Below are positions 1-64,000 of a stretch of DNA of 64,000 nt, piece by piece. Within the stretch, counting starts at the first letter, position 1, and each line of letters starts with the position of its first letter. The stretch is from contig JAWBYA010000003.1 of assembly GCA_038867615.1 (NCBI GenBank), positions 205,034 through 269,033 of the forward strand, written 5' to 3'. Origin of the DNA: Sulfolobales archaeon (lineage in GTDB: Archaea; Thermoproteota; Thermoprotei_A; Sulfolobales; AG1). The notes under the pieces are model-generated. The model had not been told where the DNA came from, did not search any database, and saw nothing but the letters and a program-made list of their open reading frames with translations. A program made the translations under genes and the position numbers.

Positions 1-1036
1 GGATCTCCTGTAGGCTCTTCTCATAGGGGGGTCTAGCAATCCCCTTCTCAGTTATTATAGCGCTAACAAGATCTGGCGGGGTTATGTCGAACGCTGGGTT
101 TATCGCCTCTGCATCCTGTCTTGTTATGAGGAGCCTTCCAAGTATGTTTTTAACCTCCTCAGGGTTTCTCTCCTCTATAACTAGATCCTCAGCCCTTGTC
201 TCAGGATCTATTGTCGATGTTGGTGCTGCAACATAGAACGGGATTCCGTGTCTCTTTGCTGCTAGGGCTATCATGTATGTTCCTATCTTGTTAGCAACAT
301 GCCCTGTCCTTAAAATCCTGTCGGCACCAACGATCACCTTGGAGACCATGCCTCTATACATTAGATAACCCACAGCATTATCTGTGACCAGTTTAACAGG
401 GATCCCGTCCCTCATAAGCTCCCACACTGTTAGCCTTGCACCCTGGAGCAGGGGTCTTGTTTCGGTAGCTATGACCCTGATCCTCTTACCCTGCATCCAT
501 GCGTATCTAATAACACCGAGGGCTGTTCCAAAGCCCGATGTTGCTAGAGATCCAGTGTTACAGTGTGTTAGTATAACGTCGCCATCCTCTATCAATTCCT
601 GCCCGTGTTTTCCTATCATCATGTTGGCCTCGAGATCCTCTTTCTGTATCTTTAAAGCCTCCTGGATAACGAAAGACCTGATCTCCTCTACAGAGGCTCC
701 TCTACCTATAAGTCCGTAGACGCCGTTCATGATCCTCTTGAGAGCCCAGAATAGGTTGACAGCTGTAGGCCTTGTTCTTGAGAGTCTCTGTGATGCTGCC
801 TCAAGACTTCTTAAAAGATCATCTCTGGAGCCTGTGCTCTTACTAGCAACAACAGCTAGTGCTAGGGCAGCAGCAACCCCGATGGCAGGTGCTCCTCTTA
901 TCTCAAGCCTCTCAATAGCCCTGGCTATTCTCTCGATATCGTCTGAAGAGACCCATACCTCCTCGTATGGGAGTCTGGTGACATCGAGCCATACGAGCTT
1001 TCCGTCCTCGAATTTAACTGGCATTAGTATATCCAT
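1..1036 (-). CDS. mtnA: S-methyl-5-thioribose-1-phosphate isomerase (eIF-2B alpha/MtnA family); 3' end runs off the window
   Basis: Manual translation from ATG 1036 gives MDILMPVKFEDGKLVWLDVTRLPYEE. Family motifs RGAPAIG, RPTAVNL, LTHCNTG, ETRPLLQGARLT, GADRI and NKIGTY are present. Missing from the ORF track because no stop lies inside the window. Confidence 0.85.
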   Translation of the reverse strand, partial: MDILMPVKFEDGKLVWLDVTRLPYEEVWVSSDDIERIARAIERLEIRGAPAIGVAAALALAVVASKSTGSRDDLLRSLEAASQRLSRTRPTAVNLFWALKRIMNGVYGLIGRGASVEEIRSFVIQEALKIQKEDLEANMMIGKHGQELIEDGDVILTHCNTGSLATSGFGTALGVIRYAWMQGKRIRVIATETRPLLQGARLTVWELMRDGIPVKLVTDNAVGYLMYRGMVSKVIVGADRILRTGHVANKIGTYMIALAAKRHGIPFYVAAPTSTIDPETRAEDLVIEERNPEEVKNILGRLLITRQDAEAINPAFDITPPDLVSAIITEKGIARPPYEKSLQEI

Positions 1037-1112
1037 ATTAATCACTACGTAGAAGTACACCCATCGCGGTATATAGGTTCTACAATATGGGTTAATACTA
1101 GTGTTTCTGTAT

Positions 1113-1889
1113 CTATTCTAGAGCCTCTATAGAATATCTTCCAACGATCTTTAGGGTTGTTGTGTATCTCTTCATCCTCTCTATAGCTGTCCCGCATTGT
1201 GAGCATTCAAGCTCTGTTAGGAAGAAGTATTGCCATGGTGATAGCCTGGTTGGTCTTGAGTATATAAAGCTCATATTAATCGACTCCTCGGCTATTGGTG
1301 CTAAAGCTCTATATAATGCTCCCGGCTTGTTTGGGACTGTGAATATTATTGCTGTGTGGGTATAGCTACTCCCAGCACTGCTATAATCGCGGGAGACTAT
1401 GGCAAACCTAGTTCTGCTCTCGCTATCCTCGACGCCACATATCTTCTCAGATATATCCTCCAAGGCTTTTGGAGACGCTATTACACCGCAGTCTGTACAT
1501 CCCCTCTTAAATACCTCAACGGCCTCGGAGGTGCTTCTGGTATATATTACTTGGGCACCCAGTTCGGAGATCTTATTCCTAGCCTGGCCAGCCGCGTGGG
1601 GGTGTGTATAGATAACCCTAGGCTTTCCCCTAACAGCTAGGCATAATGTGATCTTCATCTCAACGACCCTGATAATCACGGGGCTTTTCATGGCGAGATT
1701 ATCTATAACCTCGCCGACAGGACCCTCAAGGCTATTTATATATGGTACAACGCCGAGCCCTATCTCGCCACCTTCGAGGGCGTCGAATATCTTTGAAACA
1801 CTATCCATTGCAACGAGATCCTTGCCAATAGCTCTTAAAGCAGCCTCCCATGTGAAGGACTTCTCAGGGCCTAGGAAACCCACCCGCAT
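1113..1889 (-). CDS. pheA: Prephenate dehydratase with C-terminal ACT domain
   Basis: Motifs FLGPEKSFT, VVPYINSLEG, TRF, NKPGAL and SRP. Start placed at ATG 1889 (MRVGFLGP) rather than 1979. Confidence 0.85.
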   Translation of the reverse strand: MRVGFLGPEKSFTWEAALRAIGKDLVAMDSVSKIFDALEGGEIGLGVVPYINSLEGPVGEVIDNLAMKSPVIIRVVEMKITLCLAVRGKPRVIYTHPHAAGQARNKISELGAQVIYTRSTSEAVEVFKRGCTDCGVIASPKALEDISEKICGVEDSESRTRFAIVSRDYSSAGSSYTHTAIIFTVPNKPGALYRALAPIAEESINMSFIYSRPTRLSPWQYFFLTELECSQCGTAIERMKRYTTTLKIVGRYSIEALE

Positions 1890-1979
1890 TGCGAAAACCA
1901 AGATTATATCATTGTGTGATAAAAATATAGCGGTATAATAAATATTAAGGTCTTGGGGTAATTCTTCGTTGAGAAGCAC

Positions 1980-2411
1980 ATGGATAGGGGGATGGATAGA
2001 CTAATAATAAGCCTGGTGCTACCACCAATCATAGGCCTTATAGCAGCAATAGCATCTATGCTTGAGCAGCCAGGTGAGAGTGGTGTATGTGATATTAACA
2101 GCTTTATCTCGTGTTCCCAGGTGATATATTCTAGATACTCATCATTCATGGGGATAAGCCTATCAATATGGGCGGCACTTTATTTCACAACAGCGATTCT
2201 AACAGCAACAGCCTATCTAGTAGTCAAGAAACAAGCGGCTATGAAGATATACTGGGGCATCTCGATCGCAGCACTACCAATAATAGCGATCCTGATCTAC
2301 ATAGAGATCCTAGTTATAAAAGCGCTATGCATATACTGCACAGTGATGCACATATCTATAATAACCATGAGCGTGGTATCCACCACACATATAACGAGGC
2401 TAGGTCAATAA
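1980..2411 (+). CDS. Vitamin K epoxide reductase (VKOR) family membrane protein
   Basis: CDINSFISCSQV cysteine pair, CIYC active site and four hydrophobic helices. Start may be ATG 1992. Confidence 0.85.
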   Translation: MDRGMDRLIISLVLPPIIGLIAAIASMLEQPGESGVCDINSFISCSQVIYSRYSSFMGISLSIWAALYFTTAILTATAYLVVKKQAAMKIYWGISIAALPIIAILIYIEILVIKALCIYCTVMHISIITMSVVSTTHITRLGQ

Positions 2412-2449
2412 TAAACCTCTATAAGCCCGAAATACTATTATTTCTATGG

Positions 2450-2537
2450 GCGGGGGTGCCCGAGCCAGGTCAAAGGGGTCGGGCTGAGGACCCGATGGCG
2501 TAGGCCTGCGTGGGTTCAAATCCCACCCCCCGCACCA
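2450..2537 (+). tRNA. tRNA-Leu(GAG), long variable arm, CCA encoded
   Basis: Acceptor stem GCGGGGG/CCCCCGC-ACCA, anticodon arm TCGGG-CTGAGGA-CCCGA, T-loop GTTCAAATC. Confidence 0.97.
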
Positions 2538-2732
2538 ATATGTCGAAAGAATAAAAGATCCTTAGGATCTTCGATCTTATTTATATGTTATCTATAAACA
2601 TGCCTTGTATCTACCAGCAGTAGTTGAGAAGCTACTTATATAAATGCTCTAACGCTATATCGATATTTATATAATACTCTAGTTCCAGACAAATATATAG
2701 CCATTAACTAGATAAATACTTGAGGGTTTTCC

Positions 2733-4490
2733 ATGGTATCGTCGAGGAAATTAGTTGGTATCGTAATAGCTATAATAGTTATAATCGGGGCTGTAGTATT
2801 CATAACAACCTATAGAGGAGCGCCCCAAGAAGTGCCGAAGATAACAAGCCCGGCAAGCCCTACAGCAACCATAACAACACCGCGACCAACAACACCCACG
2901 ACACCTACACAGCCTATAGTACCAACAACTCCTCCTACAACTACTAAGGATGAGCTTAAGGTTGCGATAGGCACTGATCTCGACACACTGGATCCCCATG
3001 ATCAGACAACAAACCTCGTTGAAAATGTGATCATGCATACGTGTGAGAGGCTGTTCGATCGCGATGAAAAAGGCAATCTAATACCGATGCTCGCTACAAA
3101 GCTTGAAGTGTCTAGCGATGGTCTAGTATACACCATATATCTTAGACAAGGGGTTAAGTTCCACAACGGCGAGGTACTTACAGCAGATACTGTGAAGCTC
3201 AACTTCGACAGGATCTTTAACGCGACGGCTAAGAAAAGGCTTTCCACATATCTTCCAAATGTTAAATCATATAGGGCTGTTAATGAGAGTGTGTTTGAGA
3301 TCGTATTATCTAAACCATTCTCTCCATTCTCAATGTCTCTCTCGCTGGTATACATAGTAGCAAAGGAGGCTATAATCAAGTATGGCGATGCTCTCCCAAG
3401 AGAGCCAAAGGCCCTTATATGCACAGGCCCGTTCAAGATGGTTGAGTGGGTCAAGGGGACGAGGGTGGTGCTTGAGAGATTCGATGGATACTGGGGAGGT
3501 ACAGTGCCTCTGAAGAGAATTGTGTTCTATATAGTGCCTGAAGATGCTACGAGGGAGGCTATGTTACTGGCAGGAGATGTAGATCTCATATTCTGGCCCT
3601 CACTAGCTTCTCTCCAGAGGCTTAGCCAAACCCCGGGGATCAAGGTTGTCCAGTATCCGACATACAGGTATGTTATGCTTCACTTTAACTTCGACTACCC
3701 AGCATTCCAGGATAAGAGGGTTAGGCTAGCCTTTAATTACGCTCTGGATAAGGAGACAATAGTGTCTAAGATATTCTATGGAACTGCGACAATAGTTAAG
3801 TCGCCATGGCAGATAGGCATGTTTGGATATAGTGATATTGGTTACTATAAATACGATCCTGAAAAGGCTAAACAACTACTCACCGAGGCTGGCTTTAAGG
3901 CAGGCCCTGATGGCGTGCTTACCCACCCACAGTATGGGAAGCTAAGCATCAAGATGGTTCATATGAAGGGTAGGTTCCCAGGAGATGTTGAGCTCGCACA
4001 GGCTGTCCAGGGGTATTTGAGAAACATAGGTGTGGAGGTCGAGCTTGTGACTGGCGATTGGCCGTGGTATATAAACACAATATATCTCTCTCCAACAGAT
4101 AAGGCTAAGAACGGGTACTGGTTATTCCAGAGAAGCTGGGGCCCCAATATCCCAGACCCCTATTACACGGTATTCTTCCTATACAGCTGCAATATGTGGG
4201 TAGGCCCTTCCAACATGACCCACAAGGGTATAAACCTGACAACAGCTGGAAGAAACATAGGGTATTACTGTAACCCCGAGTTCGATAAGATCCTCGATCA
4301 GTATATAGTCGAGACGAACGAGGCTAAGAGATTGGAGCTGGCAGCGGCTATGGCAAAGATCCTTTGGGACGATGCTCCAGCAGTATTCCTGTTCCAGTTG
4401 AACATATTCGTTGCTGCTAAGTCAAACCTCGAAGGCCTGGTCTTCGTCCCTGGAGAACAGATCTATCTTGGTAAGGCGTATTTCAAGTGA
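2733..4490 (+). CDS. ABC transporter substrate-binding protein, family 5 (Opp/Dpp type), with N-terminal anchor and Pro/Thr linker
   Basis: Motifs TLDP, LRQGVKFHNG, TGPFK, DKRVRLA and YDPEKAKQLL. Confidence 0.93.
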   Translation: MVSSRKLVGIVIAIIVIIGAVVFITTYRGAPQEVPKITSPASPTATITTPRPTTPTTPTQPIVPTTPPTTTKDELKVAIGTDLDTLDPHDQTTNLVENVIMHTCERLFDRDEKGNLIPMLATKLEVSSDGLVYTIYLRQGVKFHNGEVLTADTVKLNFDRIFNATAKKRLSTYLPNVKSYRAVNESVFEIVLSKPFSPFSMSLSLVYIVAKEAIIKYGDALPREPKALICTGPFKMVEWVKGTRVVLERFDGYWGGTVPLKRIVFYIVPEDATREAMLLAGDVDLIFWPSLASLQRLSQTPGIKVVQYPTYRYVMLHFNFDYPAFQDKRVRLAFNYALDKETIVSKIFYGTATIVKSPWQIGMFGYSDIGYYKYDPEKAKQLLTEAGFKAGPDGVLTHPQYGKLSIKMVHMKGRFPGDVELAQAVQGYLRNIGVEVELVTGDWPWYINTIYLSPTDKAKNGYWLFQRSWGPNIPDPYYTVFFLYSCNMWVGPSNMTHKGINLTTAGRNIGYYCNPEFDKILDQYIVETNEAKRLELAAAMAKILWDDAPAVFLFQLNIFVAAKSNLEGLVFVPGEQIYLGKAYFK

Positions 4491-4496
4491 TCCTAA

Positions 4497-5423
4497 ATGG
4501 GGAGTCTTATAGCATATATAGTGAAGAGAGTTTTACTGGTATTGCCGACATTGATAGGCGTAATAACAATGATCTTTTTTCTCGTAAGGATCCTTCCAGG
4601 GGATCCTACACACTTACTTGCTGGAGAGCAGGCCAGCCCTGAGATTATAGAGAGACTTAGAGCAGAGTTTGGCCTTGATAGGCCTATATATGAGCAATAC
4701 GTATTATACCTCAAATCAGTACTAACCCTGGATTTCGGAACATCGTATAGAACATACACGCCAGTGGTTGTAGAGATAATGAGCAGATTTCCAAACACAG
4801 TGATTCTAGCCTTGTCAGCTATGCTTATAGCTATCTTTGTGGGGATAGCCCTGGGCATTGTTTCAGCACTAAGGGTTGGTAGTGTTATAGACAGGGCTGT
4901 TATTATCTTCACCAGCATATATGTATCTATGCCCGTCTTCTGGCTTGGGTTGCTACTGATATATTTCTTCGCAGTGCAGCTCAAGATCCTGCCGGCAGGT
5001 GGTATAGGCTCTCCGGCTCATGTTGTTTTGCCTTCTCTAGCGCTTAGCCACACGCCTCTCTCATATATCGCGAGGATCACTAGGGAATCGATCTTAGAAA
5101 CCCTATCACAAGAGCATGTAAGGTTAGCAGTAGCGCGGGGTCTGCCCCTTCGATCGATACTTATTAACCATGTCATAAGGAACTCGTTGATAAACGTTGT
5201 TACAGTGATAGGTTACTTTACAGGCGTTCTACTAGGTGGGGCTGTTGTTACCGAGACCGTCTTCGCATGGCCAGGTATTGGGAGGCTTTTAATAGAATCA
5301 ATAGCTGCTAGGGACTATATAATGATCCAGGGTATAGTTATATTTATCGCGATGATCTTCATATTTGTTAACCTTATCGTCGATATAACATACAGGATCA
5401 TAGACCCGAGGGTAAGGCTATGA
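4497..5423 (+). CDS. Peptide ABC transporter permease (OppB/DppB type)
   Basis: PGDP, FGLDRP, LDFGTS and ETVFAWPGIG motifs, C-terminal IDPRV. Confidence 0.93.
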   Translation: MGSLIAYIVKRVLLVLPTLIGVITMIFFLVRILPGDPTHLLAGEQASPEIIERLRAEFGLDRPIYEQYVLYLKSVLTLDFGTSYRTYTPVVVEIMSRFPNTVILALSAMLIAIFVGIALGIVSALRVGSVIDRAVIIFTSIYVSMPVFWLGLLLIYFFAVQLKILPAGGIGSPAHVVLPSLALSHTPLSYIARITRESILETLSQEHVRLAVARGLPLRSILINHVIRNSLINVVTVIGYFTGVLLGGAVVTETVFAWPGIGRLLIESIAARDYIMIQGIVIFIAMIFIFVNLIVDITYRIIDPRVRL

Positions 5424-6355
5424 GCACCAGGATCGCCGGTATTCTTCGCAGCCTCGCCGAAATGATTAGAGAGGATAGGTATTTCGCAGCTGGTTTTATA
5501 ACGATCTCGGTTGTGATTATTCTATCAGCAGCTGCTAGTATTATATCAACTTATGATCCGTATAAAATAGATCTCATAAACAAGCTTAGGGGACCCTCAC
5601 CAGAGCATCCTATGGGTACTGACCAGCTTGGTAGGGATCTCTTCACAAGAATCCTCTACGGAGGCAGATATACTCTCTTCCTAAGCGCCTCAGCAATCGC
5701 ATTAGCATTGGTAATAGGCCTGTTAGTAGGTACACTCTCGGGCTATTATAAGGGCTGGCTAGATCTGGTTGTTCAGAGGTTTGTTGACATATTAATGTCA
5801 TTCCCATCCATAATTCTAGCCATAGCCTTGGCAACAATGCTGGGCTACGGTCTCGAAACCCTAGTTATAGCTGTAGCTATAGCTGAATCGCCGTTCTTGA
5901 TCAGGGTTGTGAGGGCTGCTGTTATCAGTATAAGGGATCTTCCCTACATCGAGGCTGCCAGGCTCATGGGTTACGGGGATCTGTATGTTATATTGAGGCA
6001 CGTGATACCCAATATAATGTATGTAGTGATTCCACAGGTAACGCTTCAAATGGGGTCGGCGATACTCATAATAGCGGCGCTGGGTTTCTTGGGGATAGGG
6101 ATAAAGCCCCCCACACCTGAGTGGGGCTCTATGCTTAACGAGGCTAGGGCGTATCTTATGGATTATCCGCATCTCCTCATATTTCCAGGTCTCATGATTT
6201 TCCTCTCTATTGTGAGTTTCAATATAGTTGGTGAGAGTCTCAAGATGAGGCTTGATCCTAAGGCTAGGAGTCTTATAAGGGGTAGATCCAGGTTAGTATG
6301 GGGGTTGTATAGAGGTGGTAGGAGGGGTCTAGATGAGCGCAATACTAGCTATTGA
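5420..6355 (+). CDS. Peptide ABC transporter permease (OppC/DppC type)
   Basis: HPMGTDQLGRD, EAA loop and PPTPEWG motifs. Confidence 0.93.
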   Translation: MSTRIAGILRSLAEMIREDRYFAAGFITISVVIILSAAASIISTYDPYKIDLINKLRGPSPEHPMGTDQLGRDLFTRILYGGRYTLFLSASAIALALVIGLLVGTLSGYYKGWLDLVVQRFVDILMSFPSIILAIALATMLGYGLETLVIAVAIAESPFLIRVVRAAVISIRDLPYIEAARLMGYGDLYVILRHVIPNIMYVVIPQVTLQMGSAILIIAALGFLGIGIKPPTPEWGSMLNEARAYLMDYPHLLIFPGLMIFLSIVSFNIVGESLKMRLDPKARSLIRGRSRLVWGLYRGGRRGLDERNTSY

Positions 6356-7307
6356 GTCGCTTTCAGTAGCGTATCAGACTGAAAAGGGGCTCTTGAGGGC
6401 TGTTGATAACGTAGATCTTAGGATTGAGGATAAGGAGATAGTATGTCTAGTAGGCGAATCAGGATCTGGCAAAACAACTGTTGCCAACACGATCCTAAGG
6501 ATCCTGCAGCCCAATGCAATAATACTTGGCGGTAGGGTTCTCTTCGAGGGCGTAGATCTCTTGGACATAGATGAGGAGGATATGTCGAAGATCAGGGGGC
6601 GTAAGATCAATATAGTACCGCAGAACCCTTCAACAGCACTTAACCCTATACTCAGTATAGAGGATCAGTTCTGTGAATTTCTCAGGCATAAAAAGGATAT
6701 TAGGGAGAGAAATAGGTGCAGGGAGATCGCCATAGATCTTCTGGGTAGGGTTGGTATAGCAGATCCAGAGAGGGTTCTGAAGCTCTACCCACACCAGCTA
6801 AGCGGTGGGATGAAGCAGAGGGTTCTGATAGCGATTGCTATATCGACAAGTCCTAGGTTATTGGTTGCTGACGAGCCTACGTCGATGCTAGATGCTACTA
6901 TACAGTCACAGATCCTGGATTTGTTGCTTGATATAAATAGGAGGGAGGGGCTCTCAATGCTATTAATAACACACGATCTTGGGGTTGCGATGAGTGCATG
7001 TAATAGGATCTATGTTATGTATGCTGGCGAGGTAGTTGAGTCAGGATCCACAGAGAGGGTTATTAACAAACCCCTCCATCCATACACAATAGCACTTATC
7101 GATAACGCGTTTCTCAGCTTCAAGTCCCAGGGAATTAAAAGGGCTGTTAGTGGTGAACCACCAAACCTCATAGATCTTCCAAGTGGTTGTAGGTTTAGCT
7201 CTAGATGTCCTATGGCTTTTGATAAGTGTATGAAAGAGCGTCCTAGCCTTGTTCAGAAGGGTATTGATTCTGTGAGGTGTTTTCTATACCATGACGCCTC
7301 AACTTAG
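6333..7307 (+). CDS. Peptide ABC transporter ATP-binding protein (OppD type)
   Basis: Walker A GESGSGKT, YPHQLSGGMKQR, HPYT and Cys-rich C-terminus. Confidence 0.93.
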   Translation: MSAILAIESLSVAYQTEKGLLRAVDNVDLRIEDKEIVCLVGESGSGKTTVANTILRILQPNAIILGGRVLFEGVDLLDIDEEDMSKIRGRKINIVPQNPSTALNPILSIEDQFCEFLRHKKDIRERNRCREIAIDLLGRVGIADPERVLKLYPHQLSGGMKQRVLIAIAISTSPRLLVADEPTSMLDATIQSQILDLLLDINRREGLSMLLITHDLGVAMSACNRIYVMYAGEVVESGSTERVINKPLHPYTIALIDNAFLSFKSQGIKRAVSGEPPNLIDLPSGCRFSSRCPMAFDKCMKERPSLVQKGIDSVRCFLYHDAST

Positions 7308-8259
7308 GAAAGAGCCTATAGCTATGCTGGATAGTGTTTATAAATACTTCCCAGCCGTAGAAACGATCTTTGGGAGGTCAAAGGCATATATAAGGGCTGT
7401 TGACGGTGTATCGCTCAATATATATGAAGGCGAGATCCTGGGGCTTGTTGGAGAGTCCGGGAGCGGGAAAACCACCGTCGCCAGGATAGTTGCTGGGCTC
7501 CTCAAGCCGGATAGGGGTAGGGTTCTCTACAGGGGCTTTGATATATATTCGGGCAAGATCCCGAAGCATATTAGAAGAAAGATCCAGATGATCTATCAAG
7601 ATCCCGAGGTATCTCTAGATCCTAGATATACTGTTAAGCAGACAATCGAGGAGGCATTGAAGGCAGCAGGGCGTAGTACTAATGAAACAAGAGATCTCGT
7701 GAGATCCCTAGGACTCTCTGAAGACGTTCTTGAAAAGATCCCTCAACAGCTTTCAGGAGGTCAGAAACAGAGGGTGGCTATAGCACGGGCCCTAGCCATG
7801 AGACCGGATCTATTGATAGCAGACGAGCCAACCTCAGCACTCGATGTATCAACAAGAACCCAGATATTAAATATACTGCTAGAGCTTAACAAAAGCTTTG
7901 GGATAACAATCATGATAATAACCCACGATCTCGGTGTTGCAGCATATATGAGCGACCGCATAGCTGTGATGTATTTAGGAAAAATAGTAGAAGTTGGAGC
8001 TGCAGAAGAGATTATAAAGGAGCCTAGGCATCCATATACAATGGCCCTCATATCATCAAGCCCCTCAGCATCGAGACTATCTAAAGCTAATATAAAGCCC
8101 ATCGGCGAAATAGCATCACAGATCAATATACCCAAGGGTTGCAGATTCCACCCGAGATGTCCATTCGCCATGGAGATCTGTAGGAAGGAGGAGCCGCCGT
8201 ATTTCGACGTTGGTGATGGACATATATCAGCGTGCTGGCTGCATAGGGAGCGCTCATAA
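7291..8259 (+). CDS. Peptide ABC transporter ATP-binding protein (OppF type)
   Basis: GESGSGKT, LSGGQKQR and GCRFHPRC motifs. Confidence 0.93.
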   Translation: MTPQLRKEPIAMLDSVYKYFPAVETIFGRSKAYIRAVDGVSLNIYEGEILGLVGESGSGKTTVARIVAGLLKPDRGRVLYRGFDIYSGKIPKHIRRKIQMIYQDPEVSLDPRYTVKQTIEEALKAAGRSTNETRDLVRSLGLSEDVLEKIPQQLSGGQKQRVAIARALAMRPDLLIADEPTSALDVSTRTQILNILLELNKSFGITIMIITHDLGVAAYMSDRIAVMYLGKIVEVGAAEEIIKEPRHPYTMALISSSPSASRLSKANIKPIGEIASQINIPKGCRFHPRCPFAMEICRKEEPPYFDVGDGHISACWLHRERS

Positions 8260-8327
8260 CACATGGCTAAAGATCACGTATTATTAGCTAATAATAAGCT
8301 AGAATAGATCCTAGTTTCGGGTTATTG

Positions 8328-9587
8328 TCAGTTTGGATATGTTAGCAGCCAATACCATAGTGGTATTAATTCTACTCCATCTATTTTCCCACTATAGTTC
8401 CACGTCAGTACTCTAACCTTCTTTGGTTTCAATTCCCTTTGTGCTTTCTTTAAAGCCCTTAGTTCTCTTTCTTTTATCTCATTCTCAGCATAGGTTACTT
8501 GGATCAATTCCTCTGCTTCGAAGTTCTTGCTTATGATGAAATCAACCTCTGCTCCAACGCTTTTCCCATATTCTTTCCAATAGTACACCTCGCTCTCACC
8601 TCTTCTGAGGAGTTCGAGATAGACTGCGTTCTCCATAGCTCTCGATATTGAGAATTCATACCCTAGTGCTGTTGTATACCCTGTATCTATTATATAGAGT
8701 TTTTTAGGATTAGTCTTCCTTTTTCTCTCACTCTTCTGGAAGATCTCTACGGTGAATGCGAAATAGGTTTCTCTCGCCCTGTTGAGCATCTCTATAACCT
8801 TCTCCTTACCGATCGAGAAGCCCAGCGATCTGAGATAGCTATAGATCCTGTTTATAGTTACTAGCTGAGCATAATTAGATATAAGATATAGAGCTAGCAC
8901 TTCAGCTAGTGGACCACCACCTAGGTCTCTCACAACCACTGAATCAAAATAAGCCCTAAGTATACGTCTCTTGTCACTCTCAAGGGTAACAGCTGGGTAA
9001 GCACCATAGTAAAGATACTCTCTCAGCATCGAGAGCACCTTACCCCTTTCAACACTATAGATAAGAATATCAGGTTTCGGATCATAGCCTAGGAAAGATA
9101 GATATTCTCTAAAAGATAGCGGGTAAACCTCATAGTTCACACACCTACCTCTCAACTCGTCTGCAATTCTCCTGGGTGTTAAGGAGGATGATGAGCCTGT
9201 TATATATATTCTAGCATTGAGCCTTCTCCTAAACCAACCTCCGTAGTCTCTAACAACCTGCAGTTCGTCAAGAAAAATATATTTAGGCTCCTTACCGGTG
9301 AGCTCCTGGAACGCTATAAGCATATCATCTAGATCCAATGCCGATAAACCCCTCAGCCTCGCATGCTCAAGATCTACATAGAGGATCTCATCCATACTAG
9401 CTTTACCACTCTCAATAATCTTTTTAATAGTTGAGAAGAGGAGATAGGTTTTACCGCTCCTCCTAGCACCCGTAACCGCTACGATCAGATTAGAGTCTAG
9501 AGGCAGCGCGACCTCCCTATCCCTTACCTCAGGGATACCCCGGCTCAGCCACTCAGCGATAACATGCTTGAAATCCTCAATCCTCAT
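8328..9587 (-). CDS. AAA+ ATPase (AAA_14) with C-terminal DUF4143 / PD-(D/E)xK-like domain
   Basis: GARRSGKT, FLDELQ, ITGSSS, YPLSFREY, KLYIIDTG, ENAVYLEL and EVDFI motifs. Confidence 0.85.
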   Translation of the reverse strand: MRIEDFKHVIAEWLSRGIPEVRDREVALPLDSNLIVAVTGARRSGKTYLLFSTIKKIIESGKASMDEILYVDLEHARLRGLSALDLDDMLIAFQELTGKEPKYIFLDELQVVRDYGGWFRRRLNARIYITGSSSSLTPRRIADELRGRCVNYEVYPLSFREYLSFLGYDPKPDILIYSVERGKVLSMLREYLYYGAYPAVTLESDKRRILRAYFDSVVVRDLGGGPLAEVLALYLISNYAQLVTINRIYSYLRSLGFSIGKEKVIEMLNRARETYFAFTVEIFQKSERKRKTNPKKLYIIDTGYTTALGYEFSISRAMENAVYLELLRRGESEVYYWKEYGKSVGAEVDFIISKNFEAEELIQVTYAENEIKERELRALKKAQRELKPKKVRVLTWNYSGKIDGVELIPLWYWLLTYPN

Positions 9588-9601
9588 TTTCTACCAATAC
9601 T

Positions 9602-9653
9602 GGTCTATTACAGACCGGTTTATAAATAAAAGTGGTCTATAATAGACCACTTT
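9602..9653. promoter_or_regulatory. Two palindromic operator-like sites (GGTCTATnnnAGACC) flanking the TATA box of the AAA+ ATPase gene
   Basis: GGTCTATTACAGACC at 9602-9616 and GGTCTATAATAGACC at 9634-9648. The second extends to a perfect 12-bp-arm palindrome at 9629-9653. TTTATAAA lies between them. Confidence 0.65.
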
Positions 9654-10003
9654 ATAGCTAGGAACAGCTAATCATAGTTTAATAGCCATTCAAGAGATTT
9701 GCGTGCTAAGAGCTTCTCATTAGATGCTTGATACATTGATCTTTTATAGATAGCCGAAAATCTCATAATGACGGAAGAGCATGTTAAACCAGATCATTAA
9801 CTAGGTCAATGATCCATAGGATTGTCTACAGCTATCAAGGGCTTCCTCGCGATTCACGGAAGACTCCCAACCAGTTGGTGTGTATATTGTGTGGTTATAA
9901 TCATATGTGCTATAGCCTTGATTATAATGCTGGAAGAGAGGGTTGAATGCCCGATTCTTTTATTATATTATTAATGACCCAGCCGTTTTGGTCGTGTGTT
10001 ATG

Positions 10004-12421
10004 TTATTCGAAGCCCTTGTTCTTTGTGCTTTTTCCTCTGCTTCTGATGCTGCTGAGGGATTCTAGCAATATTTTTCTCTCTATACCTGCCACGATACGT
10101 CTTGTGCTGATCACGGCGTCCGGGTTTACTGAGATGCTATCTATACCTTCTCTCACTAGGAATTCCACTATCTCTGGGTAATAACTTGGTGCCTGTCCAC
10201 AGATTGAGACTGTTCTTCCATTCCTCTTGGCACCTCTTATGATCATGCTCATTGCCTTTAACACTGCTTCGTCCCTTTCATCGAAATAGCCCATTGAGCT
10301 TAGAAGGTCTGAATCCCTATCTATCCCGAGGATCATTTGTGTTAGATCGTTGCTACCGATGCTGAAGCCGTCGAAGTATTTCGAGAACTCGTCTATCATG
10401 AGGGCTATTGATGGGACCTCAGCCATTGCCCATATCTTGAAATCCCTCGAGCTCTTAAGCCCTTCCTCAGCCATCAGCTCTATCACCCTCTCAGCCTCCC
10501 ATACCGTTCTAACCATGGGGATCATAACCCATACGTTCTTCAGCCCCATCTCATCCCTAACCCTCTTGACAGCCTTTAGCTCGAGCTTGAATGCATCTCT
10601 ATATAGAGGGTGTATATATCTTGAAGCCCCTCTCCAGCCTATCATCGGGTTTCTCTCATCAGGTTCGAACTCCTCTCCTCCTATTAGTTTCTTATACTCG
10701 TTGCTCTTGAAATCGCTGAACCTGACGACAACCGGTCTGGGAGCGATCCTCGATGCAACCATAGCTATACCGCTTGCAAGTCTGTCTATGAAGAACTCCT
10801 GCCTCTCAGTCTTTATGAGGTAGAGTGGGTGGTAGCCAACCCAGCTTGATATTACGAACTCTATCCTCATAAGGCCTATCCCGTCGAATGGGAGTCTGAG
10901 GTACCTCTCTATAGCCTCTGGCTCGCCCAGGTTCATATAGATCTTTGTTGCTGTGGGTATATAGAGCTCCTCCCACTCCCTCTCCCCAGCCTTGGTTGTG
11001 GTCTGTGCTAGGCTAACCTCTACTTGGCCGTTCTCTATAATATCTCTATAGGTCTCGGGGTTCTCCATAACCTCTATCACGCCCCTACTACCATCCACCT
11101 TAAGGATCTCTCCATCTTTTATCGTGTCAAGAATCCCTGGTACACCAACTACAGCAGGGATCCCTAGCTCCCTAGCTGTTATCGCTGCATGGCTTGTAAC
11201 ACCGCCCCTCTCAGTAACTATGGCAGAGGCTATCCTCATTATTGGGACCCAGTCTGGGTCTGTCATGAGGGTGACGAGGATCTCGCCCCTGTTAAACCCC
11301 TTAGCTTTAGCCTCGCCTATATCTCTCAGGATTTTAGCCCTACCAATAGCTATTCCGGGTGAGGCGGCGAGTCCTTTAAAGACCCTTTTTTCTTTAGCAA
11401 TGCTTCCTCTGGGCTTCTGGCTTGGCATGTTTAGGTTTGTGACTGGTCTCACTTGGAGGATATATAGCCTTCCGCTACTATCTATAGCCCACTCTATATC
11501 TACTGGGCTTCCGATAAGTTCTTCTAGTCTGACTGCTACTTTAGCTATCTCTATGGCTTCTTGATCCGATATGCTCTGCTCACCAGCCCTCTTCTCATCG
11601 ACAGGTTTCTCGCTATTAATACCCTTTACAGGGTCGTAGACATACTCTCTATCCTTTTTAGAGATAAACTTCTCCACAATCTTAAGGCTCTTCTTATCAA
11701 TCACAAGCTTATCAGGTGTTATGACTCCTCTCACGATATATTCTCCCAACCCCCATATGCTCTCGATCACAACTATATCTGGATCTCCGTCGAGTGGGTT
11801 GACTGTGAATGTGACGCCAGAGGATCTGGAGTCAACCATGAGTTGAACAATAACAGCCATTAAGAGGCTCTCCACATTCACAAGCCCTTTAGCCTTTCTA
11901 TAGACAAGAGCTCTTGCATTGAATAAAGAGGCCCAGCACTTCTTTATAGACTGTATAACATTCTCAGCCCCTATAACGTTTAAGAAAGTATCGTGCTGTC
12001 CCGCAAAAGCAGCGCTGCTCAGATCCTCAGCCACTGCTGAGCTCCTTACAGCGACTCTGCATCTCTCGCTCCCAGTTACCCTTAGACATAGATCTCTATA
12101 CGCATTAGACACATCCTCAGCTATTTCTCTAGGCATTTCAGCAGACTCTATCTTCTCTATAATACTTCTGCTTATTTTATCCACTCTATCTGGTGAGGCT
12201 TTTTCCTCAAGAGTCTCTATAGCCTCTTCTATAATTCTTCCAAGCCCGCTCTGCCTGAGGAACTTGCTGAAAGCACTTGTAGGGACTATAAAACCAGGGG
12301 TTGTCGGGATCTTGTTTTTAACAAGCCTTATTATACCGAGGGCTTTACCACCAACCACATTTATATCCTCGGGAGCCTCTTCCAGGCTGATCACGTGTTT
12401 CTGGGTAGCTGTTTCTTCCAT
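10004..12421 (-). CDS. ppsA: Phosphoenolpyruvate synthase
   Basis: VGGKA, AVRSSA, DIEWA, GGVTSHAAI (phospho-His), ERNPMIGWRG, SIGSNDLTQ and CGQAPS motifs. Confidence 0.96.
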   Translation of the reverse strand: MEETATQKHVISLEEAPEDINVVGGKALGIIRLVKNKIPTTPGFIVPTSAFSKFLRQSGLGRIIEEAIETLEEKASPDRVDKISRSIIEKIESAEMPREIAEDVSNAYRDLCLRVTGSERCRVAVRSSAVAEDLSSAAFAGQHDTFLNVIGAENVIQSIKKCWASLFNARALVYRKAKGLVNVESLLMAVIVQLMVDSRSSGVTFTVNPLDGDPDIVVIESIWGLGEYIVRGVITPDKLVIDKKSLKIVEKFISKKDREYVYDPVKGINSEKPVDEKRAGEQSISDQEAIEIAKVAVRLEELIGSPVDIEWAIDSSGRLYILQVRPVTNLNMPSQKPRGSIAKEKRVFKGLAASPGIAIGRAKILRDIGEAKAKGFNRGEILVTLMTDPDWVPIMRIASAIVTERGGVTSHAAITARELGIPAVVGVPGILDTIKDGEILKVDGSRGVIEVMENPETYRDIIENGQVEVSLAQTTTKAGEREWEELYIPTATKIYMNLGEPEAIERYLRLPFDGIGLMRIEFVISSWVGYHPLYLIKTERQEFFIDRLASGIAMVASRIAPRPVVVRFSDFKSNEYKKLIGGEEFEPDERNPMIGWRGASRYIHPLYRDAFKLELKAVKRVRDEMGLKNVWVMIPMVRTVWEAERVIELMAEEGLKSSRDFKIWAMAEVPSIALMIDEFSKYFDGFSIGSNDLTQMILGIDRDSDLLSSMGYFDERDEAVLKAMSMIIRGAKRNGRTVSICGQAPSYYPEIVEFLVREGIDSISVNPDAVISTRRIVAGIERKILLESLSSIRSRGKSTKNKGFE

Positions 12422-12547
12422 TCATTATACCCATAATACTAGTTCATATAGGGTATAAAAATTATTATGATAACACCTAACCAGCTAGGCCTTCTATGGC
12501 GACGAGCACGTGGTTTATAACCCCCAATGTATAGAAAACATATTGGA

Positions 12548-12650
12548 GCCGCCGTAGCTCAGCTGGTAGAGCGCCGGCCTTGTACGGTGTTATAGAACCG
12601 AGGTCGCCCAGGATAGCCGGCGGTCGCGGGTTCGAATCCCGCCGGCGGCT
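12548..12650 (+). tRNA. tRNA-Thr(TGT) with 30-nt intron at 37/38 (12585-12614)
   Basis: Acceptor stem GCCGCCG/CGGCGGC-T, anticodon arm CCGGC-CTTGTA[intron]A-GCCGG, bulge-helix-bulge formed by CTTG/CAGG. Confidence 0.93.
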
Positions 12651-12707
12651 CTAATCCGCATATCATGGTTATAACCCCTTACTCGTAATATAGATTGCGT
12701 GGGTAGT

Positions 12708-13811
12708 ATGCATGTAATCATACTTGCTGGGGGTTTTGCGACAAGGCTTAGACCATTAACGCTGACGAGACCCAAAGCCCTTCTCCCTGTGCTTGATAGG
12801 CCTCTGGTGGACTGGATCCTTGAGGAGTCTGTGAGGAGTGGTGCTAAGAGGGTGACTCTTGCTCTTTACCATATGCATGATAGGATCTTGGGGCATGTTC
12901 TCTCTAGATGGGGGGATGATGTATTGATAGACCACTATGTTGAGCACGTACCTCTAGGTGATGCAGGGCCTTTGAGGGAGATAGGCGAGAGGCTTGGTAT
13001 AGATTATCCTGTGGTGGTGATCTATGGCGATATCTTCAGCTCTATAAGCATTAGGAATATATATAGCTATCACAAAGCTAAGGGCGGTATAGCGACAATC
13101 GCTATTACAAAAACCAGTGATGTGAGGAGGTTCGGGGCCGTCGATATAGATAGTGATAACAGGGTTAGGGGTTTTATTGAGAAGCCGCCGATAGAGACTC
13201 CGGGCTATATAAATGCAGGTGTCTATGTCTTTAGCGAGGAGGCTATAAAGCATATAGAGGTTGGGAAGAAGCAAGGCATAGGTAGGGATCTTATGCCAAG
13301 GCTCCTCAAGAAGGGGGATGTATATGCATATATACATAGTGGTGTGTGGAACGACATAGGCATGCCTGAGGATTATATAAAGGCTAACCTAGACGCGCTC
13401 AGCATGGTGAGCGGGGATAGTATGTATATAAGTCCTAAGGCTTTTATCAAAGGTAATGTGGAGACAAACCCACCTCTCTATATAGGGGATGGTGTGAGCA
13501 TAGATGATGGAGCATCAATAGGTTATGGCTCAATAATAATGAAGGGTGCAAAGATAGGCAAGGGCTCTCTTATAATAGGAAGCCTGGTTATGGAGAGAGC
13601 TATTATAGAGCAGAGTGCTATTATAATAAACTCTATAGTTGGCGAGGGGAGCTATATAGGTAGATGGACCAGGGTTTCTAAGAAATGCATAGTAGGCGAC
13701 GGAGTATATCTGGGCGACACGGCATGCCTTGGTGAGGGGACAATCGTTCTCCCCTACAAGGATCTCGGTACAGTGGATCTATGTAACGAGACAGGAAAAG
13801 TAATCCTCTAG
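12708..13811 (+). CDS. NDP-sugar pyrophosphorylase (mannose-1-phosphate guanylyltransferase-like) with left-handed beta-helix C-terminus
   Basis: LAGGFATRLRPLT.RPK, FIEKP, INAGVYVF and WNDIG motifs, followed by hexapeptide repeats. Confidence 0.9.
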   Translation: MHVIILAGGFATRLRPLTLTRPKALLPVLDRPLVDWILEESVRSGAKRVTLALYHMHDRILGHVLSRWGDDVLIDHYVEHVPLGDAGPLREIGERLGIDYPVVVIYGDIFSSISIRNIYSYHKAKGGIATIAITKTSDVRRFGAVDIDSDNRVRGFIEKPPIETPGYINAGVYVFSEEAIKHIEVGKKQGIGRDLMPRLLKKGDVYAYIHSGVWNDIGMPEDYIKANLDALSMVSGDSMYISPKAFIKGNVETNPPLYIGDGVSIDDGASIGYGSIIMKGAKIGKGSLIIGSLVMERAIIEQSAIIINSIVGEGSYIGRWTRVSKKCIVGDGVYLGDTACLGEGTIVLPYKDLGTVDLCNETGKVIL

Positions 13812-13904
13812 CAAGTCTAATAGTTTCGACCACCTCTCTCCACGTAAGCACTATACGGTAAAGCAGATATCACACCACAGCATAGAGAGTATTAGGTGTG
13901 AATA

Positions 13905-14096
13905 ATGGCTCTGAAGGTAATCAGTGTAAAACTAGATGAGGAGACGATAGAGCTTCTAGATAGATATGCCGAGAAGCATGGAATGAATAGATCCGAGGTT
14001 ATCAGAGAAGCCATAAGAAGGATCATAAACAGTGCTAGGGAGGATAACAAGGCTAGGAGCATGATTACTTATAAAACCGTCAGGATATACACATAA
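13905..14096 (+). CDS. Ribbon-helix-helix (CopG family) DNA-binding protein
   Basis: ISVKLDEETIELLDRYA..NRSEVIREAI pattern with a ribosome-binding site upstream. Confidence 0.85.
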   Translation: MALKVISVKLDEETIELLDRYAEKHGMNRSEVIREAIRRIINSAREDNKARSMITYKTVRIYT

Positions 14097-14099
14097 TGA

Positions 14100-14201
14100 G
14101 CCGCCGTAGCTCAGCCGGCAGAGCGCCGGGCTCATACGGCTTTATAGACCGGGGTCGCCTGAGAAACCCGGAGGTCGCGGGTTCGAATCCCGCCGGCGGC
14201 A
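14100..14201 (+). tRNA. Elongator tRNA-Met(CAT) with 29-nt intron at 37/38 (14137-14165)
   Basis: Acceptor stem GCCGCCG/CGGCGGC-A, anticodon arm CCGGG-CTCATA[intron]A-CCCGG, BHB helix CTCA/TGAG. Confidence 0.92.
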
Positions 14202-14202
14202 C

Positions 14203-14730
14203 CTAGGCGTCTCCATTCTCTTGTGCTGCTATATAGAATGAGATTATGTAGAGTATTAATAGTGCAACTCTGGAAGCTATATCGCTCAGCCTACCTCCTC
14301 TAAGAATCAGCATTGATATATAGTTGTTGCTTGATTTAACACCAATGGATCTGTTGAGAAGCTCCATATAGGTTATGGCATCACTTAGAGGTACGCGATC
14401 CTCAGATAGTATTATTGATGTTGAGATCGCTAGATCCTCTAGGTTCGCTGCAATACCCCGTAATATATTCTCTGGGAGGCTGTTTGTAACAATATACCTC
14501 GCCAGGTCGTGGTCGTATCTAAATAGCTTTAGGCTAGAGATCCACATTGAGGCGTATAGCCTCAGCTCTCGATCTATGTGGGAACCATGCTCAGGATCTT
14601 TTTTACCGCTTATAAGATCTATTATTCTTAATGCATAAACAACCGGTTGAGGAGGCTCCCACTCATCAGTCTCAAGACTTGGTAATGTTCTATCCAGGAT
14701 ATGTATAGAGCTATCAACATCTATGGACAT
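14203..14730 (-). CDS. Hypothetical protein
   Basis: 175-aa ORF filling the gap, with ordinary composition and no recognised motif. Confidence 0.6.
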   Translation of the reverse strand: MSIDVDSSIHILDRTLPSLETDEWEPPQPVVYALRIIDLISGKKDPEHGSHIDRELRLYASMWISSLKLFRYDHDLARYIVTNSLPENILRGIAANLEDLAISTSIILSEDRVPLSDAITYMELLNRSIGVKSSNNYISMLILRGGRLSDIASRVALLILYIISFYIAAQENGDA

Positions 14731-14860
14731 CCAGATCCCGGTAGTAGGGCTTCACCAGTGTTACCATTTTAAATAATAACCCCCAACAGGCTATCTGTAT
14801 CATCGGCTCCATATTACCATAACGGCCTCTGGTCTATATGATCCCCGGGCTCTGGGGTCT

Positions 14861-16093
14861 TTAACCAGAATCGAGGGATCTTGCAATACATAGGTATAGA
14901 TCTATGGCTCTCTCTATCTCTCCTATCGAGTTGTACTCATCCGGTATATGGGCTACTCCTTCAACGCCAGGGCCGAGTGTTATTACCTCGGAACCTTTGA
15001 GCCTGTAATAGACACTATCATTCCTACCAATACTTATAAATATCCCAGGTTTTTTACCGGTCTTTTTCTCAGCGCATGTTCTAGCAATATTTATGATTAA
15101 TGATTCCTGGGGAGTTAGTGATGGGGGAACAGCGCTTAGGATCTTTACCCCATATCTAGCCCCAACAGCTTTAGAGGCTTTTTCGAAAGAGGCTTTGAGC
15201 TCCTCCACGACTCTATCAACATCCTCCTCAGGGATCACCCTCCTGTCAAAGCTGAACACAAACTCACCAGGCACTGTGTTATCCTTCCTAGATAGGGATT
15301 CTGCATAGCCCCCCAGATTTATTGTGGGATGGGCGGCCTCGGAAACCTCTACAGGCGCCTTAGTAACCCTTGATCTGAGGATAGGGCTATAGATCTCCAT
15401 GAACTTTAGAGCAAGCTCAGAGGCCTTTAAAAACGCGTTCTCCCCAAGCCAGGGGGCGCTTGCATGAACCTGCTTCCCATATACGCTGACAACCCCTCTC
15501 ACAAGGCCCTTGTGACCTATTATCAGCTTATTAGAGGTGCTTGGCTCTGCTATAACCACATACTCAGGGATTTTTTTAGCGTTTTCAACATAATACCTAG
15601 TCCCAACACCCCCAGACTCTTCATCAGGGACAAAAACAGCCTCTATGGTCAGGTTTTTCCCAACACCGCTATCACGGATCTTCTTAAGCGCTGCTATAGT
15701 AGCGGCTATCCCGCCCTTCATATCTGTAGAACCCCTGCCATAGATCCTATCCCCCTCAATCACAGGTGTGAACGGGTCTCTCGTCCACCCACTACCTGGA
15801 GGCACCACATCATAGTGACCATTGAAATGAAGAACCCTACCCCCGCTACCTCTCCTAGCATAGACAATATATCTAGGATACCCCCTATGCTGAGGCGAGT
15901 ACGGGTAATGCTTATCCACATAATCCTCAGGGATCTCTATCAACTCTACATCGAACCCTATCTCACCGATCCTCTTAGCCAGCGTTTCCGAGCATCTCTT
16001 ATACTCATACCCAGGGGGGTTTACTGTCGGGATGCTTATCAACTCCTTAAGGATCTCTATAGCAAAACCCACATACTCATCCACAGCCATCAC
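14861..16093 (-). CDS. M20 family metallopeptidase/deacylase (ArgE/DapE-like)
   Basis: FNGHYDVVP, GRGSTDMKGG, DEESGG, VIAEP and AHIPDE motifs. Confidence 0.92.
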   Translation of the reverse strand: MMAVDEYVGFAIEILKELISIPTVNPPGYEYKRCSETLAKRIGEIGFDVELIEIPEDYVDKHYPYSPQHRGYPRYIVYARRGSGGRVLHFNGHYDVVPPGSGWTRDPFTPVIEGDRIYGRGSTDMKGGIAATIAALKKIRDSGVGKNLTIEAVFVPDEESGGVGTRYYVENAKKIPEYVVIAEPSTSNKLIIGHKGLVRGVVSVYGKQVHASAPWLGENAFLKASELALKFMEIYSPILRSRVTKAPVEVSEAAHPTINLGGYAESLSRKDNTVPGEFVFSFDRRVIPEEDVDRVVEELKASFEKASKAVGARYGVKILSAVPPSLTPQESLIINIARTCAEKKTGKKPGIFISIGRNDSVYYRLKGSEVITLGPGVEGVAHIPDEYNSIGEIERAIDLYLCIARSLDSG

Positions 16094-16278
16094 ATTATTA
16101 GTGTTAGTTGGGCCTGATAAAAATAACGATGATAATCATTAATTATAGCGGCTCAAACCACCGATAATGTGTTATTCTTTACCTTATACTCATATCCTTG
16201 CCGAGATCCGATGGCCTGGCTATTAGGCTTCTTAGCATACTAACTAGTAGGTAAGAGAGTATAGAGAGATACCCGATA

Positions 16279-16578
16279 TTGATACCACAGTTAGTGAGGA
16301 TATGCGTGAAGGCGGCTCTAGAGCCTGGAGTGGTTTCTAGAGAGATAGAGGATCTAGGGATCAGATTGGATAGTGAGGTGAGGAGAGGTATTGTGAGGGC
16401 TCTAGAGGAGATTGCAAGCACACTGGTGTCTAGGAAAGGTCCCTCGCTTTATTGTAGGCTGTGTCGCAAGGGTCCCTATACTAAGAGGGGTGCGTATCTC
16501 CATCTACTCAGAATCCACTCTGATGATATTGTGAATATTGTTAGGGAGGAGTTTGATAGAGTTATAGGCCAGCTATAG
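16279..16578 (+). CDS. Small C2H2 zinc-finger protein
   Basis: CRLCRKGPYTKRGAYLHLLRIH. Confidence 0.75.
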   Translation: MIPQLVRICVKAALEPGVVSREIEDLGIRLDSEVRRGIVRALEEIASTLVSRKGPSLYCRLCRKGPYTKRGAYLHLLRIHSDDIVNIVREEFDRVIGQL

Positions 16579-19092
16579 TTTTTCCAGCTCTCTGAGGCTA
16601 ACACCTCTCAGATCTATTTCTATGTTACAGCCCATCGATACTAAGATCTTTCTCACCAACACTCTCATAAGATCTAATGCCTCTTTCTCAGATATCCTCA
16701 ACGTTTTCTCCACCTGGCTCCACGGGTGCCCTTGCAACGTCTTCACGATCGTTAGGAGCTCTTCTTTCTTATCAAGCCCTGCAGTGTAGCTGCCGCTCCA
16801 ATAACCCCTCACGAGCTCTGCAATAGCATCGTTGCACACCTCATATGTCATAATCCCTTTCACGTATAGCACAAGCCTCTCAAGATCTATCTTGTCAATT
16901 CTGCACAAAACACTACCAGGCGTTTCCCGGTTTTTTTGCACTCTCATTAAGAGCCTAGCAACCTCGGGCTCGAGATCCTTGTATGTATCGTGCATGCTTT
17001 CCAGTACTCTCTTTCTAAACCTACTGCTCATAATCTCGATCATATTGCTTGTCTCTCTATCAAGAGGCTTCATAACTATACATGTATACTCACCAGAAAC
17101 AGGGTTTCTCTCAGGCGACATATGCACGGGCGTGAATCCGTTCTTTACCCAGAATCTGAGGAGCTCCTCAGTAGCTCCAAAGCCGGACCCTACCCATGAA
17201 TACCCCTTGGAAATAGCCTCTTCTTCTATTCTCTTCAGAAACAGAGATCCTATCCCCTTACCCTGGGCATCTGGATGCACAGCTATTCTGACTATCCTCC
17301 ACCCAATGGTTTTTGCAAAATCGACTAATCTATAGTGCTTAACCACCCTATCCGGTATAATATTCCCAGGCATCTTGCCTGTTGTGAGTATAGATCCCAG
17401 GTGGCTCTCTACAGGACCCTCCTCGGCAAGCTGTGCAGATGCTACTATTTTCCCACTAGGTGTTGCCATAGCCCTAACGCTATGATGAGGCGCATCAGCG
17501 ATCATTCCAAGATCGTCTGGCTCATTTCTATAGTGGGCTAGCACGTATATACCGAAAAGGCTTTTAAGAATAGACTCGCCTTTTTCTGTGAAGAGTTCTT
17601 CCGGGTCTAGCTTGAGGTATGTTAGCTCACCCCTAGCTATAGCTTCATAATCCTTCTCATCAAGCTTCTCTGGCTCAGCGTCTAGCAGGAGTGTTCTGAA
17701 CTGCCAAGCCTCTACGGGGTCGTTGGCAGCATATCTTATAGGCTCGTTCATCTCCACAACTATTGTTGTTGACTTCTCATCAGATCTTATTCTCTTGAGG
17801 AACCTTAGAGTGAAACCCCTCCCAGCACCTTCATAGCCGTGGATTGTTGTTGCAAACACGGATCTGTTGGTGGACTCCCAGATCCTCCACAGCATATCCA
17901 CGGGGAGCCCCGCGGCCTCGTCTACAATAGCTATATCTATATCGAGCTTAGGGATCACCGAGGGTTCCCAATACTCTATCGAGAACCTATCACCCTTGAT
18001 CTCTATCACTCTCCCACCCTTCTTAACAACCCTATACGGGATCTTCATCATATCGAGGGTCTCTGTGGTCATTCTCATTAGCTGTTCCACGTTTAAAACA
18101 GACCTCGCGGTAACGCCGACCCTAACCTTGTTCTTGATCTTCAATAGCTCGTTTATCAAGCCCACAATCCCTATCCCTATAGCACTACTCTTACCCCTAC
18201 CCCTATCTGATACAACCACTATTGATGTTCTTTTCTTAGGCTTTTCAACTAGCTTCTCCAGCTCTGATATAACTCTAACCTGATCCATTGTGAGAGCTTT
18301 TGAATAGATCTCCCTTGGGAAGAGTGTTTGCTGAGGAATCTCTATCTTTTCTCTCTGTGGCGATTTTCTCGGCTGCTCGGCTATCTTTATAATTTTATCT
18401 TCATCAGAGTCATAGATACTCACACCATCGCTTCTCAGCAGGTTATCTATGAACCATCTCACAAAAACATTTCTAGGAACGGGTTTTTGGGGAACCGCTA
18501 GCTCCTCTCTGAAAAGGTTTCTCGCGCTGGGCCATTTATCCAGCGGGGGTGTTATGAATACCACAACCCCTCCTCCCTCTACTATTCCTACGAGCCTTCC
18601 AACATCGTTTGGCTTTAGGCTATCGCTAAGATCCATTATAAGGGCGCTGAAAGTGGTTCCAAGATATTTCTCGGAATCCTCATACCTGGTGATCTCCACC
18701 TCTGCGTCTTTACTTAGTTTTGATAAGAGTTCTCTGAAAACCCTAGCCCTGATCACCTCTTCGGCGAACTCGTCGTGGTGGACATACAGGATCTTGGTTT
18801 TACCCTCTCTCCTGGTTGAGTATATACCTATAAGATCTGCGGTTATGAGTCCTTGCTTCACGGGATCCGAGCCTGTTATAACTACAAGAGTTCTGTGTCT
18901 AGTTACTCCTATTATCTTCAAGATCTTTTTATAATTCTTTCTAAAGCTTACGTAGTTACCCTTAAGAATCTCTTTGAGCATTTTTCTGGTTATCTTTAAC
19001 CCTTTCCCACCGCCCTCCGAATCCCTTGCAGCCATCTGATCTCTGATAAGTATTACAACTAAGGCTCTATATAATTCTTGATCGTTGGTCAC
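16573..19092 (-). CDS. tmcA: tRNA/rRNA cytidine acetyltransferase TmcA/Nat10
   Basis: DRGRGKS, DEAAG, TTIHGYEGAGRGF, PIRYA, AHYRNEPDDL and GNAT motif RIVRIAVHP. True start may be ATG 19035. Confidence 0.93.
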   Translation of the reverse strand: MTNDQELYRALVVILIRDQMAARDSEGGGKGLKITRKMLKEILKGNYVSFRKNYKKILKIIGVTRHRTLVVITGSDPVKQGLITADLIGIYSTRREGKTKILYVHHDEFAEEVIRARVFRELLSKLSKDAEVEITRYEDSEKYLGTTFSALIMDLSDSLKPNDVGRLVGIVEGGGVVVFITPPLDKWPSARNLFREELAVPQKPVPRNVFVRWFIDNLLRSDGVSIYDSDEDKIIKIAEQPRKSPQREKIEIPQQTLFPREIYSKALTMDQVRVISELEKLVEKPKKRTSIVVVSDRGRGKSSAIGIGIVGLINELLKIKNKVRVGVTARSVLNVEQLMRMTTETLDMMKIPYRVVKKGGRVIEIKGDRFSIEYWEPSVIPKLDIDIAIVDEAAGLPVDMLWRIWESTNRSVFATTIHGYEGAGRGFTLRFLKRIRSDEKSTTIVVEMNEPIRYAANDPVEAWQFRTLLLDAEPEKLDEKDYEAIARGELTYLKLDPEELFTEKGESILKSLFGIYVLAHYRNEPDDLGMIADAPHHSVRAMATPSGKIVASAQLAEEGPVESHLGSILTTGKMPGNIIPDRVVKHYRLVDFAKTIGWRIVRIAVHPDAQGKGIGSLFLKRIEEEAISKGYSWVGSGFGATEELLRFWVKNGFTPVHMSPERNPVSGEYTCIVMKPLDRETSNMIEIMSSRFRKRVLESMHDTYKDLEPEVARLLMRVQKNRETPGSVLCRIDKIDLERLVLYVKGIMTYEVCNDAIAELVRGYWSGSYTAGLDKKEELLTIVKTLQGHPWSQVEKTLRISEKEALDLMRVLVRKILVSMGCNIEIDLRGVSLRELEKL

Positions 19093-19097
19093 ATTCG

Positions 19098-20336
19098 CTA
19101 TCTAGCCTGTTTCTTCCTGGTCGAGACGATCTTCACAATATCGCCATCGCTTAGCACATGATCAGCACCAAGTCTTGATTTTGTTTTTGCATCTATAGCG
19201 TGTAGGAACCCCTCGCCCAGCTCAGTATGGATCATATACGCCAGCTCCCTAGCTGTTACACCCCTTCTCGCCAGGATCGCGTCGGGCAGTATATTCCCAC
19301 TACTATCGCACATCCTAACAGGATCCTCTACAGGGTATACCACGATCATATCTAGGGCATCTAAAACAGCGGTGTTAATGATCCTCTGTACCCCTGTACC
19401 TCCAAACCTCTCCATAAAAGACCTTATCTTCTCTAGAGCCTTCTCCTGAGCAGGCGTCATTCTACCTCTATCTATAACCACGTAATCACGATCTCCAGGA
19501 ATATACTTGATCAACCCGGCTGCCGACGCTCTTCTAAGGGCTAGTTCTGCCTCAGCCGATATTGGCACCATTATTCTTCCCTGCAGCCTTTTCTCAAGAC
19601 TCTTTATGATATCAATAGCCTCCGGGATATCGGCTTTGTTAGCAGCTATAATAGTTGGTTTAGAGATCCTCCGCAGACTTGATACGAAGATCTGTAGCTC
19701 CTCATCCCTCCACGAAGAGAACTTACTTCCAGAGAGCTTTGTCTCTTCCAAAGCCCTCACTACATGGTTCTTCTTTATCGAGAGCCCTGAGAGCCTCTGG
19801 GAGAGCCTCTCTATAGCCTCTGAGAGTGGTAATGCGTCCAACGCTTTTGAGAGCCTACTCCAGTCACTCTTTATTATAGAGGTTAGCCATAGGTCGAACT
19901 CCCTCTCTATGAGGATAACATCGTCGTAGGGATCATAGCTTCCAGGCTTAACAGGCCTACCCTCAGGATCTGTTGAGCCAGAGGCATCTATTACATGGAT
20001 AAGAACGTCAGCCTGCCTGAGGCTGTCGAGGAACTTGTTACCAAGCCCTCTCCCCTCGTGGGCTCCTGCGACAAGTCCTGGTACGTCTATTATTTTCACT
20101 GGCACAAACCTGTTCCCCTCTATACATATCGAGTTCCTAGCATCACACCTAGGTAGTCCGAGGGTTTTGTGGGGGCATGTCTGTCTAATATACCCTATAC
20201 CTACATTTGGCTCTAGGGTTACGAAGGGTCTGTTCTCGATCTTTACTGGTATCATTGTTAGGGCTGAGAATAGTGTTGACTTACCCACGTTGGTTTTGCC
20301 TATGATGCCGACGAGCACGCTTGTTTGGGTTACCAT
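19098..20336 (-). CDS. ychF: Obg-family ATPase/GTPase YchF
   Basis: GKTNVGKST, NRPFVT, DVPGL, GLGNKFL and NKAD motifs, TGS-like C-terminus. Confidence 0.92.
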   Translation of the reverse strand: MVTQTSVLVGIIGKTNVGKSTLFSALTMIPVKIENRPFVTLEPNVGIGYIRQTCPHKTLGLPRCDARNSICIEGNRFVPVKIIDVPGLVAGAHEGRGLGNKFLDSLRQADVLIHVIDASGSTDPEGRPVKPGSYDPYDDVILIEREFDLWLTSIIKSDWSRLSKALDALPLSEAIERLSQRLSGLSIKKNHVVRALEETKLSGSKFSSWRDEELQIFVSSLRRISKPTIIAANKADIPEAIDIIKSLEKRLQGRIMVPISAEAELALRRASAAGLIKYIPGDRDYVVIDRGRMTPAQEKALEKIRSFMERFGGTGVQRIINTAVLDALDMIVVYPVEDPVRMCDSSGNILPDAILARRGVTARELAYMIHTELGEGFLHAIDAKTKSRLGADHVLSDGDIVKIVSTRKKQAR

Positions 20337-20388
20337 CTATGCTTGTAACCCCTCTACACTACTACCCTCTGCTCTCTATATATTTTAT

Positions 20389-21351
20389 TCAGCATTCGAG
20401 ATCCATTTCCTGTGAGCATATGGATGCAATGCTAGAGATCCTCTTAGAGATCTCCATCGGATCCTTACCACCTATGTATGTTATCGGCTCAACCCCGATT
20501 CCTCCAAGATCTATAACTGCATCAACGCCCCGCTCTACAAAGGCATTGCTAACATCAGCTACTATTGTGTCCTCATCTACATAGCCTCTTCGAGCCTGGA
20601 TCACTTCGTACTTGAGCCCGAGCTTCTTGAGCGCATCTATAACACACTTGATGGCTTTGATGTTTGCTATTGCTCTAAGATCTCTTCTCCTCCTAGCTAT
20701 ATTAAGCAGTATTTTTCCCAGATGCCTACTAGCCCCCCATGTGGGTTTTGACACAGTAGCTATAGATCTTCCCACTTTCGTTATCCTCCCAGGAAATGCT
20801 GCTATATCGTTGAGAGATATCGCACCTTCTTTTGCATATGCTATGTTCATAAGCACCTCTGGGATTAGTATGTACACACACTTCTCTCGGGATAGATATT
20901 CATAGGCGTTCTCGAGAGCCTTGAGGACATTCACGCCGGAAGGTATCTGTATTATTTCTGAGCATATCCTGCAATCAGGCGGTATGCTTGGATCAAGCTT
21001 TCTATGGGCCTCGCATAGCCTTAGCTCTGATAACCACCTAAGTATTTGCTCGGTGAGTATGCTGAGGGCATCAACCTTCCTATCCTCCTTAACCAGTGCA
21101 AGGATCCTCTCTACCAGTGAGTGGAACTCGGCACCATTAATACCTGCCGCAGAGATCTTCGCCAGGATCTTTTCCTCTGAATATGCAGGGCTTCTAATAT
21201 ATATGTTAACAGTAGGCTGTGTAACCCCAAGGATCTTTGCTATCTGCATCTGGGTATAACCCTCACTCCACAGCCTTCTAGCCAGTGCAGCCTTAACAGG
21301 TGTCGATATGTATTCCTCAACCACATCGAATGGTAGTCTCAATCTCCTCAA
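20389..21351 (-). CDS. HTH plus ThiN-domain protein (ThiR-like thiamine regulator)
   Basis: N-terminal HTH TQMQIAKILGVTQPTV; ThiN-type motifs IPEVLMNIAY, AAFPGRI and WGASRH. Confidence 0.8.
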   Translation of the reverse strand: MRRLRLPFDVVEEYISTPVKAALARRLWSEGYTQMQIAKILGVTQPTVNIYIRSPAYSEEKILAKISAAGINGAEFHSLVERILALVKEDRKVDALSILTEQILRWLSELRLCEAHRKLDPSIPPDCRICSEIIQIPSGVNVLKALENAYEYLSREKCVYILIPEVLMNIAYAKEGAISLNDIAAFPGRITKVGRSIATVSKPTWGASRHLGKILLNIARRRRDLRAIANIKAIKCVIDALKKLGLKYEVIQARRGYVDEDTIVADVSNAFVERGVDAVIDLGGIGVEPITYIGGKDPMEISKRISSIASICSQEMDLEC

Positions 21352-21618
21352 ACATATTATTGCTAGTCTATTTTTATCCCTATAGAGTGGTTATTATTAT
21401 GTATTAACATGCGAATCCGCATTATGTTAGCGTTGACGCGGTCCGTGGTTTTCGACAGTTTAGACAAGCCAGTAGGGCTTAGAAGATCTCCAAGAATATT
21501 ACCTTAGTTCTCACCAACATGGCGAAACCCATGATTGTTTGTATAAGCTGTGTAGATTGTAACGCACGGCTTATCTTTATATCGCTTTAAAGGGAAGATC
21601 TATTGTTGGGAGGGTATT

Positions 21619-22770
21619 GTGGAGGGGATAGCAGACCTACCGTTACACAGCGGTGCTGTGCCGAGATGGCTTTATGAGTATATGGAGAGGCTTGGGCGTG
21701 CGATAATAGAGGTTCTTATCGAGGAGTATGGCCCTAGCGAGGTGGTTAGGAGGTTCTCAGACCCTCTCTGGTTCCAGGCATTCAATAATGCTATCGGTAT
21801 GGATTGGGATAGTAGTGGCTCTACCACGGTTGTTCTCAGGATTCTCAAGAATATTAGCTGGAATAAAGATCTAGGTTTTCTTGTTCTCGGGGGTAAGGGT
21901 GCTGAGTCGAGAAGAATTCCTGAGGAGAGCACCATAGCTGTTGAGAAGCTAGGCCTTGGCGAGGATCAGGGCTCTGTGATTAGGAGGGTTAGCTATATCG
22001 GTGCTAAGATCGATAGTGTTTTGTTACAAGACGGTCACCAGATCTATATACACGGGATCATGGTTTCTGAGGATGGTTTATGGACTATAATCCAGCAGGG
22101 TATGAACATAGAGAGGGGGTATGCTAGGAGGTATCATCTCTCAAGCGATACCTTCAGGGATCTTCCATGGAATCCCCATAGCGGTTTAGCATCTAACCAG
22201 ATCCTAAAGCCCCTCAATCTAACAGATAACGGCTCTATGGATACTGTGAAGCTGATTGAGGATCTCTTCTCACAGAGCGTGTCAAAAATAATAAGCGACA
22301 TAGCTTTGGCAGACGCGTGTATAAGGGGTAAAAGAACACTTATAGGCAACCCCTGTAGGGGTTCTAGGAGAGAGTTCACCATAGGCTACTATAAACCTGT
22401 GAGCATTAATGCAGGGCTCATAGAGGCTATAAACAGGGCTCAGCTGGAAGGAGCTAGAAGAATAGTCGATATACTCGGTGCGAGGGGCTTTGGTCCAGAA
22501 GCGATGAGGGCTCTGGTGTTGGTGGCTGATTTGATATATGGCTATACACCTTCTAATAAAGATCCTGTGAGCCACCCGATGGATCCTTTCAAATACTCAT
22601 ACGCTCACGGCGGGAAAGACGGGGTTCCATATAGGGTGAGAAGGGATTTGCTTGAGAGAACCATAGTAACTCTTGAAGAGGCTGTTGAGAGGGCGAGGCT
22701 TGGTAGGAAGGAGGCTATGGAGAGTCTTAAAAGGCTTGCAAGGTTCTCCTCAATGATCCTGGATGGATAG
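21619..22770 (+). CDS. DUF763 domain protein
   Basis: ADLPLH, SDPLWFQAF, GMDWDSSG, QQGMN and YAHGGKDGVP motifs. Confidence 0.88.
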   Translation: MEGIADLPLHSGAVPRWLYEYMERLGRAIIEVLIEEYGPSEVVRRFSDPLWFQAFNNAIGMDWDSSGSTTVVLRILKNISWNKDLGFLVLGGKGAESRRIPEESTIAVEKLGLGEDQGSVIRRVSYIGAKIDSVLLQDGHQIYIHGIMVSEDGLWTIIQQGMNIERGYARRYHLSSDTFRDLPWNPHSGLASNQILKPLNLTDNGSMDTVKLIEDLFSQSVSKIISDIALADACIRGKRTLIGNPCRGSRREFTIGYYKPVSINAGLIEAINRAQLEGARRIVDILGARGFGPEAMRALVLVADLIYGYTPSNKDPVSHPMDPFKYSYAHGGKDGVPYRVRRDLLERTIVTLEEAVERARLGRKEAMESLKRLARFSSMILDG

Positions 22771-22823
22771 CTTTACCGCTTATTACCCGCCTCAACCATG
22801 CTTATCGTTGGAGGCGGTAGGGA

Positions 22824-23663
22824 ATAGAGGTTTATGTCGAGGTACTTCTACTCTTCCTAACAGGCTTTCTTGGAGGGCTTATAGGCGCCTTAACAGGGCT
22901 TGGCGGTAGCGCCATAGCTACGCCAATCCTTGTGAGCTATCTAGGCATCCCTCTCAGGGTAGCGATAGGGTCAGGAATAATAACCACAATAGCTAATAGT
23001 AGCACTAGCGGTGCAGGCTACCTAGCCAAGGGTATTGCTAACCTGAGGGTTGGGTATTCACTAGCTATAGCAACTATCCTCGGATCCATAGTTGGGGTTA
23101 TAATAAACATAAACATTCCAACAAAGATCCTCTATATAGTGTTCGGCGTTGTTCTAGCCATAGCACCGCTACCCGGCATTATATCTCGCAAGGATCAGAT
23201 TTTCGTCGTTAGACATACCAATCAGGATCCAATATCTATGAAGCTGGGCCTTAGGGGTAGCTATTACGATGAGAACAAGAAAGCCCGTATTGAATATGTA
23301 GGGTCTAGGTATCCCCTATCTTTCCTATCAATGATGGGTGCAGGGATCATCTCAGGCCTCCTCGGGATAGGTGCTGGCGCCTTCAAAGTCCTATCAATGG
23401 ACTATGTTATGGGGCTTCCATTCAAGGTATCAACAGCAACAAGCTCGTTCATGATAGGGTTAACAGCAACATCCGGCGGTATACAGTACCTAATACTCGG
23501 TTATGCTGACCCACTTCTAGTATCCCTACTAGTCCCTGGGGTCATACTAGGCTCATACGTATCATCAAGGATCCTTAACAAGCTTGCGAGCAAGACCCTT
23601 AGGTATATATTTACGGTCGTTGTATGGCTGCTGGCTATAGAGATGATATGGAGGGGTTTATAG
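22824..23663 (+). CDS. Sulfite exporter TauE/SafE (TSUP) family transporter; probable ATA start
   Basis: The frame is open 36 codons upstream of GTG 22932 and encodes the family N-terminal motif GFLGGLIGALTGLGG. An in-frame TAG lies at 22818-22820. ATA 22824 follows GGAGG. SGLLGIGAG and ATSSFMIG occur in the second half. Confidence 0.85.
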   Translation: MEVYVEVLLLFLTGFLGGLIGALTGLGGSAIATPILVSYLGIPLRVAIGSGIITTIANSSTSGAGYLAKGIANLRVGYSLAIATILGSIVGVIININIPTKILYIVFGVVLAIAPLPGIISRKDQIFVVRHTNQDPISMKLGLRGSYYDENKKARIEYVGSRYPLSFLSMMGAGIISGLLGIGAGAFKVLSMDYVMGLPFKVSTATSSFMIGLTATSGGIQYLILGYADPLLVSLLVPGVILGSYVSSRILNKLASKTLRYIFTVVVWLLAIEMIWRGL

Positions 23664-24044
23664 ATGGGAAGCCCCGGCTTGGCTGAGCGTACTGTGTATA
23701 GCATCTTAAAACTTTCTGTGTTAGCCTCGCTAGTAGTTATAGCAGTAGGTATTGTATGGATGTTTTACCATCTACACATTCAGGGCTTTCCGACAGATAA
23801 GTGGCTCACCTTTAATGGTACACGTATAAGTGACTTTGCACACATGATCTCTAGAATGGATCCTCGGGGGATTCTAGGGCTTTCAGCAGTTATCCTGATA
23901 CTAGGCGTGGTTCTAGCTATAGTCTCGGTGCTCATAACCTCTCTAAGAACGAGAGATAACAGTCTAGCGATCGTTTCAGCAGTACTTCTAATACTCATAC
24001 TGATCTCGACATCGATAGGTCTGATAATAAAGTCTAGAGGCTAA
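23664..24044 (+). CDS. DUF1634-like membrane protein (usual TauE partner)
   Basis: Three hydrophobic helices; abuts the TauE stop codon. Confidence 0.7.
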   Translation: MGSPGLAERTVYSILKLSVLASLVVIAVGIVWMFYHLHIQGFPTDKWLTFNGTRISDFAHMISRMDPRGILGLSAVILILGVVLAIVSVLITSLRTRDNSLAIVSAVLLILILISTSIGLIIKSRG

Positions 24045-24163
24045 CTTGCTCTTACGGATCGTTTTCTACAGATATTTCTGGAAAGCTTTAGAGATCTATT
24101 GGCTTAACTTCTATAGCAGGTGGTTTTAGTGTTTTTATCACATAGCAATACAATATTTCCCTA

Positions 24164-24544
24164 TCATCTCCTAGATATAGCGGTTCTCGAGGTTTTCATT
24201 GATATATAGCCTGTGATCGCGATCACGATAACCAGCATAACGCCAAGGACCATGTGGATGTCCGAAACGATTATTGAAGGGGAGAAATATATGTGCATTC
24301 CTAGGGCTACCTGAGAAAGTGTTAGCAGCAACGCTATGAGTGAGAATATCTTGAGGAGAGGGGATCCTTGAGATCTTATTGAGCTATAGGTTAGAAAGAC
24401 TATGAGGATCAGACCAACGATCCCGATCGTTGCGTGGAGATCCCTAAGGTAGTAGAGACCATAAAAAACCATAGCGAGACCCAATATATACTGTACAATA
24501 ACACCCACACCAACCAGGAGGCTGATCAGCCCAACAAGCCTCAT
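24164..24544 (-). CDS. Four-helix membrane protein of unknown function
   Basis: Four TM segments with repeated Q..LG and H..G motifs (QYILG..LHATIG; QVALG..IHMVLG). Confidence 0.7.
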   Translation of the reverse strand: MRLVGLISLLVGVGVIVQYILGLAMVFYGLYYLRDLHATIGIVGLILIVFLTYSSIRSQGSPLLKIFSLIALLLTLSQVALGMHIYFSPSIIVSDIHMVLGVMLVIVIAITGYISMKTSRTAISRR

Positions 24545-24619
24545 GGTATATACCAGAATGTAATAGTTGTAAAGGATAAAAACCCAAATGACAATAATAT
24601 ATATATGGCGGGGCAGTGC

Positions 24620-24696
24620 AGCGGGGTAGGGCAGCCAGGTAGCCCGCGGGGCTCATAACCCCGAGGTCGGTGGTTCAAATCCACCCCCCGCTACCA
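24620..24696 (+). tRNA. Initiator tRNA-Met(CAT), CCA encoded
   Basis: A1-T72 pair (AGCGGGG/CCCCGCT-ACCA), consecutive G-C pairs in the anticodon stem, CTCATAA loop. Confidence 0.96.
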
Positions 24697-24778
24697 ATAA
24701 ACCCCCGCCGCCAATGGTAGAAAACCTGGTTGCTTCCAAACAATTATAAATAATCCTCTTCTTCTAGATGGTTTGTAG

Positions 24779-25039
24779 GTGTTGCTCTTGGATCTCAGAG
24801 AGGCTCAGGATCTTATAGCAAAGCTATACCTTCAAAGGGATAGAGGGAGGGGCGTTTTCGCTACATTTACATGGTTTGTTGAGGAGGTGGGGGAACTTGC
24901 TGAGGCTATACTAGGAGGTGATAAAGACTCGATGGAAGAGGAAATAGCCGATGTGCTTGCATGGCTCCTCTCTATAGCTAATCTTGTTGATGTTGATGTT
25001 GAGAAGGCTTTCAAGAAAAAATATGTTAAAGGTAACTAG
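24779..25039 (+). CDS. MazG-like nucleotide pyrophosphohydrolase
   Basis: EEVGELAEA and EEIADVLAW motifs. Confidence 0.88.
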   Translation: MLLLDLREAQDLIAKLYLQRDRGRGVFATFTWFVEEVGELAEAILGGDKDSMEEEIADVLAWLLSIANLVDVDVEKAFKKKYVKGN

Positions 25040-25228
25040 AATTGCTTCTTTTCTAATAATATCTAGAGAATGTTGACAATATATAGGACGATCATGCCAC
25101 GTATTCCTGGATGTTGATGGGCTTGGTAGTTGTCCATAAGCAACAGGATCCATGGGTCTCCTGCTAGGTGGAAGCTTCCTGGTATGAGGGAAGAACAAAA
25201 ATATCAACAAGCATCCAATGATAAACAA

Positions 25229-26263
25229 CTAGTAGAAGCCTGGTGGTTTTACTCTAAGTACCTCTTTGTTAACTAATGTCGGAGGCTCTCTCCCAGCTGC
25301 GAATGCTAGTAGGTTCTCTACAGCTAGGAGGGCCATTGCGAGTCTTGTCTCTCTAGTTGCAGAGCCTATATGAGGTGTGAGCACCACGTTCTTGAACCTG
25401 GTTAGGGGGTGGTTTGGGTTGAGGGGTTCCTCCTCATAGACATCTAAACCAGCACCGGCTATCCAGCCTTTCTCTAGTGCTTCTATGAGTGCTTCTGTAT
25501 CTATTACAGCCCCTCTGGAGGTGTTTATAACTATAGCTCCTCTCTTTACCTTATTTAGCCTCTCTCTATTAATCATATGCCTGGTCTCTTTTGTTAGGGG
25601 GACATGTATTGAGATTATATCGCTGTTTGAGAGAAGATCATCGAGATCTCTATACTCGGCTCCAAGCTCTTTCTCCAAGTTCTCAGGAAGTCTTCTCCTA
25701 CTATAGTAGATGATCTTCATGTTAAAGGCTTTCGCTCTTCTGGCAACAGCAATACCTATACGCCCCATTCCTATTATACCTAAGGTCTTTCCATATAGCT
25801 CCATGCCAAGCATCATTTTGGGATGAAATGGGGTTCCTGTTCTCCACCATTCACCCCATCTAACGAAATGGTCTCCCTCGACGATTCTTCTAGCAGTAGC
25901 TAGTATGAGGGCTAGTGCTAGATCTGCTGTAGCTTCTGTAAGCACTCCTGGTGTGTTGGTTACATATATACCATGCTGGGTTGCGCACTCTACATCTATA
26001 TTATCATAGCCAACAGCCATGTTGGCTATGATCCTTATCTTGTGAGAAATACTTCTAATCATATCGCAATCAAATCTATCGATAGGCATGCTGAGCACGG
26101 CGTCGAATTCTGCAAGCTTTTTCCTCAGAAACTCGTAAGGCGGGTGCTGGTATCTATCCCAGACTTCATAATCATATACGCCCTCAAGCTTCTTGAGAGC
26201 TTCATCAAAGATCTCTCTGGTTATGTAGAGCCGAGGCTTTGACGAACCAGAACTCTTATTCAT
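25229..26263 (-). CDS. gyaR: Glyoxylate reductase / D-2-hydroxyacid dehydrogenase
   Basis: AVGYDNID, NTPGVLT, GMGRIG, NTSRG, LDVYEEEP and PHIGSAT motifs. Confidence 0.88.
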   Translation of the reverse strand: MNKSSGSSKPRLYITREIFDEALKKLEGVYDYEVWDRYQHPPYEFLRKKLAEFDAVLSMPIDRFDCDMIRSISHKIRIIANMAVGYDNIDVECATQHGIYVTNTPGVLTEATADLALALILATARRIVEGDHFVRWGEWWRTGTPFHPKMMLGMELYGKTLGIIGMGRIGIAVARRAKAFNMKIIYYSRRRLPENLEKELGAEYRDLDDLLSNSDIISIHVPLTKETRHMINRERLNKVKRGAIVINTSRGAVIDTEALIEALEKGWIAGAGLDVYEEEPLNPNHPLTRFKNVVLTPHIGSATRETRLAMALLAVENLLAFAAGREPPTLVNKEVLRVKPPGFY

Positions 26264-26395
26264 ATAACTTCCCAGGTATATAGATAACTGGCTGTCTATT
26301 AGCTATAAAGCTTTGTCTCTCGAATTGTGTTTTACATCACCAAGCCGTTGGTTCATTCATGCTATATAGTGCTGGGATGGTAATTATTAATGGAC

Positions 26396-26443
26396 GTGAT
26401 GTATACGCCATCGGCTGAGAGGTGATGTGATCCGCTCCCCTGA
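26396..26443 (+). ncRNA. Box C/D methylation guide sRNA
   Basis: Box C GTGATGT, guide ATACGCCATCGG, D' CTGA, C' GTGATGT, guide GATCCGCTCCC, D CTGA; canonical spacing and intergenic position. Confidence 0.85.
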
Positions 26444-26505
26444 TAGTATATGTAGACATTGAAACAGATCTACATTGTTTCGATAGGTAAAGCCTTAACG
26501 ACTCT

Positions 26506-29500
26506 CTAGCTCTTTCTAAGTACTAGGGTCTTGATCTCGTAGGGTTTGAGATGAAGCGAGACGCTCCCTGCGCTCGAGCTTAGGGGTCTGATCTCCCTCT
26601 CTAATAGATCTGATTCAAGTATTTCAAACATACCCCATAGGTCAAGCTTTACAGTTGTCTCTTTACCCTCAGCCTCATAGATCCTGGCTATTAGGCCGTC
26701 TCCCCGCTCCATTTTCTTCAATACCTCAAGAATCGCCGAGCCACCTTCGAGCTTCGCGAAGCTAACAGTAGGATTCTCTATGCGGGGCTTCGATATTCTG
26801 AGCGTTGTTGGAGGGCTCCACAGCTCGTAGGCTATCCTAGTAACACTACCTTCTATGTAGCCCCCTCTGTGGGGGTATATGTAATATATGGTTTCAAAAG
26901 GATCTAGGTCTCCGTAGGGGTTTGGGAAGAGCGATGTTTTTACAAGGGTTAACCCGATCCTATTATCCTTTGCGCTATACCCATGCTTTGTGAAGGAGAT
27001 AATAGCGATCCCCATATCTCCGTTTGATATATCAATCCACCTGAGGGCTGGTGCCTCGAACTTAGCGCTATCCCAGCTATCGGCATGCCTAGATCTCCTC
27101 TTTATGATTCCGAAGGGTATTTCGTAGTATACTTCGTTAAATTCGAAGGATGGCTCGATCCATGCTTTGAGGAGATATCCTCTCGAGCGCCAATGGATCC
27201 TAGATCTAATCTCAACCACCCTGGATCCTCTCCTGACACAGATCCTTTGCTCAACAACAGACCCTCTAGAACCCAACGTGACGCTGGCACAAGAGATCAT
27301 GGGGCTTGCTATAACCACCCTAGGCTTTTCAGCAATACCTAGCGGTGTGCTCGGTATTTCAAGAGAGCTCCTCTCTATATCCCATGCGTCCCAATCGCCT
27401 GGTTTATCTTGGTGCATCTCAAGCCTATGGGTTTTTATAGCTGTAGATCCTTTCTCTTTATCAAATACAGAGAAAGATCCGTCATTATATATCCTCACCT
27501 CTAGAGCCTCATTACCTATTACCACCAAGCCGTCTAGCTCTAAGGCATAAGTACCTGCGGCATTTATGAGGGGTTCTTGAGGGCTTGTCTGTTCTAATCT
27601 CTCAAGGAGTATGTAGCCTAGTGGGGGGATCTCAACCTCGATTAGAGAGGTGTTAACGAGATCCTGTCCAGGTACGCGATCACCTCCTAGAAGCCTATAG
27701 GATCCTCTTGGAAGCTCTACAAAGCTTCTCCTAGTCCACGGGAGATCGTTGAATATAGCTATATAGGCCCCCACAGGATCTTCAGATCCTGATATTGATG
27801 CCAGAGCATTTTTACGAACCCTCTCGCAAGAGGCTATCACATATTCAAGATCGCTGTAAGCTTCTCTATAGGCCTCGTAATTAGCCGATCCTGGGAGCAC
27901 GTCATGGAACTGGGCTGTTAATAGTCTCTCCCAAGCTTCTCTGAGATCCTCGTATGGATATTTAAACAAACCGAGAGAATATGCGATCGAGCTCCAGATC
28001 TCCGCAGATCTCAGACATGATTCGGCTTTATATACAAGCTCCTTGATCCTATGGTTAGTAGTATACGTACCCCTATGAATCTCCACATATAGCTCTCCCC
28101 TCCATTTGGGAGCCTTTTCCGCTATTGGTTTTATAATTGATAGGTAGCCCTCCTCATCGATAGTATCTATAATACTGGGAAGCCCGGGGAGGCGTTTTAT
28201 CCAGGAGATTCTTTCTAGCATGGCTAGGTTTGGTCCTCCTCCCCCGTCTCCCTCGCCATAGGCATGTATAGCAGGCCCTAGATCCTTCTGAGCATATCTA
28301 TCCCAGAGGTTTTTTATCTCCTCCGATGTTGCAGAGCCGTTGTAGGTTAGAATCAATACATGCACAGGGATCGTTGTCCCATCTACCCCCTCCCATTGGA
28401 AAAGATGATATGGGAATCTATTGGTATCGTTCCACATGATCTTATGGGTTACGAAAACCTCTATACCTGATTTTCTCAGTATCTGTGGTAGCTGGGCTGA
28501 GAAGCCGAAGGTGTCTGGAAGCCACCCGATCCTTGCTATCCTTCCAAACCTACTCTCGAAATAAAGCTGTCCTAGGAGGAATTGCCTTGCAAGGGATTCT
28601 CCAGTAACTATATTAGTGTCGCTCTCAACCCACATACCTCCTACCGGTATCCATATGGATCTCGAAACATATTCCTTGATCTTCTCCGCTAGATCTTTAT
28701 TCATCTTCTCCAGCCATGCGTAGTACTGAGCAGAGCTCTGGGCAAAAGTAAACCTATACCCATCATCAGCCAGTCTGGCTATGTTAGCGAAGGATCTCAG
28801 GATTTTTCTCTTGGTCTCACTATAGGGCCAGAGCCAAGCGGCATCTATGTGGCAGTGACCGAGCATTATGATCGAGCCTGTTTTTGGGTATTTCTTGGAT
28901 AACCTTTCAAGCTCCTCTTCAAACACTGCGTAGGTGTGATCAATGATCTTATCTGCATCGCCCAGCATAGGATCGTCTATATCGCTATAAACACCACTCA
29001 TTACCGGGATACCATATACGCTGGCTATATATCTCCTATCCCACCTACTCTCAATAACCCCCTTAAGATCTCCTAACAATATCTCGGCAGCGAATGCCTG
29101 TGTTATTGATGGCACCAGATCTATTCCCAAGGTGGCCTTCCAAAGAGCATCTAGGAGATCTTTTCTTAAACTCTTATCAGACACTCTTGCAAGCCTTAAA
29201 GCCTCAAGCATCCCTATCCCTAGTGAGAACCCCTTCCAGTTCACGGCAACAGCAACAGCGTGATCGAAGTGAAGGCTCCACGGGTTTTCGCCGAAAAGAC
29301 CTCTAGGGCTAGCCTCTATCGATACATGATGCTCGCCGCTAGGGATGTTTGCAATTCTATGTGCGTGGTCTATACCCTGGTGGATATTGTTATCGATCTT
29401 TAGCAATCCACCACCGCTTATAGAGATCTTTAGGAGCCATCTGGTGTTAGGAATATCGCTGAGGCTTACTCTGGTTGAGAAAGTATATGTATCATCCGGG

Positions 29501-29646
29501 TGAACCCTAGAGATATAGGGGAGCTCTATCTCTATACCTAATTGCTCATAGAACCATCTCTGCATAGGGATTGCTTTTCTCACACTCAATCCCAGCAGGT
29601 CTATTACTCTTCTCCTAATCTCGCTCTCTTTAGGGAGGCTTGTCAT
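26506..29646 (-). CDS. Alpha-mannosidase, glycoside hydrolase family 38
   Basis: GHCHIDAAWLW, GGMWVESD, WLPDTFG, GDGGGGP, HRGTYT and QFHDVLPGS motifs. Confidence 0.95.
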   Translation of the reverse strand: MTSLPKESEIRRRVIDLLGLSVRKAIPMQRWFYEQLGIEIELPYISRVHPDDTYTFSTRVSLSDIPNTRWLLKISISGGGLLKIDNNIHQGIDHAHRIANIPSGEHHVSIEASPRGLFGENPWSLHFDHAVAVAVNWKGFSLGIGMLEALRLARVSDKSLRKDLLDALWKATLGIDLVPSITQAFAAEILLGDLKGVIESRWDRRYIASVYGIPVMSGVYSDIDDPMLGDADKIIDHTYAVFEEELERLSKKYPKTGSIIMLGHCHIDAAWLWPYSETKRKILRSFANIARLADDGYRFTFAQSSAQYYAWLEKMNKDLAEKIKEYVSRSIWIPVGGMWVESDTNIVTGESLARQFLLGQLYFESRFGRIARIGWLPDTFGFSAQLPQILRKSGIEVFVTHKIMWNDTNRFPYHLFQWEGVDGTTIPVHVLILTYNGSATSEEIKNLWDRYAQKDLGPAIHAYGEGDGGGGPNLAMLERISWIKRLPGLPSIIDTIDEEGYLSIIKPIAEKAPKWRGELYVEIHRGTYTTNHRIKELVYKAESCLRSAEIWSSIAYSLGLFKYPYEDLREAWERLLTAQFHDVLPGSANYEAYREAYSDLEYVIASCERVRKNALASISGSEDPVGAYIAIFNDLPWTRRSFVELPRGSYRLLGGDRVPGQDLVNTSLIEVEIPPLGYILLERLEQTSPQEPLINAAGTYALELDGLVVIGNEALEVRIYNDGSFSVFDKEKGSTAIKTHRLEMHQDKPGDWDAWDIERSSLEIPSTPLGIAEKPRVVIASPMISCASVTLGSRGSVVEQRICVRRGSRVVEIRSRIHWRSRGYLLKAWIEPSFEFNEVYYEIPFGIIKRRSRHADSWDSAKFEAPALRWIDISNGDMGIAIISFTKHGYSAKDNRIGLTLVKTSLFPNPYGDLDPFETIYYIYPHRGGYIEGSVTRIAYELWSPPTTLRISKPRIENPTVSFAKLEGGSAILEVLKKMERGDGLIARIYEAEGKETTVKLDLWGMFEILESDLLEREIRPLSSSAGSVSLHLKPYEIKTLVLRKS

Positions 29647-29760
29647 CAGTTGGTAATAATTTTAGGGAATATTATAGGCTTTATGTTATATGTAAAGATC
29701 CTGGGGTGAAGGCTCTGTATAATAAATAGGGCTCTATGGTAGAATTCTATGGTGGTTTAG

Positions 29761-30096
29761 ATGGAGTTCTCAAACTTAGAGAGTGCGGTTAAACAGGAAC
29801 CTTCCAAAGGGATTAGGCGGTGGATTATGGTTAGTGGTGATAAGACCATGATGGTGTTGATAGAGCTCGATGAGGGATCTGTTATACCCTTGCATAACCA
29901 CCATAACGAGCAGACAGGATATGTTCTCAAAGGAAGGATAGAGTTCAGAACACCAAGTGGCACCTACACATTTAGTGAGGGGACAGCATATCTACTAAGA
30001 TCCAATGAGCCTCACGAGGTGCGCAACCCAGGCCCCGGGAAAGCCGTTGTAATCGAGGTCTTCTCACCCCCCAGGGAAGATTTCCTGAAGAGATGA
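29761..30096 (+). CDS. Cupin domain protein
   Basis: PLHNHHNEQ..YVLKG, NEPH and FSPPRED motifs. Confidence 0.88.
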   Translation: MEFSNLESAVKQEPSKGIRRWIMVSGDKTMMVLIELDEGSVIPLHNHHNEQTGYVLKGRIEFRTPSGTYTFSEGTAYLLRSNEPHEVRNPGPGKAVVIEVFSPPREDFLKR

Positions 30097-30176
30097 TCGC
30101 ATAGATAGAGATCATATCAACGATCTATTAGTATTTCTATATAGTGATCCCGTTTGGACAATCTATGTCAATAGAT

Positions 30177-30710
30177 TTAAATCGTTTTCCGCTTGACTAT
30201 CCTGTTGTTAAGCACAACGCTATTAGGTATATAGATCGTCTCTCCATTCTCTGTTATCCCCACTGTATACATGAGGCTTATCTCGACAATTGTTAATGGC
30301 TCCCAACCTCCTATAACAACCTTTTCACCTATTCTGAAAGGCCTTGTTATAAGTATTGTAAGACCTGCAATGGCTTGGCCCAGAACCTGTTGAGTTGCTA
30401 ATCCAACCACGACGCCAAGAAAACCGCCTATAGCCAGCCCGGCCTGAGGGTTGGTTAGGATAGTTGCTGTTCCTGGTAACAGAACACCTATCCCCAGGAT
30501 CCTTATAGTACTCCTAATACTTGTGGCTGATATGCTGTCGGAGGCTACCAGGGCTACTCTGTAGGCGGCTCTTGATAGTAGTTCTACAATAGCATAGCCG
30601 CCTGCTATTATTATAGATGCGTCTACAAGGATTCCTATATCCGGCGGTAGGCTTGACGACAATGCCGTGATCAGGTTTCTAGATATATACCAGATGGCGA
30701 TCGAGATCAA
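30177..30710 (-). CDS. Small mechanosensitive channel (MscS family); true start may be further upstream
   Basis: VVGLATQQVLGQAIAG, RPFRIGE and IPNS motifs. Confidence 0.85.
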   Translation of the reverse strand: MISIAIWYISRNLITALSSSLPPDIGILVDASIIIAGGYAIVELLSRAAYRVALVASDSISATSIRSTIRILGIGVLLPGTATILTNPQAGLAIGGFLGVVVGLATQQVLGQAIAGLTILITRPFRIGEKVVIGGWEPLTIVEISLMYTVGITENGETIYIPNSVVLNNRIVKRKTI

Positions 30711-31259
30711 GATCGTGGCGATAATACCGACAACAAGCCTAGAAACACTCCTACCGCTAAAACAGCCACCGAGATAAATAATATAGGATAATTTTTAGGT
30801 TAGTTGTGATAAGATCCTTCTGATAGCGGATCATTATCGCTAGAATGTGGGAGAGGCCATCTAGTCACTATACCTGGCTATAATATCGACATTTGTAGTT
30901 ATACATATAGCGTGGAAGACGATCCTCAAACCTCTCTCTACCTATCGTTTAGGGATTCGTTCTTAAGGCGTTAGAAGTGTGGCGGTGATATTGAACATTA
31001 TACCGGGTCTTGTTAGGAGCAGGGGGCATAAGCAGGCCTATATTGCTAACAAGGTTCTCGTTTACTCAGAGTTCCTGACAGGCTTTGTTGGTATATATAT
31101 GGGTATTGTTAGGTTAGGGAGATGCCCTTGCCCTAGTCGTTATAAGGATCCTTTCAACTATATAGATCTCGCATGTGCTTAGCATATGTATTGCAGCAAG
31201 TCTATCAGATCAATGATTGGATCTAATTGCTGTGGCAAGACTTGGGGCTTATAAGTGAG

Positions 31260-31348
31260 TGCCGCGGCCGGGATTTGAACCCGGGTCACGGGCTCGAGAG
31301 GCCCGCATACTTTCGGCGCAGGGCTTGTCCGGGCTATACTACCGCGGC
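31260..31348 (-). tRNA. tRNA-Glu(CTC) with ~14-nt non-canonical D-loop intron (about 20b/21; 31312-31325)
   Basis: Acceptor stem GCCGCGG/CCGCGGC-A, anticodon arm CGGGC-CTCTCGA-GCCCG, extra AGCCCTGCGCCGAA in the D-loop. Confidence 0.92.
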
Positions 31349-31417
31349 TCCCACCTAGAATCAAGTAGTAGAAGCTTATAGGGTTTTCCAATTAAAAAAG
31401 ATCCATGGGGATGTGGG

Positions 31418-31960
31418 TTATTTGCTTATCACTCCCAGAGCTCCTACTATGGGTTGTGATATAAAGCCTATTGACTGACTTATCACTGTTGATGTTGCGA
31501 AAAACGCTCCGAAGAGCATTGCTGCGAGGGCTACATTGCCTCTTGATAGCTCCTGCGCTATCGATGGCGCCTCTACCTTTCCTGCAAGCCTTCTAACTAT
31601 GAAGCTATATATAGCATTCTGAGCCAGGGTTATGGCGAATATTGCTAGCGGGAGGCCTATGAAGAGCTGTACAAAGCCTCCAATTAGGGCTTCAAGCCAT
31701 CCAGCACCGCCTAGAAAGGCCCTTGCTATCCCAGCCGCGCCCTGGCCTATAACATTTGCAACAGCTATAAGGATCCCAGCTATATATACTCCAACAGCAG
31801 TGTTTCCTTTCCTCAGTTCTTCAAGCTCGTCCAGACCCTTAGTTAGCTTGTTGAGAATGTTGAGCGCCAGAGTTATGCTGAAAAGGGCTAGGCCAACGCC
31901 GACAGCTATCTGTACGATCGCTAGCAGTACGCTTACTATAGCATCGATCCACGCGGCCGT
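31418..31960 (-). CDS. DUF350 (UPF0719/YjfL-like) duplicated membrane protein; probable ACG start; absent from the ORF track
   Basis: The reading frame is open for 181 codons: (M)AAWIDAIVSVLLAIVQIAVG..ELRKGNTAVGVYIAG..ELSRGNVALAAMLFG..K*. GGGGAG lies 6 nt before ACG, and there is no in-frame ATG/GTG/TTG near the 5' end. Confidence 0.8.
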   Translation of the reverse strand, partial: TAAWIDAIVSVLLAIVQIAVGVGLALFSITLALNILNKLTKGLDELEELRKGNTAVGVYIAGILIAVANVIGQGAAGIARAFLGGAGWLEALIGGFVQLFIGLPLAIFAITLAQNAIYSFIVRRLAGKVEAPSIAQELSRGNVALAAMLFGAFFATSTVISQSIGFISQPIVGALGVISK

Positions 31961-32075
31961 AGTTGGCTCCCCAAATACTAGATAAACAGGTATTTTCCTT
32001 ATAGGCAGAGATCTGCTTAGTATTTTTCGAAGCTACAGGGCACAAAAGCTGTTGCCAGATATGGAAGCACGAGAT

Positions 32076-32969
32076 CTATTGCTGCTCAGGTTTTCTCAAT
32101 ATATAGTAATAGGTTATACCGCTCTTCGCCTTAGTGCCTATGATCCCCATACTGATCATTTTATTCAGCCTTCTATACAGAGTGGTTTTTGGTAAATTAG
32201 TGTGGCTCATTATATCTCTGGCTGAGGCTTCTCCCAACTTCTCGATAACCCTTAATATCTCCTTATCTGTTGAGTCTAGGTATTCAGGGCCTTCACCCTT
32301 ACGTCTTCTAATCAATATTAGCAGAGAGATAGCCAAACCAGCACCAACTATCACGCCTGCTAGTAATAAGGGTGATTCAAATACAGGTGCCGGGGTTGCG
32401 GGGGCTATGCTCTGAGTAGCTGTCGTTGTCTGTGTAACTCCTGCTGCAGGTGTCTCTACACTAGGTATGGCTCCGGTCGTTATTTGGGCTAATGTGTATT
32501 CAAGATCCCATCTAGACCCCTTTGCAAGCCCTATTATAACATATTCACCGAATATACTAAACGATGTGATGTTGGTTGGTACACTGATTAGCACAATGTT
32601 TCTATGAACTCTAATCGTTAGGTTATCAGCCCACTGTGGATATTTTATAGAAGTCCTTATGATTCCCTCTGAGACATTTATAGATCCTATATAGCTTATA
32701 TCGATTTTCGAGATACCCCGTGGCTTGAGGATCGCGATAGTGTTATTTGGGAGGGGCTGTATGACAACATCTACTGGTGCCACAGAGATAGATCCTGAGA
32801 TCGGTTGGATCGGTAGGTCTATGGATGTTATCGAATCGCTAGAAGGATCCATATATATTGTTAGGAAGACATCTATAGTTCCATCACCGCTGATCACTAT
32901 GAGAACTCTATTAGCCTCTTGGGAATAGACTATTAAGGTAAAGAAGGCTAAGAGCATTAATAGAGACAT
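32076..32969 (-). CDS. Membrane-anchored winged-HTH protein: signal peptide, extracellular beta domain, Thr/Pro linker, TM helix, cytoplasmic HTH
   Basis: TM LLLAGVIVGAGLAISLLILI followed by RRRK; C-terminal LDSTDKEIL..LPKTTLYRRLNKM..G. Confidence 0.8.
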   Translation of the reverse strand: MSLLMLLAFFTLIVYSQEANRVLIVISGDGTIDVFLTIYMDPSSDSITSIDLPIQPISGSISVAPVDVVIQPLPNNTIAILKPRGISKIDISYIGSINVSEGIIRTSIKYPQWADNLTIRVHRNIVLISVPTNITSFSIFGEYVIIGLAKGSRWDLEYTLAQITTGAIPSVETPAAGVTQTTTATQSIAPATPAPVFESPLLLAGVIVGAGLAISLLILIRRRKGEGPEYLDSTDKEILRVIEKLGEASARDIMSHTNLPKTTLYRRLNKMISMGIIGTKAKSGITYYYILRKPEQQ

Positions 32970-33055
32970 AGCTACCAGCAGGATCCTTTTCAGGTAGTAG
33001 CTGAACGCGGCTCACCGCTATTTAGTGACGATAGGCGGGTAAAAACTTGCTTCTC

Positions 33056-34762
33056 CTACCTTCCTCTCCTTCCACTCTCTTCAAGGATCTTTGATAGATT
33101 CTCTATAGCCCTCTCAATCGCATCTATGAGATGCTTGGCCTTCTCGATAGCTGCCTGGGCCTCACTATATCTTCCAGCATCTATAAGCATTGTTATATTT
33201 GCGATGGTGCTGTTAAGCTCGCCGAACATCCTCTGGATCATATCTATCTGAGCCCTGATCCTCTGATCCGTGGTGTTAGAGGCTCTCCTAACCAGCTCTT
33301 CAAACTTGTTTCTAAGCTCGGACGCTTTCGTCGATATCTCGCTTAGCTCTTCCCTCAGCTTGTTTGGACCTTCTCCGGGTCTTTCTGCTAGTTTTTTGAG
33401 CAGCCCTATGTTTCTCTCTATATTCTCTATCATCGCCCTTATCCTATTCATCATCGCTCTAGCATCGCCAGCTTTTTCCTCCTTTATCAGTTCTGTCACG
33501 TTTATTATCAGTTGATGCACCTGCTCAATATCCCTCTTGATCCTTTCTATAAGCTCCCTCACACTCTGATTCTGGGTCTTTATCGATGTAACCGTGAGGT
33601 TATACTCTCTCTCAAGCCTGGCAAGTCTCTCGGCAAGCTCTTCTAGCTCCTCCATCAGTTCTCCCATCTCTTCTGGCTTCTTAGCGGTTGTTTTAACAGT
33701 CCTCTCGAATAGTTCTTCAGCATCTCTGAAGATCTTGTAAGCCTCTCTGAACATCTTCTCAGCATAGCCTAGATCTCCTCTAGATAAGGCGTTTTTAGCC
33801 TCGTCGATTTTTCTGAGGGTTTCGTTGAGAAGATCCTTGATCTTTGTAAGGGTTTCGTTTGGTACCTTTACAGTGTTTAGGGTTAGGTTAAATATCCTTA
33901 CCCGGTTCTCAAGCTCTCTGATTACCATTTCTAGCTTCCCAGCACTTGGGAGATCCTTTCTACTCTCTAATACAGACTTGGCCTCTCTCACATTGAGAAT
34001 AGCACGTTCTATCGCCTGAATAGCACTGGGGCTTGCGTTAACACTTACCAGGAGATCCTTAACCCTGCTTAGAACCTCCTCTGCTATGGATAGCATTTTC
34101 AACCCTTCAGACTCATTACCAGGTACTAGTGTTCCTTCCGTGGCAGATGTTCTTACAATAGTAACCATCATCTGGATCTTTACGGATGCCTCTTTACCAC
34201 GTATCTTTACCTCCCACTCCTCAAGATCCCTCATAGATACGCTCCCAGACTTCACCTTAACCTCGATCTCTTTAGCAACAGTTGTTAGGTTAAGAGCCAT
34301 AGAGAGGTTCAAAGCCCTCTGGGCTGCCATTAGGATTGCCCTTTCATACGCACCCTTAGCCTCCGGCCTCAACTCGATCCCAACCCTAGCTGCTAGGTCT
34401 CTCAACGTGTCAACGAGATCGCTGTATAGCTTTTTACAGCTATCGCTATCCATAGAGACTACCTTCTCGCCTGATAAGTTATATATAATCCTGGCTCTCT
34501 CAATAAGCCCCTTATCAAGACTAATGTTTCTCTGGTATGCTACGGCGAGAAGCCTATCTATAGACATGTTTGCTAGGAGTATCGCACTAACATAACCCCC
34601 AGGGCACTTACTCCCAGCACTAGCTGCAGGAGCTGTTACCGTGGGCGTTACAGTTGCCTGGGCATAGAGTTGCTTAACCACAACGAGTGGTGAGACTATT
34701 ATCAGCACTAAAAGCATGATTCCCGCGGCTCTTTTCATGGGATCCATGGTCGTTCTGATCAT
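33056..34762 (-). CDS. Secreted long alpha-helical / coiled-coil repeat protein; start uncertain (34774, 34762 or 34747)
   Basis: Signal peptide MKRAAGIMLLVLIIVSPLVV, many N-x-S/T sequons and repeated helical units ending in ..GD/GR.y.eA. Confidence 0.75.
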   Translation of the reverse strand: MIRTTMDPMKRAAGIMLLVLIIVSPLVVVKQLYAQATVTPTVTAPAASAGSKCPGGYVSAILLANMSIDRLLAVAYQRNISLDKGLIERARIIYNLSGEKVVSMDSDSCKKLYSDLVDTLRDLAARVGIELRPEAKGAYERAILMAAQRALNLSMALNLTTVAKEIEVKVKSGSVSMRDLEEWEVKIRGKEASVKIQMMVTIVRTSATEGTLVPGNESEGLKMLSIAEEVLSRVKDLLVSVNASPSAIQAIERAILNVREAKSVLESRKDLPSAGKLEMVIRELENRVRIFNLTLNTVKVPNETLTKIKDLLNETLRKIDEAKNALSRGDLGYAEKMFREAYKIFRDAEELFERTVKTTAKKPEEMGELMEELEELAERLARLEREYNLTVTSIKTQNQSVRELIERIKRDIEQVHQLIINVTELIKEEKAGDARAMMNRIRAMIENIERNIGLLKKLAERPGEGPNKLREELSEISTKASELRNKFEELVRRASNTTDQRIRAQIDMIQRMFGELNSTIANITMLIDAGRYSEAQAAIEKAKHLIDAIERAIENLSKILEESGRRGR

Positions 34763-34943
34763 TTTTCCCACCATACTCCCTACTAATACTCGGTAGAGAG
34801 AGTTGATAAAGGTCACGTAGTTCCCCACGGGAATAGGCTCGGGACAATGTTCTTCCAAATCCCACATTCGATGAACCTCATATCCGTACCCTGCAAGCCC
34901 TACCGCGATCTAGAGTTGGCAGAGTTGTTGGTATTGGTTGTTG

Positions 34944-37361
34944 TCAGCCTGAGAATCTCTTTAGCGTCTGTGCCGATGCTGTTACCGAGATGCTGCTCAT
35001 AGCCATAGCGATCCCTGCTAGCTCTGGCCTTAAATACAGACCTGCCGTCTCGTATAGAGCGCCTGCCGCTATTGGTATTAGTATTACATTGTATATGAAT
35101 GCCCAGAACAGGTTATAATAGATCTTCCTCCTTATGGCTTTTAGAAGCTCTATGGCTCTTACAACGCCTCTTAGATCCTCTTTGACTAGGATTATATCGC
35201 CAGCCTCTCTAGCTATGTCTGTTCCACCCCCCATCGCTATCCCAAGATCGGCTTTGCTGAGGGATGCTGCATCGTTTATACCGTCACCAACCATAGCCAC
35301 GCCCCCAGAGCTCTTCAGCCTATCTATAGCTTCAGCCTTATCCTCTGGAGAAGCTTCTGCTATAACATCATCCACGCCTATCCTCGATGCTATGATCCTG
35401 GCTGAGCGCTCCTTATCGCCTGTGAGCATGATAACTCTATAACCACTCGATCTGAGGCGTCTAACAACCTCAACGGCTTCTGGTCTTACAGCATCACCGA
35501 CACCTATTATACCTATAAGCCTTCCCTCGATAGCCACATAGACTACGGTAAGACCTTCATTCATAATCTCCTCAGAGATTCTTTTAACATCACCCTCGAT
35601 CTCTATTTCAAAGCCGCGCATCAGCTTATCATTCCCAACAGCAATAACCCTCCCCCCGATCCAGGCTATGACGCCCTGTCCAGGTATATTCTCAAAAGCC
35701 TCTGGATCTTTTATTGTTAACCCCATATCTTTGGCCTTCTCAACTATGGCTTGTGCTATTGGATGCTCGCTCCTCTTCTCCGCTATTGCTGCTAGCATGA
35801 TCACATCTCTCTCATCTACCTCCTCACTGAGGGTTTTTACGATCCTAACGCCCGGCTTCCCTACAGTTAGGGTTCCTGTCTTATCAAACACCACAGTCTT
35901 TATTCTATGCACTCTATCTATGACACTAGCGTCTTTTATCAACACACCTAGCTCGGCTCCTCTACCAAAGCCTGTAACAATAGCAGCTGGGGTTGCTAGG
36001 CCTAGGGCGCATGGACATGCTATAACTAGCACCGATGCTACAAAAATGATCGCTGTGCTGAGGGGTACACCGGCCAGCAGCGTCCAGTATGCTAGTGTTG
36101 ATATGGCTATCGCTATCACAATCCAGGTGAAGATCCCCGCTACTCGGTCAACAGTCCCTTGGATCTTTGGTCTAGAATTCTGAGCGATCCTCACAAGCCT
36201 TATGATCTGCCCGAGAACCGTGTCCTTCCCAACCCTGGTTGTATAGACCAGCAACGAGCCCCTCAATACTGTGGTTCCTGCATAGACAGGATCTCCTGGG
36301 GATTTTTCAACAGGATTGGGCTCGCCGGTCATTGCTGATTCGTCGACATATCCACTACCCTCTTTAACGATACCATCAACAGGGATTCTCTCGCCCGGCT
36401 TTATGCGGACTAGATCGCCTATCCTAACATCCTCTATAGGGATCTCAGCCTCAACCCCACCTCTCACAACCCTGGCACTCCTACTCTGGAGCTGTGCTAA
36501 CTTCTTAACAGCCTCTCCTGTTCTCAGCTTGAGCCTTGCCTCGATATATCTTCCCAAGAGTATGAATGCCATTACAACTGCTGAGGCCTCGTAGAAGGCC
36601 TCGCCCTTAACAAGCCCTAGTGTGACTGCAAGGGAGAATATATAGGCTGAATAGGTGCCCAAGATTACCAGGGAATCCATTCCAGGGTTCAGGTTTAGGA
36701 AGGATCTAATAGCTGTTCTCAAGAACCTCATAGATCCTATGAAGAGCACTATGGTTGATAAAGGTATTCCAACTAAGAGATCTCTCAGTAAGGGGGATCC
36801 CCATAGCGGTACTGGGTAGCCCATGTAGCCGAGCATATAATATATAGCTAGTAAGATCGATGCTGGAAGCGATATGAGTGTATATAGCCTGAGCTTCTTG
36901 AGATCCTCAATAGCTACTTTAGAACCTATATCCTCAACCTCTGCTTCAGCCTTAAAACTCTCAACACTATATCCCAGAGATCCGAGGGCTTCTGCTAGTG
37001 ATTGTTGCTTGATGACGAGAGGATTATAGAGAATCCTAACACTCTTGTCAATATGGCTGGCATGAACCTCTATAACGCCTTCGAGGTTCCTAAGCCTTTC
37101 GACAATGATCTTCTCATCATCATAGCTATTAAGATTCTTGACTATAGCGATGGCCTCCTCTTTATATACATCATAGCCAGCCTTTCTGATAGCATTTACG
37201 ATATCTCTAGGCGTCACCTTCGATGGGTCGTACTTGATCCTGGCCTCTTCTGATGCGAGGCTTACAAGAGCCTCTATACCAAGCTTTGAGAGGCTCTTCT
37301 GGATAGTTATGGCACATGTTGCACAATGCATGCCAATGATCCTATATACCTCTTCCCTCAA
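34944..37361 (-). CDS. copA: Copper-translocating P1B-type ATPase
   Basis: GMHCATC, TGE, CPC, DKTGT, SEHP, GDGIND, YN and MAMSS motifs. Confidence 0.95.
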   Translation of the reverse strand: MREEVYRIIGMHCATCAITIQKSLSKLGIEALVSLASEEARIKYDPSKVTPRDIVNAIRKAGYDVYKEEAIAIVKNLNSYDDEKIIVERLRNLEGVIEVHASHIDKSVRILYNPLVIKQQSLAEALGSLGYSVESFKAEAEVEDIGSKVAIEDLKKLRLYTLISLPASILLAIYYMLGYMGYPVPLWGSPLLRDLLVGIPLSTIVLFIGSMRFLRTAIRSFLNLNPGMDSLVILGTYSAYIFSLAVTLGLVKGEAFYEASAVVMAFILLGRYIEARLKLRTGEAVKKLAQLQSRSARVVRGGVEAEIPIEDVRIGDLVRIKPGERIPVDGIVKEGSGYVDESAMTGEPNPVEKSPGDPVYAGTTVLRGSLLVYTTRVGKDTVLGQIIRLVRIAQNSRPKIQGTVDRVAGIFTWIVIAIAISTLAYWTLLAGVPLSTAIIFVASVLVIACPCALGLATPAAIVTGFGRGAELGVLIKDASVIDRVHRIKTVVFDKTGTLTVGKPGVRIVKTLSEEVDERDVIMLAAIAEKRSEHPIAQAIVEKAKDMGLTIKDPEAFENIPGQGVIAWIGGRVIAVGNDKLMRGFEIEIEGDVKRISEEIMNEGLTVVYVAIEGRLIGIIGVGDAVRPEAVEVVRRLRSSGYRVIMLTGDKERSARIIASRIGVDDVIAEASPEDKAEAIDRLKSSGGVAMVGDGINDAASLSKADLGIAMGGGTDIAREAGDIILVKEDLRGVVRAIELLKAIRRKIYYNLFWAFIYNVILIPIAAGALYETAGLYLRPELAGIAMAMSSISVTASAQTLKRFSG

Positions 37362-37377
37362 TTAGTCAGTCCCTCGT

Positions 37378-37563
37378 TTACGTGTGGTGATGCTCTCCGC
37401 TCGGCATTCCCTTGGGACCGTGTTTCAGATAATACTCAGGATCCCGTTCGAATTCCTTCTTACACATGCCTGAACAGAAGTAATAGATCTTACCCTTATA
37501 CACTGTTTTATGAACAGCCTTAGCTGGATCTACTTCCATGCCACAAACAGGATCTATGGCCAT
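37378..37563 (-). CDS. YHS/TRASH domain metallochaperone (CopM-like)
   Basis: DPVCGMEV..YYFCS..C..F...PEYY with a His tail, directly upstream of copA. Confidence 0.9.
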   Translation of the reverse strand: MAIDPVCGMEVDPAKAVHKTVYKGKIYYFCSGMCKKEFERDPEYYLKHGPKGMPSGEHHHT

Positions 37564-37751
37564 ACTATACCCCACCGTAATATTGCTGCTAGAAGTAATT
37601 TAAGTATCCAACAATGGGATCTTTTTCTCTATTGAAAATAGTAGTAAATCACCACAGCGACGGCTATATGATAGCTTAAACAGTTGCAAAACTCTCTATA
37701 GCGTGGATGAATATTAGCCTTTTTGCATATATGCATTCTAGGAGTTGGTCT

Positions 37752-37946
37752 ATGCCCACACACGGATCGATGACCAAAGCTGGGAAGGTGAGGAACGCAA
37801 CACCCAAGATACCGCCTAAACCTAAGAGGAACCTCGTACCCAGGGTTAGAAATAGGAGGGAGTTCTGGATCAGGAATAGAAAGGCTGCAGGGCTTCCTGT
37901 CCCAACAGTTGTTCCACCATCCTCAGTTCCTAGGAAGAAGCAGTAA
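37752..37946 (+). CDS. rps30e: 30S ribosomal protein S30e
   Basis: [27 protein letters not shown]. Confidence 0.95.
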
Positions 37947-38023
37947 GATGAGTAACTAGTCTCGCTACTCCTCTCGATATATATGTTCTATCTTGGTTTT
38001 AACAGTGCTATGGAGAAGATCAT

Positions 38024-38770
38024 ATGGCGAGGTTTGTCTCGTTATATACAGGGGGTAAGGATAGCCACACAGCAACCCTTATAGCTATGAGAGAGTTTAA
38101 AGCAGATCCAGCGCTCCTACTAATTATAGTAACGCCTAAGGAGGATTCCTACCTGCTACATACGGTGAACGTCAAGTGGGCACATATCCATGGTCACGTA
38201 ATGGGTATACCAACCAAGCTCGTCGAGATCAATGGATCCGATGAGGAGGGCGAGGTGTTGAGAGAGTTGGAGAAAGCCGTGGAGCAGACGAATGCAGATA
38301 TGATCGTTACTGGAGGGATAGCCAGTATGTATCAGAAGAGGAGGTTCGATTCTATGGCTAGGGATCTCGGGGTGGAGCATGTGTCACCCCTATGGGGCAT
38401 GGATCAAGAGAGGGTTTTGAAGCTAGAGGTGCTTGAGTATGGTGTTAGCTTCATGATAGTAGCTGCTATGGCTATGGGGTTTACAGAGGAATGGGTGGGT
38501 AGGGTTATAGATGATAAAGATGATGTGGAGCAGCTCTTAAAGCTCTCAAGGAAATATATGTTCTCGCCAGTCGGTGAAGGGGGAGAGTATGAGAGCTACG
38601 TGGTATACTCACCCCTATTTAAATGCACAAGACTAATCCCTGTAGGTAGGAGAGTATGGTTCCCAAGTGGTTGGGGTCTTTATGTTATACAGAGTGTAGA
38701 GAAAAATACCATCAGTACTGAATGCGGAGGATCTATCAACATTTATCATAATGATCCTAGGCATAAGTGA
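38024..38770 (+). CDS. Diphthine--ammonia ligase (Dph6 / PP-loop family)
   Basis: TGGKDS, SYLLH, PLWG and GEGGEYES motifs. Confidence 0.87.
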   Translation: MARFVSLYTGGKDSHTATLIAMREFKADPALLLIIVTPKEDSYLLHTVNVKWAHIHGHVMGIPTKLVEINGSDEEGEVLRELEKAVEQTNADMIVTGGIASMYQKRRFDSMARDLGVEHVSPLWGMDQERVLKLEVLEYGVSFMIVAAMAMGFTEEWVGRVIDDKDDVEQLLKLSRKYMFSPVGEGGEYESYVVYSPLFKCTRLIPVGRRVWFPSGWGLYVIQSVEKNTISTECGGSINIYHNDPRHK

Positions 38771-39101
38771 CAGAGCAGCTATGCCGAATATCCAAACGCG
38801 ATATAATGGCTAGAACTTATCATTATTACGTATAATGCATTGTAGTCAGACAATCCATCCCGAGCATGGCGAAAGTCTACACAGATCTCTGCTCGTTACT
38901 ACGGAGCTTTAGCAACAACTTTACGCTGGGAATCGGATCCTCAAAACCTGATCATGAATCATAGGCTTGTCAGAACTTTATGGGTCTTGTAGCTAAGCGT
39001 TATATCATGCAGCCTCTGACAGCCATATTTTATATGGAGCGGTTTCTCATAATGTGTAAAAGCTAGGAAGCATTTAACAATAACTATATTCCAATGGGAA
39101 G

Positions 39102-40334
39102 TTAACCCGAGGTCTTTATATAATCATCTATCGCTTTAATAAGAGCCTCTATATCATTTTCACAGTTATATAGATAGAAGCTCGCCCTCACACTACCATC
39201 GCTATAGCCCAGACCGTCGTGGAGTGCGTGTGCACAGTGGAGTCCTGTTCTAACCGCTATTCTTCTCTTATCGAGCCACATACCAATAGCCTCAGGACTT
39301 GAGCCCTTTATCGTGAAGGTCACTATACCGACCCTCTTATCGGGATCCATAGGGCCTACTACTTTCACCCGATCGCCTAGCTCTCCCAAAGATCTCAGTG
39401 CTATTCTGGTGAGAATCCTTTCATGCTCATAGATCCTATCGATACCTATTCTCTCAAGATATCTAACAGCCTCTGAAAGACCGACAGCCTCTATTATAGG
39501 TGGTGTTCCAGCCTCGAACTTCCATGGAGGCTCCTCCCAGATGATATCGAGATCCTCGCCAACGAGCTTCACCCTTCTCACGGTACCCCCACCGCCTAAT
39601 GGGGGTTCTAACCTCTCAAGCAGATCGATCCTACCCCACAGCACACCTATACCCGTTGGCCCTAGCATCTTGTGGCCGCTGAATGCTATGAAATCGGCTC
39701 CGAGGTTCTTTACATCGATCTTCATGTGGGGGACTGACTGGGCTCCATCAACTATCACGATGGCATTATGTTCGTGGGCTATCTTTGCTATTTGTTTTAC
39801 ATCGCTTGTATAGCCTGTTACATTGGATTTATGGGAGAAGGCGACGATCCTCGTTCTTTTGCTGATCATGCTTGGTAGCAGATCCCATGCTGGTAACCCC
39901 TCAGCCGTGATTGGAATGATTCTAAGCCTAGCGCCAACAAATCTAGCTATTCTGGCTAGGGGTATGATGAGGCTATGATGATCAGCCTGGGTAACTATTA
40001 TCTCATCCCCCTTCTGGATATATCCGTTGAACATCAGGGTTAGTGCGGCTAGCTGTATAGCCTCGGAAGTGTTCCTGGCAAAGATGATCTCATCCCACCT
40101 ACCACCTATAAATCTGGCCACATCTTCGTGGGAATCCTCATACGCTTTAGAGGCCTCGATACTGAGACCATAGACGCCTCTGTGCACGTTTGAATAGCTA
40201 TACATAGCAAACCTAGCCATAGCCTCTATAACCTGTCTTGGTTTGAGTGTACTTGCTGCGCTGTCAAGATAGACAACACCTCTGTCAATAATTTCTGGGA
40301 AATCCTCTCTAGGGGCTAGGCACAATATTATCAA
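39102..40334 (-). CDS. sufS: Cysteine desulfurase (SufS group, PLP-dependent)
   Basis: YLDSAAST, NVHRG, DGAQSVPH, FSGHKM, EAGTP and RTGLHCA motifs. Confidence 0.9.
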   Translation of the reverse strand: MIILCLAPREDFPEIIDRGVVYLDSAASTLKPRQVIEAMARFAMYSYSNVHRGVYGLSIEASKAYEDSHEDVARFIGGRWDEIIFARNTSEAIQLAALTLMFNGYIQKGDEIIVTQADHHSLIIPLARIARFVGARLRIIPITAEGLPAWDLLPSMISKRTRIVAFSHKSNVTGYTSDVKQIAKIAHEHNAIVIVDGAQSVPHMKIDVKNLGADFIAFSGHKMLGPTGIGVLWGRIDLLERLEPPLGGGGTVRRVKLVGEDLDIIWEEPPWKFEAGTPPIIEAVGLSEAVRYLERIGIDRIYEHERILTRIALRSLGELGDRVKVVGPMDPDKRVGIVTFTIKGSSPEAIGMWLDKRRIAVRTGLHCAHALHDGLGYSDGSVRASFYLYNCENDIEALIKAIDDYIKTSG

Positions 40335-40434
40335 CCGATCAATATAGATTTACGAAGCTCTTAAGGATGGGAGAAAGACCAAAGATCCCAGCTCATTGAG
40401 AATATGTGAAGAAATGAAGAAACGGTTTGTCTCT

Positions 40435-40645
40435 GGATGTTTTTTTCTGATCATTTATTATTCATGGTTTTATCTAGGGGTTTTGCCTCTGCCCTCAGGG
40501 TCTCTAATCCTGCTGGGTCGTGGGTAACCATCAAGTCAAACAACACGCGGCTCCCATCTAGGGCTTGTGTGGAAAGATCCACACCGAGGGCAATACATCT
40601 CAAAGCCCATAAATACCTCCTACAAATATCAAAAAGAAAACATCC
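40435..40645 (-). mobile_element. Internally deleted insertion sequence (MITE-like remnant)
   Basis: Imperfect ~22-bp terminal inverted repeats GGATGTTTT...; GGAGGT precedes a 24-aa ORF MGFEMYCPRCGSFH (40610-40536) resembling a transposase zinc-ribbon start; a GKTP-ending frame lies near the other end. No target-site duplication seen. Confidence 0.55.
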
Positions 40646-40727
40646 CCATATCGGTGTAGGATCTGTTGTAACGTTTTGGGTATCGGGCTTCTATATAGTT
40701 ATGTCGATCTATGTTATTTCAGGACTG

Positions 40728-41438
40728 TTAGCTTGTCCTGGTCAGGGATCTGTATTGCTTAACTATCTCAATACCGGATGAGCTGCCGATAATGTCTGCT
40801 CCAGCGATCCTCATTAGAGCGAGATCCCATATAGTTCTTATACCCCCAGCAGCTTTTACACCAGTTTTGCTACCCTTTAGAGTGTTTTTCATAATAATAA
40901 CATCCTCCACACTAGCCCCTCTGGGACCAAAACCCGTGGATGTTTTCACATAGCTAGCACCCGCTTTTGCAACAAGCCTACTAGCGAGCTCTATCTTCTC
41001 TCTAGAGAGATAGCCCGTCTCTATTATTATTTTACTTCCAAGACCCAGTTCTCTCGCTCTGTCAACTATTGCTGTAACCTCTCTCTCAAATTCACTCCAT
41101 AAACCCTCAACTATAAATCCTATGTCAGCCACAACATCAACTTCCCTAGCTCCTTTTGATGCTGCATACTCTATCTCCCTCAGCTTTAACTCAAGCCCTA
41201 TATTCCCGTGGGGGAAGGCAATTACTGTGGCTATAGGTGTTCTGCTTATCTGTGCCACTAGGGATAGCCTGTTAAGGGGTACTACCAATGCTCTGAACCC
41301 GTACTGATCGCTCTCGCTGGCAAACTTCTCATAGGCCTTTGGACCGGCATCTGGTCGTAGGAGTGTCTGGTCTATTAGTGGTGCTGGGTTCCCCATCGTC
41401 TCTATTATCCTCACAAGATCCAGGCTCAATCTATCCAA
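40728..41438 (-). CDS. deoC: Deoxyribose-phosphate aldolase
   Basis: IDQTLLRP, GAREVDVV, KIIIET, VKTSTGF and KAAGGIR motifs. Confidence 0.93.
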   Translation of the reverse strand: MDRLSLDLVRIIETMGNPAPLIDQTLLRPDAGPKAYEKFASESDQYGFRALVVPLNRLSLVAQISRTPIATVIAFPHGNIGLELKLREIEYAASKGAREVDVVADIGFIVEGLWSEFEREVTAIVDRARELGLGSKIIIETGYLSREKIELASRLVAKAGASYVKTSTGFGPRGASVEDVIIMKNTLKGSKTGVKAAGGIRTIWDLALMRIAGADIIGSSSGIEIVKQYRSLTRTS

Positions 41439-42592
41439 TCCCCGGTGGATATTTTGTTAGGTATATAGTTATCCATTAAGAAGCTAAGACCCTTGCTTGT
41501 GAGAGCCTCTATCTCAAGCTTAGCCTTCTTTTCTTCAAATATATCTAGCTCTCTCTTCCACTTCTTGGTCTGGAACCACTTATAGTTCCTCAGCTCCTTA
41601 GCCCTCTTGAGATCCATATCCTTAGCCTTGATTATATAGTTCCTTCTCTCACTCTCGGACAGGTAGGGCTTCTTACCCGAGGAAGAGTCGCCGAATATAT
41701 CGCTCATCGCTACCCCAAGGAATCTTGCGTTAGGTGTTGCTAGCCCCTCGCTTTCGTAGGATAGTGTTATGGATCCTATTTTGAACACGCTGTATATATA
41801 GAACCCATATGGATCGCTATCAGTTATTATATATACAGGGAGACCTAGCTCCTCATTGAGTCTCCTAACAAACCTCCTGGTAGCCCTGTCAGGCTGTCCC
41901 GCACTTGTGATCAGTATTGATTTGTATTTTTTCCAGAACTGTGCTCTGTGGAGCTGTTGGAAAACAGCGTCTTTCTCTACAACTAGCACGAACTCTGCAT
42001 TGACGTCTTTAAACTCTATTAGGTCTGGTGTGGGTTCTATAGCATATGCCCCGTGCCCCATCTTGCTAAGATCTATGATATCGTCTCCGCTCTTTATTCT
42101 CATATCACCAACAACTTTCCCCTTCTCCTTAGATAGTATTAGCATGTTCTCTCTCAAGAGATCTGTATATACCTCTATGTCTCGCAATACAGAGTCGCTC
42201 TCAGACTGCTCATCCCACGTGTTTTCCTCATTAACTTTCCCCCTATGATCCCTATACCTAATGGTGTGCTTACCTCTGTAATAGAGATCTCTTATCGTTG
42301 GGTACTCATTATTAATGAGAGCCTGGTATATTATCGATGCCATGAGGATTGTCTGCATAAACCTCCTAGCCTCGTGGGCGTCTAGGAATCTTCTCACAAG
42401 CTTCTCACTCCCTAGCACGAGGAGTTTTCTCTGCTCATCATAGATAGTGTTTGATAGGGTTCTCTTTGGTATGCTCATTTTCGGCTCTTCTCCTTCCATT
42501 ATCGATTTATATATCTCGAGGAACTTTGATCTGATCACCTCTGCCGCTTTTTTCCTGGCTTCTAGGTCAACTTTGGAGATATGCACAGACAA
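41426..42592 (-). CDS. top6A: DNA topoisomerase VI subunit A
   Basis: TIRDLYY (catalytic Tyr), VVEKDA, GQPDRATR, DSDPYG and KLEIEAL motifs. Confidence 0.96.
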   Translation of the reverse strand: MSVHISKVDLEARKKAAEVIRSKFLEIYKSIMEGEEPKMSIPKRTLSNTIYDEQRKLLVLGSEKLVRRFLDAHEARRFMQTILMASIIYQALINNEYPTIRDLYYRGKHTIRYRDHRGKVNEENTWDEQSESDSVLRDIEVYTDLLRENMLILSKEKGKVVGDMRIKSGDDIIDLSKMGHGAYAIEPTPDLIEFKDVNAEFVLVVEKDAVFQQLHRAQFWKKYKSILITSAGQPDRATRRFVRRLNEELGLPVYIITDSDPYGFYIYSVFKIGSITLSYESEGLATPNARFLGVAMSDIFGDSSSGKKPYLSESERRNYIIKAKDMDLKRAKELRNYKWFQTKKWKRELDIFEEKKAKLEIEALTSKGLSFLMDNYIPNKISTGDWID

Positions 42593-42723
42593 AACGATCC
42601 CCTCAGTTAATGTGGTAATACTCCTCTTCTCTAAAATTACACTGAGACCTATATCTATGCTTACTAAGACTCTTCCTAGACGGGGTGTGGTTGCAACACC
42701 CTAGTCCGGATACAGTGCTACTT

Positions 42724-44304
42724 CTACTCAACCCCTATTACCACGTCCTTTACACTTTTTATACCTACCCCTAGCTTTGCTCTGGCGAGGGATAGAAGCT
42801 TCTCCTCAATAATACTCTCGCCACTATCTACTCCCACTATTGTTGATAGACTCCTAGAGATCTCTGGTATATATTTAATAATAGAATAGGCTCTTCTAGC
42901 CGCTTCTTCCTCTCTCTTCTTCCTAGATAGATAGTTTCTAAGCCTCCTAGCCACCTCTCTCAAACCATTCCTTATCTCCGCCTCTATCTCTGGTACATCA
43001 GCTATGCTCTCTTTACCAACCCCCTTATATGGGATCTTCGTGCTGCATACATGCACCAGCACAGCTATCGGTGCTGGGAACTCTACCTCATAATCCCTCC
43101 AATCCATTGTCGATACTATTTTGAAAGAAACATCGGATCCCTCGTCGTAGAGTAGGGGTATCTTGTTGGCAAACCTGAGTAGCAGGATCTCTGTAGGGTC
43201 ATTTGCTATAGGTACAGAACCGCCATATGCTATGCCTGTCTCTACTATCACAGCATGTCCAGCATAGCTGGTTGGCTTCCTAGTAATAGCATCAACGAAT
43301 TCCGGCTTAAACATATTGCTAAGCCCTATCCTAAGGATCTCGTCTCCTATTGGTGATAGATGGTCTGCTGAGGGTCTTCTAAATCCATCGTATTTCTTGA
43401 TAGACTCTGCGAGCCTCTCGATCTCTTCTTGAGAGAGTCTCCTAGGATTTCTATCGCTTCTCAACCCAGCGATTGCCAGGATATTTTCAGCGGTTTTTCT
43501 ACCAACGCCCTGGAAGTCATTTTCAAGGAACTCCAGTATAGTCCTCCTCCTTGTAGAGGTTAGCATCATTTTCAACATTTCTAGATCAACGCCTATCGGG
43601 TGGGGTTTTGTCTCTCTAGGGGGTTTTGGTATGAGCTCGGTAACCCTCTTAAACAGATAGATCTTCCCCTCAGGGTCTTTAAAATAAATGGTGGCATATG
43701 GTGCTATTATATGGGTTCTCTTAATATAGTCGATAATTTTGCTCTTAGATCTCTGCCAATCACCCAGTATGGAGACCTTAACCACAGTACCGTGCCAATC
43801 GCTCTCCTTGCGCCATGAGGATCTCTCAAGAACCACTGGCTCGTTATTCTTTATATCTATCATAAGCCTGAAACCATAGATTCGTGTGGACTTAATAGGG
43901 CTTGTAATAACCTCAACAGGCTTTCCCACAGTTATTTGTCCGTAGAGGACAACCATCTTGGCACCCAAACCGAACATGCCTCTTGTTTGTCTCAATGTAT
44001 ACTTGCTGCTAAAGAGCACCATTCCAAAGGCTTGTGGTACATAGTGGGGCGGGATCCCTATACCGTTATCCTGGACAGTTATGGAATAGATATCCTCGCC
44101 CTGACCATCACTCTTATCTATACTTATATTGATCTCTGGGAGTATTCCGTGAGCATCTGTTGCATCGAGAGCATTCTCGGTAAGCTCTCTCACACTTTGA
44201 TAAAGCGCTCTAGCAGGGTTGGAAAAGCCTGCTAGCTCCCTATTCCTATAGAAGAACTCTGAGGGAGAAATAGCCCTGAAGCTCTCTACACTCATTGCTG
44301 TCAA
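42724..44304 (-). CDS. top6B: DNA topoisomerase VI subunit B
   Basis: SPSEFF, ENALDA, DNGIG, RGMFGLG, PHP.G and RFANKIPL motifs. Confidence 0.96.
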   Translation of the reverse strand: MTAMSVESFRAISPSEFFYRNRELAGFSNPARALYQSVRELTENALDATDAHGILPEINISIDKSDGQGEDIYSITVQDNGIGIPPHYVPQAFGMVLFSSKYTLRQTRGMFGLGAKMVVLYGQITVGKPVEVITSPIKSTRIYGFRLMIDIKNNEPVVLERSSWRKESDWHGTVVKVSILGDWQRSKSKIIDYIKRTHIIAPYATIYFKDPEGKIYLFKRVTELIPKPPRETKPHPIGVDLEMLKMMLTSTRRRTILEFLENDFQGVGRKTAENILAIAGLRSDRNPRRLSQEEIERLAESIKKYDGFRRPSADHLSPIGDEILRIGLSNMFKPEFVDAITRKPTSYAGHAVIVETGIAYGGSVPIANDPTEILLLRFANKIPLLYDEGSDVSFKIVSTMDWRDYEVEFPAPIAVLVHVCSTKIPYKGVGKESIADVPEIEAEIRNGLREVARRLRNYLSRKKREEEAARRAYSIIKYIPEISRSLSTIVGVDSGESIIEEKLLSLARAKLGVGIKSVKDVVIGVE

Positions 44305-44770
44305 AAACTAGCACCATCTACTAGTATATTTAATTAATAGTCTTATATAATGTGTGGCCAATACCAAAGAGTCTTTAGAGCAAATAGTGCCGGGTTTCGT
44401 TTGCACTTCACTCATCCGGGCTGGGAGACTTATCCCTTCTTCATCCATCGAGTATCATCGGAGCGCCTAACATCTTGCGGTTTATGTGTTATCCATGGGT
44501 GTTGCTCTCGCTTTATTGGTCATGATATGTCGGTGATATCTTAATGCAGAGTTCTTATATACATTAGCTTAAAATCCCTAAAGATATTTCTCTCTGCATG
44601 ATACGCATTACATTAGAGGTACTGATTCGCCGGGTATCTATAGCAGCCTAAAACCTTTAGGAGCATGTTCAGCTGATAGTGTGTGGAAAGACTCTGGGTA
44701 GAGGGGATCTATCTATCAATTAGTTTTGAACTATTAACATAGCTAAATACCTTGGTGTTAGAGAACAATT

Positions 44771-44827
44771 GGGGGATGACCGGCTTCTCCCACTGAGTAG
44801 TGATTGAGGTGAAGCGACGGGGACCCC
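44771..44827 (+). ncRNA. Probable box C/D sRNA with degenerate D box
   Basis: GGGATGA, guide CCGGCTTCTCCCA, CTGA, GTGATT, second guide, then GGGA. GGGG/CCCC terminal stem; TATA-like CTAAATA ~25 nt upstream. Confidence 0.5.
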
Positions 44828-44896
44828 ATAGATACTCACAAATAGGTTGGTAGATTCATGGTTCATTAGATATCTAGCTAGTCATTATTTGGTTTC

Positions 44897-45301
44897 TTAC
44901 TCATCGGCATACATGGTGCGATCTGCTTTCCCCATAACGATCTTTTCGGCCTTAAGGGCTTTGGCTATATAGTCGAAAGAGAGTTCAGGCCTTGTATGGG
45001 ATCCGCAAGAATATACATCTACGGTAGCGAACCCGAACTCCGGCCATGTGTGTATCGATATATGGCTCTCGACTATGATGGCTACTATTGATAGGCCCTC
45101 ACCTATTTTCCAGATCTTTATATCGAGCAGGTTCATGTTACCAACTTCTGCTGCGGTTACAACGATCTTTTCAAGTTCGTATGGATCTCCAAGGATCTTT
45201 GGATCGCAGCCATAGAGATTCCCATAGATATGCTTGCCAATAACCTTGGCAACGACTGGACGAGCAGGGCTCATGATAGAAATAACTGTGGTCTCCTCCA
45301 T
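44897..45301 (-). CDS. speD: S-adenosylmethionine decarboxylase proenzyme (pyruvoyl type)
   Basis: ESH cleavage motif and [14 protein letters not shown]. The WKIGEG segment fits the crenarchaeal AdoMetDC rather than the ArgDC paralogue (from recall). Confidence 0.85.
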
Positions 45302-46174
45302 CCCCCTACCCCCTCCCTTATAAGATAATCAATTCACGTCTTTTAAGCAATAATGGTATTGGTAATAAAGGATCCGTTAAAGGAGATAGCTTTGCCCCTA
45401 GAATGACTTTGTTGCGTCACATAAAGGTTTTCTTAGCCCAGAACTAGGGGTATTCTTTTAGGTCTAGATGCACAAGCCCTATGTTTATTGCCTTAACTTT
45501 TTCCAAGTTCACCATGGCTTCTAGTTTTTCTTTTTCCATCACTCATAGGTTTAATTGAGTATAGCGTTTGTTCTTAATGTCAGTACGGTGTTTTGTATAG
45601 AGTTACTTAGTCGGTAGAAAAGAAATTAGATCTTTCTAATAGCTTTCTTTTTTGTTTCTTGTTATATCTGAGATCTGTATCTCTGCTAAACTATCTGTGT
45701 GTATTGAAATATTATTGATTGGATAGATTCTAGGCGTATATTGGTACGATCCTCATGTATGGTGTTCCTCGGTAAAGAACCGTGTTAATAGATCTTCCAG
45801 CATTAGTTGCTTTACCTAGCTTCTCTCTACGTTGGTATTTATTAAATTAAGATCGAAGCTGTGATATCTTGTAAGTATTTATGCGATGTTAGGATTAAGG
45901 ATCGATTTGGCATGGTTTTGTTTGCTCTCCGGCTATCTCGGTTAGCACTTCATGGTGTTGAGAGAAGAAGCAGCATTGATCGTTAATAGTAATTATTCTC
46001 ATTACAATAGCTATTGAAATTGGTGCCATAGCCAGTTGTTTCTGGTTTCATGGTGGTTTATAGGGGGACATGGTGTGGTTTTGTTGTTCTATCCCGCCCA
46101 GCAGTGGGGGTGGAGATAGAGATCCTAGGGGTGGGTTAAATAAAAGCCGGGGTGTGGGGGTTTCTCTGCGGCAT

Positions 46175-46282
46175 TGGGTTGGGGTCGAGGGTATGGGCTT
46201 CGATGAAAGGATCCCTGGGGCCGGTGAAGCCAAGGACTGAGCAGTTGGTACAAAATCACCCGCTATGAGATCCAAACCCCGA
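46175..46282 (+). ncRNA. Candidate structured RNA with kink-turn-like motifs, family unassigned
   Basis: GC-rich intergenic island. Closing stem GGGTTGGGGTC/GATCCAAACCC, inner stems GGGT/ACCC and GGCT/AGCC with GATGA/TGA elements; TTAAATA at 46136-46142. Confidence 0.4.
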
Positions 46283-46357
46283 TTCGGTGTATCCTGTGTC
46301 CAGGGTATGATGATCAAGCTTTTTATCCTCCTAGGGTAGTGAGGGGTGGTGGTCTTT

Positions 46358-47533
46358 ATGAGCAAGGAGAAGACAACTGTTTCTGTTATAAAGGCTGATA
46401 TTGGCTCCCTAGCTGGGCATCACATAGTTCATCCCGATACTCTCGCAATAGCTTCAAGAATCCTTGCTGAGGGTAAGTCGAAGGGTATTATAACAGACTA
46501 TTATGTTACAAATGTAGGCGATGATCTTCAGTTGATAATGACACATAGAAAGGGCGTTGATAACAATGCTGTTCACGAGCTTGCATGGAATGCTTTCAAA
46601 GAAGCTGCAAGGATTGCTAAGGAGCTTGGTCTCTATGCAGCTGGACAGGATCTCTTGAGCGACGCTTTCAGTGGTAACGTGAGGGGTCTCGGTCCGGGGG
46701 TTGCTGAGATGGAGTTTGAGGAGAGACCTTCAGAACCTATAGTGATCTTTATGGCTGATAAGACAGAGCCCGGGGCTTTCAACCTACCGATGTACAGAAT
46801 ATTCGCAGATCCTTTCAACACGGCTGGTTTAGTAATAGATCCCAGGCTTCACCAGGGCTTCAAGTTCACAGTATATGATGCCTTTGAAGGGAGGGAGATA
46901 ACCCTAAATGCTCCAGAAGAGATCTACGATCTGCTGGCCATTATAGGAACACCTGGGAGGTTTATAGTGAGAAGGGTTAATAGGAAGAGCGATGACGAGA
47001 TAGCAGCTGTAGTTAGCGTTGAGAGGCTAAGCCTCATAGCTGGTAGGTATGTTGGTAAAGATGATCCTGTAGCTATAGTAAGAGCCCAGAGCGGTTTCCC
47101 AGCAGTAGGCGAGATACTCGAGGCCTTCACACACCCACACCTAGTGGCAGGCTGGATGAGGGGTAGCCATCACGGCCCGCTTATGCCGGTAGGGCTGAGA
47201 CACGCTAAGGTGACAAGGTTCGACGGCCCGCCAAGGGTTGTCGCACTAGGCTTTAACATTAAGAACGCTAAGCTCGTAGGCCCAGCAGATCTGTTTGACG
47301 ATGTAGCGTTTGACGAGGTCAGGAGAATGGCTCTAATTATTGCTGATTATATAAGGAGACATGGTCCCATGATGCCACACAGGCTCGGGCCGGAGGAGAT
47401 GGAGTATACAACACTTCCAGAGGTTCTCCAGAGGCTTAGCAGCAGGTTTGTCGAAACAGGCGAGAAAAAAGCTGCTAAGCCGAAAGTAACGTCAGAACTT
47501 CTAACATCTGAGAAAGAGAAAGAGGCCGATTAG
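46358..47533 (+). CDS. fbp: Fructose-1,6-bisphosphate aldolase/phosphatase (class V)
   Basis: IKADIG, GDD, YAAGQDLL, GNVRG.GPG, DKTEPGAFN, YVGKDDP and GWMRGSH motifs. Confidence 0.96.
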   Translation: MSKEKTTVSVIKADIGSLAGHHIVHPDTLAIASRILAEGKSKGIITDYYVTNVGDDLQLIMTHRKGVDNNAVHELAWNAFKEAARIAKELGLYAAGQDLLSDAFSGNVRGLGPGVAEMEFEERPSEPIVIFMADKTEPGAFNLPMYRIFADPFNTAGLVIDPRLHQGFKFTVYDAFEGREITLNAPEEIYDLLAIIGTPGRFIVRRVNRKSDDEIAAVVSVERLSLIAGRYVGKDDPVAIVRAQSGFPAVGEILEAFTHPHLVAGWMRGSHHGPLMPVGLRHAKVTRFDGPPRVVALGFNIKNAKLVGPADLFDDVAFDEVRRMALIIADYIRRHGPMMPHRLGPEEMEYTTLPEVLQRLSSRFVETGEKKAAKPKVTSELLTSEKEKEAD

Positions 47534-47546
47534 AAGAGGATCTTTA

Positions 47547-48296
47547 ATGAGAATCCCGGTTCTTGTAATAAATTTTAAGACTTACCGCACATCCTACGGC
47601 CAGTCGGGGCTAAGCATAGCTAAGTCTGCTGAGAAAGTCGCTCTAGAGACAGGTCTCAACATTGTGATAGCCCCGCCCCTTCTCGAGACATCCTTTATAG
47701 TCAAGAACGTTGGTATAGATGTTTATACACAACATGTTGAGCCGCTATACTATGGGGCATATACTGGACATACACCGATAGAGGCTCTGAGGGATCTGGG
47801 GGTTAGAGGGGTTATTGTTAATCACAGTGAGAACCAGATTGATCTTAAAAGTATTATAAGAATATCGGAGATCGCAAGATCCATGGGATTAGGAGTCATA
47901 GCATGTTCGGACAGCACAGGTCTAGCAGAAATAATAGCAAGGCATGCAATGCCGGATGCCATAGCCCTAGAGCCGCCGGAGCTCATAGGGAGCGGTATAG
48001 CTGTTTCCAAAGCAAGACCCGAGATCATTATCGAGGGTGTCAGAGCGGTGAAACACGTCTCTAAGCATATGCTGCAGAATACCGAGCGAGTGCCGCGAGA
48101 TATAGCTGTCCTAGCCGGGGCTGGTATATCGTCTCGGGAAGATGTTGCAAGAGCTATAGAATTAGGGGCTGAGGGAGTGCTTGTGGCATCCGCAATAATG
48201 CTCTCCAAATCTCCGGAGAGCGTTATAATGGATTTTGCGCAATCTATGCTCAAGGCTTGGGATGAGAGAAGGGGTTCTGGTGTTAAGAGAGCATAG
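47547..48296 (+). CDS. tpiA: Triosephosphate isomerase, archaeal type
   Basis: INFKTY, NHSE, EPPELIG, GAGI and GVLVAS motifs. Confidence 0.95.
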   Translation: MRIPVLVINFKTYRTSYGQSGLSIAKSAEKVALETGLNIVIAPPLLETSFIVKNVGIDVYTQHVEPLYYGAYTGHTPIEALRDLGVRGVIVNHSENQIDLKSIIRISEIARSMGLGVIACSDSTGLAEIIARHAMPDAIALEPPELIGSGIAVSKARPEIIIEGVRAVKHVSKHMLQNTERVPRDIAVLAGAGISSREDVARAIELGAEGVLVASAIMLSKSPESVIMDFAQSMLKAWDERRGSGVKRA

Positions 48297-48564
48297 TTAC
48301 GGATCCAAAGGATTCTGCGAGGTATGTTGGGAAAAACCAGCGATGTTTATATGTGTAAAATGTGGTCGCAGTGTCTGTAATGATCATCTAGGGTTTGGTG
48401 GCACGTGCGTGATATGTAGATCTGTGCTATGTAACATCTGCGGCAAGAACTTAGCAATAATAAGCTGTATTTCGTGCGGCAGGCTCACATGCTATGGGTG
48501 TCTCGATAGAAGGTATAATAACCCGCTATGTATGTTGTGTAAAATAGGATCTATAAAACAGTGA
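48280..48564 (+). CDS. Cysteine-rich multi-zinc-finger protein
   Basis: Eight CxxC/CxxH pairs (CEVC, CVKC, CNDH, CVIC, CNIC, CISC, CYGC, CMLC). GTG 48280 follows GGGG and overlaps the tpiA end. Confidence 0.75.
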   Translation: MLREHSYGSKGFCEVCWEKPAMFICVKCGRSVCNDHLGFGGTCVICRSVLCNICGKNLAIISCISCGRLTCYGCLDRRYNNPLCMLCKIGSIKQ

Positions 48565-48993
48565 GAGCTGGTTTAATTTTCATAACGGTTAAATGGTGTT
48601 GTAGCCATTCTATTCATAGTTTAGCTAGTCTCAGGGGTCCTTATGCCGGAACCTACATAGTTGATTCATAATCCTAGCCATTTCAAGATGGCGCTAATTA
48701 CGATCTTCTTTCATTGTTCATCTCTGCTTTGTTGTTTGATGAAACCTCATGCCGGTTTTCTTCTTCTCTCGTCATGCATGTTTGGTCTTTAAAGTGATTT
48801 GCCTGCATGGCTGTTAGATAATGTTGAAGAACAACAAATTGTATTGTATGAGGATTCGGTGGTGTTGGATATCGTCCGCTATAGATCTTCACGGGATCCG
48901 TTGTGTTTTGTAGAAGATTATGGTGGTTAAAAACGTGGTTTTGGATATGAGATGATTCATGCCTGTATGGCGACGGACATCGATAGATCTTTC

Positions 48994-50136
48994 TCACAGG
49001 GTTCCAAACCGTTTGTTCCATTCTTCATAGCTACGCAGCATATCTTGAGATATGCTTGGCTTTCTCTTTGAAACAGCCTCTATTAGATCTTTCATTTGGA
49101 TTGGTCTCGGTTTACCACCTATGGCTCCCTTCTCGAATAACTCGTCAACAACCTTGGAATATGCTTCCCTCACTATATCTACTATGTCGCTTGCCGAGTA
49201 CCCCTCCGTGATCTTTGCTATCTCTTCGAGGTTGACGCCTGGGTCTAGTTCTAAGTTTCTACAGTAGTGCTTTAGAAGCGCTAACCTCGTCTCGTAGTTG
49301 GGGCTCGGAACATATATTCTCTTCTGGAACCTTCTTATAAACCCTATATCAAGGGACCATGGTTTGTTTGTGGTACCTATAACAAAGATCATCTCCCTGC
49401 TTCCCTTACTATAGAGCCCGTCCATTTCTTTAAGAAACTGGTTCCTAACCCTCACCTCTCCTCCAACCTCTGAGGAGAAGACACCCATTAGAGAGTCAAC
49501 CTCGTCTATGACTATGATTACTGGTCTACCGCCTTCTGCGATCCGTCTTGCAGTATCGAAAATCCTCCTAACATTCTTCTCAGCATCTCCCAACCATTTT
49601 GACATTATATCTGATGCATCTATAGGTATGAAGGCGGCCTTGATCTCGTTTGCCACAGCAGCGGCAAGCATGGTTTTACCGTTTCCCGGGGGTCCAAAGA
49701 GGAGCACCCCCTTATCCCAGCCTATCTTATCGATATACAGATCTGGTCTCTTCACTGGATAGATTATGGCTTTTTTAATAGCCTTCTTAACATCGTCTAG
49801 ATCTACTATATCTTCGAAAGTTATTTTAGGAGGCTCTTTAACAAGATCTCTCTCTATCGATTGAGAACCGCTCTCCTCATTTCTCCCAGCAACCCCGATT
49901 TTCTCTAGGCTTTTTTCGAGAAACACTGCCCGCTCCTCATAGCTCCTTATGAACTCTACATAGGCTTCCCTCAACCCTGTGTCTGGGTTTATGCTTAAGA
50001 TCCTTCTGAGGATCTGTGCAGCCGCTTTGTAGTATTTCACAGCATCTTCATAGTTGCCTGTCCTCTCCGCCATCACAGCCTTGTCGGCATACTCCTTGGC
50101 TGTTCTTTCTAAAAGACTTGTTGAGTAACCGCTCAA
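48994..50136 (-). CDS. cdvC: Cell division ATPase CdvC (Vps4 homologue; MIT plus AAA)
   Basis: N-terminal MIT helices, GPPGNGKT, SKWLG, IDEVD, TNKPW and RRFQKR; third gene of the cdv operon. Confidence 0.94.
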   Translation of the reverse strand: MSGYSTSLLERTAKEYADKAVMAERTGNYEDAVKYYKAAAQILRRILSINPDTGLREAYVEFIRSYEERAVFLEKSLEKIGVAGRNEESGSQSIERDLVKEPPKITFEDIVDLDDVKKAIKKAIIYPVKRPDLYIDKIGWDKGVLLFGPPGNGKTMLAAAVANEIKAAFIPIDASDIMSKWLGDAEKNVRRIFDTARRIAEGGRPVIIVIDEVDSLMGVFSSEVGGEVRVRNQFLKEMDGLYSKGSREMIFVIGTTNKPWSLDIGFIRRFQKRIYVPSPNYETRLALLKHYCRNLELDPGVNLEEIAKITEGYSASDIVDIVREAYSKVVDELFEKGAIGGKPRPIQMKDLIEAVSKRKPSISQDMLRSYEEWNKRFGTL

Positions 50137-50151
50137 ATAGTCCCACTCCTC

Positions 50152-51126
50152 TCACTTCACTATACTGATCTTGTTGCCTTTAACAAGTCTATCAAGCGAG
50201 GCCATTACATCCTCTCTCGAGCACCCATAGTTTCTGGTAAAATCCTCTATATCTAAGAAACCTCCTCGAGATATTATGTAGTCTAGGAGAGCCTTATCGA
50301 GATCTTCGGGAGATCTTATGTATTTATTGCTATGGGCAATAGATCCTTTATGCTCGGCAACTCTTACATCCTTGCTAACCTTTGCATCGCTTTGGCCTTT
50401 GTAATGATTGGTCATAACGGCATAGACGTCTGGTGGTAGCGATACTGTATCCTCGTTGATATCTATTGTCACCAGCTTTGCAAGCTCGGGGAGCATTTGG
50501 GGGAGTGTTTCATCAACGCTTCTATCAGCATCGGTTATTATTTTCTTAAGCAGTTCAGAGGCTTCTCTAGAATCCGGTTTTACCGTGTGCTCTAGCATAG
50601 GCTCTGGGGTTGATGTAGCTCCCGTTATCGCGTTTATCTCTCCCATGACTCTCTCTAGAGATACCGCTACGTTTGGTACTATAGGTGCTATTTGAGGTTT
50701 CAGGAGATCTAGGAGCTTCTGGAACTCTATGAGTGATGGTCTTATCTTATCAAGCTCGCTTAGAGTGCCGACCCTTAGTTTTAGCTGCTCTATGAATGTT
50801 AGGGCTATCCTCAGCCTCCTATAGATCTTTTTTATCTCAACCATCTCGTTGGCATATATAGTAGCTCTGGCCATGTTCTTCTCAGTGACAGCTTTGAGGG
50901 CTTGTGTGTATAGCTCGTTATATCTCCTCTGCATCTTCCTAGCGACTTCCTCTATAGCATTGTAGCTGAGATCCAGCTCAACTAAGATCTGCTCAAGGGC
51001 TCTCTTAAGCGTGTTATCTCTTCTAGACATAGCCCTAGCTATTCCGGAGAATAGCCTGGTTATCGTATCATAGCCCCACCATCTCTTCTCAACATCCCCG
51101 CCCGCTATTGGGTTCACATATAACAC
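50152..51126 (-). CDS. cdvB: Cell division protein CdvB (ESCRT-III/Snf7 domain with C-terminal winged helix)
   Basis: RATIYANEMVEIKK core, LPE MIM-like segment and C-terminal YI..RGGFLDI..F; lies between cdvA and cdvC. Confidence 0.9.
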   Translation of the reverse strand: MLYVNPIAGGDVEKRWWGYDTITRLFSGIARAMSRRDNTLKRALEQILVELDLSYNAIEEVARKMQRRYNELYTQALKAVTEKNMARATIYANEMVEIKKIYRRLRIALTFIEQLKLRVGTLSELDKIRPSLIEFQKLLDLLKPQIAPIVPNVAVSLERVMGEINAITGATSTPEPMLEHTVKPDSREASELLKKIITDADRSVDETLPQMLPELAKLVTIDINEDTVSLPPDVYAVMTNHYKGQSDAKVSKDVRVAEHKGSIAHSNKYIRSPEDLDKALLDYIISRGGFLDIEDFTRNYGCSREDVMASLDRLVKGNKISIVK

Positions 51127-51147
51127 CCCGTCTGGGGTTAGGCAGCG

Positions 51148-51855
51148 TTATGAAGATACTATCCTAACCTCTATCGGTTTAGACTGGGGCTGCTGTGGAG
51201 TCTCTATCTTGGGCTGTGTGGTTTGAACATCTATTGGGATCTTTTGTGGAACTATAGCCTCGTTCTCAAGCTTCTCTAGGAGCTCTAGGTGTTTCTCTAT
51301 ATCGCTTTTCTCATCAATAGCCCTAGCTTTAGAGCTTCTCAGCCCCTCTATGCTTGTTTTGAACCTCTGTTCACCGATCTCGCCCGAGGTGTAGCCTAGC
51401 TTGAGGTGGTTTATAGCCTTATCTATATGTAGGATCTCGTCCTCAAGCTCTCCAAGCCTTTTTCTGAGAGTGTTTCTAACGCTCTTGGCTTTCTCTTTAA
51501 GTCTGGATAGAGTTGCCTCGAGACTCTTTTTCATCTCCTCATATGCCTGAGATCCTATCTCTTTCGATGAGAATAGTTCCTCAAGAGCCCTGGCTCTCTT
51601 TCTAGTCCTATCTAGTTGCTGCTCAACCCTTATAGCCTCTACCCTCCACTCAGGGAGCACTATCAGGGTTTCTGGAGAGACGTTAACTCTTTCTGATGGT
51701 ATGTATGATAAATATCCATCTTCCCTCATAACCTCTATTCCAGTAACACTTCCATCTACATCCGAATAGATCGATGATAAGACGCCTAAGATTCTACCAT
51801 AAGGATCTCTGACCTTGGATCCAAGATGTTTCTCGATCTCATCGATTGATACCAT
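51148..51855 (-). CDS. cdvA: Cell division protein CdvA
   Basis: PRC-barrel KVRDPYGRILG..SDVDG, LPEW, coiled coil and C-terminal IEVRIV motif. Confidence 0.93.
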   Translation of the reverse strand: MVSIDEIEKHLGSKVRDPYGRILGVLSSIYSDVDGSVTGIEVMREDGYLSYIPSERVNVSPETLIVLPEWRVEAIRVEQQLDRTRKRARALEELFSSKEIGSQAYEEMKKSLEATLSRLKEKAKSVRNTLRKRLGELEDEILHIDKAINHLKLGYTSGEIGEQRFKTSIEGLRSSKARAIDEKSDIEKHLELLEKLENEAIVPQKIPIDVQTTQPKIETPQQPQSKPIEVRIVSS

Positions 51856-52039
51856 GTACCCTAACCTCGTAGGAAATGCTTATACTACGATAGGTATATA
51901 AGCACTATGGTAGAACACCCATAAGTGCCAGGTGACATGGGGAGAAGACTAGCTGGTGTTCAGTGATACCTATGTAATATCTTATATTATCAGAAAATGG
52001 GAGATGGTGTCCTACCACTATCTTTTGGTACTAACTATC

Positions 52040-53062
52040 TCAGCCAGCTCGGCTCAAGATCTCCTCGGCTAGATCTGTGATCGATACGTTCTTGTATCCA
52101 AGCATATTGAAAGCCCTCTCAAGGTTTGTAAAACAAATAGGACACATTACTATTACCCTATCACTCCCAGTAGATGCTAACTCCTTAGCTCTTTTTGTGG
52201 CGATTCTTAAGGCTAGCTTTGGAGATATTCCTTCTATAGGTCCCCCGCAACAGAGCGTCTTGATCCCGCTGTTCTTGGGCTCTATGTAGCGTATATTTTT
52301 AGCAGAATTTCTAGTAGCAACATATAGTCCTAGCTTTCTAACAATATAGCATGAATCATGGATAACAGGCAGCTTAACCATAGCACTGCTAGCGCTTGTA
52401 GTGGAGGCCTTGTTGCTTGTTATATCGTCTTTCACTCCGATCAGTTCTAGGTAGTGTTTCACCTCTATTTCGAAGCCTTCTACATAGCGTGGATAGATCT
52501 CTCTTAGCACATATGTTGTATGGGGATCCACCGTTATGACTCTCTTAACACCTTCTTTAACAAGCTGTTTATATACACTAGCTGCGTGTTGTGCGAAGAG
52601 ATCTTCGAGACCCAGCTCGTAGAGATATACCCCAGAGTAGAGGTCTTTCTCATATAGATATCCGAAATCAACACCGCTGGCCTTCAGAAGCTTAGTAATA
52701 GATCTCAGGGTTCTAGAAGAGTAATCCAGGATCTTTTTATCTGGTTTGACGACTTTGGATACGAACCATGAGAAGAGCTTAGGGGATATGCTTGTAAAGA
52801 GTCTCGTGATCCTTATTCCCAAGTCTCCAAACCTCTCATACATATCTACAAGAGAGTCCGCATATGCCATTAGCTGGTATAGACACCCAGTATATAGGAC
52901 TGTTTCTCCACCCCTTCTAAGCCCCAGATCCTTAGCCCATTCATAGCAAGCACTGCTGGGAGCGGCTAGGGGGTTGCCATAGATCCTCGATATAGTCTCC
53001 ACAATAGCTAGCTGTGTGGGGACTATATCTGTGCCATGGTTACGGCTCTTCATGCTAGGCAC
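52040..53062 (-). CDS. CCG-domain Fe-S protein (HdrD/GlpC-like)
   Basis: YTGC, VDPH, HDSC, CCGGP and CPIC motifs. Confidence 0.85.
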   Translation of the reverse strand: MPSMKSRNHGTDIVPTQLAIVETISRIYGNPLAAPSSACYEWAKDLGLRRGGETVLYTGCLYQLMAYADSLVDMYERFGDLGIRITRLFTSISPKLFSWFVSKVVKPDKKILDYSSRTLRSITKLLKASGVDFGYLYEKDLYSGVYLYELGLEDLFAQHAASVYKQLVKEGVKRVITVDPHTTYVLREIYPRYVEGFEIEVKHYLELIGVKDDITSNKASTTSASSAMVKLPVIHDSCYIVRKLGLYVATRNSAKNIRYIEPKNSGIKTLCCGGPIEGISPKLALRIATKRAKELASTGSDRVIVMCPICFTNLERAFNMLGYKNVSITDLAEEILSRAG

Positions 53063-54911
53063 CTGCTTCTCTCAGCATTTCTGACAGATCCTTCACCTTT
53101 ATATCCTTATCGAGCCCTAGGTTTCTTAACGCATCCTCTAGCATCGCTATGCAGAAGGGACACTCAGCCACTATTGTGTTAACCCCGAGCGATGCTAGCT
53201 CCTCAACCCTTTCCACAGAGATCCTTTTCTTCTCCGGGACATCGTACCAGTAGTTAGATCCTCCGGCTCCGCAGCAGAACGTTCTATAACCGCTCCTCCG
53301 CGCCTCTTTATAGGTCTCGCTAGAGATCCTCACGATTCTTCTCGGCTCCTCCTCGATCCTGTTTATCCTTGCTATGTAGCATGAGTCATGTATAGTAGCC
53401 GCCCCACTGATCTTCGATCTGGGCTTTATCCTCCCCTCCTCAACAAGCTTTGAGAGAAGCTGTGAGTGGTGGAGGATCTCGACATCGAATGTGGGATCTA
53501 GCTCTTTATATTCGTTCTTAAATGTGTTGAAGCCGTGGGGGCATATGGTTACGATCCTTTTGACACCAAGCCTCTTAAAAAGATCTATGTTTCTTAGCGC
53601 TATATCCTGGAACCTGCTCTCCTCGCCAAGTCTTCTCAAGGGGTCTCCGCAGCACATCTCAAGATCGCCTAGTACAGCGACCCTGATCCCCGCTTCTTTC
53701 AGAACCTCTATGAAGGCCTGTATAGCTTTTCTAGCCCTATCATCGAAGCTACCCATACAGCCTACCCATAGGAGGTAGTCATACTCGCCCGCCTCTTCAG
53801 CTAGCTGGACGCCTAGTTTTCTGATCCAGTCGTGTCTTCCATAGTTAGGGGCTCCCATGCTATTACCGTTCTGAGCTATGCTAGATATGAGGGAGATCTT
53901 TTTCTGATCCATTTTCGAATTGAACACGAGCCATCTCCTCACATCAACGATCAGGGGTACGTGGTCAACGCCCATAGGGCATATCTCAACACAGGCGCCA
54001 CATGTAGTGCAGGCCCAGAACGTATCATCCTGGAGAAGATCTACAACCTGTTTCCCAGGATCCATCCTGACACCTTGCCTTGTTACCAGTACAACCTTTC
54101 TGGGGGATAGGGGTCTTCCCACAGCATACGCTGGGCACACGCTATCGCATAGGCCGCAATTGGCGCATGAGTCGAGATTCACTAGCCTCTCAGTCTCTAT
54201 GTCTGTGAGGAAACCCACACCAACTTTGATCTTATCGATCGTCTCTTCACTCAGCTCACTGAGTTTAAAGGGTGTGGGGAGCTTTCCAGGGTTCCTCTGC
54301 TTATTTATAAAGACATTCAGGGCTGAGGCTACGTTATACCAGAACCTCGTGCGGGGTGTTAAGAGAATTATTATTGGTGATATGGCTAGTGCTAGGGCTA
54401 TTGCTTCCCTGTAGTATAGGCTTGACAAGGCTACTCCTCCCAGTATTGGGATTACTGCTAGGTAGGCCAGGTCTCGCACTCCAAGTTCTATGAGCCAGCT
54501 CCTCTTACCCTCTCTGGGTCTCATATTTACAAGGATAACAACCCCGGATACCAGTGCTACGGCTCCGATTACCGCTATGAGTGTGTGAAGAGGTCTGAGG
54601 ATAGGGCCTACTTCCAGGAGTAGCAGGATTGCGTATAGTAGTGAGAGCACCATTATTAGCATGTATGAGTATAGGGCCACGCCTCTAAATACTCCCTCTA
54701 TAGCTGGTTCGCCGCCCCATCTGAAGAACCTACCCTGAAGTACTACTTCCATAAGGAATCTATTCCACGTATTGCTATCAGCCATGCTTATATAGGAAAA
54801 GATCTTCCTGAGACCGCCGTATTCTTTAAGCCTATGTGTTATGCCTAGTATAGAGGCGATCAAAAGGATCAGGTAAATAGAGATCGAAGCGATCCACACG
54901 GCGTTATTCAT
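53055..54911 (-). CDS. Membrane-anchored Fe-S oxidoreductase (HdrD/FadF-like; 2x[4Fe-4S] plus CCG domains)
   Basis: N-terminal TM helices; CANCGLCDSVCP, CTTCGACVEICP, CCGD and CCGAGG motifs. Confidence 0.9.
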   Translation of the reverse strand: MNNAVWIASISIYLILLIASILGITHRLKEYGGLRKIFSYISMADSNTWNRFLMEVVLQGRFFRWGGEPAIEGVFRGVALYSYMLIMVLSLLYAILLLLEVGPILRPLHTLIAVIGAVALVSGVVILVNMRPREGKRSWLIELGVRDLAYLAVIPILGGVALSSLYYREAIALALAISPIIILLTPRTRFWYNVASALNVFINKQRNPGKLPTPFKLSELSEETIDKIKVGVGFLTDIETERLVNLDSCANCGLCDSVCPAYAVGRPLSPRKVVLVTRQGVRMDPGKQVVDLLQDDTFWACTTCGACVEICPMGVDHVPLIVDVRRWLVFNSKMDQKKISLISSIAQNGNSMGAPNYGRHDWIRKLGVQLAEEAGEYDYLLWVGCMGSFDDRARKAIQAFIEVLKEAGIRVAVLGDLEMCCGDPLRRLGEESRFQDIALRNIDLFKRLGVKRIVTICPHGFNTFKNEYKELDPTFDVEILHHSQLLSKLVEEGRIKPRSKISGAATIHDSCYIARINRIEEEPRRIVRISSETYKEARRSGYRTFCCGAGGSNYWYDVPEKKRISVERVEELASLGVNTIVAECPFCIAMLEDALRNLGLDKDIKVKDLSEMLREAGA

Positions 54912-54957
54912 TATTATTCCCCTTATTAGTATGTTAGGAGGCTAGATAACTGAGAAG

Positions 54958-55317
54958 ATGCTTAGCAGTCTTAGAGAGCTTGTGTGGAGATCCACGTGGG
55001 ATAGCGAGTGTTTCAATGCACTGAGAGAAATGTGTATCAGGTCATGTGGGGAAGACTATCCACATCCCCCACTCTTTAAGGATCTACCAGATAGCCTGCC
55101 ACATAGATTCTCAGCAATACTCTCCATGGTTTCCGAGGCGATGATCTGTGGACTTAGGGAGGGTACTAAGGAGCTTGGGGATTATCTAGAGAAGCTTAGG
55201 GAGGAGTTTCTCAAACTATACTCAGATCTATTGCTTGAGGAGAGGGAGTATGGGTTGAGATTGAGACCCCACAGGATCGAGGATCTATTGAGGATCTTGG
55301 CAGAGAAGCAGGGATAG
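54958..55317 (+). CDS. Hypothetical protein
   Basis: 119-aa ORF with ATG start, divergent from the Fe-S pair; no motif recognised. Confidence 0.6.
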   Translation: MLSSLRELVWRSTWDSECFNALREMCIRSCGEDYPHPPLFKDLPDSLPHRFSAILSMVSEAMICGLREGTKELGDYLEKLREEFLKLYSDLLLEEREYGLRLRPHRIEDLLRILAEKQG

Positions 55318-55359
55318 GCTTATAATAGGCCTTGTTATATAGAGCTATTGGGTAGTAAA

Positions 55360-55869
55360 ATGCCGCTTAGACCGGCTAGATGCTATACACAGCAAAAGAA
55401 GCCGGCATATACTAGGAAGGAGTATATTCAGGGAGTACCCCCGCCAAAAATAACTAAATATACTATGGGTAACCCTAAGGGTGAGTATAAATATGCTGTG
55501 AAGCTTATAGCAACAACTAGGTGTGTGATAAGGCACAACGCATTAGAGGCTGCACGAATAGCAGCCCATAGATATCTATCGGCAGCAGTTGGTGAGGATA
55601 ACTTCTTCTTAGTGGTTAAGAAATACCCGCACCACGTGCTCAGGGAGAATAAGATGCTCGCCTTTGCTGGAGCTGACAGGCTCCAAGACGGTATGAGACT
55701 AGCTTTTGGAAAACCAATCGGTACTGCGGCTATTGCGATGCCTGGCGATGACGTTATGGTTGTCTATGTTAGTAATGAGAAGCATATAGAAGCTGCTAAG
55801 GAAGCCCTGATTAGGGCTGAGACAAAGCTCCCCGAGGCATATAGAGTAGAGGTAGTTAAGCTAAATTGA
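55360..55869 (+). CDS. rpl10e: 50S ribosomal protein L10e (uL16)
   Basis: [24 protein letters not shown] and [16 protein letters not shown] motifs. Confidence 0.97.
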
Positions 55870-55880
55870 TCGAGATCTTT

Positions 55881-55935
55881 CTGTGATGAAGCCGACATAG
55901 GTTGATTGATGATATAGGGTCGATTATCTGATCAG
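55881..55935 (+). ncRNA. Box C/D methylation guide sRNA
   Basis: Box C GTGATGA, guide AGCCGACATAGG, D' TTGA, C' TGATGA, guide TATAGGGTCGATTAT, D CTGA; short CTG/CAG terminal stem; just downstream of rpl10e. Confidence 0.8.
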
Positions 55936-56183
55936 TCATAAGTTATTCAACAACTCGTTCGTCACCCCAACTCTTCTATAGATCGACACTGCGGATCCTA
56001 GATCGTAGCTGGTGCAACGATGTGAGACTCCTATCTACAAAGGGATCATCATACTAGTGGTTTAGCGTTCGCTCCCAGCCTACCCAAAGCTAATAAGACC
56101 AACGCATTACTAATCAAATATATGAGTATTAATAAGAAAACAACCCGGCGTGATACCCGATCTCAATAGCTGCGGCTTTAGTG

Positions 56184-56900
56184 TTACTTCTGATCCTTTT
56201 CAGCATATATGAGAAGTCTTCTGAGAAGAAGTATTAGGTATGAGAGCTCCATTTTTGTGGGATTTGATCTATACACTATTCTCTCAAGACTCTTTATAGC
56301 AGAGATCTTCTGTCTCTCATCATTCATCGTTAGCTCGGAAGCCATTTCTATATACTTCATGGCTATTCTGAAATCCTCCTGCGAGGGGCGTTCAACTATA
56401 TCGATAGAGGTCCTGCTGGAGAACTTCCTAAAGATCTCGTAAAGTACTATAGCCACAGCATGAGATAGGTTCAGCGTTGGATATACATGGCTTGCACCTA
56501 TGTGGAGATATATGTTGCACTTCTCAAGCTCGCTTCTAGTTAGCCCTGTGCTTTCTCTGCCAAACACTATTGAGACGAGCCCTTTACCTTCTATCATATC
56601 CACAAAATCCTTTAGCTCTACAGGCTGTCTAAGCGGGTCGCTCTTCTCTGTAACTATTGAGGATGTGCATGCAGCTATATCAGAGCCTTCTAAGGCTTTT
56701 TCAAGATCATCGACTATGATGGCCTTTTCAAGATATTCCCTCCCCCCAGCTGCGAAGTTAATAGCATCACTGTTTATCTCAGCCTTTGGTTTGACTAGAT
56801 ATAGCTCGTCTACCTCGAAGTTTTTACAGAGACGAGCCACCATCCCGAGGTTTATTGATCCCTCAGTACCTACTAGTATAACTCTTATACGGGGTTTGAT
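56184..56900 (-). CDS. trmJ: TrmJ/SPOUT tRNA 2'-O-methyltransferase; probable non-canonical start (ATC 56900)
   Basis: FGRESTGL and YPTLNLSHAV motifs. Conserved motif I (IRVILVGTEGSINLGMVAR) begins upstream of the first ATG at 56843 and is bounded by an in-frame TGA. Confidence 0.88.
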   Translation of the reverse strand: MKPRIRVILVGTEGSINLGMVARLCKNFEVDELYLVKPKAEINSDAINFAAGGREYLEKAIIVDDLEKALEGSDIAACTSSIVTEKSDPLRQPVELKDFVDMIEGKGLVSIVFGRESTGLTRSELEKCNIYLHIGASHVYPTLNLSHAVAIVLYEIFRKFSSRTSIDIVERPSQEDFRIAMKYIEMASELTMNDERQKISAIKSLERIVYRSNPTKMELSYLILLLRRLLIYAEKDQK

Positions 56901-56902
56901 CT

Positions 56903-58252
56903 CTACTCAGCCTCTATATCGGCTCTTTTAACCCCTCTTAGGAGTGGAAGTCTTCTCCTCTTAGCCTCTCTAAGGATCCTCTGCAGGTTCTCATAATAGC
57001 TTAGAAGCTCTTTCACCTCCTCAACGCTTGTTCCCGAGCCTATGGCTATTCTCCTTATCCTGCTCTTATCAAGGATCTTCGGGTTCTGGAGTTCCTCGTA
57101 GGTCATGGAGTCCATTATATTTATCCATTTCCTCATTTTCTTCTCACTGATCTTAGCCTCCTCATCACCTATCACCAACCCCGATAATCCCGGGATCATC
57201 TGAAGGATCTTTGCTAAGGGACCCATTTTTAAAATACTCTTCAGCTGGACATACACGTCGATGAGAGTCATCCTGCCAGTAGCTATAGCGTTGCTCAGCC
57301 TCTTCTCAAGCTCCTTGCTCTCCTCAAGAGCCCTGAACTTCTCTATAATACCCTCTATATCTCCAAGCCCTAGTAGCCTACTTGTGAATCTCCTTGGATT
57401 GAATACCTCGATCTCGTCGATCTTCTCCCCAGTCCCTATAAACTTGATCATAGCACCTGTAGCTGCTACAGCCGATAAGGCTCCCCCTCCCCTAGCACTC
57501 CCATCAAGCTTTGTTATAACTATAGATCCTATTGGTACTGTTTCGTGGAACCTCTTGGCGAGATCATATGCTCTCTGACCTATAGTAGCGTCGAGCACTA
57601 GTATAACCTCGTCGGGTTTTATCACCTCGGCTATGCTTTTCATCTCGTCGAGCAAGGCCTGCTCAGATCCGTAGCCATGCCTCCCAGCCGTATCGACTAT
57701 GATTATATTGCACCCCTTCTTAATCATAGCCTCAACACCTCTCATCGCAATACCGACAGGATCCTGGGATCCTGGCTCACCATATACCGGTACGCCGATC
57801 ATTTCTCCAAGCTGTGCTAGCTGGTCATAGGCGCCCGGCCTATAAGTATCGGCAGCAACCATGCATGGCCTATACCCCTGCTTCTTATACAGATAAGAGA
57901 TCTTTGCACACGTGGTTGTCTTACCAGACCCCTGAACCCCGACCATAAGCACCACGTAGGGCTGTTTTGGTGGTATAATACTTGGCGATCTATCGCCTCC
58001 GAAGAGCTCGGCTAGGTTGTCGTAGACTATTTTTATGAACCAATCCCTCCTCGAGAAGCCTGGAGGGGGTTCCGAGGATCTAGCATGCTCCCTGATCTTA
58101 TTGCTAAGCTCGTAGACAAGCTTTACATTAACATCAGCCTGGATCAGTGTTTTCTGTAATTCCTTTATAAATGACTCAACAGCCTGCTCGTAAGGGTCTG
58201 AGCCTTTGACGAACCTAACAACAGCTTCCTTGATCCTTTCGAGACCCTTCAA
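56903..58252 (-). CDS. srp54: Signal recognition particle protein SRP54
   Basis: GVQGSGKTT, DTAGRH, TKLDG and M-domain SRIRRIAIGSG motifs. Confidence 0.97.
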   Translation of the reverse strand: MKGLERIKEAVVRFVKGSDPYEQAVESFIKELQKTLIQADVNVKLVYELSNKIREHARSSEPPPGFSRRDWFIKIVYDNLAELFGGDRSPSIIPPKQPYVVLMVGVQGSGKTTTCAKISYLYKKQGYRPCMVAADTYRPGAYDQLAQLGEMIGVPVYGEPGSQDPVGIAMRGVEAMIKKGCNIIIVDTAGRHGYGSEQALLDEMKSIAEVIKPDEVILVLDATIGQRAYDLAKRFHETVPIGSIVITKLDGSARGGGALSAVAATGAMIKFIGTGEKIDEIEVFNPRRFTSRLLGLGDIEGIIEKFRALEESKELEKRLSNAIATGRMTLIDVYVQLKSILKMGPLAKILQMIPGLSGLVIGDEEAKISEKKMRKWINIMDSMTYEELQNPKILDKSRIRRIAIGSGTSVEEVKELLSYYENLQRILREAKRRRLPLLRGVKRADIEAE

Positions 58253-58256
58253 ACAA

Positions 58257-58655
58257 CTATCCTCTCACGTTAACAACTATCCTCCTACCCATGATTACCC
58301 AGTACTCAACCTCTTTTCCAGGAGCTATTCTTTTGATAAGATCCTCGTTCTTAGGAGGCTCGGCCTCGAATGTCTCGAAGCTCTCCATATCCATTATCTG
58401 TATATTCTTCTCACTAACAGCTAGAACCTGCCCAACCCTCTTATCTATTATAGGCACCTCTACCCTTGTATCGACAGGTGCTACGAGGGTTTTCTTAACA
58501 CCACTTATTATAGATATGGCTACCACATGGGCCTTGGCAGAGCCGTGCTTCCCAGTCTTGGCCTTAGAGATCTCCACAACTCTGCATGGTTCTCCATCTA
58601 TTATTAGATAGCTACCAACCCTTAGATCTCCAAGCTCTGCGTACGTGACGCTCAA
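58257..58655 (-). CDS. eif5a: Translation factor aIF5A (eIF5A)
   Basis: Hypusine loop KTGKHGSAK. Confidence 0.97.
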
Positions 58656-58792
58656 TCCGAATCCCCAGATATGTGATCTCCTCAGACTTATATTAATAGC
58701 GTTTTCACACCCAATGGCTCTTTAACCCTATGTCTATAGGATCCACAAAGATCTTATATTCGGTGTAGCTAAGAATACCCCGGTGGGGTATT

Positions 58793-59176
58793 GTGGAGAA
58801 AAAAGCTGTTGAGAGTAAGGAGGCTCCTAAACCAGCAGGTCCCTATAGCCCCGGTATCATTGCGTCTGGAAGGATCTTATTCATATCGGGTCAGATCCCG
58901 ATAGATCCTTCGACGGGAGAGCTTGTTAGAGAGCCCTTTGCAAAAGCTGTGGAGATTGTGTTGAGAAACATTGGGGCTATTGTTAGAAGTGCTGGTGGTG
59001 ATCTAGAGAACATAGTCAAGGTTACAGCATATCTAACCGATATGTCAAAATTCCAGGAGTTCAACGAGGTTTACCAGAGATTCTTTAAACCACCATACCC
59101 AGCAAGAACCACTATCCAGGTTGCAGGGCTGCCTAGGAACTCCCCTATAGAGATCGAAGCCATAGCGATCCTCTAG
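58793..59176 (+). CDS. RidA/YjgF family enamine/imine deaminase
   Basis: GPYS, SGQIP, PYPART and IEIEAIA motifs. Confidence 0.93.
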   Translation: MEKKAVESKEAPKPAGPYSPGIIASGRILFISGQIPIDPSTGELVREPFAKAVEIVLRNIGAIVRSAGGDLENIVKVTAYLTDMSKFQEFNEVYQRFFKPPYPARTTIQVAGLPRNSPIEIEAIAIL

Positions 59177-59668
59177 GTGGATGTATTGGGGATCCTCTGG
59201 GCTCCGTGGAGGATGAGCTATATAAAAAGCGCTGATAGAATGCACGGGTGCTTTCTCTGCGAATCTATTGGGAAGAGGGATGAGGACACATATATAGTCT
59301 ATAGATCTGAGAAGGTTTTTGTTATCCTCAACTCATATCCATATAACACTGGGCATATAATGATAGCTCCCTATAGACATATAGCTGAGCTAGAGTCGCT
59401 TGACGATAAGGAAACAATAGATCTCATGAATACTATGAGGAAAAGTCTAAGAGTATTGAAAGATGTATATTCACCCCAGGGCTTCAACATAGGGATCAAC
59501 ATAGGTAGGGTAGCAGGGGCAGGGCTTGAGAGTCATTTACACGTGCACATAGTACCAAGATGGGGCGGTGACACAAACTTCATGCCAATAATAGGAGGAG
59601 ATAAGGTGCTCCCAGAAGACCTAACAACAACATGGAGAAAAATTAGCAATGCATTTAAGAAGAGCTAG
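59177..59668 (+). CDS. HIT family hydrolase (Ap4A phosphorylase/FHIT-like)
   Basis: LWAPWR, CFLC, YPYNTGH and HLHVHIVPRW motifs. Confidence 0.93.
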   Translation: MDVLGILWAPWRMSYIKSADRMHGCFLCESIGKRDEDTYIVYRSEKVFVILNSYPYNTGHIMIAPYRHIAELESLDDKETIDLMNTMRKSLRVLKDVYSPQGFNIGINIGRVAGAGLESHLHVHIVPRWGGDTNFMPIIGGDKVLPEDLTTTWRKISNAFKKS

Positions 59669-60098
59669 AGGTTTTGATCTAACTCCTCTACAGAGAGATT
59701 CCGCTTCGATTTATAGAGATCTATAAGAAGTTTTAGCTTTAGCACGCTCTTATACCATTGATTCTCAATCTTAATATTCATACCAATATAGCGAATTGAT
59801 TGTCGGTGTGTTACTGCCGAATTAAGCCTTGGATGTTTATGTTATGATCATTGTTATAATTCTGTTTTGTTAAAATCGAAAATGCTATGTTACTTGTATA
59901 TTTTCGCTTGGCTTTGCTAAGAGCAGCACGTACTTAAATTAATGAATAGATAAATGTCACCAAATAAGGACGTGATATTGATTTATATTTATATATTGTG
60001 TTGATTTTAGCAACACATATTTGATCATGTGCTTGTAGTGCATCATATGTCTTTTACTTATATTCTACGGAGCATTTATATATGTGGAGGTTCGAATT

Positions 60099-61274
60099 TT
60101 GACGAAAAAGATACTCATATTGGGTGGCGGGACAGGAGGTTTAATGGCTTCTAAAGAGCTTAGAGAGATTCTCGGAGATGAGGTCGAGATCACCGTTATT
60201 GATAGAAGAAAATACACAGATTTCAGGCCTTCTTACCTCTACGTTATGATGGGTTATAGGGAGCCCCACGAGATCTCAGCTCCTCTCGAGCTTCTCAACA
60301 AATTTGGTGTTAGGTTTGTTAACGATGAGGTTACTGCTATAGATGCTCCGAACAGGGTTGTTAGAACCAAGAGTGGGGCTAGCTATAAATATGACTATCT
60401 ACTCGTCTCGCTTGGTGCTGAGGTAAGAGAAGATCTGGTTCCTGGGGGTCCTTTCCCCCACCCGTGGGAGCTGAATAGTGCTCTTGAGACTAGAAAGGCT
60501 ATTATGGAGTTTAAGAAGGGGAAGATCGTTGTTGCTGTCCATAGCACGCCCTATAGATGCCCTCCAGCACCGTGGGAGACTGCTCTCCTGCTTGACTTCT
60601 ACTATAGCGGGCTTGGTAAGAGGGGCGAGGTTGATATAACTATGGTTCATCCTTTCAAGAGACCTTTCGAGAACTTCGGTCCTTTGGCAGCTAAGATGAT
60701 GGAGGGTATGATGGCTGAGAGGAAGATCGGTTGGGTTGGTGTTGGTAAGAACCCAGCGATCGAGAGTATAGATAGGAATTCGAAGACTATTGTTGCAAGT
60801 AATGGTGAGAAGATCAAGTATGATATGCTTATACTCATACCGCCTCATAAGCCGCCTAAGGCTGTTGCTGAGTCAGAGATCTCAGACCCCTCGACAGGCT
60901 GGGCTAAGCCGCAGCCACCAACTATGAGGACTAAGTATGATGATGTATATGCTGTGGGCGACGTGGCTGCTCCGAGCCTTAAGCTGGGTATGGCTGGGGT
61001 TATACTGCACTCATATATAAAATACCCTCTAGCATCGATAATTAGCGATATTAAGGGTAGCTATATATCCAAGGACTTCAGGGTGTTTGGATCCTGTGTA
61101 TTAGATGTAGGAGGCTTTGGCATGGCTGCTGCCTGTGACTTCACAGACCTAGTGCTTGGCAAGGCTGCCTATCCAAACTGCATGTTCCTCCCACCAACGA
61201 GCTTCTCAAGGGTCTTTAAGGAGATGTTCGAGAAACAATACTTCTCATGGTTATTATCCTATGTTCCCAGGTGA
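60099..61274 (+). CDS. FAD-dependent oxidoreductase, sulfide:quinone oxidoreductase/FCSD-like
   Basis: ILGGGTGG, YDYLLVSLG, YRCPPAPWE, LIPPH and YAVGD motifs. TTG 60099 follows GGAGG. Confidence 0.85.
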   Translation: MTKKILILGGGTGGLMASKELREILGDEVEITVIDRRKYTDFRPSYLYVMMGYREPHEISAPLELLNKFGVRFVNDEVTAIDAPNRVVRTKSGASYKYDYLLVSLGAEVREDLVPGGPFPHPWELNSALETRKAIMEFKKGKIVVAVHSTPYRCPPAPWETALLLDFYYSGLGKRGEVDITMVHPFKRPFENFGPLAAKMMEGMMAERKIGWVGVGKNPAIESIDRNSKTIVASNGEKIKYDMLILIPPHKPPKAVAESEISDPSTGWAKPQPPTMRTKYDDVYAVGDVAAPSLKLGMAGVILHSYIKYPLASIISDIKGSYISKDFRVFGSCVLDVGGFGMAAACDFTDLVLGKAAYPNCMFLPPTSFSRVFKEMFEKQYFSWLLSYVPR

Positions 61275-61696
61275 TGAGCATGTCCCAGCCCCAGGTTGAG
61301 CAAATAAGCATAGAAGATCTAGCACGAGAGGTTAGAGAGCTACGCAAAATAGTCGAAGATCTTGTGGTCAAGCTAACACCACTAGCAGTGATCCTAGAGA
61401 AACTACCAGACCTAATGACAGACCCAATGCTATTCAAAAGCGTAGCACCAGCCCTAGCAATCCCATACGCACTAGAAAGAGCCAATGTTAACATGATGGG
61501 GGCAGCAATGGTTGGAGGGATCGAGTGCCTAAGCAGATCTCTAGAGAACATAGCATCAAAGGATCAAATACCAGAACTATCGATCATGAAGCTACTAACA
61601 GACAAAGAACTAAAAAGATCCCTAGGAATGCTCATGGAGCTACTCAAAACAACAATGCCATGCATCCATAAGAATCTAAGAGAAATGCAAGCCTAG
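61274..61696 (+). CDS. DUF1641-like protein
   Basis: C-terminal LSIMKLLTDKELKRSLG pattern; start overlaps the stop of the SQR-like gene. Confidence 0.65.
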   Translation: MSMSQPQVEQISIEDLAREVRELRKIVEDLVVKLTPLAVILEKLPDLMTDPMLFKSVAPALAIPYALERANVNMMGAAMVGGIECLSRSLENIASKDQIPELSIMKLLTDKELKRSLGMLMELLKTTMPCIHKNLREMQA

Positions 61697-62173
61697 AGAA
61701 GACTAATTAGCTATATAACATCATACTCTTTTTTCCACTTTTACTAGCACTTATGGAAAGGATCCTATGTGTGGTCGTAACGGTTCAGCTTTTGTTGATG
61801 ATATCTTATATCGACTACCCGTTCTCTTGGTTTCATTTACCTCAGGGCTCCTTTAATGGGGATTCCTATCGTTGATCTTCATCGGTTCAATGTGATTCCG
61901 ACCCGCAGTTTCTCTTCATAGCTAGCCTCTGACTTATCGCTGTAGGGAACCCTGCACTGTGGCTCTTTTCCTTTAACTTACTGCTTGAGTCTTTGTGAAA
62001 TATATCGTGGTCTGATATACATGCCAACCTGCTTCAGCTTATAATCACGTGCTCTCAATAGAGCTATGGATTCAATATCAATCCACTATGAGATCCTAAC
62101 AGACAGCCATGACGGGATCATCGCTATTGAATGTAACTACGGTAGAGATCATTATGGGTTTGGTATTTGCCAG

Positions 62174-62217
62174 TGCGGCGGCCGGGATTTGAACCCGGGA
62201 TTTCCGGCTCGGAAGGC
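62174..62217 (-). repeat. 3' fragment of tRNA-Gly(TCC), 44 bp; probable att site
   Basis: Minus strand reads GCCTTCCGAGCCGGAAATCCCGGGTTCAAATCCCGGCCGCCGCA: anticodon loop, T-arm and 3' acceptor strand. No D-arm or 5' acceptor strand upstream. Confidence 0.85.
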
Positions 62218-62410
62218 TTGTATCTGGTGTGGGGATCCTTCCGATCGATCTTCATGGTTGGAAGGTTATGTGAGGCTTTCGATGTATGTCTATGTGAATC
62301 TGTTTGTGATCTGCTTGGGTTGGGAGGATTCTCAACATATATCTCTCCACACCATAGATTTTGGTTCTTGGAGCCCTATATTTATCTTTACAACTAAAAA
62401 CCTCGTTTTT

Positions 62411-62803
62411 TTACCCTTGATCTGCTATCTCGATTAGAACCCTAACCCTTGTCCTCGTTCTATGTAGGGCTTTCCAGAGGTGGTTGTGGGATGGTGGTAG
62501 GGCTATGATGCATCTAGCCCTACCCTTCTCAGTCCTTCCCGAGATTGCTATCCTTATATCTCCTAGGTATATCGTGTTGCTCATAAGGCTTGCCGATGCC
62601 CCCAGCTCCCTCACAAGCCCATATAGATCCTCCCTATCTATCTCTAGATAGCCCCTGAGCCTCCTACCCCTCAGCGATAGCCACAGACCATCCATCCTCG
62701 ATGGGAGGAGAACCACATACCTCTCAAAACCCCACAGAGAAACCCTCCTAACACCAGCATCAACAACCCTACTCACAGAGAAACCCAGCATATCGGAACC
62801 CAT
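62411..62803 (-). CDS. Small basic protein with two internal repeats, possibly AbrB-like swapped-hairpin DNA-binding
   Basis: RYVVLLPSRMDGLWLSLRGRRLRGYLEI aligns with RCIIALPPSHNHLWKALHRTRTRVRVLIEI. ATG 62803 follows GGTGGGGG. Confidence 0.6.
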   Translation of the reverse strand: MGSDMLGFSVSRVVDAGVRRVSLWGFERYVVLLPSRMDGLWLSLRGRRLRGYLEIDREDLYGLVRELGASASLMSNTIYLGDIRIAISGRTEKGRARCIIALPPSHNHLWKALHRTRTRVRVLIEIADQG

Positions 62804-62838
62804 TTCCCCCACCACAAGATATGTTGAAAAATAATTCT

Positions 62839-63999
62839 CTATCTGCTGGACTGCAGGCTTGCTATTGGTATTACAAGGATCCTCATCGAGGCGAAAAGCT
62901 CGACATAGTGCCAAGCGTTTGTGCTTGCAGCGTTTCTCAATGTTATATCGCTTGATAGTGTGATATATGCCTGCCCGAGGCTGAGGCTCCCACTATATGT
63001 CTCTATATCACCCTGTGCAAGCGATATCGGCGATAGCGGTACCTGCCCCTGCCTGAAGTCGCTATATGATATAGATATTGGACTGTTATCCCTCCTACCG
63101 TTTATAATTACATATGAGTCTATGATGCCCACCTGGATCCTGCCTCCTCCATAGAGGGTTGGCTGGGTTGGGAGCTTTGGGAGGGATACCTCGTAGTATG
63201 CTGTGCCAGCTATGAGGGGTGTTGAGGATGAGATCCTCAGCCATATATCCCTCGAAAGCGCCCTGGGATCCCACTTCGTGTTGATCCACAGCTTTACAGA
63301 GACATTCAGGATCATCTCAGCCTGCCCGTTCTGAAGAGGATATATCCTGTAGCTAATGTTGGAGCCTGCATCGGAGATAGAGAGAACCCTATCACATGCC
63401 GTAGCACCCCAGCTATATCCAGCACAGCCATACCTAGTTTCCTGAGCCACGAGCCTGCTATAGCCATCATAGACGGTAGCGGAATGCCATGTTTCATAGC
63501 ATCCGCCATATCCACACCCACCGTATGGATGTGCTATTGTGTACCAAGCTATTCTGGGAACTACCCAGTAGTACCAGTACTGCCAAATATACGCTGTCTG
63601 ATATACAGGTATTATATCTCCTGTAACGACTAGACGTGAGTATCCGCTCTGAGAACTGTATATAGTGTTCTGCCTCATATCGCCTTGTCCATATTCAGCA
63701 CCCCTCACAAGGGCTATTGAGAGATCCTGATATGGATAGCTATATGAGACCCCCGAGAGAACATCATTGTAATATCCATAGTAGTAGTTTGTACAGAAAT
63801 AATCCCTATACTCAGAGCTAACAGGGCTATACGAGGGATGACCAACAAAATACCACCATGAGGATGGAGCATATGACCAGCAGTACCAACAGCCATAGCA
63901 TTGATTATTCCACCACCAGCAGCAGGAAATGTAATACCAGCTGCAGCAGTACCACCAGCAGTAGGATCCGTAGAGCCGGTCGCTTGGTGTGTATCCTTC
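62839..63999 (-). CDS. C-terminal part (at least 386 aa) of a large Cys/Trp/Tyr-rich protein; 5' end outside the window
   Basis: The frame of ORF 62839..63708 stays open to the window edge: EGYTPSDRLYGSYCWWYCCSWYYISCCWWWNNQCYGCWYCWSYAPSSWWYF... Confidence 0.75.
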   Translation of the reverse strand, partial: EGYTPSDRLYGSYCWWYCCSWYYISCCWWWNNQCYGCWYCWSYAPSSWWYFVGHPSYSPVSSEYRDYFCTNYYYGYYNDVLSGVSYSYPYQDLSIALVRGAEYGQGDMRQNTIYSSQSGYSRLVVTGDIIPVYQTAYIWQYWYYWVVPRIAWYTIAHPYGGCGYGGCYETWHSATVYDGYSRLVAQETRYGCAGYSWGATACDRVLSISDAGSNISYRIYPLQNGQAEMILNVSVKLWINTKWDPRALSRDIWLRISSSTPLIAGTAYYEVSLPKLPTQPTLYGGGRIQVGIIDSYVIINGRRDNSPISISYSDFRQGQVPLSPISLAQGDIETYSGSLSLGQAYITLSSDITLRNAASTNAWHYVELFASMRILVIPIASLQSSR

Positions 64000-64000
64000 C

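Follow-up and report, generated by a model that had tools for sequence, protein, structure and literature searches.

The stretch of DNA examined here, a window of 64,000 nucleotides from a Sulfolobales archaeon (GenBank contig JAWBYA010000003.1), contains genes that appear intact and yet have no ATG, GTG or TTG (the canonical codons) where their conserved domains begin, which raises the question of whether such genes are translated and, if so, from which codon. A preliminary description of the window had named tauE, DUF350 and trmJ as genes of this kind, together with two weaker cases, and had proposed that initiation fidelity is relaxed in the lineage. Among named organisms Desulfurococcaceae archaeon AG1 is its nearest relative; the source organism is not Aeropyrum.

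Window genes without a canonical start

In the tauE frame the Pfam TauE domain spans residues 11–275 (2.3e-44) and the first canonical codon, a GTG at codon offset 37, lies downstream of the domain onset. The distance of 14 between the Shine-Dalgarno-like motif and the proposed ATA (Table 1) is one of the two commonest, 12 and 14, at the 104 canonical starts led by a Shine-Dalgarno (SD) motif. The ATA is kept in all six genomes of the genus, being directly preceded by TAG in one of them (G005), and in two sister-genus genomes (G012 and G010) an ATG aligns with it, 13 residues before the sequence GFLGG. Within codons 1–36 the synonymous/non-synonymous changes number 7/0, 10/1, and 19/9. In four of the six genus genomes a GTG from which the Pfam domain is retained occurs 6–9 codons 3′ of the ATA, and for this reason the ATA is strictly needed only in our genome and in G003. 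The start is letter-identical in two metagenome contigs from runs of other studies (X7 and X9), which are possibly one data set.

The DUF350 frame (Pfam DUF350 at residues 37–188, 1.1e-12) has its first canonical codon at offset 171. With canonical codons at a frequency of 4.8% in coding sequence, 144–171 codons in succession without one would have a chance of ~1e-3 or less, and a caller limited to the three start codons would reduce the protein to 33 residues. At the position of the proposed ACG, four of the five genus genomes read there have ACG and the fifth, G004, has ATG; a canonical start is absent from our genome and G002, and an ATG is present in G003 and G004. Synonymous changes again prevail over 144 codons (25/6 and 19/5). 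Around the start, contig X7 is letter-identical and contig X6 differs at four places only, all downstream of the start.

The trmJ-like frame opens right behind a TGA, and its SpoU_methylase domain (residues 7–156, 6e-26) begins before the first canonical codon, an ATG at offset 21. We consider the start most likely to be an ATC at a register distance of 15 nt from a GAGG motif; the alternative, GTA, overlaps the TAG stop of srp54 (GTAG). Three of 20 loci read (our genome, G003, and G002) lack a canonical start, whereas the remaining 17 have ATG, GTG, or TTG just upstream of the conserved strand; in G004, G001, and G005 the codon just before the ATC position is GTG. The ATC is invariant in the three start-less loci and the GTA is replaced by ATA in G002. 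Upstream of the ATG the synonymous/non-synonymous changes are 2/0 and 3/2. For these three genes the preliminary description was correct, in that each has a conserved domain beginning upstream of its first canonical codon, and codons it proposed (ATA for tauE, ACG for DUF350 and, of the two it named for trmJ, ATC) agree with homology.

The two weaker cases did not hold up equally well. The MscS-like gene has TTT (30759-30761) where G002 and G003 have TTG, its G003 orthologue is broken across three frames, and it is more likely a decaying gene than one started at a near-cognate codon. The winged-helix gene is ambiguous: its frame has GCG where G003 has GTG, and also a conserved CTG at offset 6 and an ATG at offset 14. 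This CTG is common to our genome, G003, and G002, the last of which has no canonical codon before offset 20, and a start there would give M-K-R followed by a hydrophobic stretch. The TTG starts previously assigned to top6A, top6B, cdvC, srp54, and eIF5A are the first canonical codon in all five; sister-genus alignments begin no more than 5 residues after the TTG in the first four, and in eIF5A the alignment extends 13 low-scoring residues upstream of it. Genome-wide, the 285 confident starts comprise 149 ATG, 91 TTG, and 45 GTG.

Table 1. Positions in the window of the start-less genes, of one motif and of related features. Open frames run from stop to stop, and their low coordinate takes in the stop codon.
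Feature	Position	Strand	Open frame	Details
GGAGG Shine-Dalgarno-like motif	22810..22814	+		First G lies 14 nt before the ATA of tauE
tauE/TSUP membrane transporter gene	22824..23663	+	22821..23663, 280 aa	Proposed start ATA 22824-22826; end includes stop codon
Initiator tRNA-Met	24620..24696	+		Anticodon CAU; A1:U72, G29-G31:C39-C41
Short MscS-like gene, probably decaying	30177..30794	-		Pfam MS_channel_2nd
DUF350 membrane protein gene	31418..31960	-	31418..32032, 204 aa	Proposed start ACG 31958-31960
Secreted or membrane winged-helix protein gene	32076..32993	-	32076..33011	Pfam HTH_24; start ambiguous, CTG 32991-32993 or ATG 32967-32969
trmJ-like SpoU methyltransferase gene	56184..56906	-	56184..56906, 240 aa	Likeliest start ATC 56898-56900; alternative GTA 56904-56906
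srp54	56903..58252	-		TTG start; TAG stop overlaps first codon of trmJ open frame

Census of conserved genes

Across the genome, a gene was flagged wherever homology to its orthologue extended at least 10 residues upstream of its first canonical start. By this measure 35 of 967 orthologue pairs (3.6%) were flagged in our genome against the sister genus and 17 of 564 (3.0%) against a control family, bearing out the proposal that such starts recur genome-wide. The sister genus gave similar values (31/967 and 16/494; 3.2%), and the control genome, which belongs to another family, gave 7/564 and 6/494 (1.2%). The excess over the control is ~2.5-fold and borderline (Fisher p 0.06 and 0.05), the control being a single genome, covered for 1.2 Mb of its 1.39 Mb; the pooled p of 0.004 counts this control twice. 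Seven of 45 flagged genes were removed by eye as SD-motif mimicry or shadow ORFs, leaving 38 start-less genes. Conserved SD motifs are able to imitate short protein matches.

Purifying selection and coding-type codon usage extend upstream of the first canonical codon. The codon-usage score of 36 flagged stretches (median 0.227) matches that of true coding N-termini (0.222, p 0.95) and differs from that of in-frame non-coding upstream stretches (-0.035, p 1e-9). A Pfam domain onset upstream of the first canonical codon was also found in aIF2-alpha, uS3, the acidic ribosomal stalk protein, Rrp4, MoeA, and Orc1/Cdc6. In aIF2-alpha an SD motif and a CTG are invariant in all six genus genomes, and near-cognate codons stand opposite the ATG of homologues in tauE (ATA), Rrp4 (CTG), MoeA (ATT), and a nucleotidyltransferase gene (CTG). 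Cases that look real occur in the control family too, namely a PP-loop ATPase at CTG and an ATT directly behind GGTGA. Against the control, 17 and 16 genes were flagged in the two genera with only one orthologue in common, a pattern that speaks for fast turnover rather than for a small number of old, regulated cases.

The preliminary description had suggested that initiation at these codons is SD-driven, and the census does not show it to be specifically so: a motif of at least 5 nt precedes 16 of the 38 start-less genes vs. 104 of the 285 canonical genes, and the other 22 start-less genes have none of that length. At 13–15 nt from the SD register, 7 of 14 in-frame codons were ATA, ATC, CTG, or ACG, against a background of 12.2% for a near-cognate codon at that distance from 6018 internal SD-like sites (p 6e-4).

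Proposed near-cognate initiation and its alternatives

We put at about 0.75 the probability that the start-less genes are working genes which would be initiated at near-cognate codons by the normal initiator Met-tRNA. The codons AUA, AUC, AUU, CUG, and ACG would be read by this tRNA, at the usual distance behind an SD motif in some genes and with no such motif in others, and ~3–4% of the conserved genes in this family would have traded ATG, GTG, or TTG for them. That different genes are affected in sister genera points to frequent, weakly selected start-codon turnover. We infer that methionine is the initiating residue at the near-cognate codons and that they allow sufficient expression. Codons with two mismatches to AUG, which occupy homologous start positions in trmJ (GTA), uS3 (TTC), and MscS (TTT), are left unexplained by near-cognate pairing.

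A second explanation, to which we give tentative weight only, is that a changed initiation machinery has made start-codon selection lax throughout the family, so that near-cognate codons drift in freely. The frequencies of 3.0–3.6% in our genome and the sister genus relative to the control would be expected under such laxity, as would the turnover suggested by the single common orthologue and the CTG start of aIF2-alpha itself in the genus. The SUI1 profile scores of aIF1 in our genus (74–75.5 bits) also fall in the lowest tier, most of the order scoring 80–87, although three other genomes score equal or lower. The preliminary description had directed attention to divergence or loss of aIF1; neither loss nor a change at conserved positions was seen: the factor, found in 39 of 41 genomes, is present in ours (74.2 bits), begins with ATG, and has its conserved core motifs intact. 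The initiator tRNA likewise retains A1:U72 and its three G:C pairs, and no credible second initiator-type tRNA occurs among the 50 predicted tRNAs. (A second A1:U72 match looks spurious, having a predicted intron of ~150 nt.) The assembled 16S gene stops short of its 3′ end, and with it of the anti-SD. No cause for relaxed fidelity was found in aIF1 or the initiator tRNA, and near-cognate cases in the control family and the borderline p-values also count against lax selection. The proposed lineage-specific relaxation is thus borne out only in part, and the trait is not peculiar to the lineage, since the sister genus has the same rate.

It is unlikely, in our assessment, that the genes are instead served by termination-reinitiation, in which a ribosome restarts on the codon adjoining an upstream stop with lax codon-anticodon checking. 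Two genes have the expected arrangement, in that the trmJ GTA overlaps the srp54 stop and the uS3 TTC (at SD+14) follows the uL22 TAG by 1 nt; Rrp4 may have it, its CTG coming right after the stop that opens its own frame, with GAGGTGA upstream. However, upstream same-strand gene ends within -40 to +12 nt are not enriched (8/38 start-less vs. 73/285 canonical genes, p 0.69), and tauE and DUF350 have no stop/start junction with an upstream gene. Slightly less probable again is a compound proposal in which stringency would be lowered family-wide, the aIF2-alpha CTG (invariant in six species) would act as a stringency sensor coupling the supply of this factor to stringency, in the manner of the infC AUU for IF3 in bacteria, and central-U-only codons (GUA in trmJ, UUC in uS3, UUU in MscS) would serve as starts where relatives have GUG or UUG. 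If true, starting at central-U-only codons would be a kind of initiation for which no domain of life has a described example.

That the start-less genes are young pseudogenes, their start codon lost and their translation ceased, we regard as improbable for the set as a whole. Decay probably does account for MscS, with its TTT in place of TTG and its frameshifted G003 orthologue, and the DUF350 ATG was evidently lost recently, as G003 at 93% identity still has an ATG, and the G001 copy looks broken. Yet the set includes essential genes (aIF2-alpha, uS3, and the stalk protein), synonymous changes prevail in tauE, trmJ, and DUF350, and the frames remain open across species with coding-like codon usage. 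An error of assembly or sequencing, or else RNA editing that restores a canonical start, is very improbable even for a 28-contig draft genome from a hot-spring metagenome and a codon such as ACG that one C-to-U edit would convert to AUG, because the start-less layout recurs in sister species whose genomes were assembled independently, as well as in contigs of other studies, and because five codon types would require several kinds of editing.

Comparison with known systems

On our preferred reading, near-cognate initiation, ATA, CTG, ACG, or ATC most likely serves as the start of ~3% of conserved genes, some of them essential, both in this archaeon and in its sister species. As had been suggested, callers that accept only ATG, GTG, and TTG would truncate or miss such genes, and if the proportion is true of such lineages proteins of archaeal genomes from metagenomes would be shortened or lost systematically, to the detriment of completeness and function calls. 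The stringency setting of aIF1 and aIF2 would also become testable on natural substrates, including a CTG-started initiation-factor gene. Our literature search turned up no description of conserved archaeal genes that have AUA, AUC, AUU, CUG, or ACG as their only start, and the archaeal translation reviews, in the text available of PMC7531240, list no start codons other than AUG, GUG, and UUG.

Among archaea, the related hyperthermophilic crenarchaeon Aeropyrum pernix has starts that are 52% TTG, 28% ATG, and 20% GTG (Yamazaki 2006, quoted in PMC5911459 and PMC2830850), a heavy use of non-ATG codons resembling our 149 ATG, 91 TTG, and 45 GTG, although that work, as quoted, concerns the three accepted codons only. 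Ribosome profiling of Haloferax volcanii, as described in the portion of PMC7261190 at hand, placed ~30% of putative alternative start sites at near-cognate codons. This is a similar hint of archaeal initiation at such codons; those sites, however, are alternative or extra and were set aside by the authors as possible false positives, whereas here the codons would be the sole starts of conserved genes. In Saccharolobus, aIF1 is described as disfavoring non-canonical starts (PMC6237735, in part). The situation resembles eukaryotic CUG and ACG initiation under eIF1 stringency, given the homology of aIF1/eIF1, of aIF2/eIF2, and of Met-tRNAi, but no aIF1 change was found here, and in place of scanning there are SD motifs or short leaders.

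Other parallels are bacterial. In Deinococcus, N-terminal proteomics assigned an ATC start to dnaA and a CTG start to rpsL (PMC2830850, in the part consulted), so that there too essential replication and ribosomal genes begin at ATC or CTG, are conserved in related species, and were formerly mis-annotated; the Deinococcus cases, as given there, are four genes with peptide proof, compared to the ~3% of conserved genes that would be affected here. The same source lists infC (encoding IF3) at AUU or AUA and pcnB at AUU. Bacteria have one or two such regulated genes per genome, with IF3 feedback proven, and here dozens of genes would depend on the archaeal factors aIF1 and aIF2. As in infC and pcnB, however, a near-cognate codon behind an SD motif appears to be kept by selection and, as in infC, an initiation-factor gene is among those concerned, in this case aIF2-alpha with its CTG.

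Genes in the window without a canonical start

The absence of a canonical start (ATG, GTG or TTG) from otherwise intact genes is real and more general than the preliminary description saw. That description had singled out tauE, DUF350 and trmJ, and a Pfam scan of the stop-to-stop frames of the window bears it out, as in all three the domain begins upstream of the first ATG, GTG or TTG, so that none has a canonical start where the protein must begin.

Features of the window (plain positions) and of the rest of its genome, G000 (contig:position)
Feature	Location	Strand	Pfam domain (residues)	First canonical codon
tauE	22821..23663	+	TauE, 11-275	ATG/GTG/TTG at codon offset 37
DUF350	31418..32032	-	37-188	offset 171
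trmJ	56184..56906	-	SpoU_methylase, from 7	ATG at offset 21
HTH-ThiN fusion	20392-21390	-		TTG at offset 13
Initiator tRNA	24620-24696
tRNA, ~102 nt	12548-12650	+
tRNA, ~102 nt	14100-14201	+
aIF2-alpha	G000:C2:5438-6265	+	S1, 16-84	63
uS3	G000:C2:227541-228248	-	KH, 25-98	91
Acidic stalk protein			from 18	23
Rrp4			N-domain, 16-67	81
MoeA			14-179	66
Orc1/Cdc6-type ATPase			AAA_16, from 44	64
aIF1	G000:C2:139663-139881	-
16S rRNA (partial)	G000:C9:47261-48317

The first canonical ATG of trmJ lies inside the conserved motif INLGMVARL; a TGA stands directly before the frame, whose first codon, GTA, overlaps the TAG stop of srp54. Among the 20 trmJ loci read, this start-less layout is common to the window's genome and two others of its genus, G003 (97% identical) and G002 (92%), with an ATC invariant in all three and the GTA changed to ATA in G002. 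The other 17 loci have ATG, GTG or TTG a few codons ahead of the conserved strand; in three more members of the genus the codon just before the ATC position is GTG. The closest named relative of the organism is Desulfurococcaceae archaeon AG1 (97% identity over TrmJ), and therefore the organism is not Aeropyrum; its family is largely without cultured members.

The tauE ATA (22824-22826) is present in all six genomes of the genus, immediately preceded by TAG in G005, and, 13 residues ahead of GFLGG, it matches the position of the ATG in two sister-genus genomes, G012 and G010. After it comes the six-residue stretch I-[ED]-x-Y-[IVT]-E, conserved though bases have changed at many sites. In G002, G005, G001 and G004 there is an additional GTG 6-9 codons downstream of the ATA, from which a start would leave the Pfam domain intact; the window's genome and G003 have GTA there instead, so that the ATA is strictly needed only in these two.

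DUF350 was seen in the genus only (6 of 21 genomes). Its start region reads ACG GCC GCG TGG in the window's genome, ACG ACC ACG TGG in G002, ACG ACT ATG TGG in G003 and ATG ACT AGC TGG in G004; thus the first two are without any canonical start, and G004 has its ATG at the position homologous to the ACG. The 5' region in G003 (contig C5) carries a direct duplication of ~24 nt (TCT TAT ATT TGG GGG CCG ACC AC-) just before the ATG, which is absent from the window's genome and G002. Upstream of the first canonical codon, synonymous changes prevailed in every comparison, the synonymous/non-synonymous counts being 2/0 and 3/2 for trmJ, 7/0, 10/1 and 19/9 for tauE, and 25/6 and 19/5 for DUF350.

The window is G000:C3:205034-269033, and the genome is a 2.22-Mb draft in 28 contigs (~46% G+C); the sequencing runs that contain it are metagenomes from hot springs. 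Assembly error is ruled out for the start-less cases examined, as the same letters recur in sister-species genomes and in metagenome contigs from other studies' runs: two such contigs, X7 and X9 (possibly a single data set), are identical to the window over the tauE start and X7 also over the DUF350 start, while a third, X6, compared at DUF350, has only four differences, all downstream of the start.

Two weaker cases had also been proposed. MscS does lack a canonical start, with TTT where G002 and G003 have TTG, but it is probably a decaying paralogue, its orthologue in G003 being split into three frames. The start of the membrane HTH (winged-helix) gene is ambiguous: GCG stands where G003 has GTG, and there is an ATG at codon 14 of the frame. 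Eight codons upstream of that ATG is a conserved CTG-AAA-AGG that would give a better signal peptide; G002 lacks a canonical codon before offset 20. Of the core genes said to use TTG, top6A, top6B, cdvC and srp54 match the sister-genus alignments, whereas the eIF5A alignment extends 13 low-scoring residues upstream of the TTG. The HTH-ThiN fusion gene aligns with the sister genus from residue 2. Its G010 orthologue aligns from residue 42, ahead of a first canonical codon at 60, and the gene may be a further start-less case common to both genera.

Genome-wide census and affected genes

The census covered the window's genome, G010 of the sister genus (1.40 Mb) and a control, G021, from another family of the same order (1.2 of 1.39 Mb, one contig). 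All stop-to-stop frames of at least 70 aa were translated, reciprocal best hits were taken and shadow frames removed, and a gene was flagged when the part of its alignment upstream of the first ATG, GTG or TTG spanned at least 10 columns and scored 25 or more (raw BLOSUM62). Start-less genes proved recurrent, as the window's genome had 35/967 flagged against G010 (3.6%) and 17/564 against the control (3.0%). Corresponding values for G010 were 31/967 (3.2%) against the window's genome and 16/494 (3.2%) against the control, and for the control itself 7/564 (1.2%) against the window's genome and 6/494 (1.2%) against G010. Between the 17 genes of the window's genome and the 16 of G010 that were flagged in comparison with the control, only one orthologue is shared, which indicates that the affected set turns over quickly.

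The union list for the window's genome held 45 genes by the score criterion alone, and seven were removed by eye to leave 38: three by look shadow or rRNA-like frames (C4+17999, C4+226504, C7+32241), three in which the conserved Shine-Dalgarno (SD) motif, translated in frame, made up the "alignment" (C2-208006, C5-135071, C6+13418) and one dubious frame (C1-563687). When translated, conserved SD motifs (GGAGGTGAT) ahead of true starts mimic short near-identical protein matches (EGGDR, RRW), and such pseudo-matches (e.g., the G000:C2 minus frame 208006-208480) raise naive counts at short extension lengths. An ungapped table of codons at the partner-start position (commonest CTG, 6, and TGG, 4, with ATA one of two codons at 3) proved too noisy to use, since no partner start existed for 38 of the A cases.

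Six affected genes outside the window are listed in the table, and in all six the Pfam domain begins before the first canonical codon. The 5' region of aIF2-alpha in all six genomes of the genus reads TAA AGA TCC TGG GGT GAG ... CTG, in which GGGGTGAG and the CTG are invariant and the spacer is variable (GTTTTT, ATC or AGC). Codons past the CTG vary synonymously, and no canonical codon follows for 25-101 codons in these genomes; in G010 a GTG ATG pair precedes the same leucine by two to three codons. The uS3 gene has GGAGGTG, and the codon at distance 14 from it differs: TTC in the window's genome, ATA in G010, TTG in the control. The window's genome has no near-cognate codon (ATA, ATC, ATT, CTG or ACG) at a usable distance from the SD. 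The counterpart of this TTC in relatives is the first canonical TTG downstream of the SD, and the GTA of trmJ and TTT of MscS likewise occupy positions of relatives' GTG or TTG, none of the three being a near-cognate codon. The TAG stop of uL22 ends 1 nt before the TTC; a programmed frameshift from uL22 into uS3 was dropped, as the frame relation is different in the control and the site is not slippery. Hit tables for the genus give open frames of similar length for both uS3, matching from residue 1 or 2, and Rrp4, matching from residue 1 in G003 and G002 and from residues 2, 6 and 8 in G001, G004 and G005, respectively.

Translation signals and the probable mode of initiation

The median codon-usage log-odds of 36 flagged stretches was 0.227 per codon. 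Genuine coding N-termini gave an equal value (0.222, p 0.95), and non-coding sequence lying upstream in frame gave a far lower one (-0.035, p 1e-9). A stretch of GGAGGTGATC 5 nt or longer stood upstream of 16/38 start-less genes and of 104/285 confident canonical starts (149 ATG, 91 TTG, 45 GTG), the latter with a register distance peak of 12-14. A blind rule, which takes the longest SD motif and then the one codon in frame with the gene at a distance of 13-15, returned a near-cognate codon in 7 of 14 cases (ATA 3, ACG 2, CTG 1, ATC 1), an excess (p 6e-4) over the background of 12.2% at 6018 internal SD-like sites. The mechanism is most likely ordinary initiation by the initiator tRNA at near-cognate codons.

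Fidelity of start selection in the lineage

A lineage-specific relaxation of start-codon fidelity, as the preliminary description proposed, is no more than a possibility. In its favor are the flagged fractions of 3.0-3.6%, compared with 1.2% in the one control genome (Fisher p 0.06 and 0.05 for the window's genome or the sister genus; pooled p 0.004, with the control counted twice). Against it, the aIF1 and initiator tRNA look normal, and the control also has cases that look real (e.g., CTG before SGGKDS of a PP-loop ATPase; ATT directly after GGTGA). The control contig, G021:C1, is a cultured-type one-contig genome, and its genes seemingly starting at CTG or ATT (e.g., frames 1172610, 782641 and 693414, script coordinates) include the PP-loop ATPase, SAH hydrolase and a gene resembling CDP-alcohol phosphatidyltransferase. 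Coupling to the upstream gene is ruled out as a general mechanism, tight junctions not being enriched (8/38 start-less versus 73/285 canonical).

Divergence or loss of aIF1, suggested as a sign of relaxed fidelity, was not borne out: the gene is present, starts with ATG and keeps its conserved core, which rules out loss. Its SUI1 profile scores in the genus (74-75.5 bits) are in the order's lowest tier, where most genomes score 80-87 and three others as low or lower; the loop is one residue shorter and there is a short acidic C-terminal tail. The initiator tRNA has a CAU anticodon, A1:U72 and three G:C pairs, and the 50 predicted tRNAs include no other credible initiator. Two further tRNA genes in the window, probably intron-bearing, were detected by Rfam and missed by ARAGORN at default settings. 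Assembly of the 16S rRNA gene stops at a contig end after ~1020 nt, before the anti-SD tail; the 3' end in the sister genus and the control is the usual GGATCACCTCC.

Our literature search found no account of near-cognate codons as sole starts of conserved archaeal genes. The only start codons named in a 2020 review of initiation in archaea, as excerpted, are AUG, GUG and UUG (PMC7531240), and in an excerpted Haloferax ribosome profiling study ~30% of putative alternative sites were near-cognate and were set aside by the authors (PMC7261190). The Saccharolobus aIF1 is described as acting against non-canonical starts (PMC6237735), and 52% of Aeropyrum starts are quoted as TTG (in PMC5911459). 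Bacterial examples are reported: in Deinococcus dnaA starts at ATC and rpsL at CTG, and infC has an ATT or ATA start in many bacteria (PMC2830850). The weak start codon of aIF2-alpha, itself an initiation-factor gene, recalls infC.

Follow-up and report, generated by a model that had tools for sequence, protein, structure and literature searches.

A stretch of 31 residues, 23 of which are cysteine, tryptophan or tyrosine, is encoded at the edge of a 64,000-nucleotide piece of DNA from a Sulfolobales archaeon (the window, by which we mean the whole stretch that was analysed). The stretch is truly coding and belongs to a protein of approximately 600 amino acids, whose gene lies at the att-proximal end of an element that has inserted into tRNA-Gly(TCC). 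The stretch is one version of an eight-cysteine module, and our preferred reading, which we hold tentatively, is that this module might be a knob, knotted by disulfides, that determines the specificity of an adhesin-like surface protein. The features concerned have the following positions in the window:

62173..62218, minus strand: att copy, a 46-nucleotide 3' fragment of tRNA-Gly(TCC), which marks the end of the element
62411..62803, minus strand: small conserved ORF of 130 amino acids just downstream of the family gene, conserved in the orthologous locus L008
62839..63999, minus strand: family gene, last 386 codons and stop, 5'-truncated at the contig end
62842..63393, minus strand: beta-rich domain at the C-terminus (residues 203-386), where alone the model reaches moderate confidence
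63496..63525, minus strand: YGGCGYGGCY, with two invariant cysteines (C162 and C167)
63541..63591, minus strand: conserved aromatic strand YIWQYWYYWVVPRIAWY, with invariant T135, Y137, W139, W142, Y144, W145, V146 and Y153
63763..63798, minus strand: FCTNYYYGYYND motif, almost invariant in the family and near a recombination breakpoint
63871..63963, minus strand: C/W/Y stretch of 31 residues, with an eight-cysteine core at 63880-63960

The minus strand of 63871-63963 is translated as YCWWYCCSWYYISCCWWWNNQCYGCWYCWSY, which contains eight C, eight W and seven Y and bears out the composition reported in an earlier note on this DNA. In a scan of 3,817 stop-to-stop ORFs of at least 100 amino acids in the 2.22-Mb genome, 23 of 31 is the maximum, and the runners-up reach 17 of 31, one of them in a paralog encoded on contig C16 and the other in a 108-amino-acid ORF. 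The genome background of C, W and Y together is 6.35%, and the binomial tail for 23 of 31 is 1.4e-21 at that background and 2.8e-10 at the protein's own C/W/Y content of 20.8%. The richness of the stretch is far beyond chance. The further aromatic blocks that the note had listed (FCTNYYYGYYND, YIWQYWYYWVVPRIAWY and YGGCGYGGCY) are all present as well.

Contig C3 stops at window base 64000, which leaves the ORF without a start in the window. The contig end cuts the gene, and therefore approximately 218 N-terminal residues are missing here that orthologs possess. Full-length orthologs have 604-646 amino acids, and judged by these the complete window protein would have approximately 604. The missing part is absent from all other contigs of the assembly, as searched by tblastn with the first 260 residues of the paralog. 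Contigs from two other hot-spring metagenomes span positions 62400-64000 with four changed positions, none of which is in the C/W/Y block, and both run on beyond base 64000; public contigs that do so have lengths of 6,589 and 3,630 nucleotides. A further data set, X10, has no coverage at 63642-63911, to which we attach no weight.

It is scarcely credible that the frame is wrong or the gene dead, so that the C/W/Y reading is an artefact. The lack of a start within the window might raise that suspicion, as might a second open frame, rich in G/A/T, that overlaps at 63714-63998. However, the C/W/Y frame is open and conserved in four of four orthologous DNAs (the window, L006, L007 and L008), orthologs are 84-92% identical to the window protein, and the 643-amino-acid paralog (P0001) is 43% identical to the window protein (P0002) across all 386 of its amino acids (BLASTP E 3e-94). 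The rival frame is interrupted by an internal stop in L008, and the point of truncation coincides with the end of the contig. Extension of the frame past position 63708, as the earlier note proposed, is thus correct, and the two doubts voiced there, that the G/A/T-rich frame might be the true one or that a stop might lie just beyond the window with no start, are answered by the stop in L008 and by the contig end together with the full-length orthologs, respectively. One contig from an RNA library carries a variant with 93% identity, which might reflect expression, and DNA carry-over could explain it.

The gene belongs to a mobile element. The att fragment is identical to the 3' part of an intact tRNA-Gly(TCC) on contig C8 (c[4071-4149]), and the intact tRNA is adjoined by a gene for an integrase (C8 2638-4005, minus strand; PF16795, archaeal phage integrase, E 6.2e-21). 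A relative contains the empty site: on its contig G069:C28, the host genes of the window, an intact tRNA-Gly(TCC) and the host genes of C8 follow one another contiguously, with 90-91% identity to the window's host genes and 92% to those of C8. No whole tRNA was found by ARAGORN at 61900-62500 with introns allowed, and Rfam returned nothing at gathering score in 55000-64000, where the att fragment's tRNA-like T-arm accounts for the sole match by E-value (62175-62210). The remainder of the window's element is unassembled in this genome. The region of the 130-amino-acid ORF has 92% nucleotide identity to positions 11261-11758 of L008, and the ORF matched no Pfam or PHROG family.

In all seven loci with at least 8 kb of upstream sequence, the family gene adjoins a divergent gene of 402-451 amino acids together with four pilin-like genes, one helicase-like gene and a small wHTH-like gene. 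A class-III-type signal motif is present in six of eight small neighbours. Five of those seven loci, in the paralogous clade, also include a gene for an UpsF-like platform protein (E 1.7e-17 and 3e-20), and a T2SSE ATPase is encoded on one contig, G059:C19 (E 3.4e-24); in the clade to which the window belongs, the available sequence (L006 and L008) contains neither platform nor ATPase genes. A surface or mating-contact role, one of those suggested in the earlier note, would fit this conserved pilin-like neighbourhood. The virion role suggested with it is unsupported: 26 proteins of the element gave only replication-type PHROGs matches, and the family has no match in IMG/VR or in a phage or a plasmid collection.

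The family is a tiny orphan confined to a single genus, with a patchy distribution (three of 301 genomes of the order). Word-indexed searches among 5.8 billion proteins gave 8 and 9 proteins in 8-9 clusters and no distant relatives, and phmmer over 1.84 billion representatives gave two proteins. The statement that no known family has this composition stands, inasmuch as there were no matches in Pfam (E up to 1 for P0001 and P0002), PHROGs or NCBIfam (E up to 0.01 for P0010), nothing below E 0.1 by PDB sequence profile, and no usable match in the ESM Atlas. Pfam profiles for granulin, hydrophobin, knottin and TSP1 were likewise without a match to P0001 or P0002 (E up to 1). A surface-level literature search, which is weak evidence of absence, found neither a description of the family nor pilus-bearing integrative elements of Sulfolobales-type archaea.

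Each of the seven full-length members has basic residues followed by a hydrophobic 19-residue window (mean Kyte-Doolittle 2.3-2.6), and the AlphaFold2 model comprises a helix at residues 12-51 and then an Ig-like sandwich at 58-146. Mean pLDDT was 46 and 49 in two AlphaFold2 runs, whose alignments had only 10 and 9 rows. The module and the whole middle region have pLDDT below 50 in both models, so the proposed knob has no structural support; the strand YIWQYWYYWVVPRIAWY, also below 50, is modelled as a long beta hairpin. Block-mean pLDDT in the C-terminal domain is mostly 57-89 from approximately residue 211, with 45 at 241-250. Foldseek found no match in the PDB at E up to 1e-3, and VIA-align returned generic Ig-like or sandwich rows only for residues 58-146 (Z up to 7.4) and generic beta-sandwich matches only for the C-terminal domain (Z at most 6.8). 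Rows from BFVD were discarded, with TM-scores of at most 0.15 and a few up to 0.25 normalised to short targets. No part of the protein showed a fold or profile link to a known adhesin or carbohydrate-binding domain.

The predicted order of parts is a positively charged N-terminus with one N-terminal hydrophobic helix, then an Ig-like domain, and lastly a C-terminal domain rich in beta structure, which a poorly modelled middle separates from the Ig-like domain. Such a layout would put most of the protein outside the cell, and we predict an extracellular location. The prepilin-peptidase site, as defined by the FlaFind pattern [KRDE][GA][ALIFQMVED][ILMVTAS], precedes the hydrophobic stretch in none of the seven full-length members, whereas six of the eight small neighbours have it. 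Pilin and archaellin profiles also did not match the family protein (Pfam E up to 1; NCBIfam E up to 0.01). Because the family protein does not have the prepilin motif, its incorporation into a pilus is doubtful.

The module comprises 27-31 residues, and its eight cysteines are present in 12 of 12 family members with the spacing C-x2-3-CC-x5-7-CC-x6-8-C-x2-C-x0-2-C. An optional C-terminal insert carries 0, 6 or 12 cysteines, and all cysteine counts are even. The invariant cysteines and the even counts lend indirect support to the disulfide-stapled loops suggested in the earlier note. That note also suggested metal binding, and a metal or iron-sulfur cluster site formed by the eight cysteines is improbable. 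Such a site could make use of the C-x2-C-x2-C run that occurs in seven of nine distinct versions, but C-x2-CC replaces this run in the other two, no His or Asp is conserved alongside, the six cysteines of an optional insert do not divide by four, the protein is predicted to be extracellular, and Pfam offers no family.

Between the cysteines the module changes three to seven times more than the remaining protein. Amino acids differ at 8, 14 and 12 of the 23 non-cysteine positions in three ortholog pairs, vs 36, 46 and 62 of the 355 remaining positions (Fisher p 0.0023, 4e-7 and 3e-4; the pairs are not independent). The module as a whole is under purifying selection (pN/pS 0.28, window vs L006), and its non-cysteine positions are relaxed or diversifying, with pN/pS of 0.62-1.58 there and 0.21-0.34 in the rest of the protein. 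The number of C/W/Y residues per 29-33 ranges from 10 to 23 among versions, one of which has two W and no Y, and the near-pure Trp/Tyr filling is specific to the window's lineage. The expectation that C/W/Y blocks vary while their flanks are conserved was therefore borne out for the first block and not for the other two aromatic blocks, which rank with the best-conserved regions of the family; in the FCTNYYYGYYND region, columns Y64 to D79 of the family alignment are invariant.

This local variability would also suit a hypervariable cassette that is the target of a diversity-generating retroelement or of some comparable directed process, since the block varies more than its flanks. We nevertheless consider such a cassette very unlikely. 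The own genome, which is 94% complete, has no match to RVT_1 (PF00078), although three of 14 control genomes matched, and 61500-64000 contains no template copy, its repeats being short internal runs of codons. The two independent metagenome contigs differ from the window elsewhere but have the same block; this comparison rests on assembled contigs, which lose rare variants. In addition, the contig C16 and G059:C19 alleles are separated by one recombination breakpoint followed by divergence through the remaining gene, not by a hot spot between identical flanks. Both a reverse transcriptase and a second copy of the segment, which the earlier note had proposed looking for, thus failed to appear, and the targeted diversification that it had entertained is not supported.

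Triplet slippage, the other route put forward there, is apparent only in the paralog's second C/W insert, in which the 9-nucleotide unit TGGTGCTGG is repeated three times. Only some members have this second insert, and Tandem Repeats Finder detected no repeat in the window's C/W/Y block. The alleles are recombination mosaics in which identity is 100% and then falls to approximately 50%, and identity switches near FCTNYYYGYYND in the comparisons of P0003 with P0006 and of P0003 with L005. Variation may arise by ordinary routes, that is, by point changes among neighbouring TGY, TGG and TAY codons, by slippage of short repeats and by homologous recombination that swaps gene halves, presumably with no dedicated mutator behind it.

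A somewhat unlikely alternative to the knob is that the module is a mere structural staple, that is, a linker whose disulfides lend stiffness to a surface protein of a hot-spring organism and which has no binding role. Its Trp/Tyr filling would then have arisen neutrally, through mutation in a tract of TGY, TGG and TAY codons of low complexity. The codon usage of the stretch agrees with such an origin, because 23 of its 31 codons have the form T-purine-N, and the sense codons of these boxes encode Cys, Trp and Tyr only. The drift in aromatic content between close alleles (10 to 23 C/W/Y), the slippage repeat in the paralog's second insert and the presence or absence of that insert by member point the same way. 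However, pN/pS exceeds 1 at the non-cysteine positions in two of three ortholog pairs (23 codons only), which is above simple relaxation, and several Trp beside cysteine pairs are retained across clades.

The filling could instead make the module a membrane-active loop whose aromatics insert into a partner membrane and aid bridging or fusion during DNA transfer. The window's 31 residues sum to approximately -22 kcal/mol of interfacial hydrophobicity, and the gene is borne by a mobile element. The other alleles, however, score -13 to +2 on the same scale, and no fusion-protein fold was matched by the models, which are poor; this role seems improbable.

In the tentatively preferred reading, that of a knob on an adhesin-like protein, the eight invariant cysteines would form four disulfides, and these would hold a small rigid knob in which the positions between cysteines are free to change. 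We infer both the disulfides and the adhesin role. In the window's lineage, the near-pure Trp/Tyr filling might yield a very sticky face capable of stacking on sugars or surfaces. Because aromatic richness varies among members, such stickiness, if it is the function, is not family-wide. The knob may form part of the specificity-determining surface of a cell-contact protein that serves the element, and the role of this protein could be recognition of a partner or of a surface.

Several known systems resemble parts of this arrangement. The PilV protein of I-complex conjugative plasmids (R64 and TP114) is a minor-pilin adhesin of thin type IV pili, in which a mobile element carries pilus-type genes, and its constant N-terminal part is joined to exchangeable distal parts that set partner specificity (PMC9045228). 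Alleles of the present family are mosaic with sharp breakpoints, and the gene is always beside pilin-like genes. Unlike PilV, the family protein does not have the prepilin motif, its host is archaeal, and there is no sequence or fold similarity. A PilV shufflon has inverted cassettes with sfx sites and an Rci-type recombinase beside the gene. Cassette-like inverted repeats of the shufflon type were not found in 61500-64000, the only stretch searched for repeats. The only recombinase observed is the PF16795 integrase beside the tRNA on C8, the middle of the element being unassembled. By analogy with PilV, the element might bring its own type-IV-pilus-like genes together with a mosaic contact protein whose aromatic knob picks the partner cell or surface, although we regard this transfer route as distinctly unlikely.

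Ups pili of Sulfolobales mediate species-specific cell recognition via pilin regions and S-layer glycans (PMC7064770). The Ups system includes the pilins UpsA and UpsB, the ATPase UpsE and the platform protein UpsF, and the large membrane protein of the paralogous clusters matches UpsF best, at the E-values given above for the platform protein. The small neighbours match UpsA weakly (E approximately 3e-3). With 63-73 bits, the UpsF matches fall far short of the model's cut-off (400), so membership of the same superfamily is all that can be assigned. Whereas Ups genes are chromosomal, the platform-type genes here are borne by the element. To our knowledge, the Ups system does not have a large Cys-rich partner protein.

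BasF, which acts in bindosome assembly in Saccharolobus, ranks second among the matches of the platform-like protein (E 7e-8 and 1.7e-10), with 31-40 bits against a much higher cut-off of 1300. In the bindosome system, the large binding proteins placed in the envelope bear pilin-type signals. Unlike these, the family protein has no match to a solute-binding domain. The large type IVb minor pilins TcpB and CofB, like the family protein, combine a long N-terminal helix with beta-rich C-terminal domains. Alignment of the C-terminal domain with TcpB (Z 5.0, 93 aligned, rmsd 3.7) and CofB (Z 4.5, 101 aligned, rmsd 3.3) gave Z values that are within the tool's stated noise band and below those of generic sandwiches.

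Cysteine frameworks of the granulin, hydrophobin and knottin types include CC doublets and may resemble that of the module, which has eight cysteines, including two adjacent pairs, in approximately 30 residues; its spacing differs from those of all three types. We know of no counterpart of the Trp/Tyr filling among small disulfide-rich modules.

If the knob reading holds, the protein family is new, and so is its small aromatic module with many disulfides. There would then also be a first hint that integrative elements of hot-spring archaea possess a pilus-type contact apparatus of their own, with a rapidly exchanging specificity protein. This would bear on the way in which archaeal elements come upon new hosts, which has so far been explained mainly for bacterial plasmids. 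Even if the module is merely a structural staple, it belongs to an orphan surface protein that is well delimited, as is the integrated element that carries it. The presence of eight cysteines and up to fifteen Trp/Tyr in 31 residues, in a high-temperature organism, is of interest for protein engineering. If the pilus-assisted reading is true, it would describe a previously undescribed route of element transfer in hot-spring Thermoproteota, and the knob would represent a new Trp/Tyr binding fold rich in disulfides.

The family gene runs along the minus strand to the end of the window. Its translation contains the Cys/Trp/Tyr-rich peptide that an earlier note, written from the sequence by itself, had claimed, together with the other aromatic blocks named there:

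62839-63999, minus strand: ORF of the family gene, 5' end open, 386 residues translated
63871-63963, minus strand: C/W/Y stretch (the module), residues 13-43, YCWWYCCSWYYISCCWWWNNQCYGCWYCWSY, with 8 Cys, 8 Trp and 7 Tyr (23 of 31 residues)
63763-63798, 63541-63591 and 63496-63525, minus strand: further aromatic blocks

Among the 3,817 stop-to-stop ORFs of at least 100 aa in the 2.22-Mb genome, no other 31-residue segment reaches this C/W/Y content, and the next-highest (17 of 31) lie in a paralog on contig C16 and in a 108-aa ORF. The binomial tail is 1.4e-21 against the genome background (C+W+Y = 6.35% in the same scan) and 2.8e-10 against the protein's own 20.8%. Codons of the form T-purine-N make up 23 of the 31. 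Sense codons of this form encode only Cys, Trp and Tyr, so these residues are one-step mutational neighbours. The main rival to the contact function proposed below draws on this codon set: the module would be a mere disulfide staple, and its aromatic filling would reflect mutational drift among T-purine-N codons.

That the C/W/Y reading is a frame error ranks lower, because the window and the orthologous DNAs L006, L007 and L008 all keep this frame open, as the frame extension in the earlier note had supposed, whereas the G/A/T-rich frame named there as its competitor gains an internal stop in L008. The C16 paralog is full length (643 aa from the first ATG, 607 aa per database call) and its alignment spans the full 386 residues, Cys-rich stretch included, with 43% identity (E 3e-94); the window part shares 92% and 84% identity with metagenome orthologs of 604 and 646 aa, respectively. 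Contig C3 (269,033 bases) ends where the window (G000:C3:205034-269033) ends, so the gene is cut by the assembly and not by biology. Contigs of two other hot-spring metagenomes match 62400-64000 at all but four positions (63551 and 63610-63612, all outside the block), and both extend beyond base 64000. Other contigs of the own assembly hold no copy of the missing N-terminal part. The gene is therefore real, and truncated by assembly.

The eight cysteines of the module form an invariant scaffold, and the filling between them changes fast. Exactly eight cysteines lie between the TREIT and FCTNYY landmarks in all 12 sequences examined, some of which are duplicates. Their positions are invariant or nearly so in family alignments, with the spacing C-x2-3-CC-x5-7-CC-x6-8-C-x2-C-x0-2-C. 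At the non-Cys block positions, ortholog pairs differ at 8/23 to 14/23, versus 36/355 to 62/355 elsewhere (Fisher p 0.0023 to 4e-7, for pairs that are not independent). The pN/pS ratios at these positions, which comprise only 23 codons, are 0.62, 1.58 and 1.11, compared with 0.21, 0.30 and 0.34 for the remainder of the gene; for the whole block, the ratio between the window and L006 is 0.28. The expectation that the blocks vary while their flanks are conserved is thus borne out for the first C/W/Y block, but not for the FCTNYYYGYYND and Y.W..W.YWV blocks, which rank with the best-conserved parts of the family. The C/W/Y count ranges from 10 to 23 across nine distinct module versions, the window having the highest, and the extreme aromatic filling is a feature of the window's lineage.

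Some members have a second C/W-rich insert, with 6 or 12 Cys, before the last strand; in the C16 paralog, this insert contains the 9-nt unit TGGTGCTGG repeated three times. The insert is absent from the window, from L006 and from members P0006 and P0009. Cys counts are all even (8 in the module; 0, 6 or 12 in the insert; 6 elsewhere), which fits disulfide pairing better than four-Cys metal sites. Metal binding by the module ranks below the staple, as does a membrane-active role, and the eight cysteines probably form four disulfides.

Alleles of the family are recombination mosaics between element variants. Member P0003, encoded on C16, is identical to P0006 up to about alignment column 280, beyond which identity drops to about 50%, and its comparison with the protein of the related DNA piece L005 gives the opposite pattern, low and then high identity. 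Likewise, C16 (L003 1316-2035) and contig G059:C19 (L028), from a different species of the genus, have 0 mismatches in the first 720 nt of the gene; from the first residue of the Cys module onward the two diverge, with 6-37 mismatches in each 60 nt. Because the divergence persists after the breakpoint, it argues for recombination, and not for a hot spot between identical flanks. Such a perfect match across species, ending abruptly, points to recent interspecies exchange of element segments. The suggestion that the module is a targeted diversification cassette is also disfavoured by searches that found no reverse transcriptase in the 94%-complete own genome and no second copy of the segment in 61500-64000.

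Full-length members begin with basic residues, which are followed by one strongly hydrophobic stretch. An AlphaFold2 model built on a ten-row alignment predicts the following parts of the full-length protein:

residues 12-51: N-terminal helix
residues 58-146: Ig-like sandwich, block-mean pLDDT 54-73
residues 196-424: middle region, pLDDT <50
C-terminal: beta-rich domain, block-mean pLDDT mostly 55-87

A second run with the window fragment only was consistent with this model. Structure searches matched nothing more specific than generic sandwiches (Z at most 7.4 and 6.8), and Foldseek with the models returned no match. A prepilin-type motif occurs in 0 of 7 family members and in 6 of 8 small neighbouring proteins. 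The family protein is probably extracellular.

This is an orphan family confined to one genus. Among 7,997 scored candidates, 8 matches came from a word-indexed search across 5.8 billion proteins, a ten-member profile gave 9 among 7,999, and phmmer gave 2 in 1.84 billion representatives; the source name of two members is 'hypothetical protein [Sulfolobales archaeon]'. Of 301 sampled genomes of the order, 3 have the gene: the own genome and 2 of the 5 others of its genus. None of the 8 sampled genomes from other genera of the family yielded it, nor did any of the 287 from 12 further families. Searches of Pfam, PHROGs and NCBIfam, with a PDB sequence profile and in the ESM Atlas gave no match to the protein, nor did IMG/VR, a phage collection and a plasmid collection; the earlier note likewise knew no family of this composition. 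In each of twelve hot-spring metagenome runs, which together represent seven or more studies, at least half of the sampled words of 62400-64000 are present. A contig of 1,867 nt from a hot-spring metatranscriptome spans 62730-64000, and with it nearly all of the gene, plus 595 nt beyond; its 85 differences (93% identity) mark it as a variant allele. As DNA can occur in RNA libraries, it hints only weakly at transcription.

The gene lies at the edge of an element integrated at tRNA-Gly(TCC), whose end is marked by the following fragment:

62173-62218, minus strand: att fragment, about 45 nt of the 3' part of tRNA-Gly(TCC); the intact gene is at C8 c[4071-4149]

The intact C8 tRNA adjoins a gene whose 455-aa product has a match to PF16795, the archaeal phage integrase family (E 6.2e-21). 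In another genome of the genus, contig G069:C28 carries the empty site: the host genes of the window (90-91% identity to 60085-61760) and those of C8 (92%) are contiguous there, joined by a single intact tRNA-Gly(TCC). Together, these observations place the element between C8:4071 and window position 62218 in the own genome, and its last genes on the window side are the family gene and a conserved 130-aa ORF (62411-62803). The assembly lacks the element's central part. In L005, from another genome, a 46-nt sequence 93% identical to the att fragment (11703-11748) follows the family gene at a distance of about 500 nt and has genes of host type next to it (cytidine deaminase, TldD, TatD), so that the family gene is at an element edge there too. 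In the window, the stretch from the host genes to the att fragment includes a dispersed repeat of about 130-190 nt (61793-61993), which recurs at about 20 further sites in the own genome and at many in same-genus genomes (67-85% identity) and may be a MITE-like element. The 41-kb contig C10 has the same 36-nt tRNA-Gly 3' sequence at both ends (77-112 and 41182-41217), the right-hand copy running on into apparent further tRNA gene sequence; an intact tRNA-Gly(GCC) is at C1 c[488110-488188]. C10 may represent a second element, either integrated or circular, with use of a tRNA-Gly site.

The family gene is constantly linked to pilin-like genes. At seven loci, the sequence reaches at least 8 kb upstream of it (C16, L005, L006, L008, L009, L010 and G059:C19; L005 and L009 are near-duplicates). 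In all seven, it is back to back with a gene for a 402-451-aa protein that also has an N-terminal hydrophobic helix, beyond which are a small wHTH-like gene, four pilin-like genes and a helicase-like gene. The last is intact in L008 and G059:C19 (421-447 aa), and in C16 an N run (L003, about 7330-7345) splits it into ORFs 6644-7393 and 7302-7865. A membrane protein of about 800-830 aa in five loci best matches the UpsF model (E 1.7e-17 and 3e-20) and more weakly BasF, both far below the curated cut-offs; the available sequence of L006 and L008, the window's own clade, has none. On G059:C19, some 17 kb separate the family gene from a gene for a T2SSE-type ATPase (E 3.4e-24). That contig (L028+L029, 11940-26067) also encodes DUF2153 and Prim-Pol proteins, and a family B DNA polymerase (838 aa) and a DEAD/Hel308-like helicase (708 aa) of either element or host origin. 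A related cluster without the family gene (L004, on contig C14, 123-9954) encodes a UpsF-like 829-aa protein 58% identical to that of C16, a 542-aa AAA ATPase (PF00004, E 3e-17), a DnaJ-type zinc-finger protein, pilin-like ORFs, and a 1,342-aa protein with hydrophobic segments at both termini. L008 has two Prim-Pol genes and one P4-type primase. PHROGs searches with 26 element proteins matched only primase, polymerase and helicase and no virion hallmark, leaving the virion role suggested in the earlier note unsupported.

We favour a contact function over drift around a staple: the module would be the specificity-bearing knob of an adhesin-like contact protein. Two systems offer parallels, as analogy and not as membership; the family protein has neither a prepilin motif nor a profile match. 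In the same archaeal order, Ups pili recognise S-layer glycans of the partner (PMC7064770). The best functional analogy is the PilV adhesin of I-complex plasmid thin pili, in which exchange of the distal part changes recipient specificity (PMC9045228).
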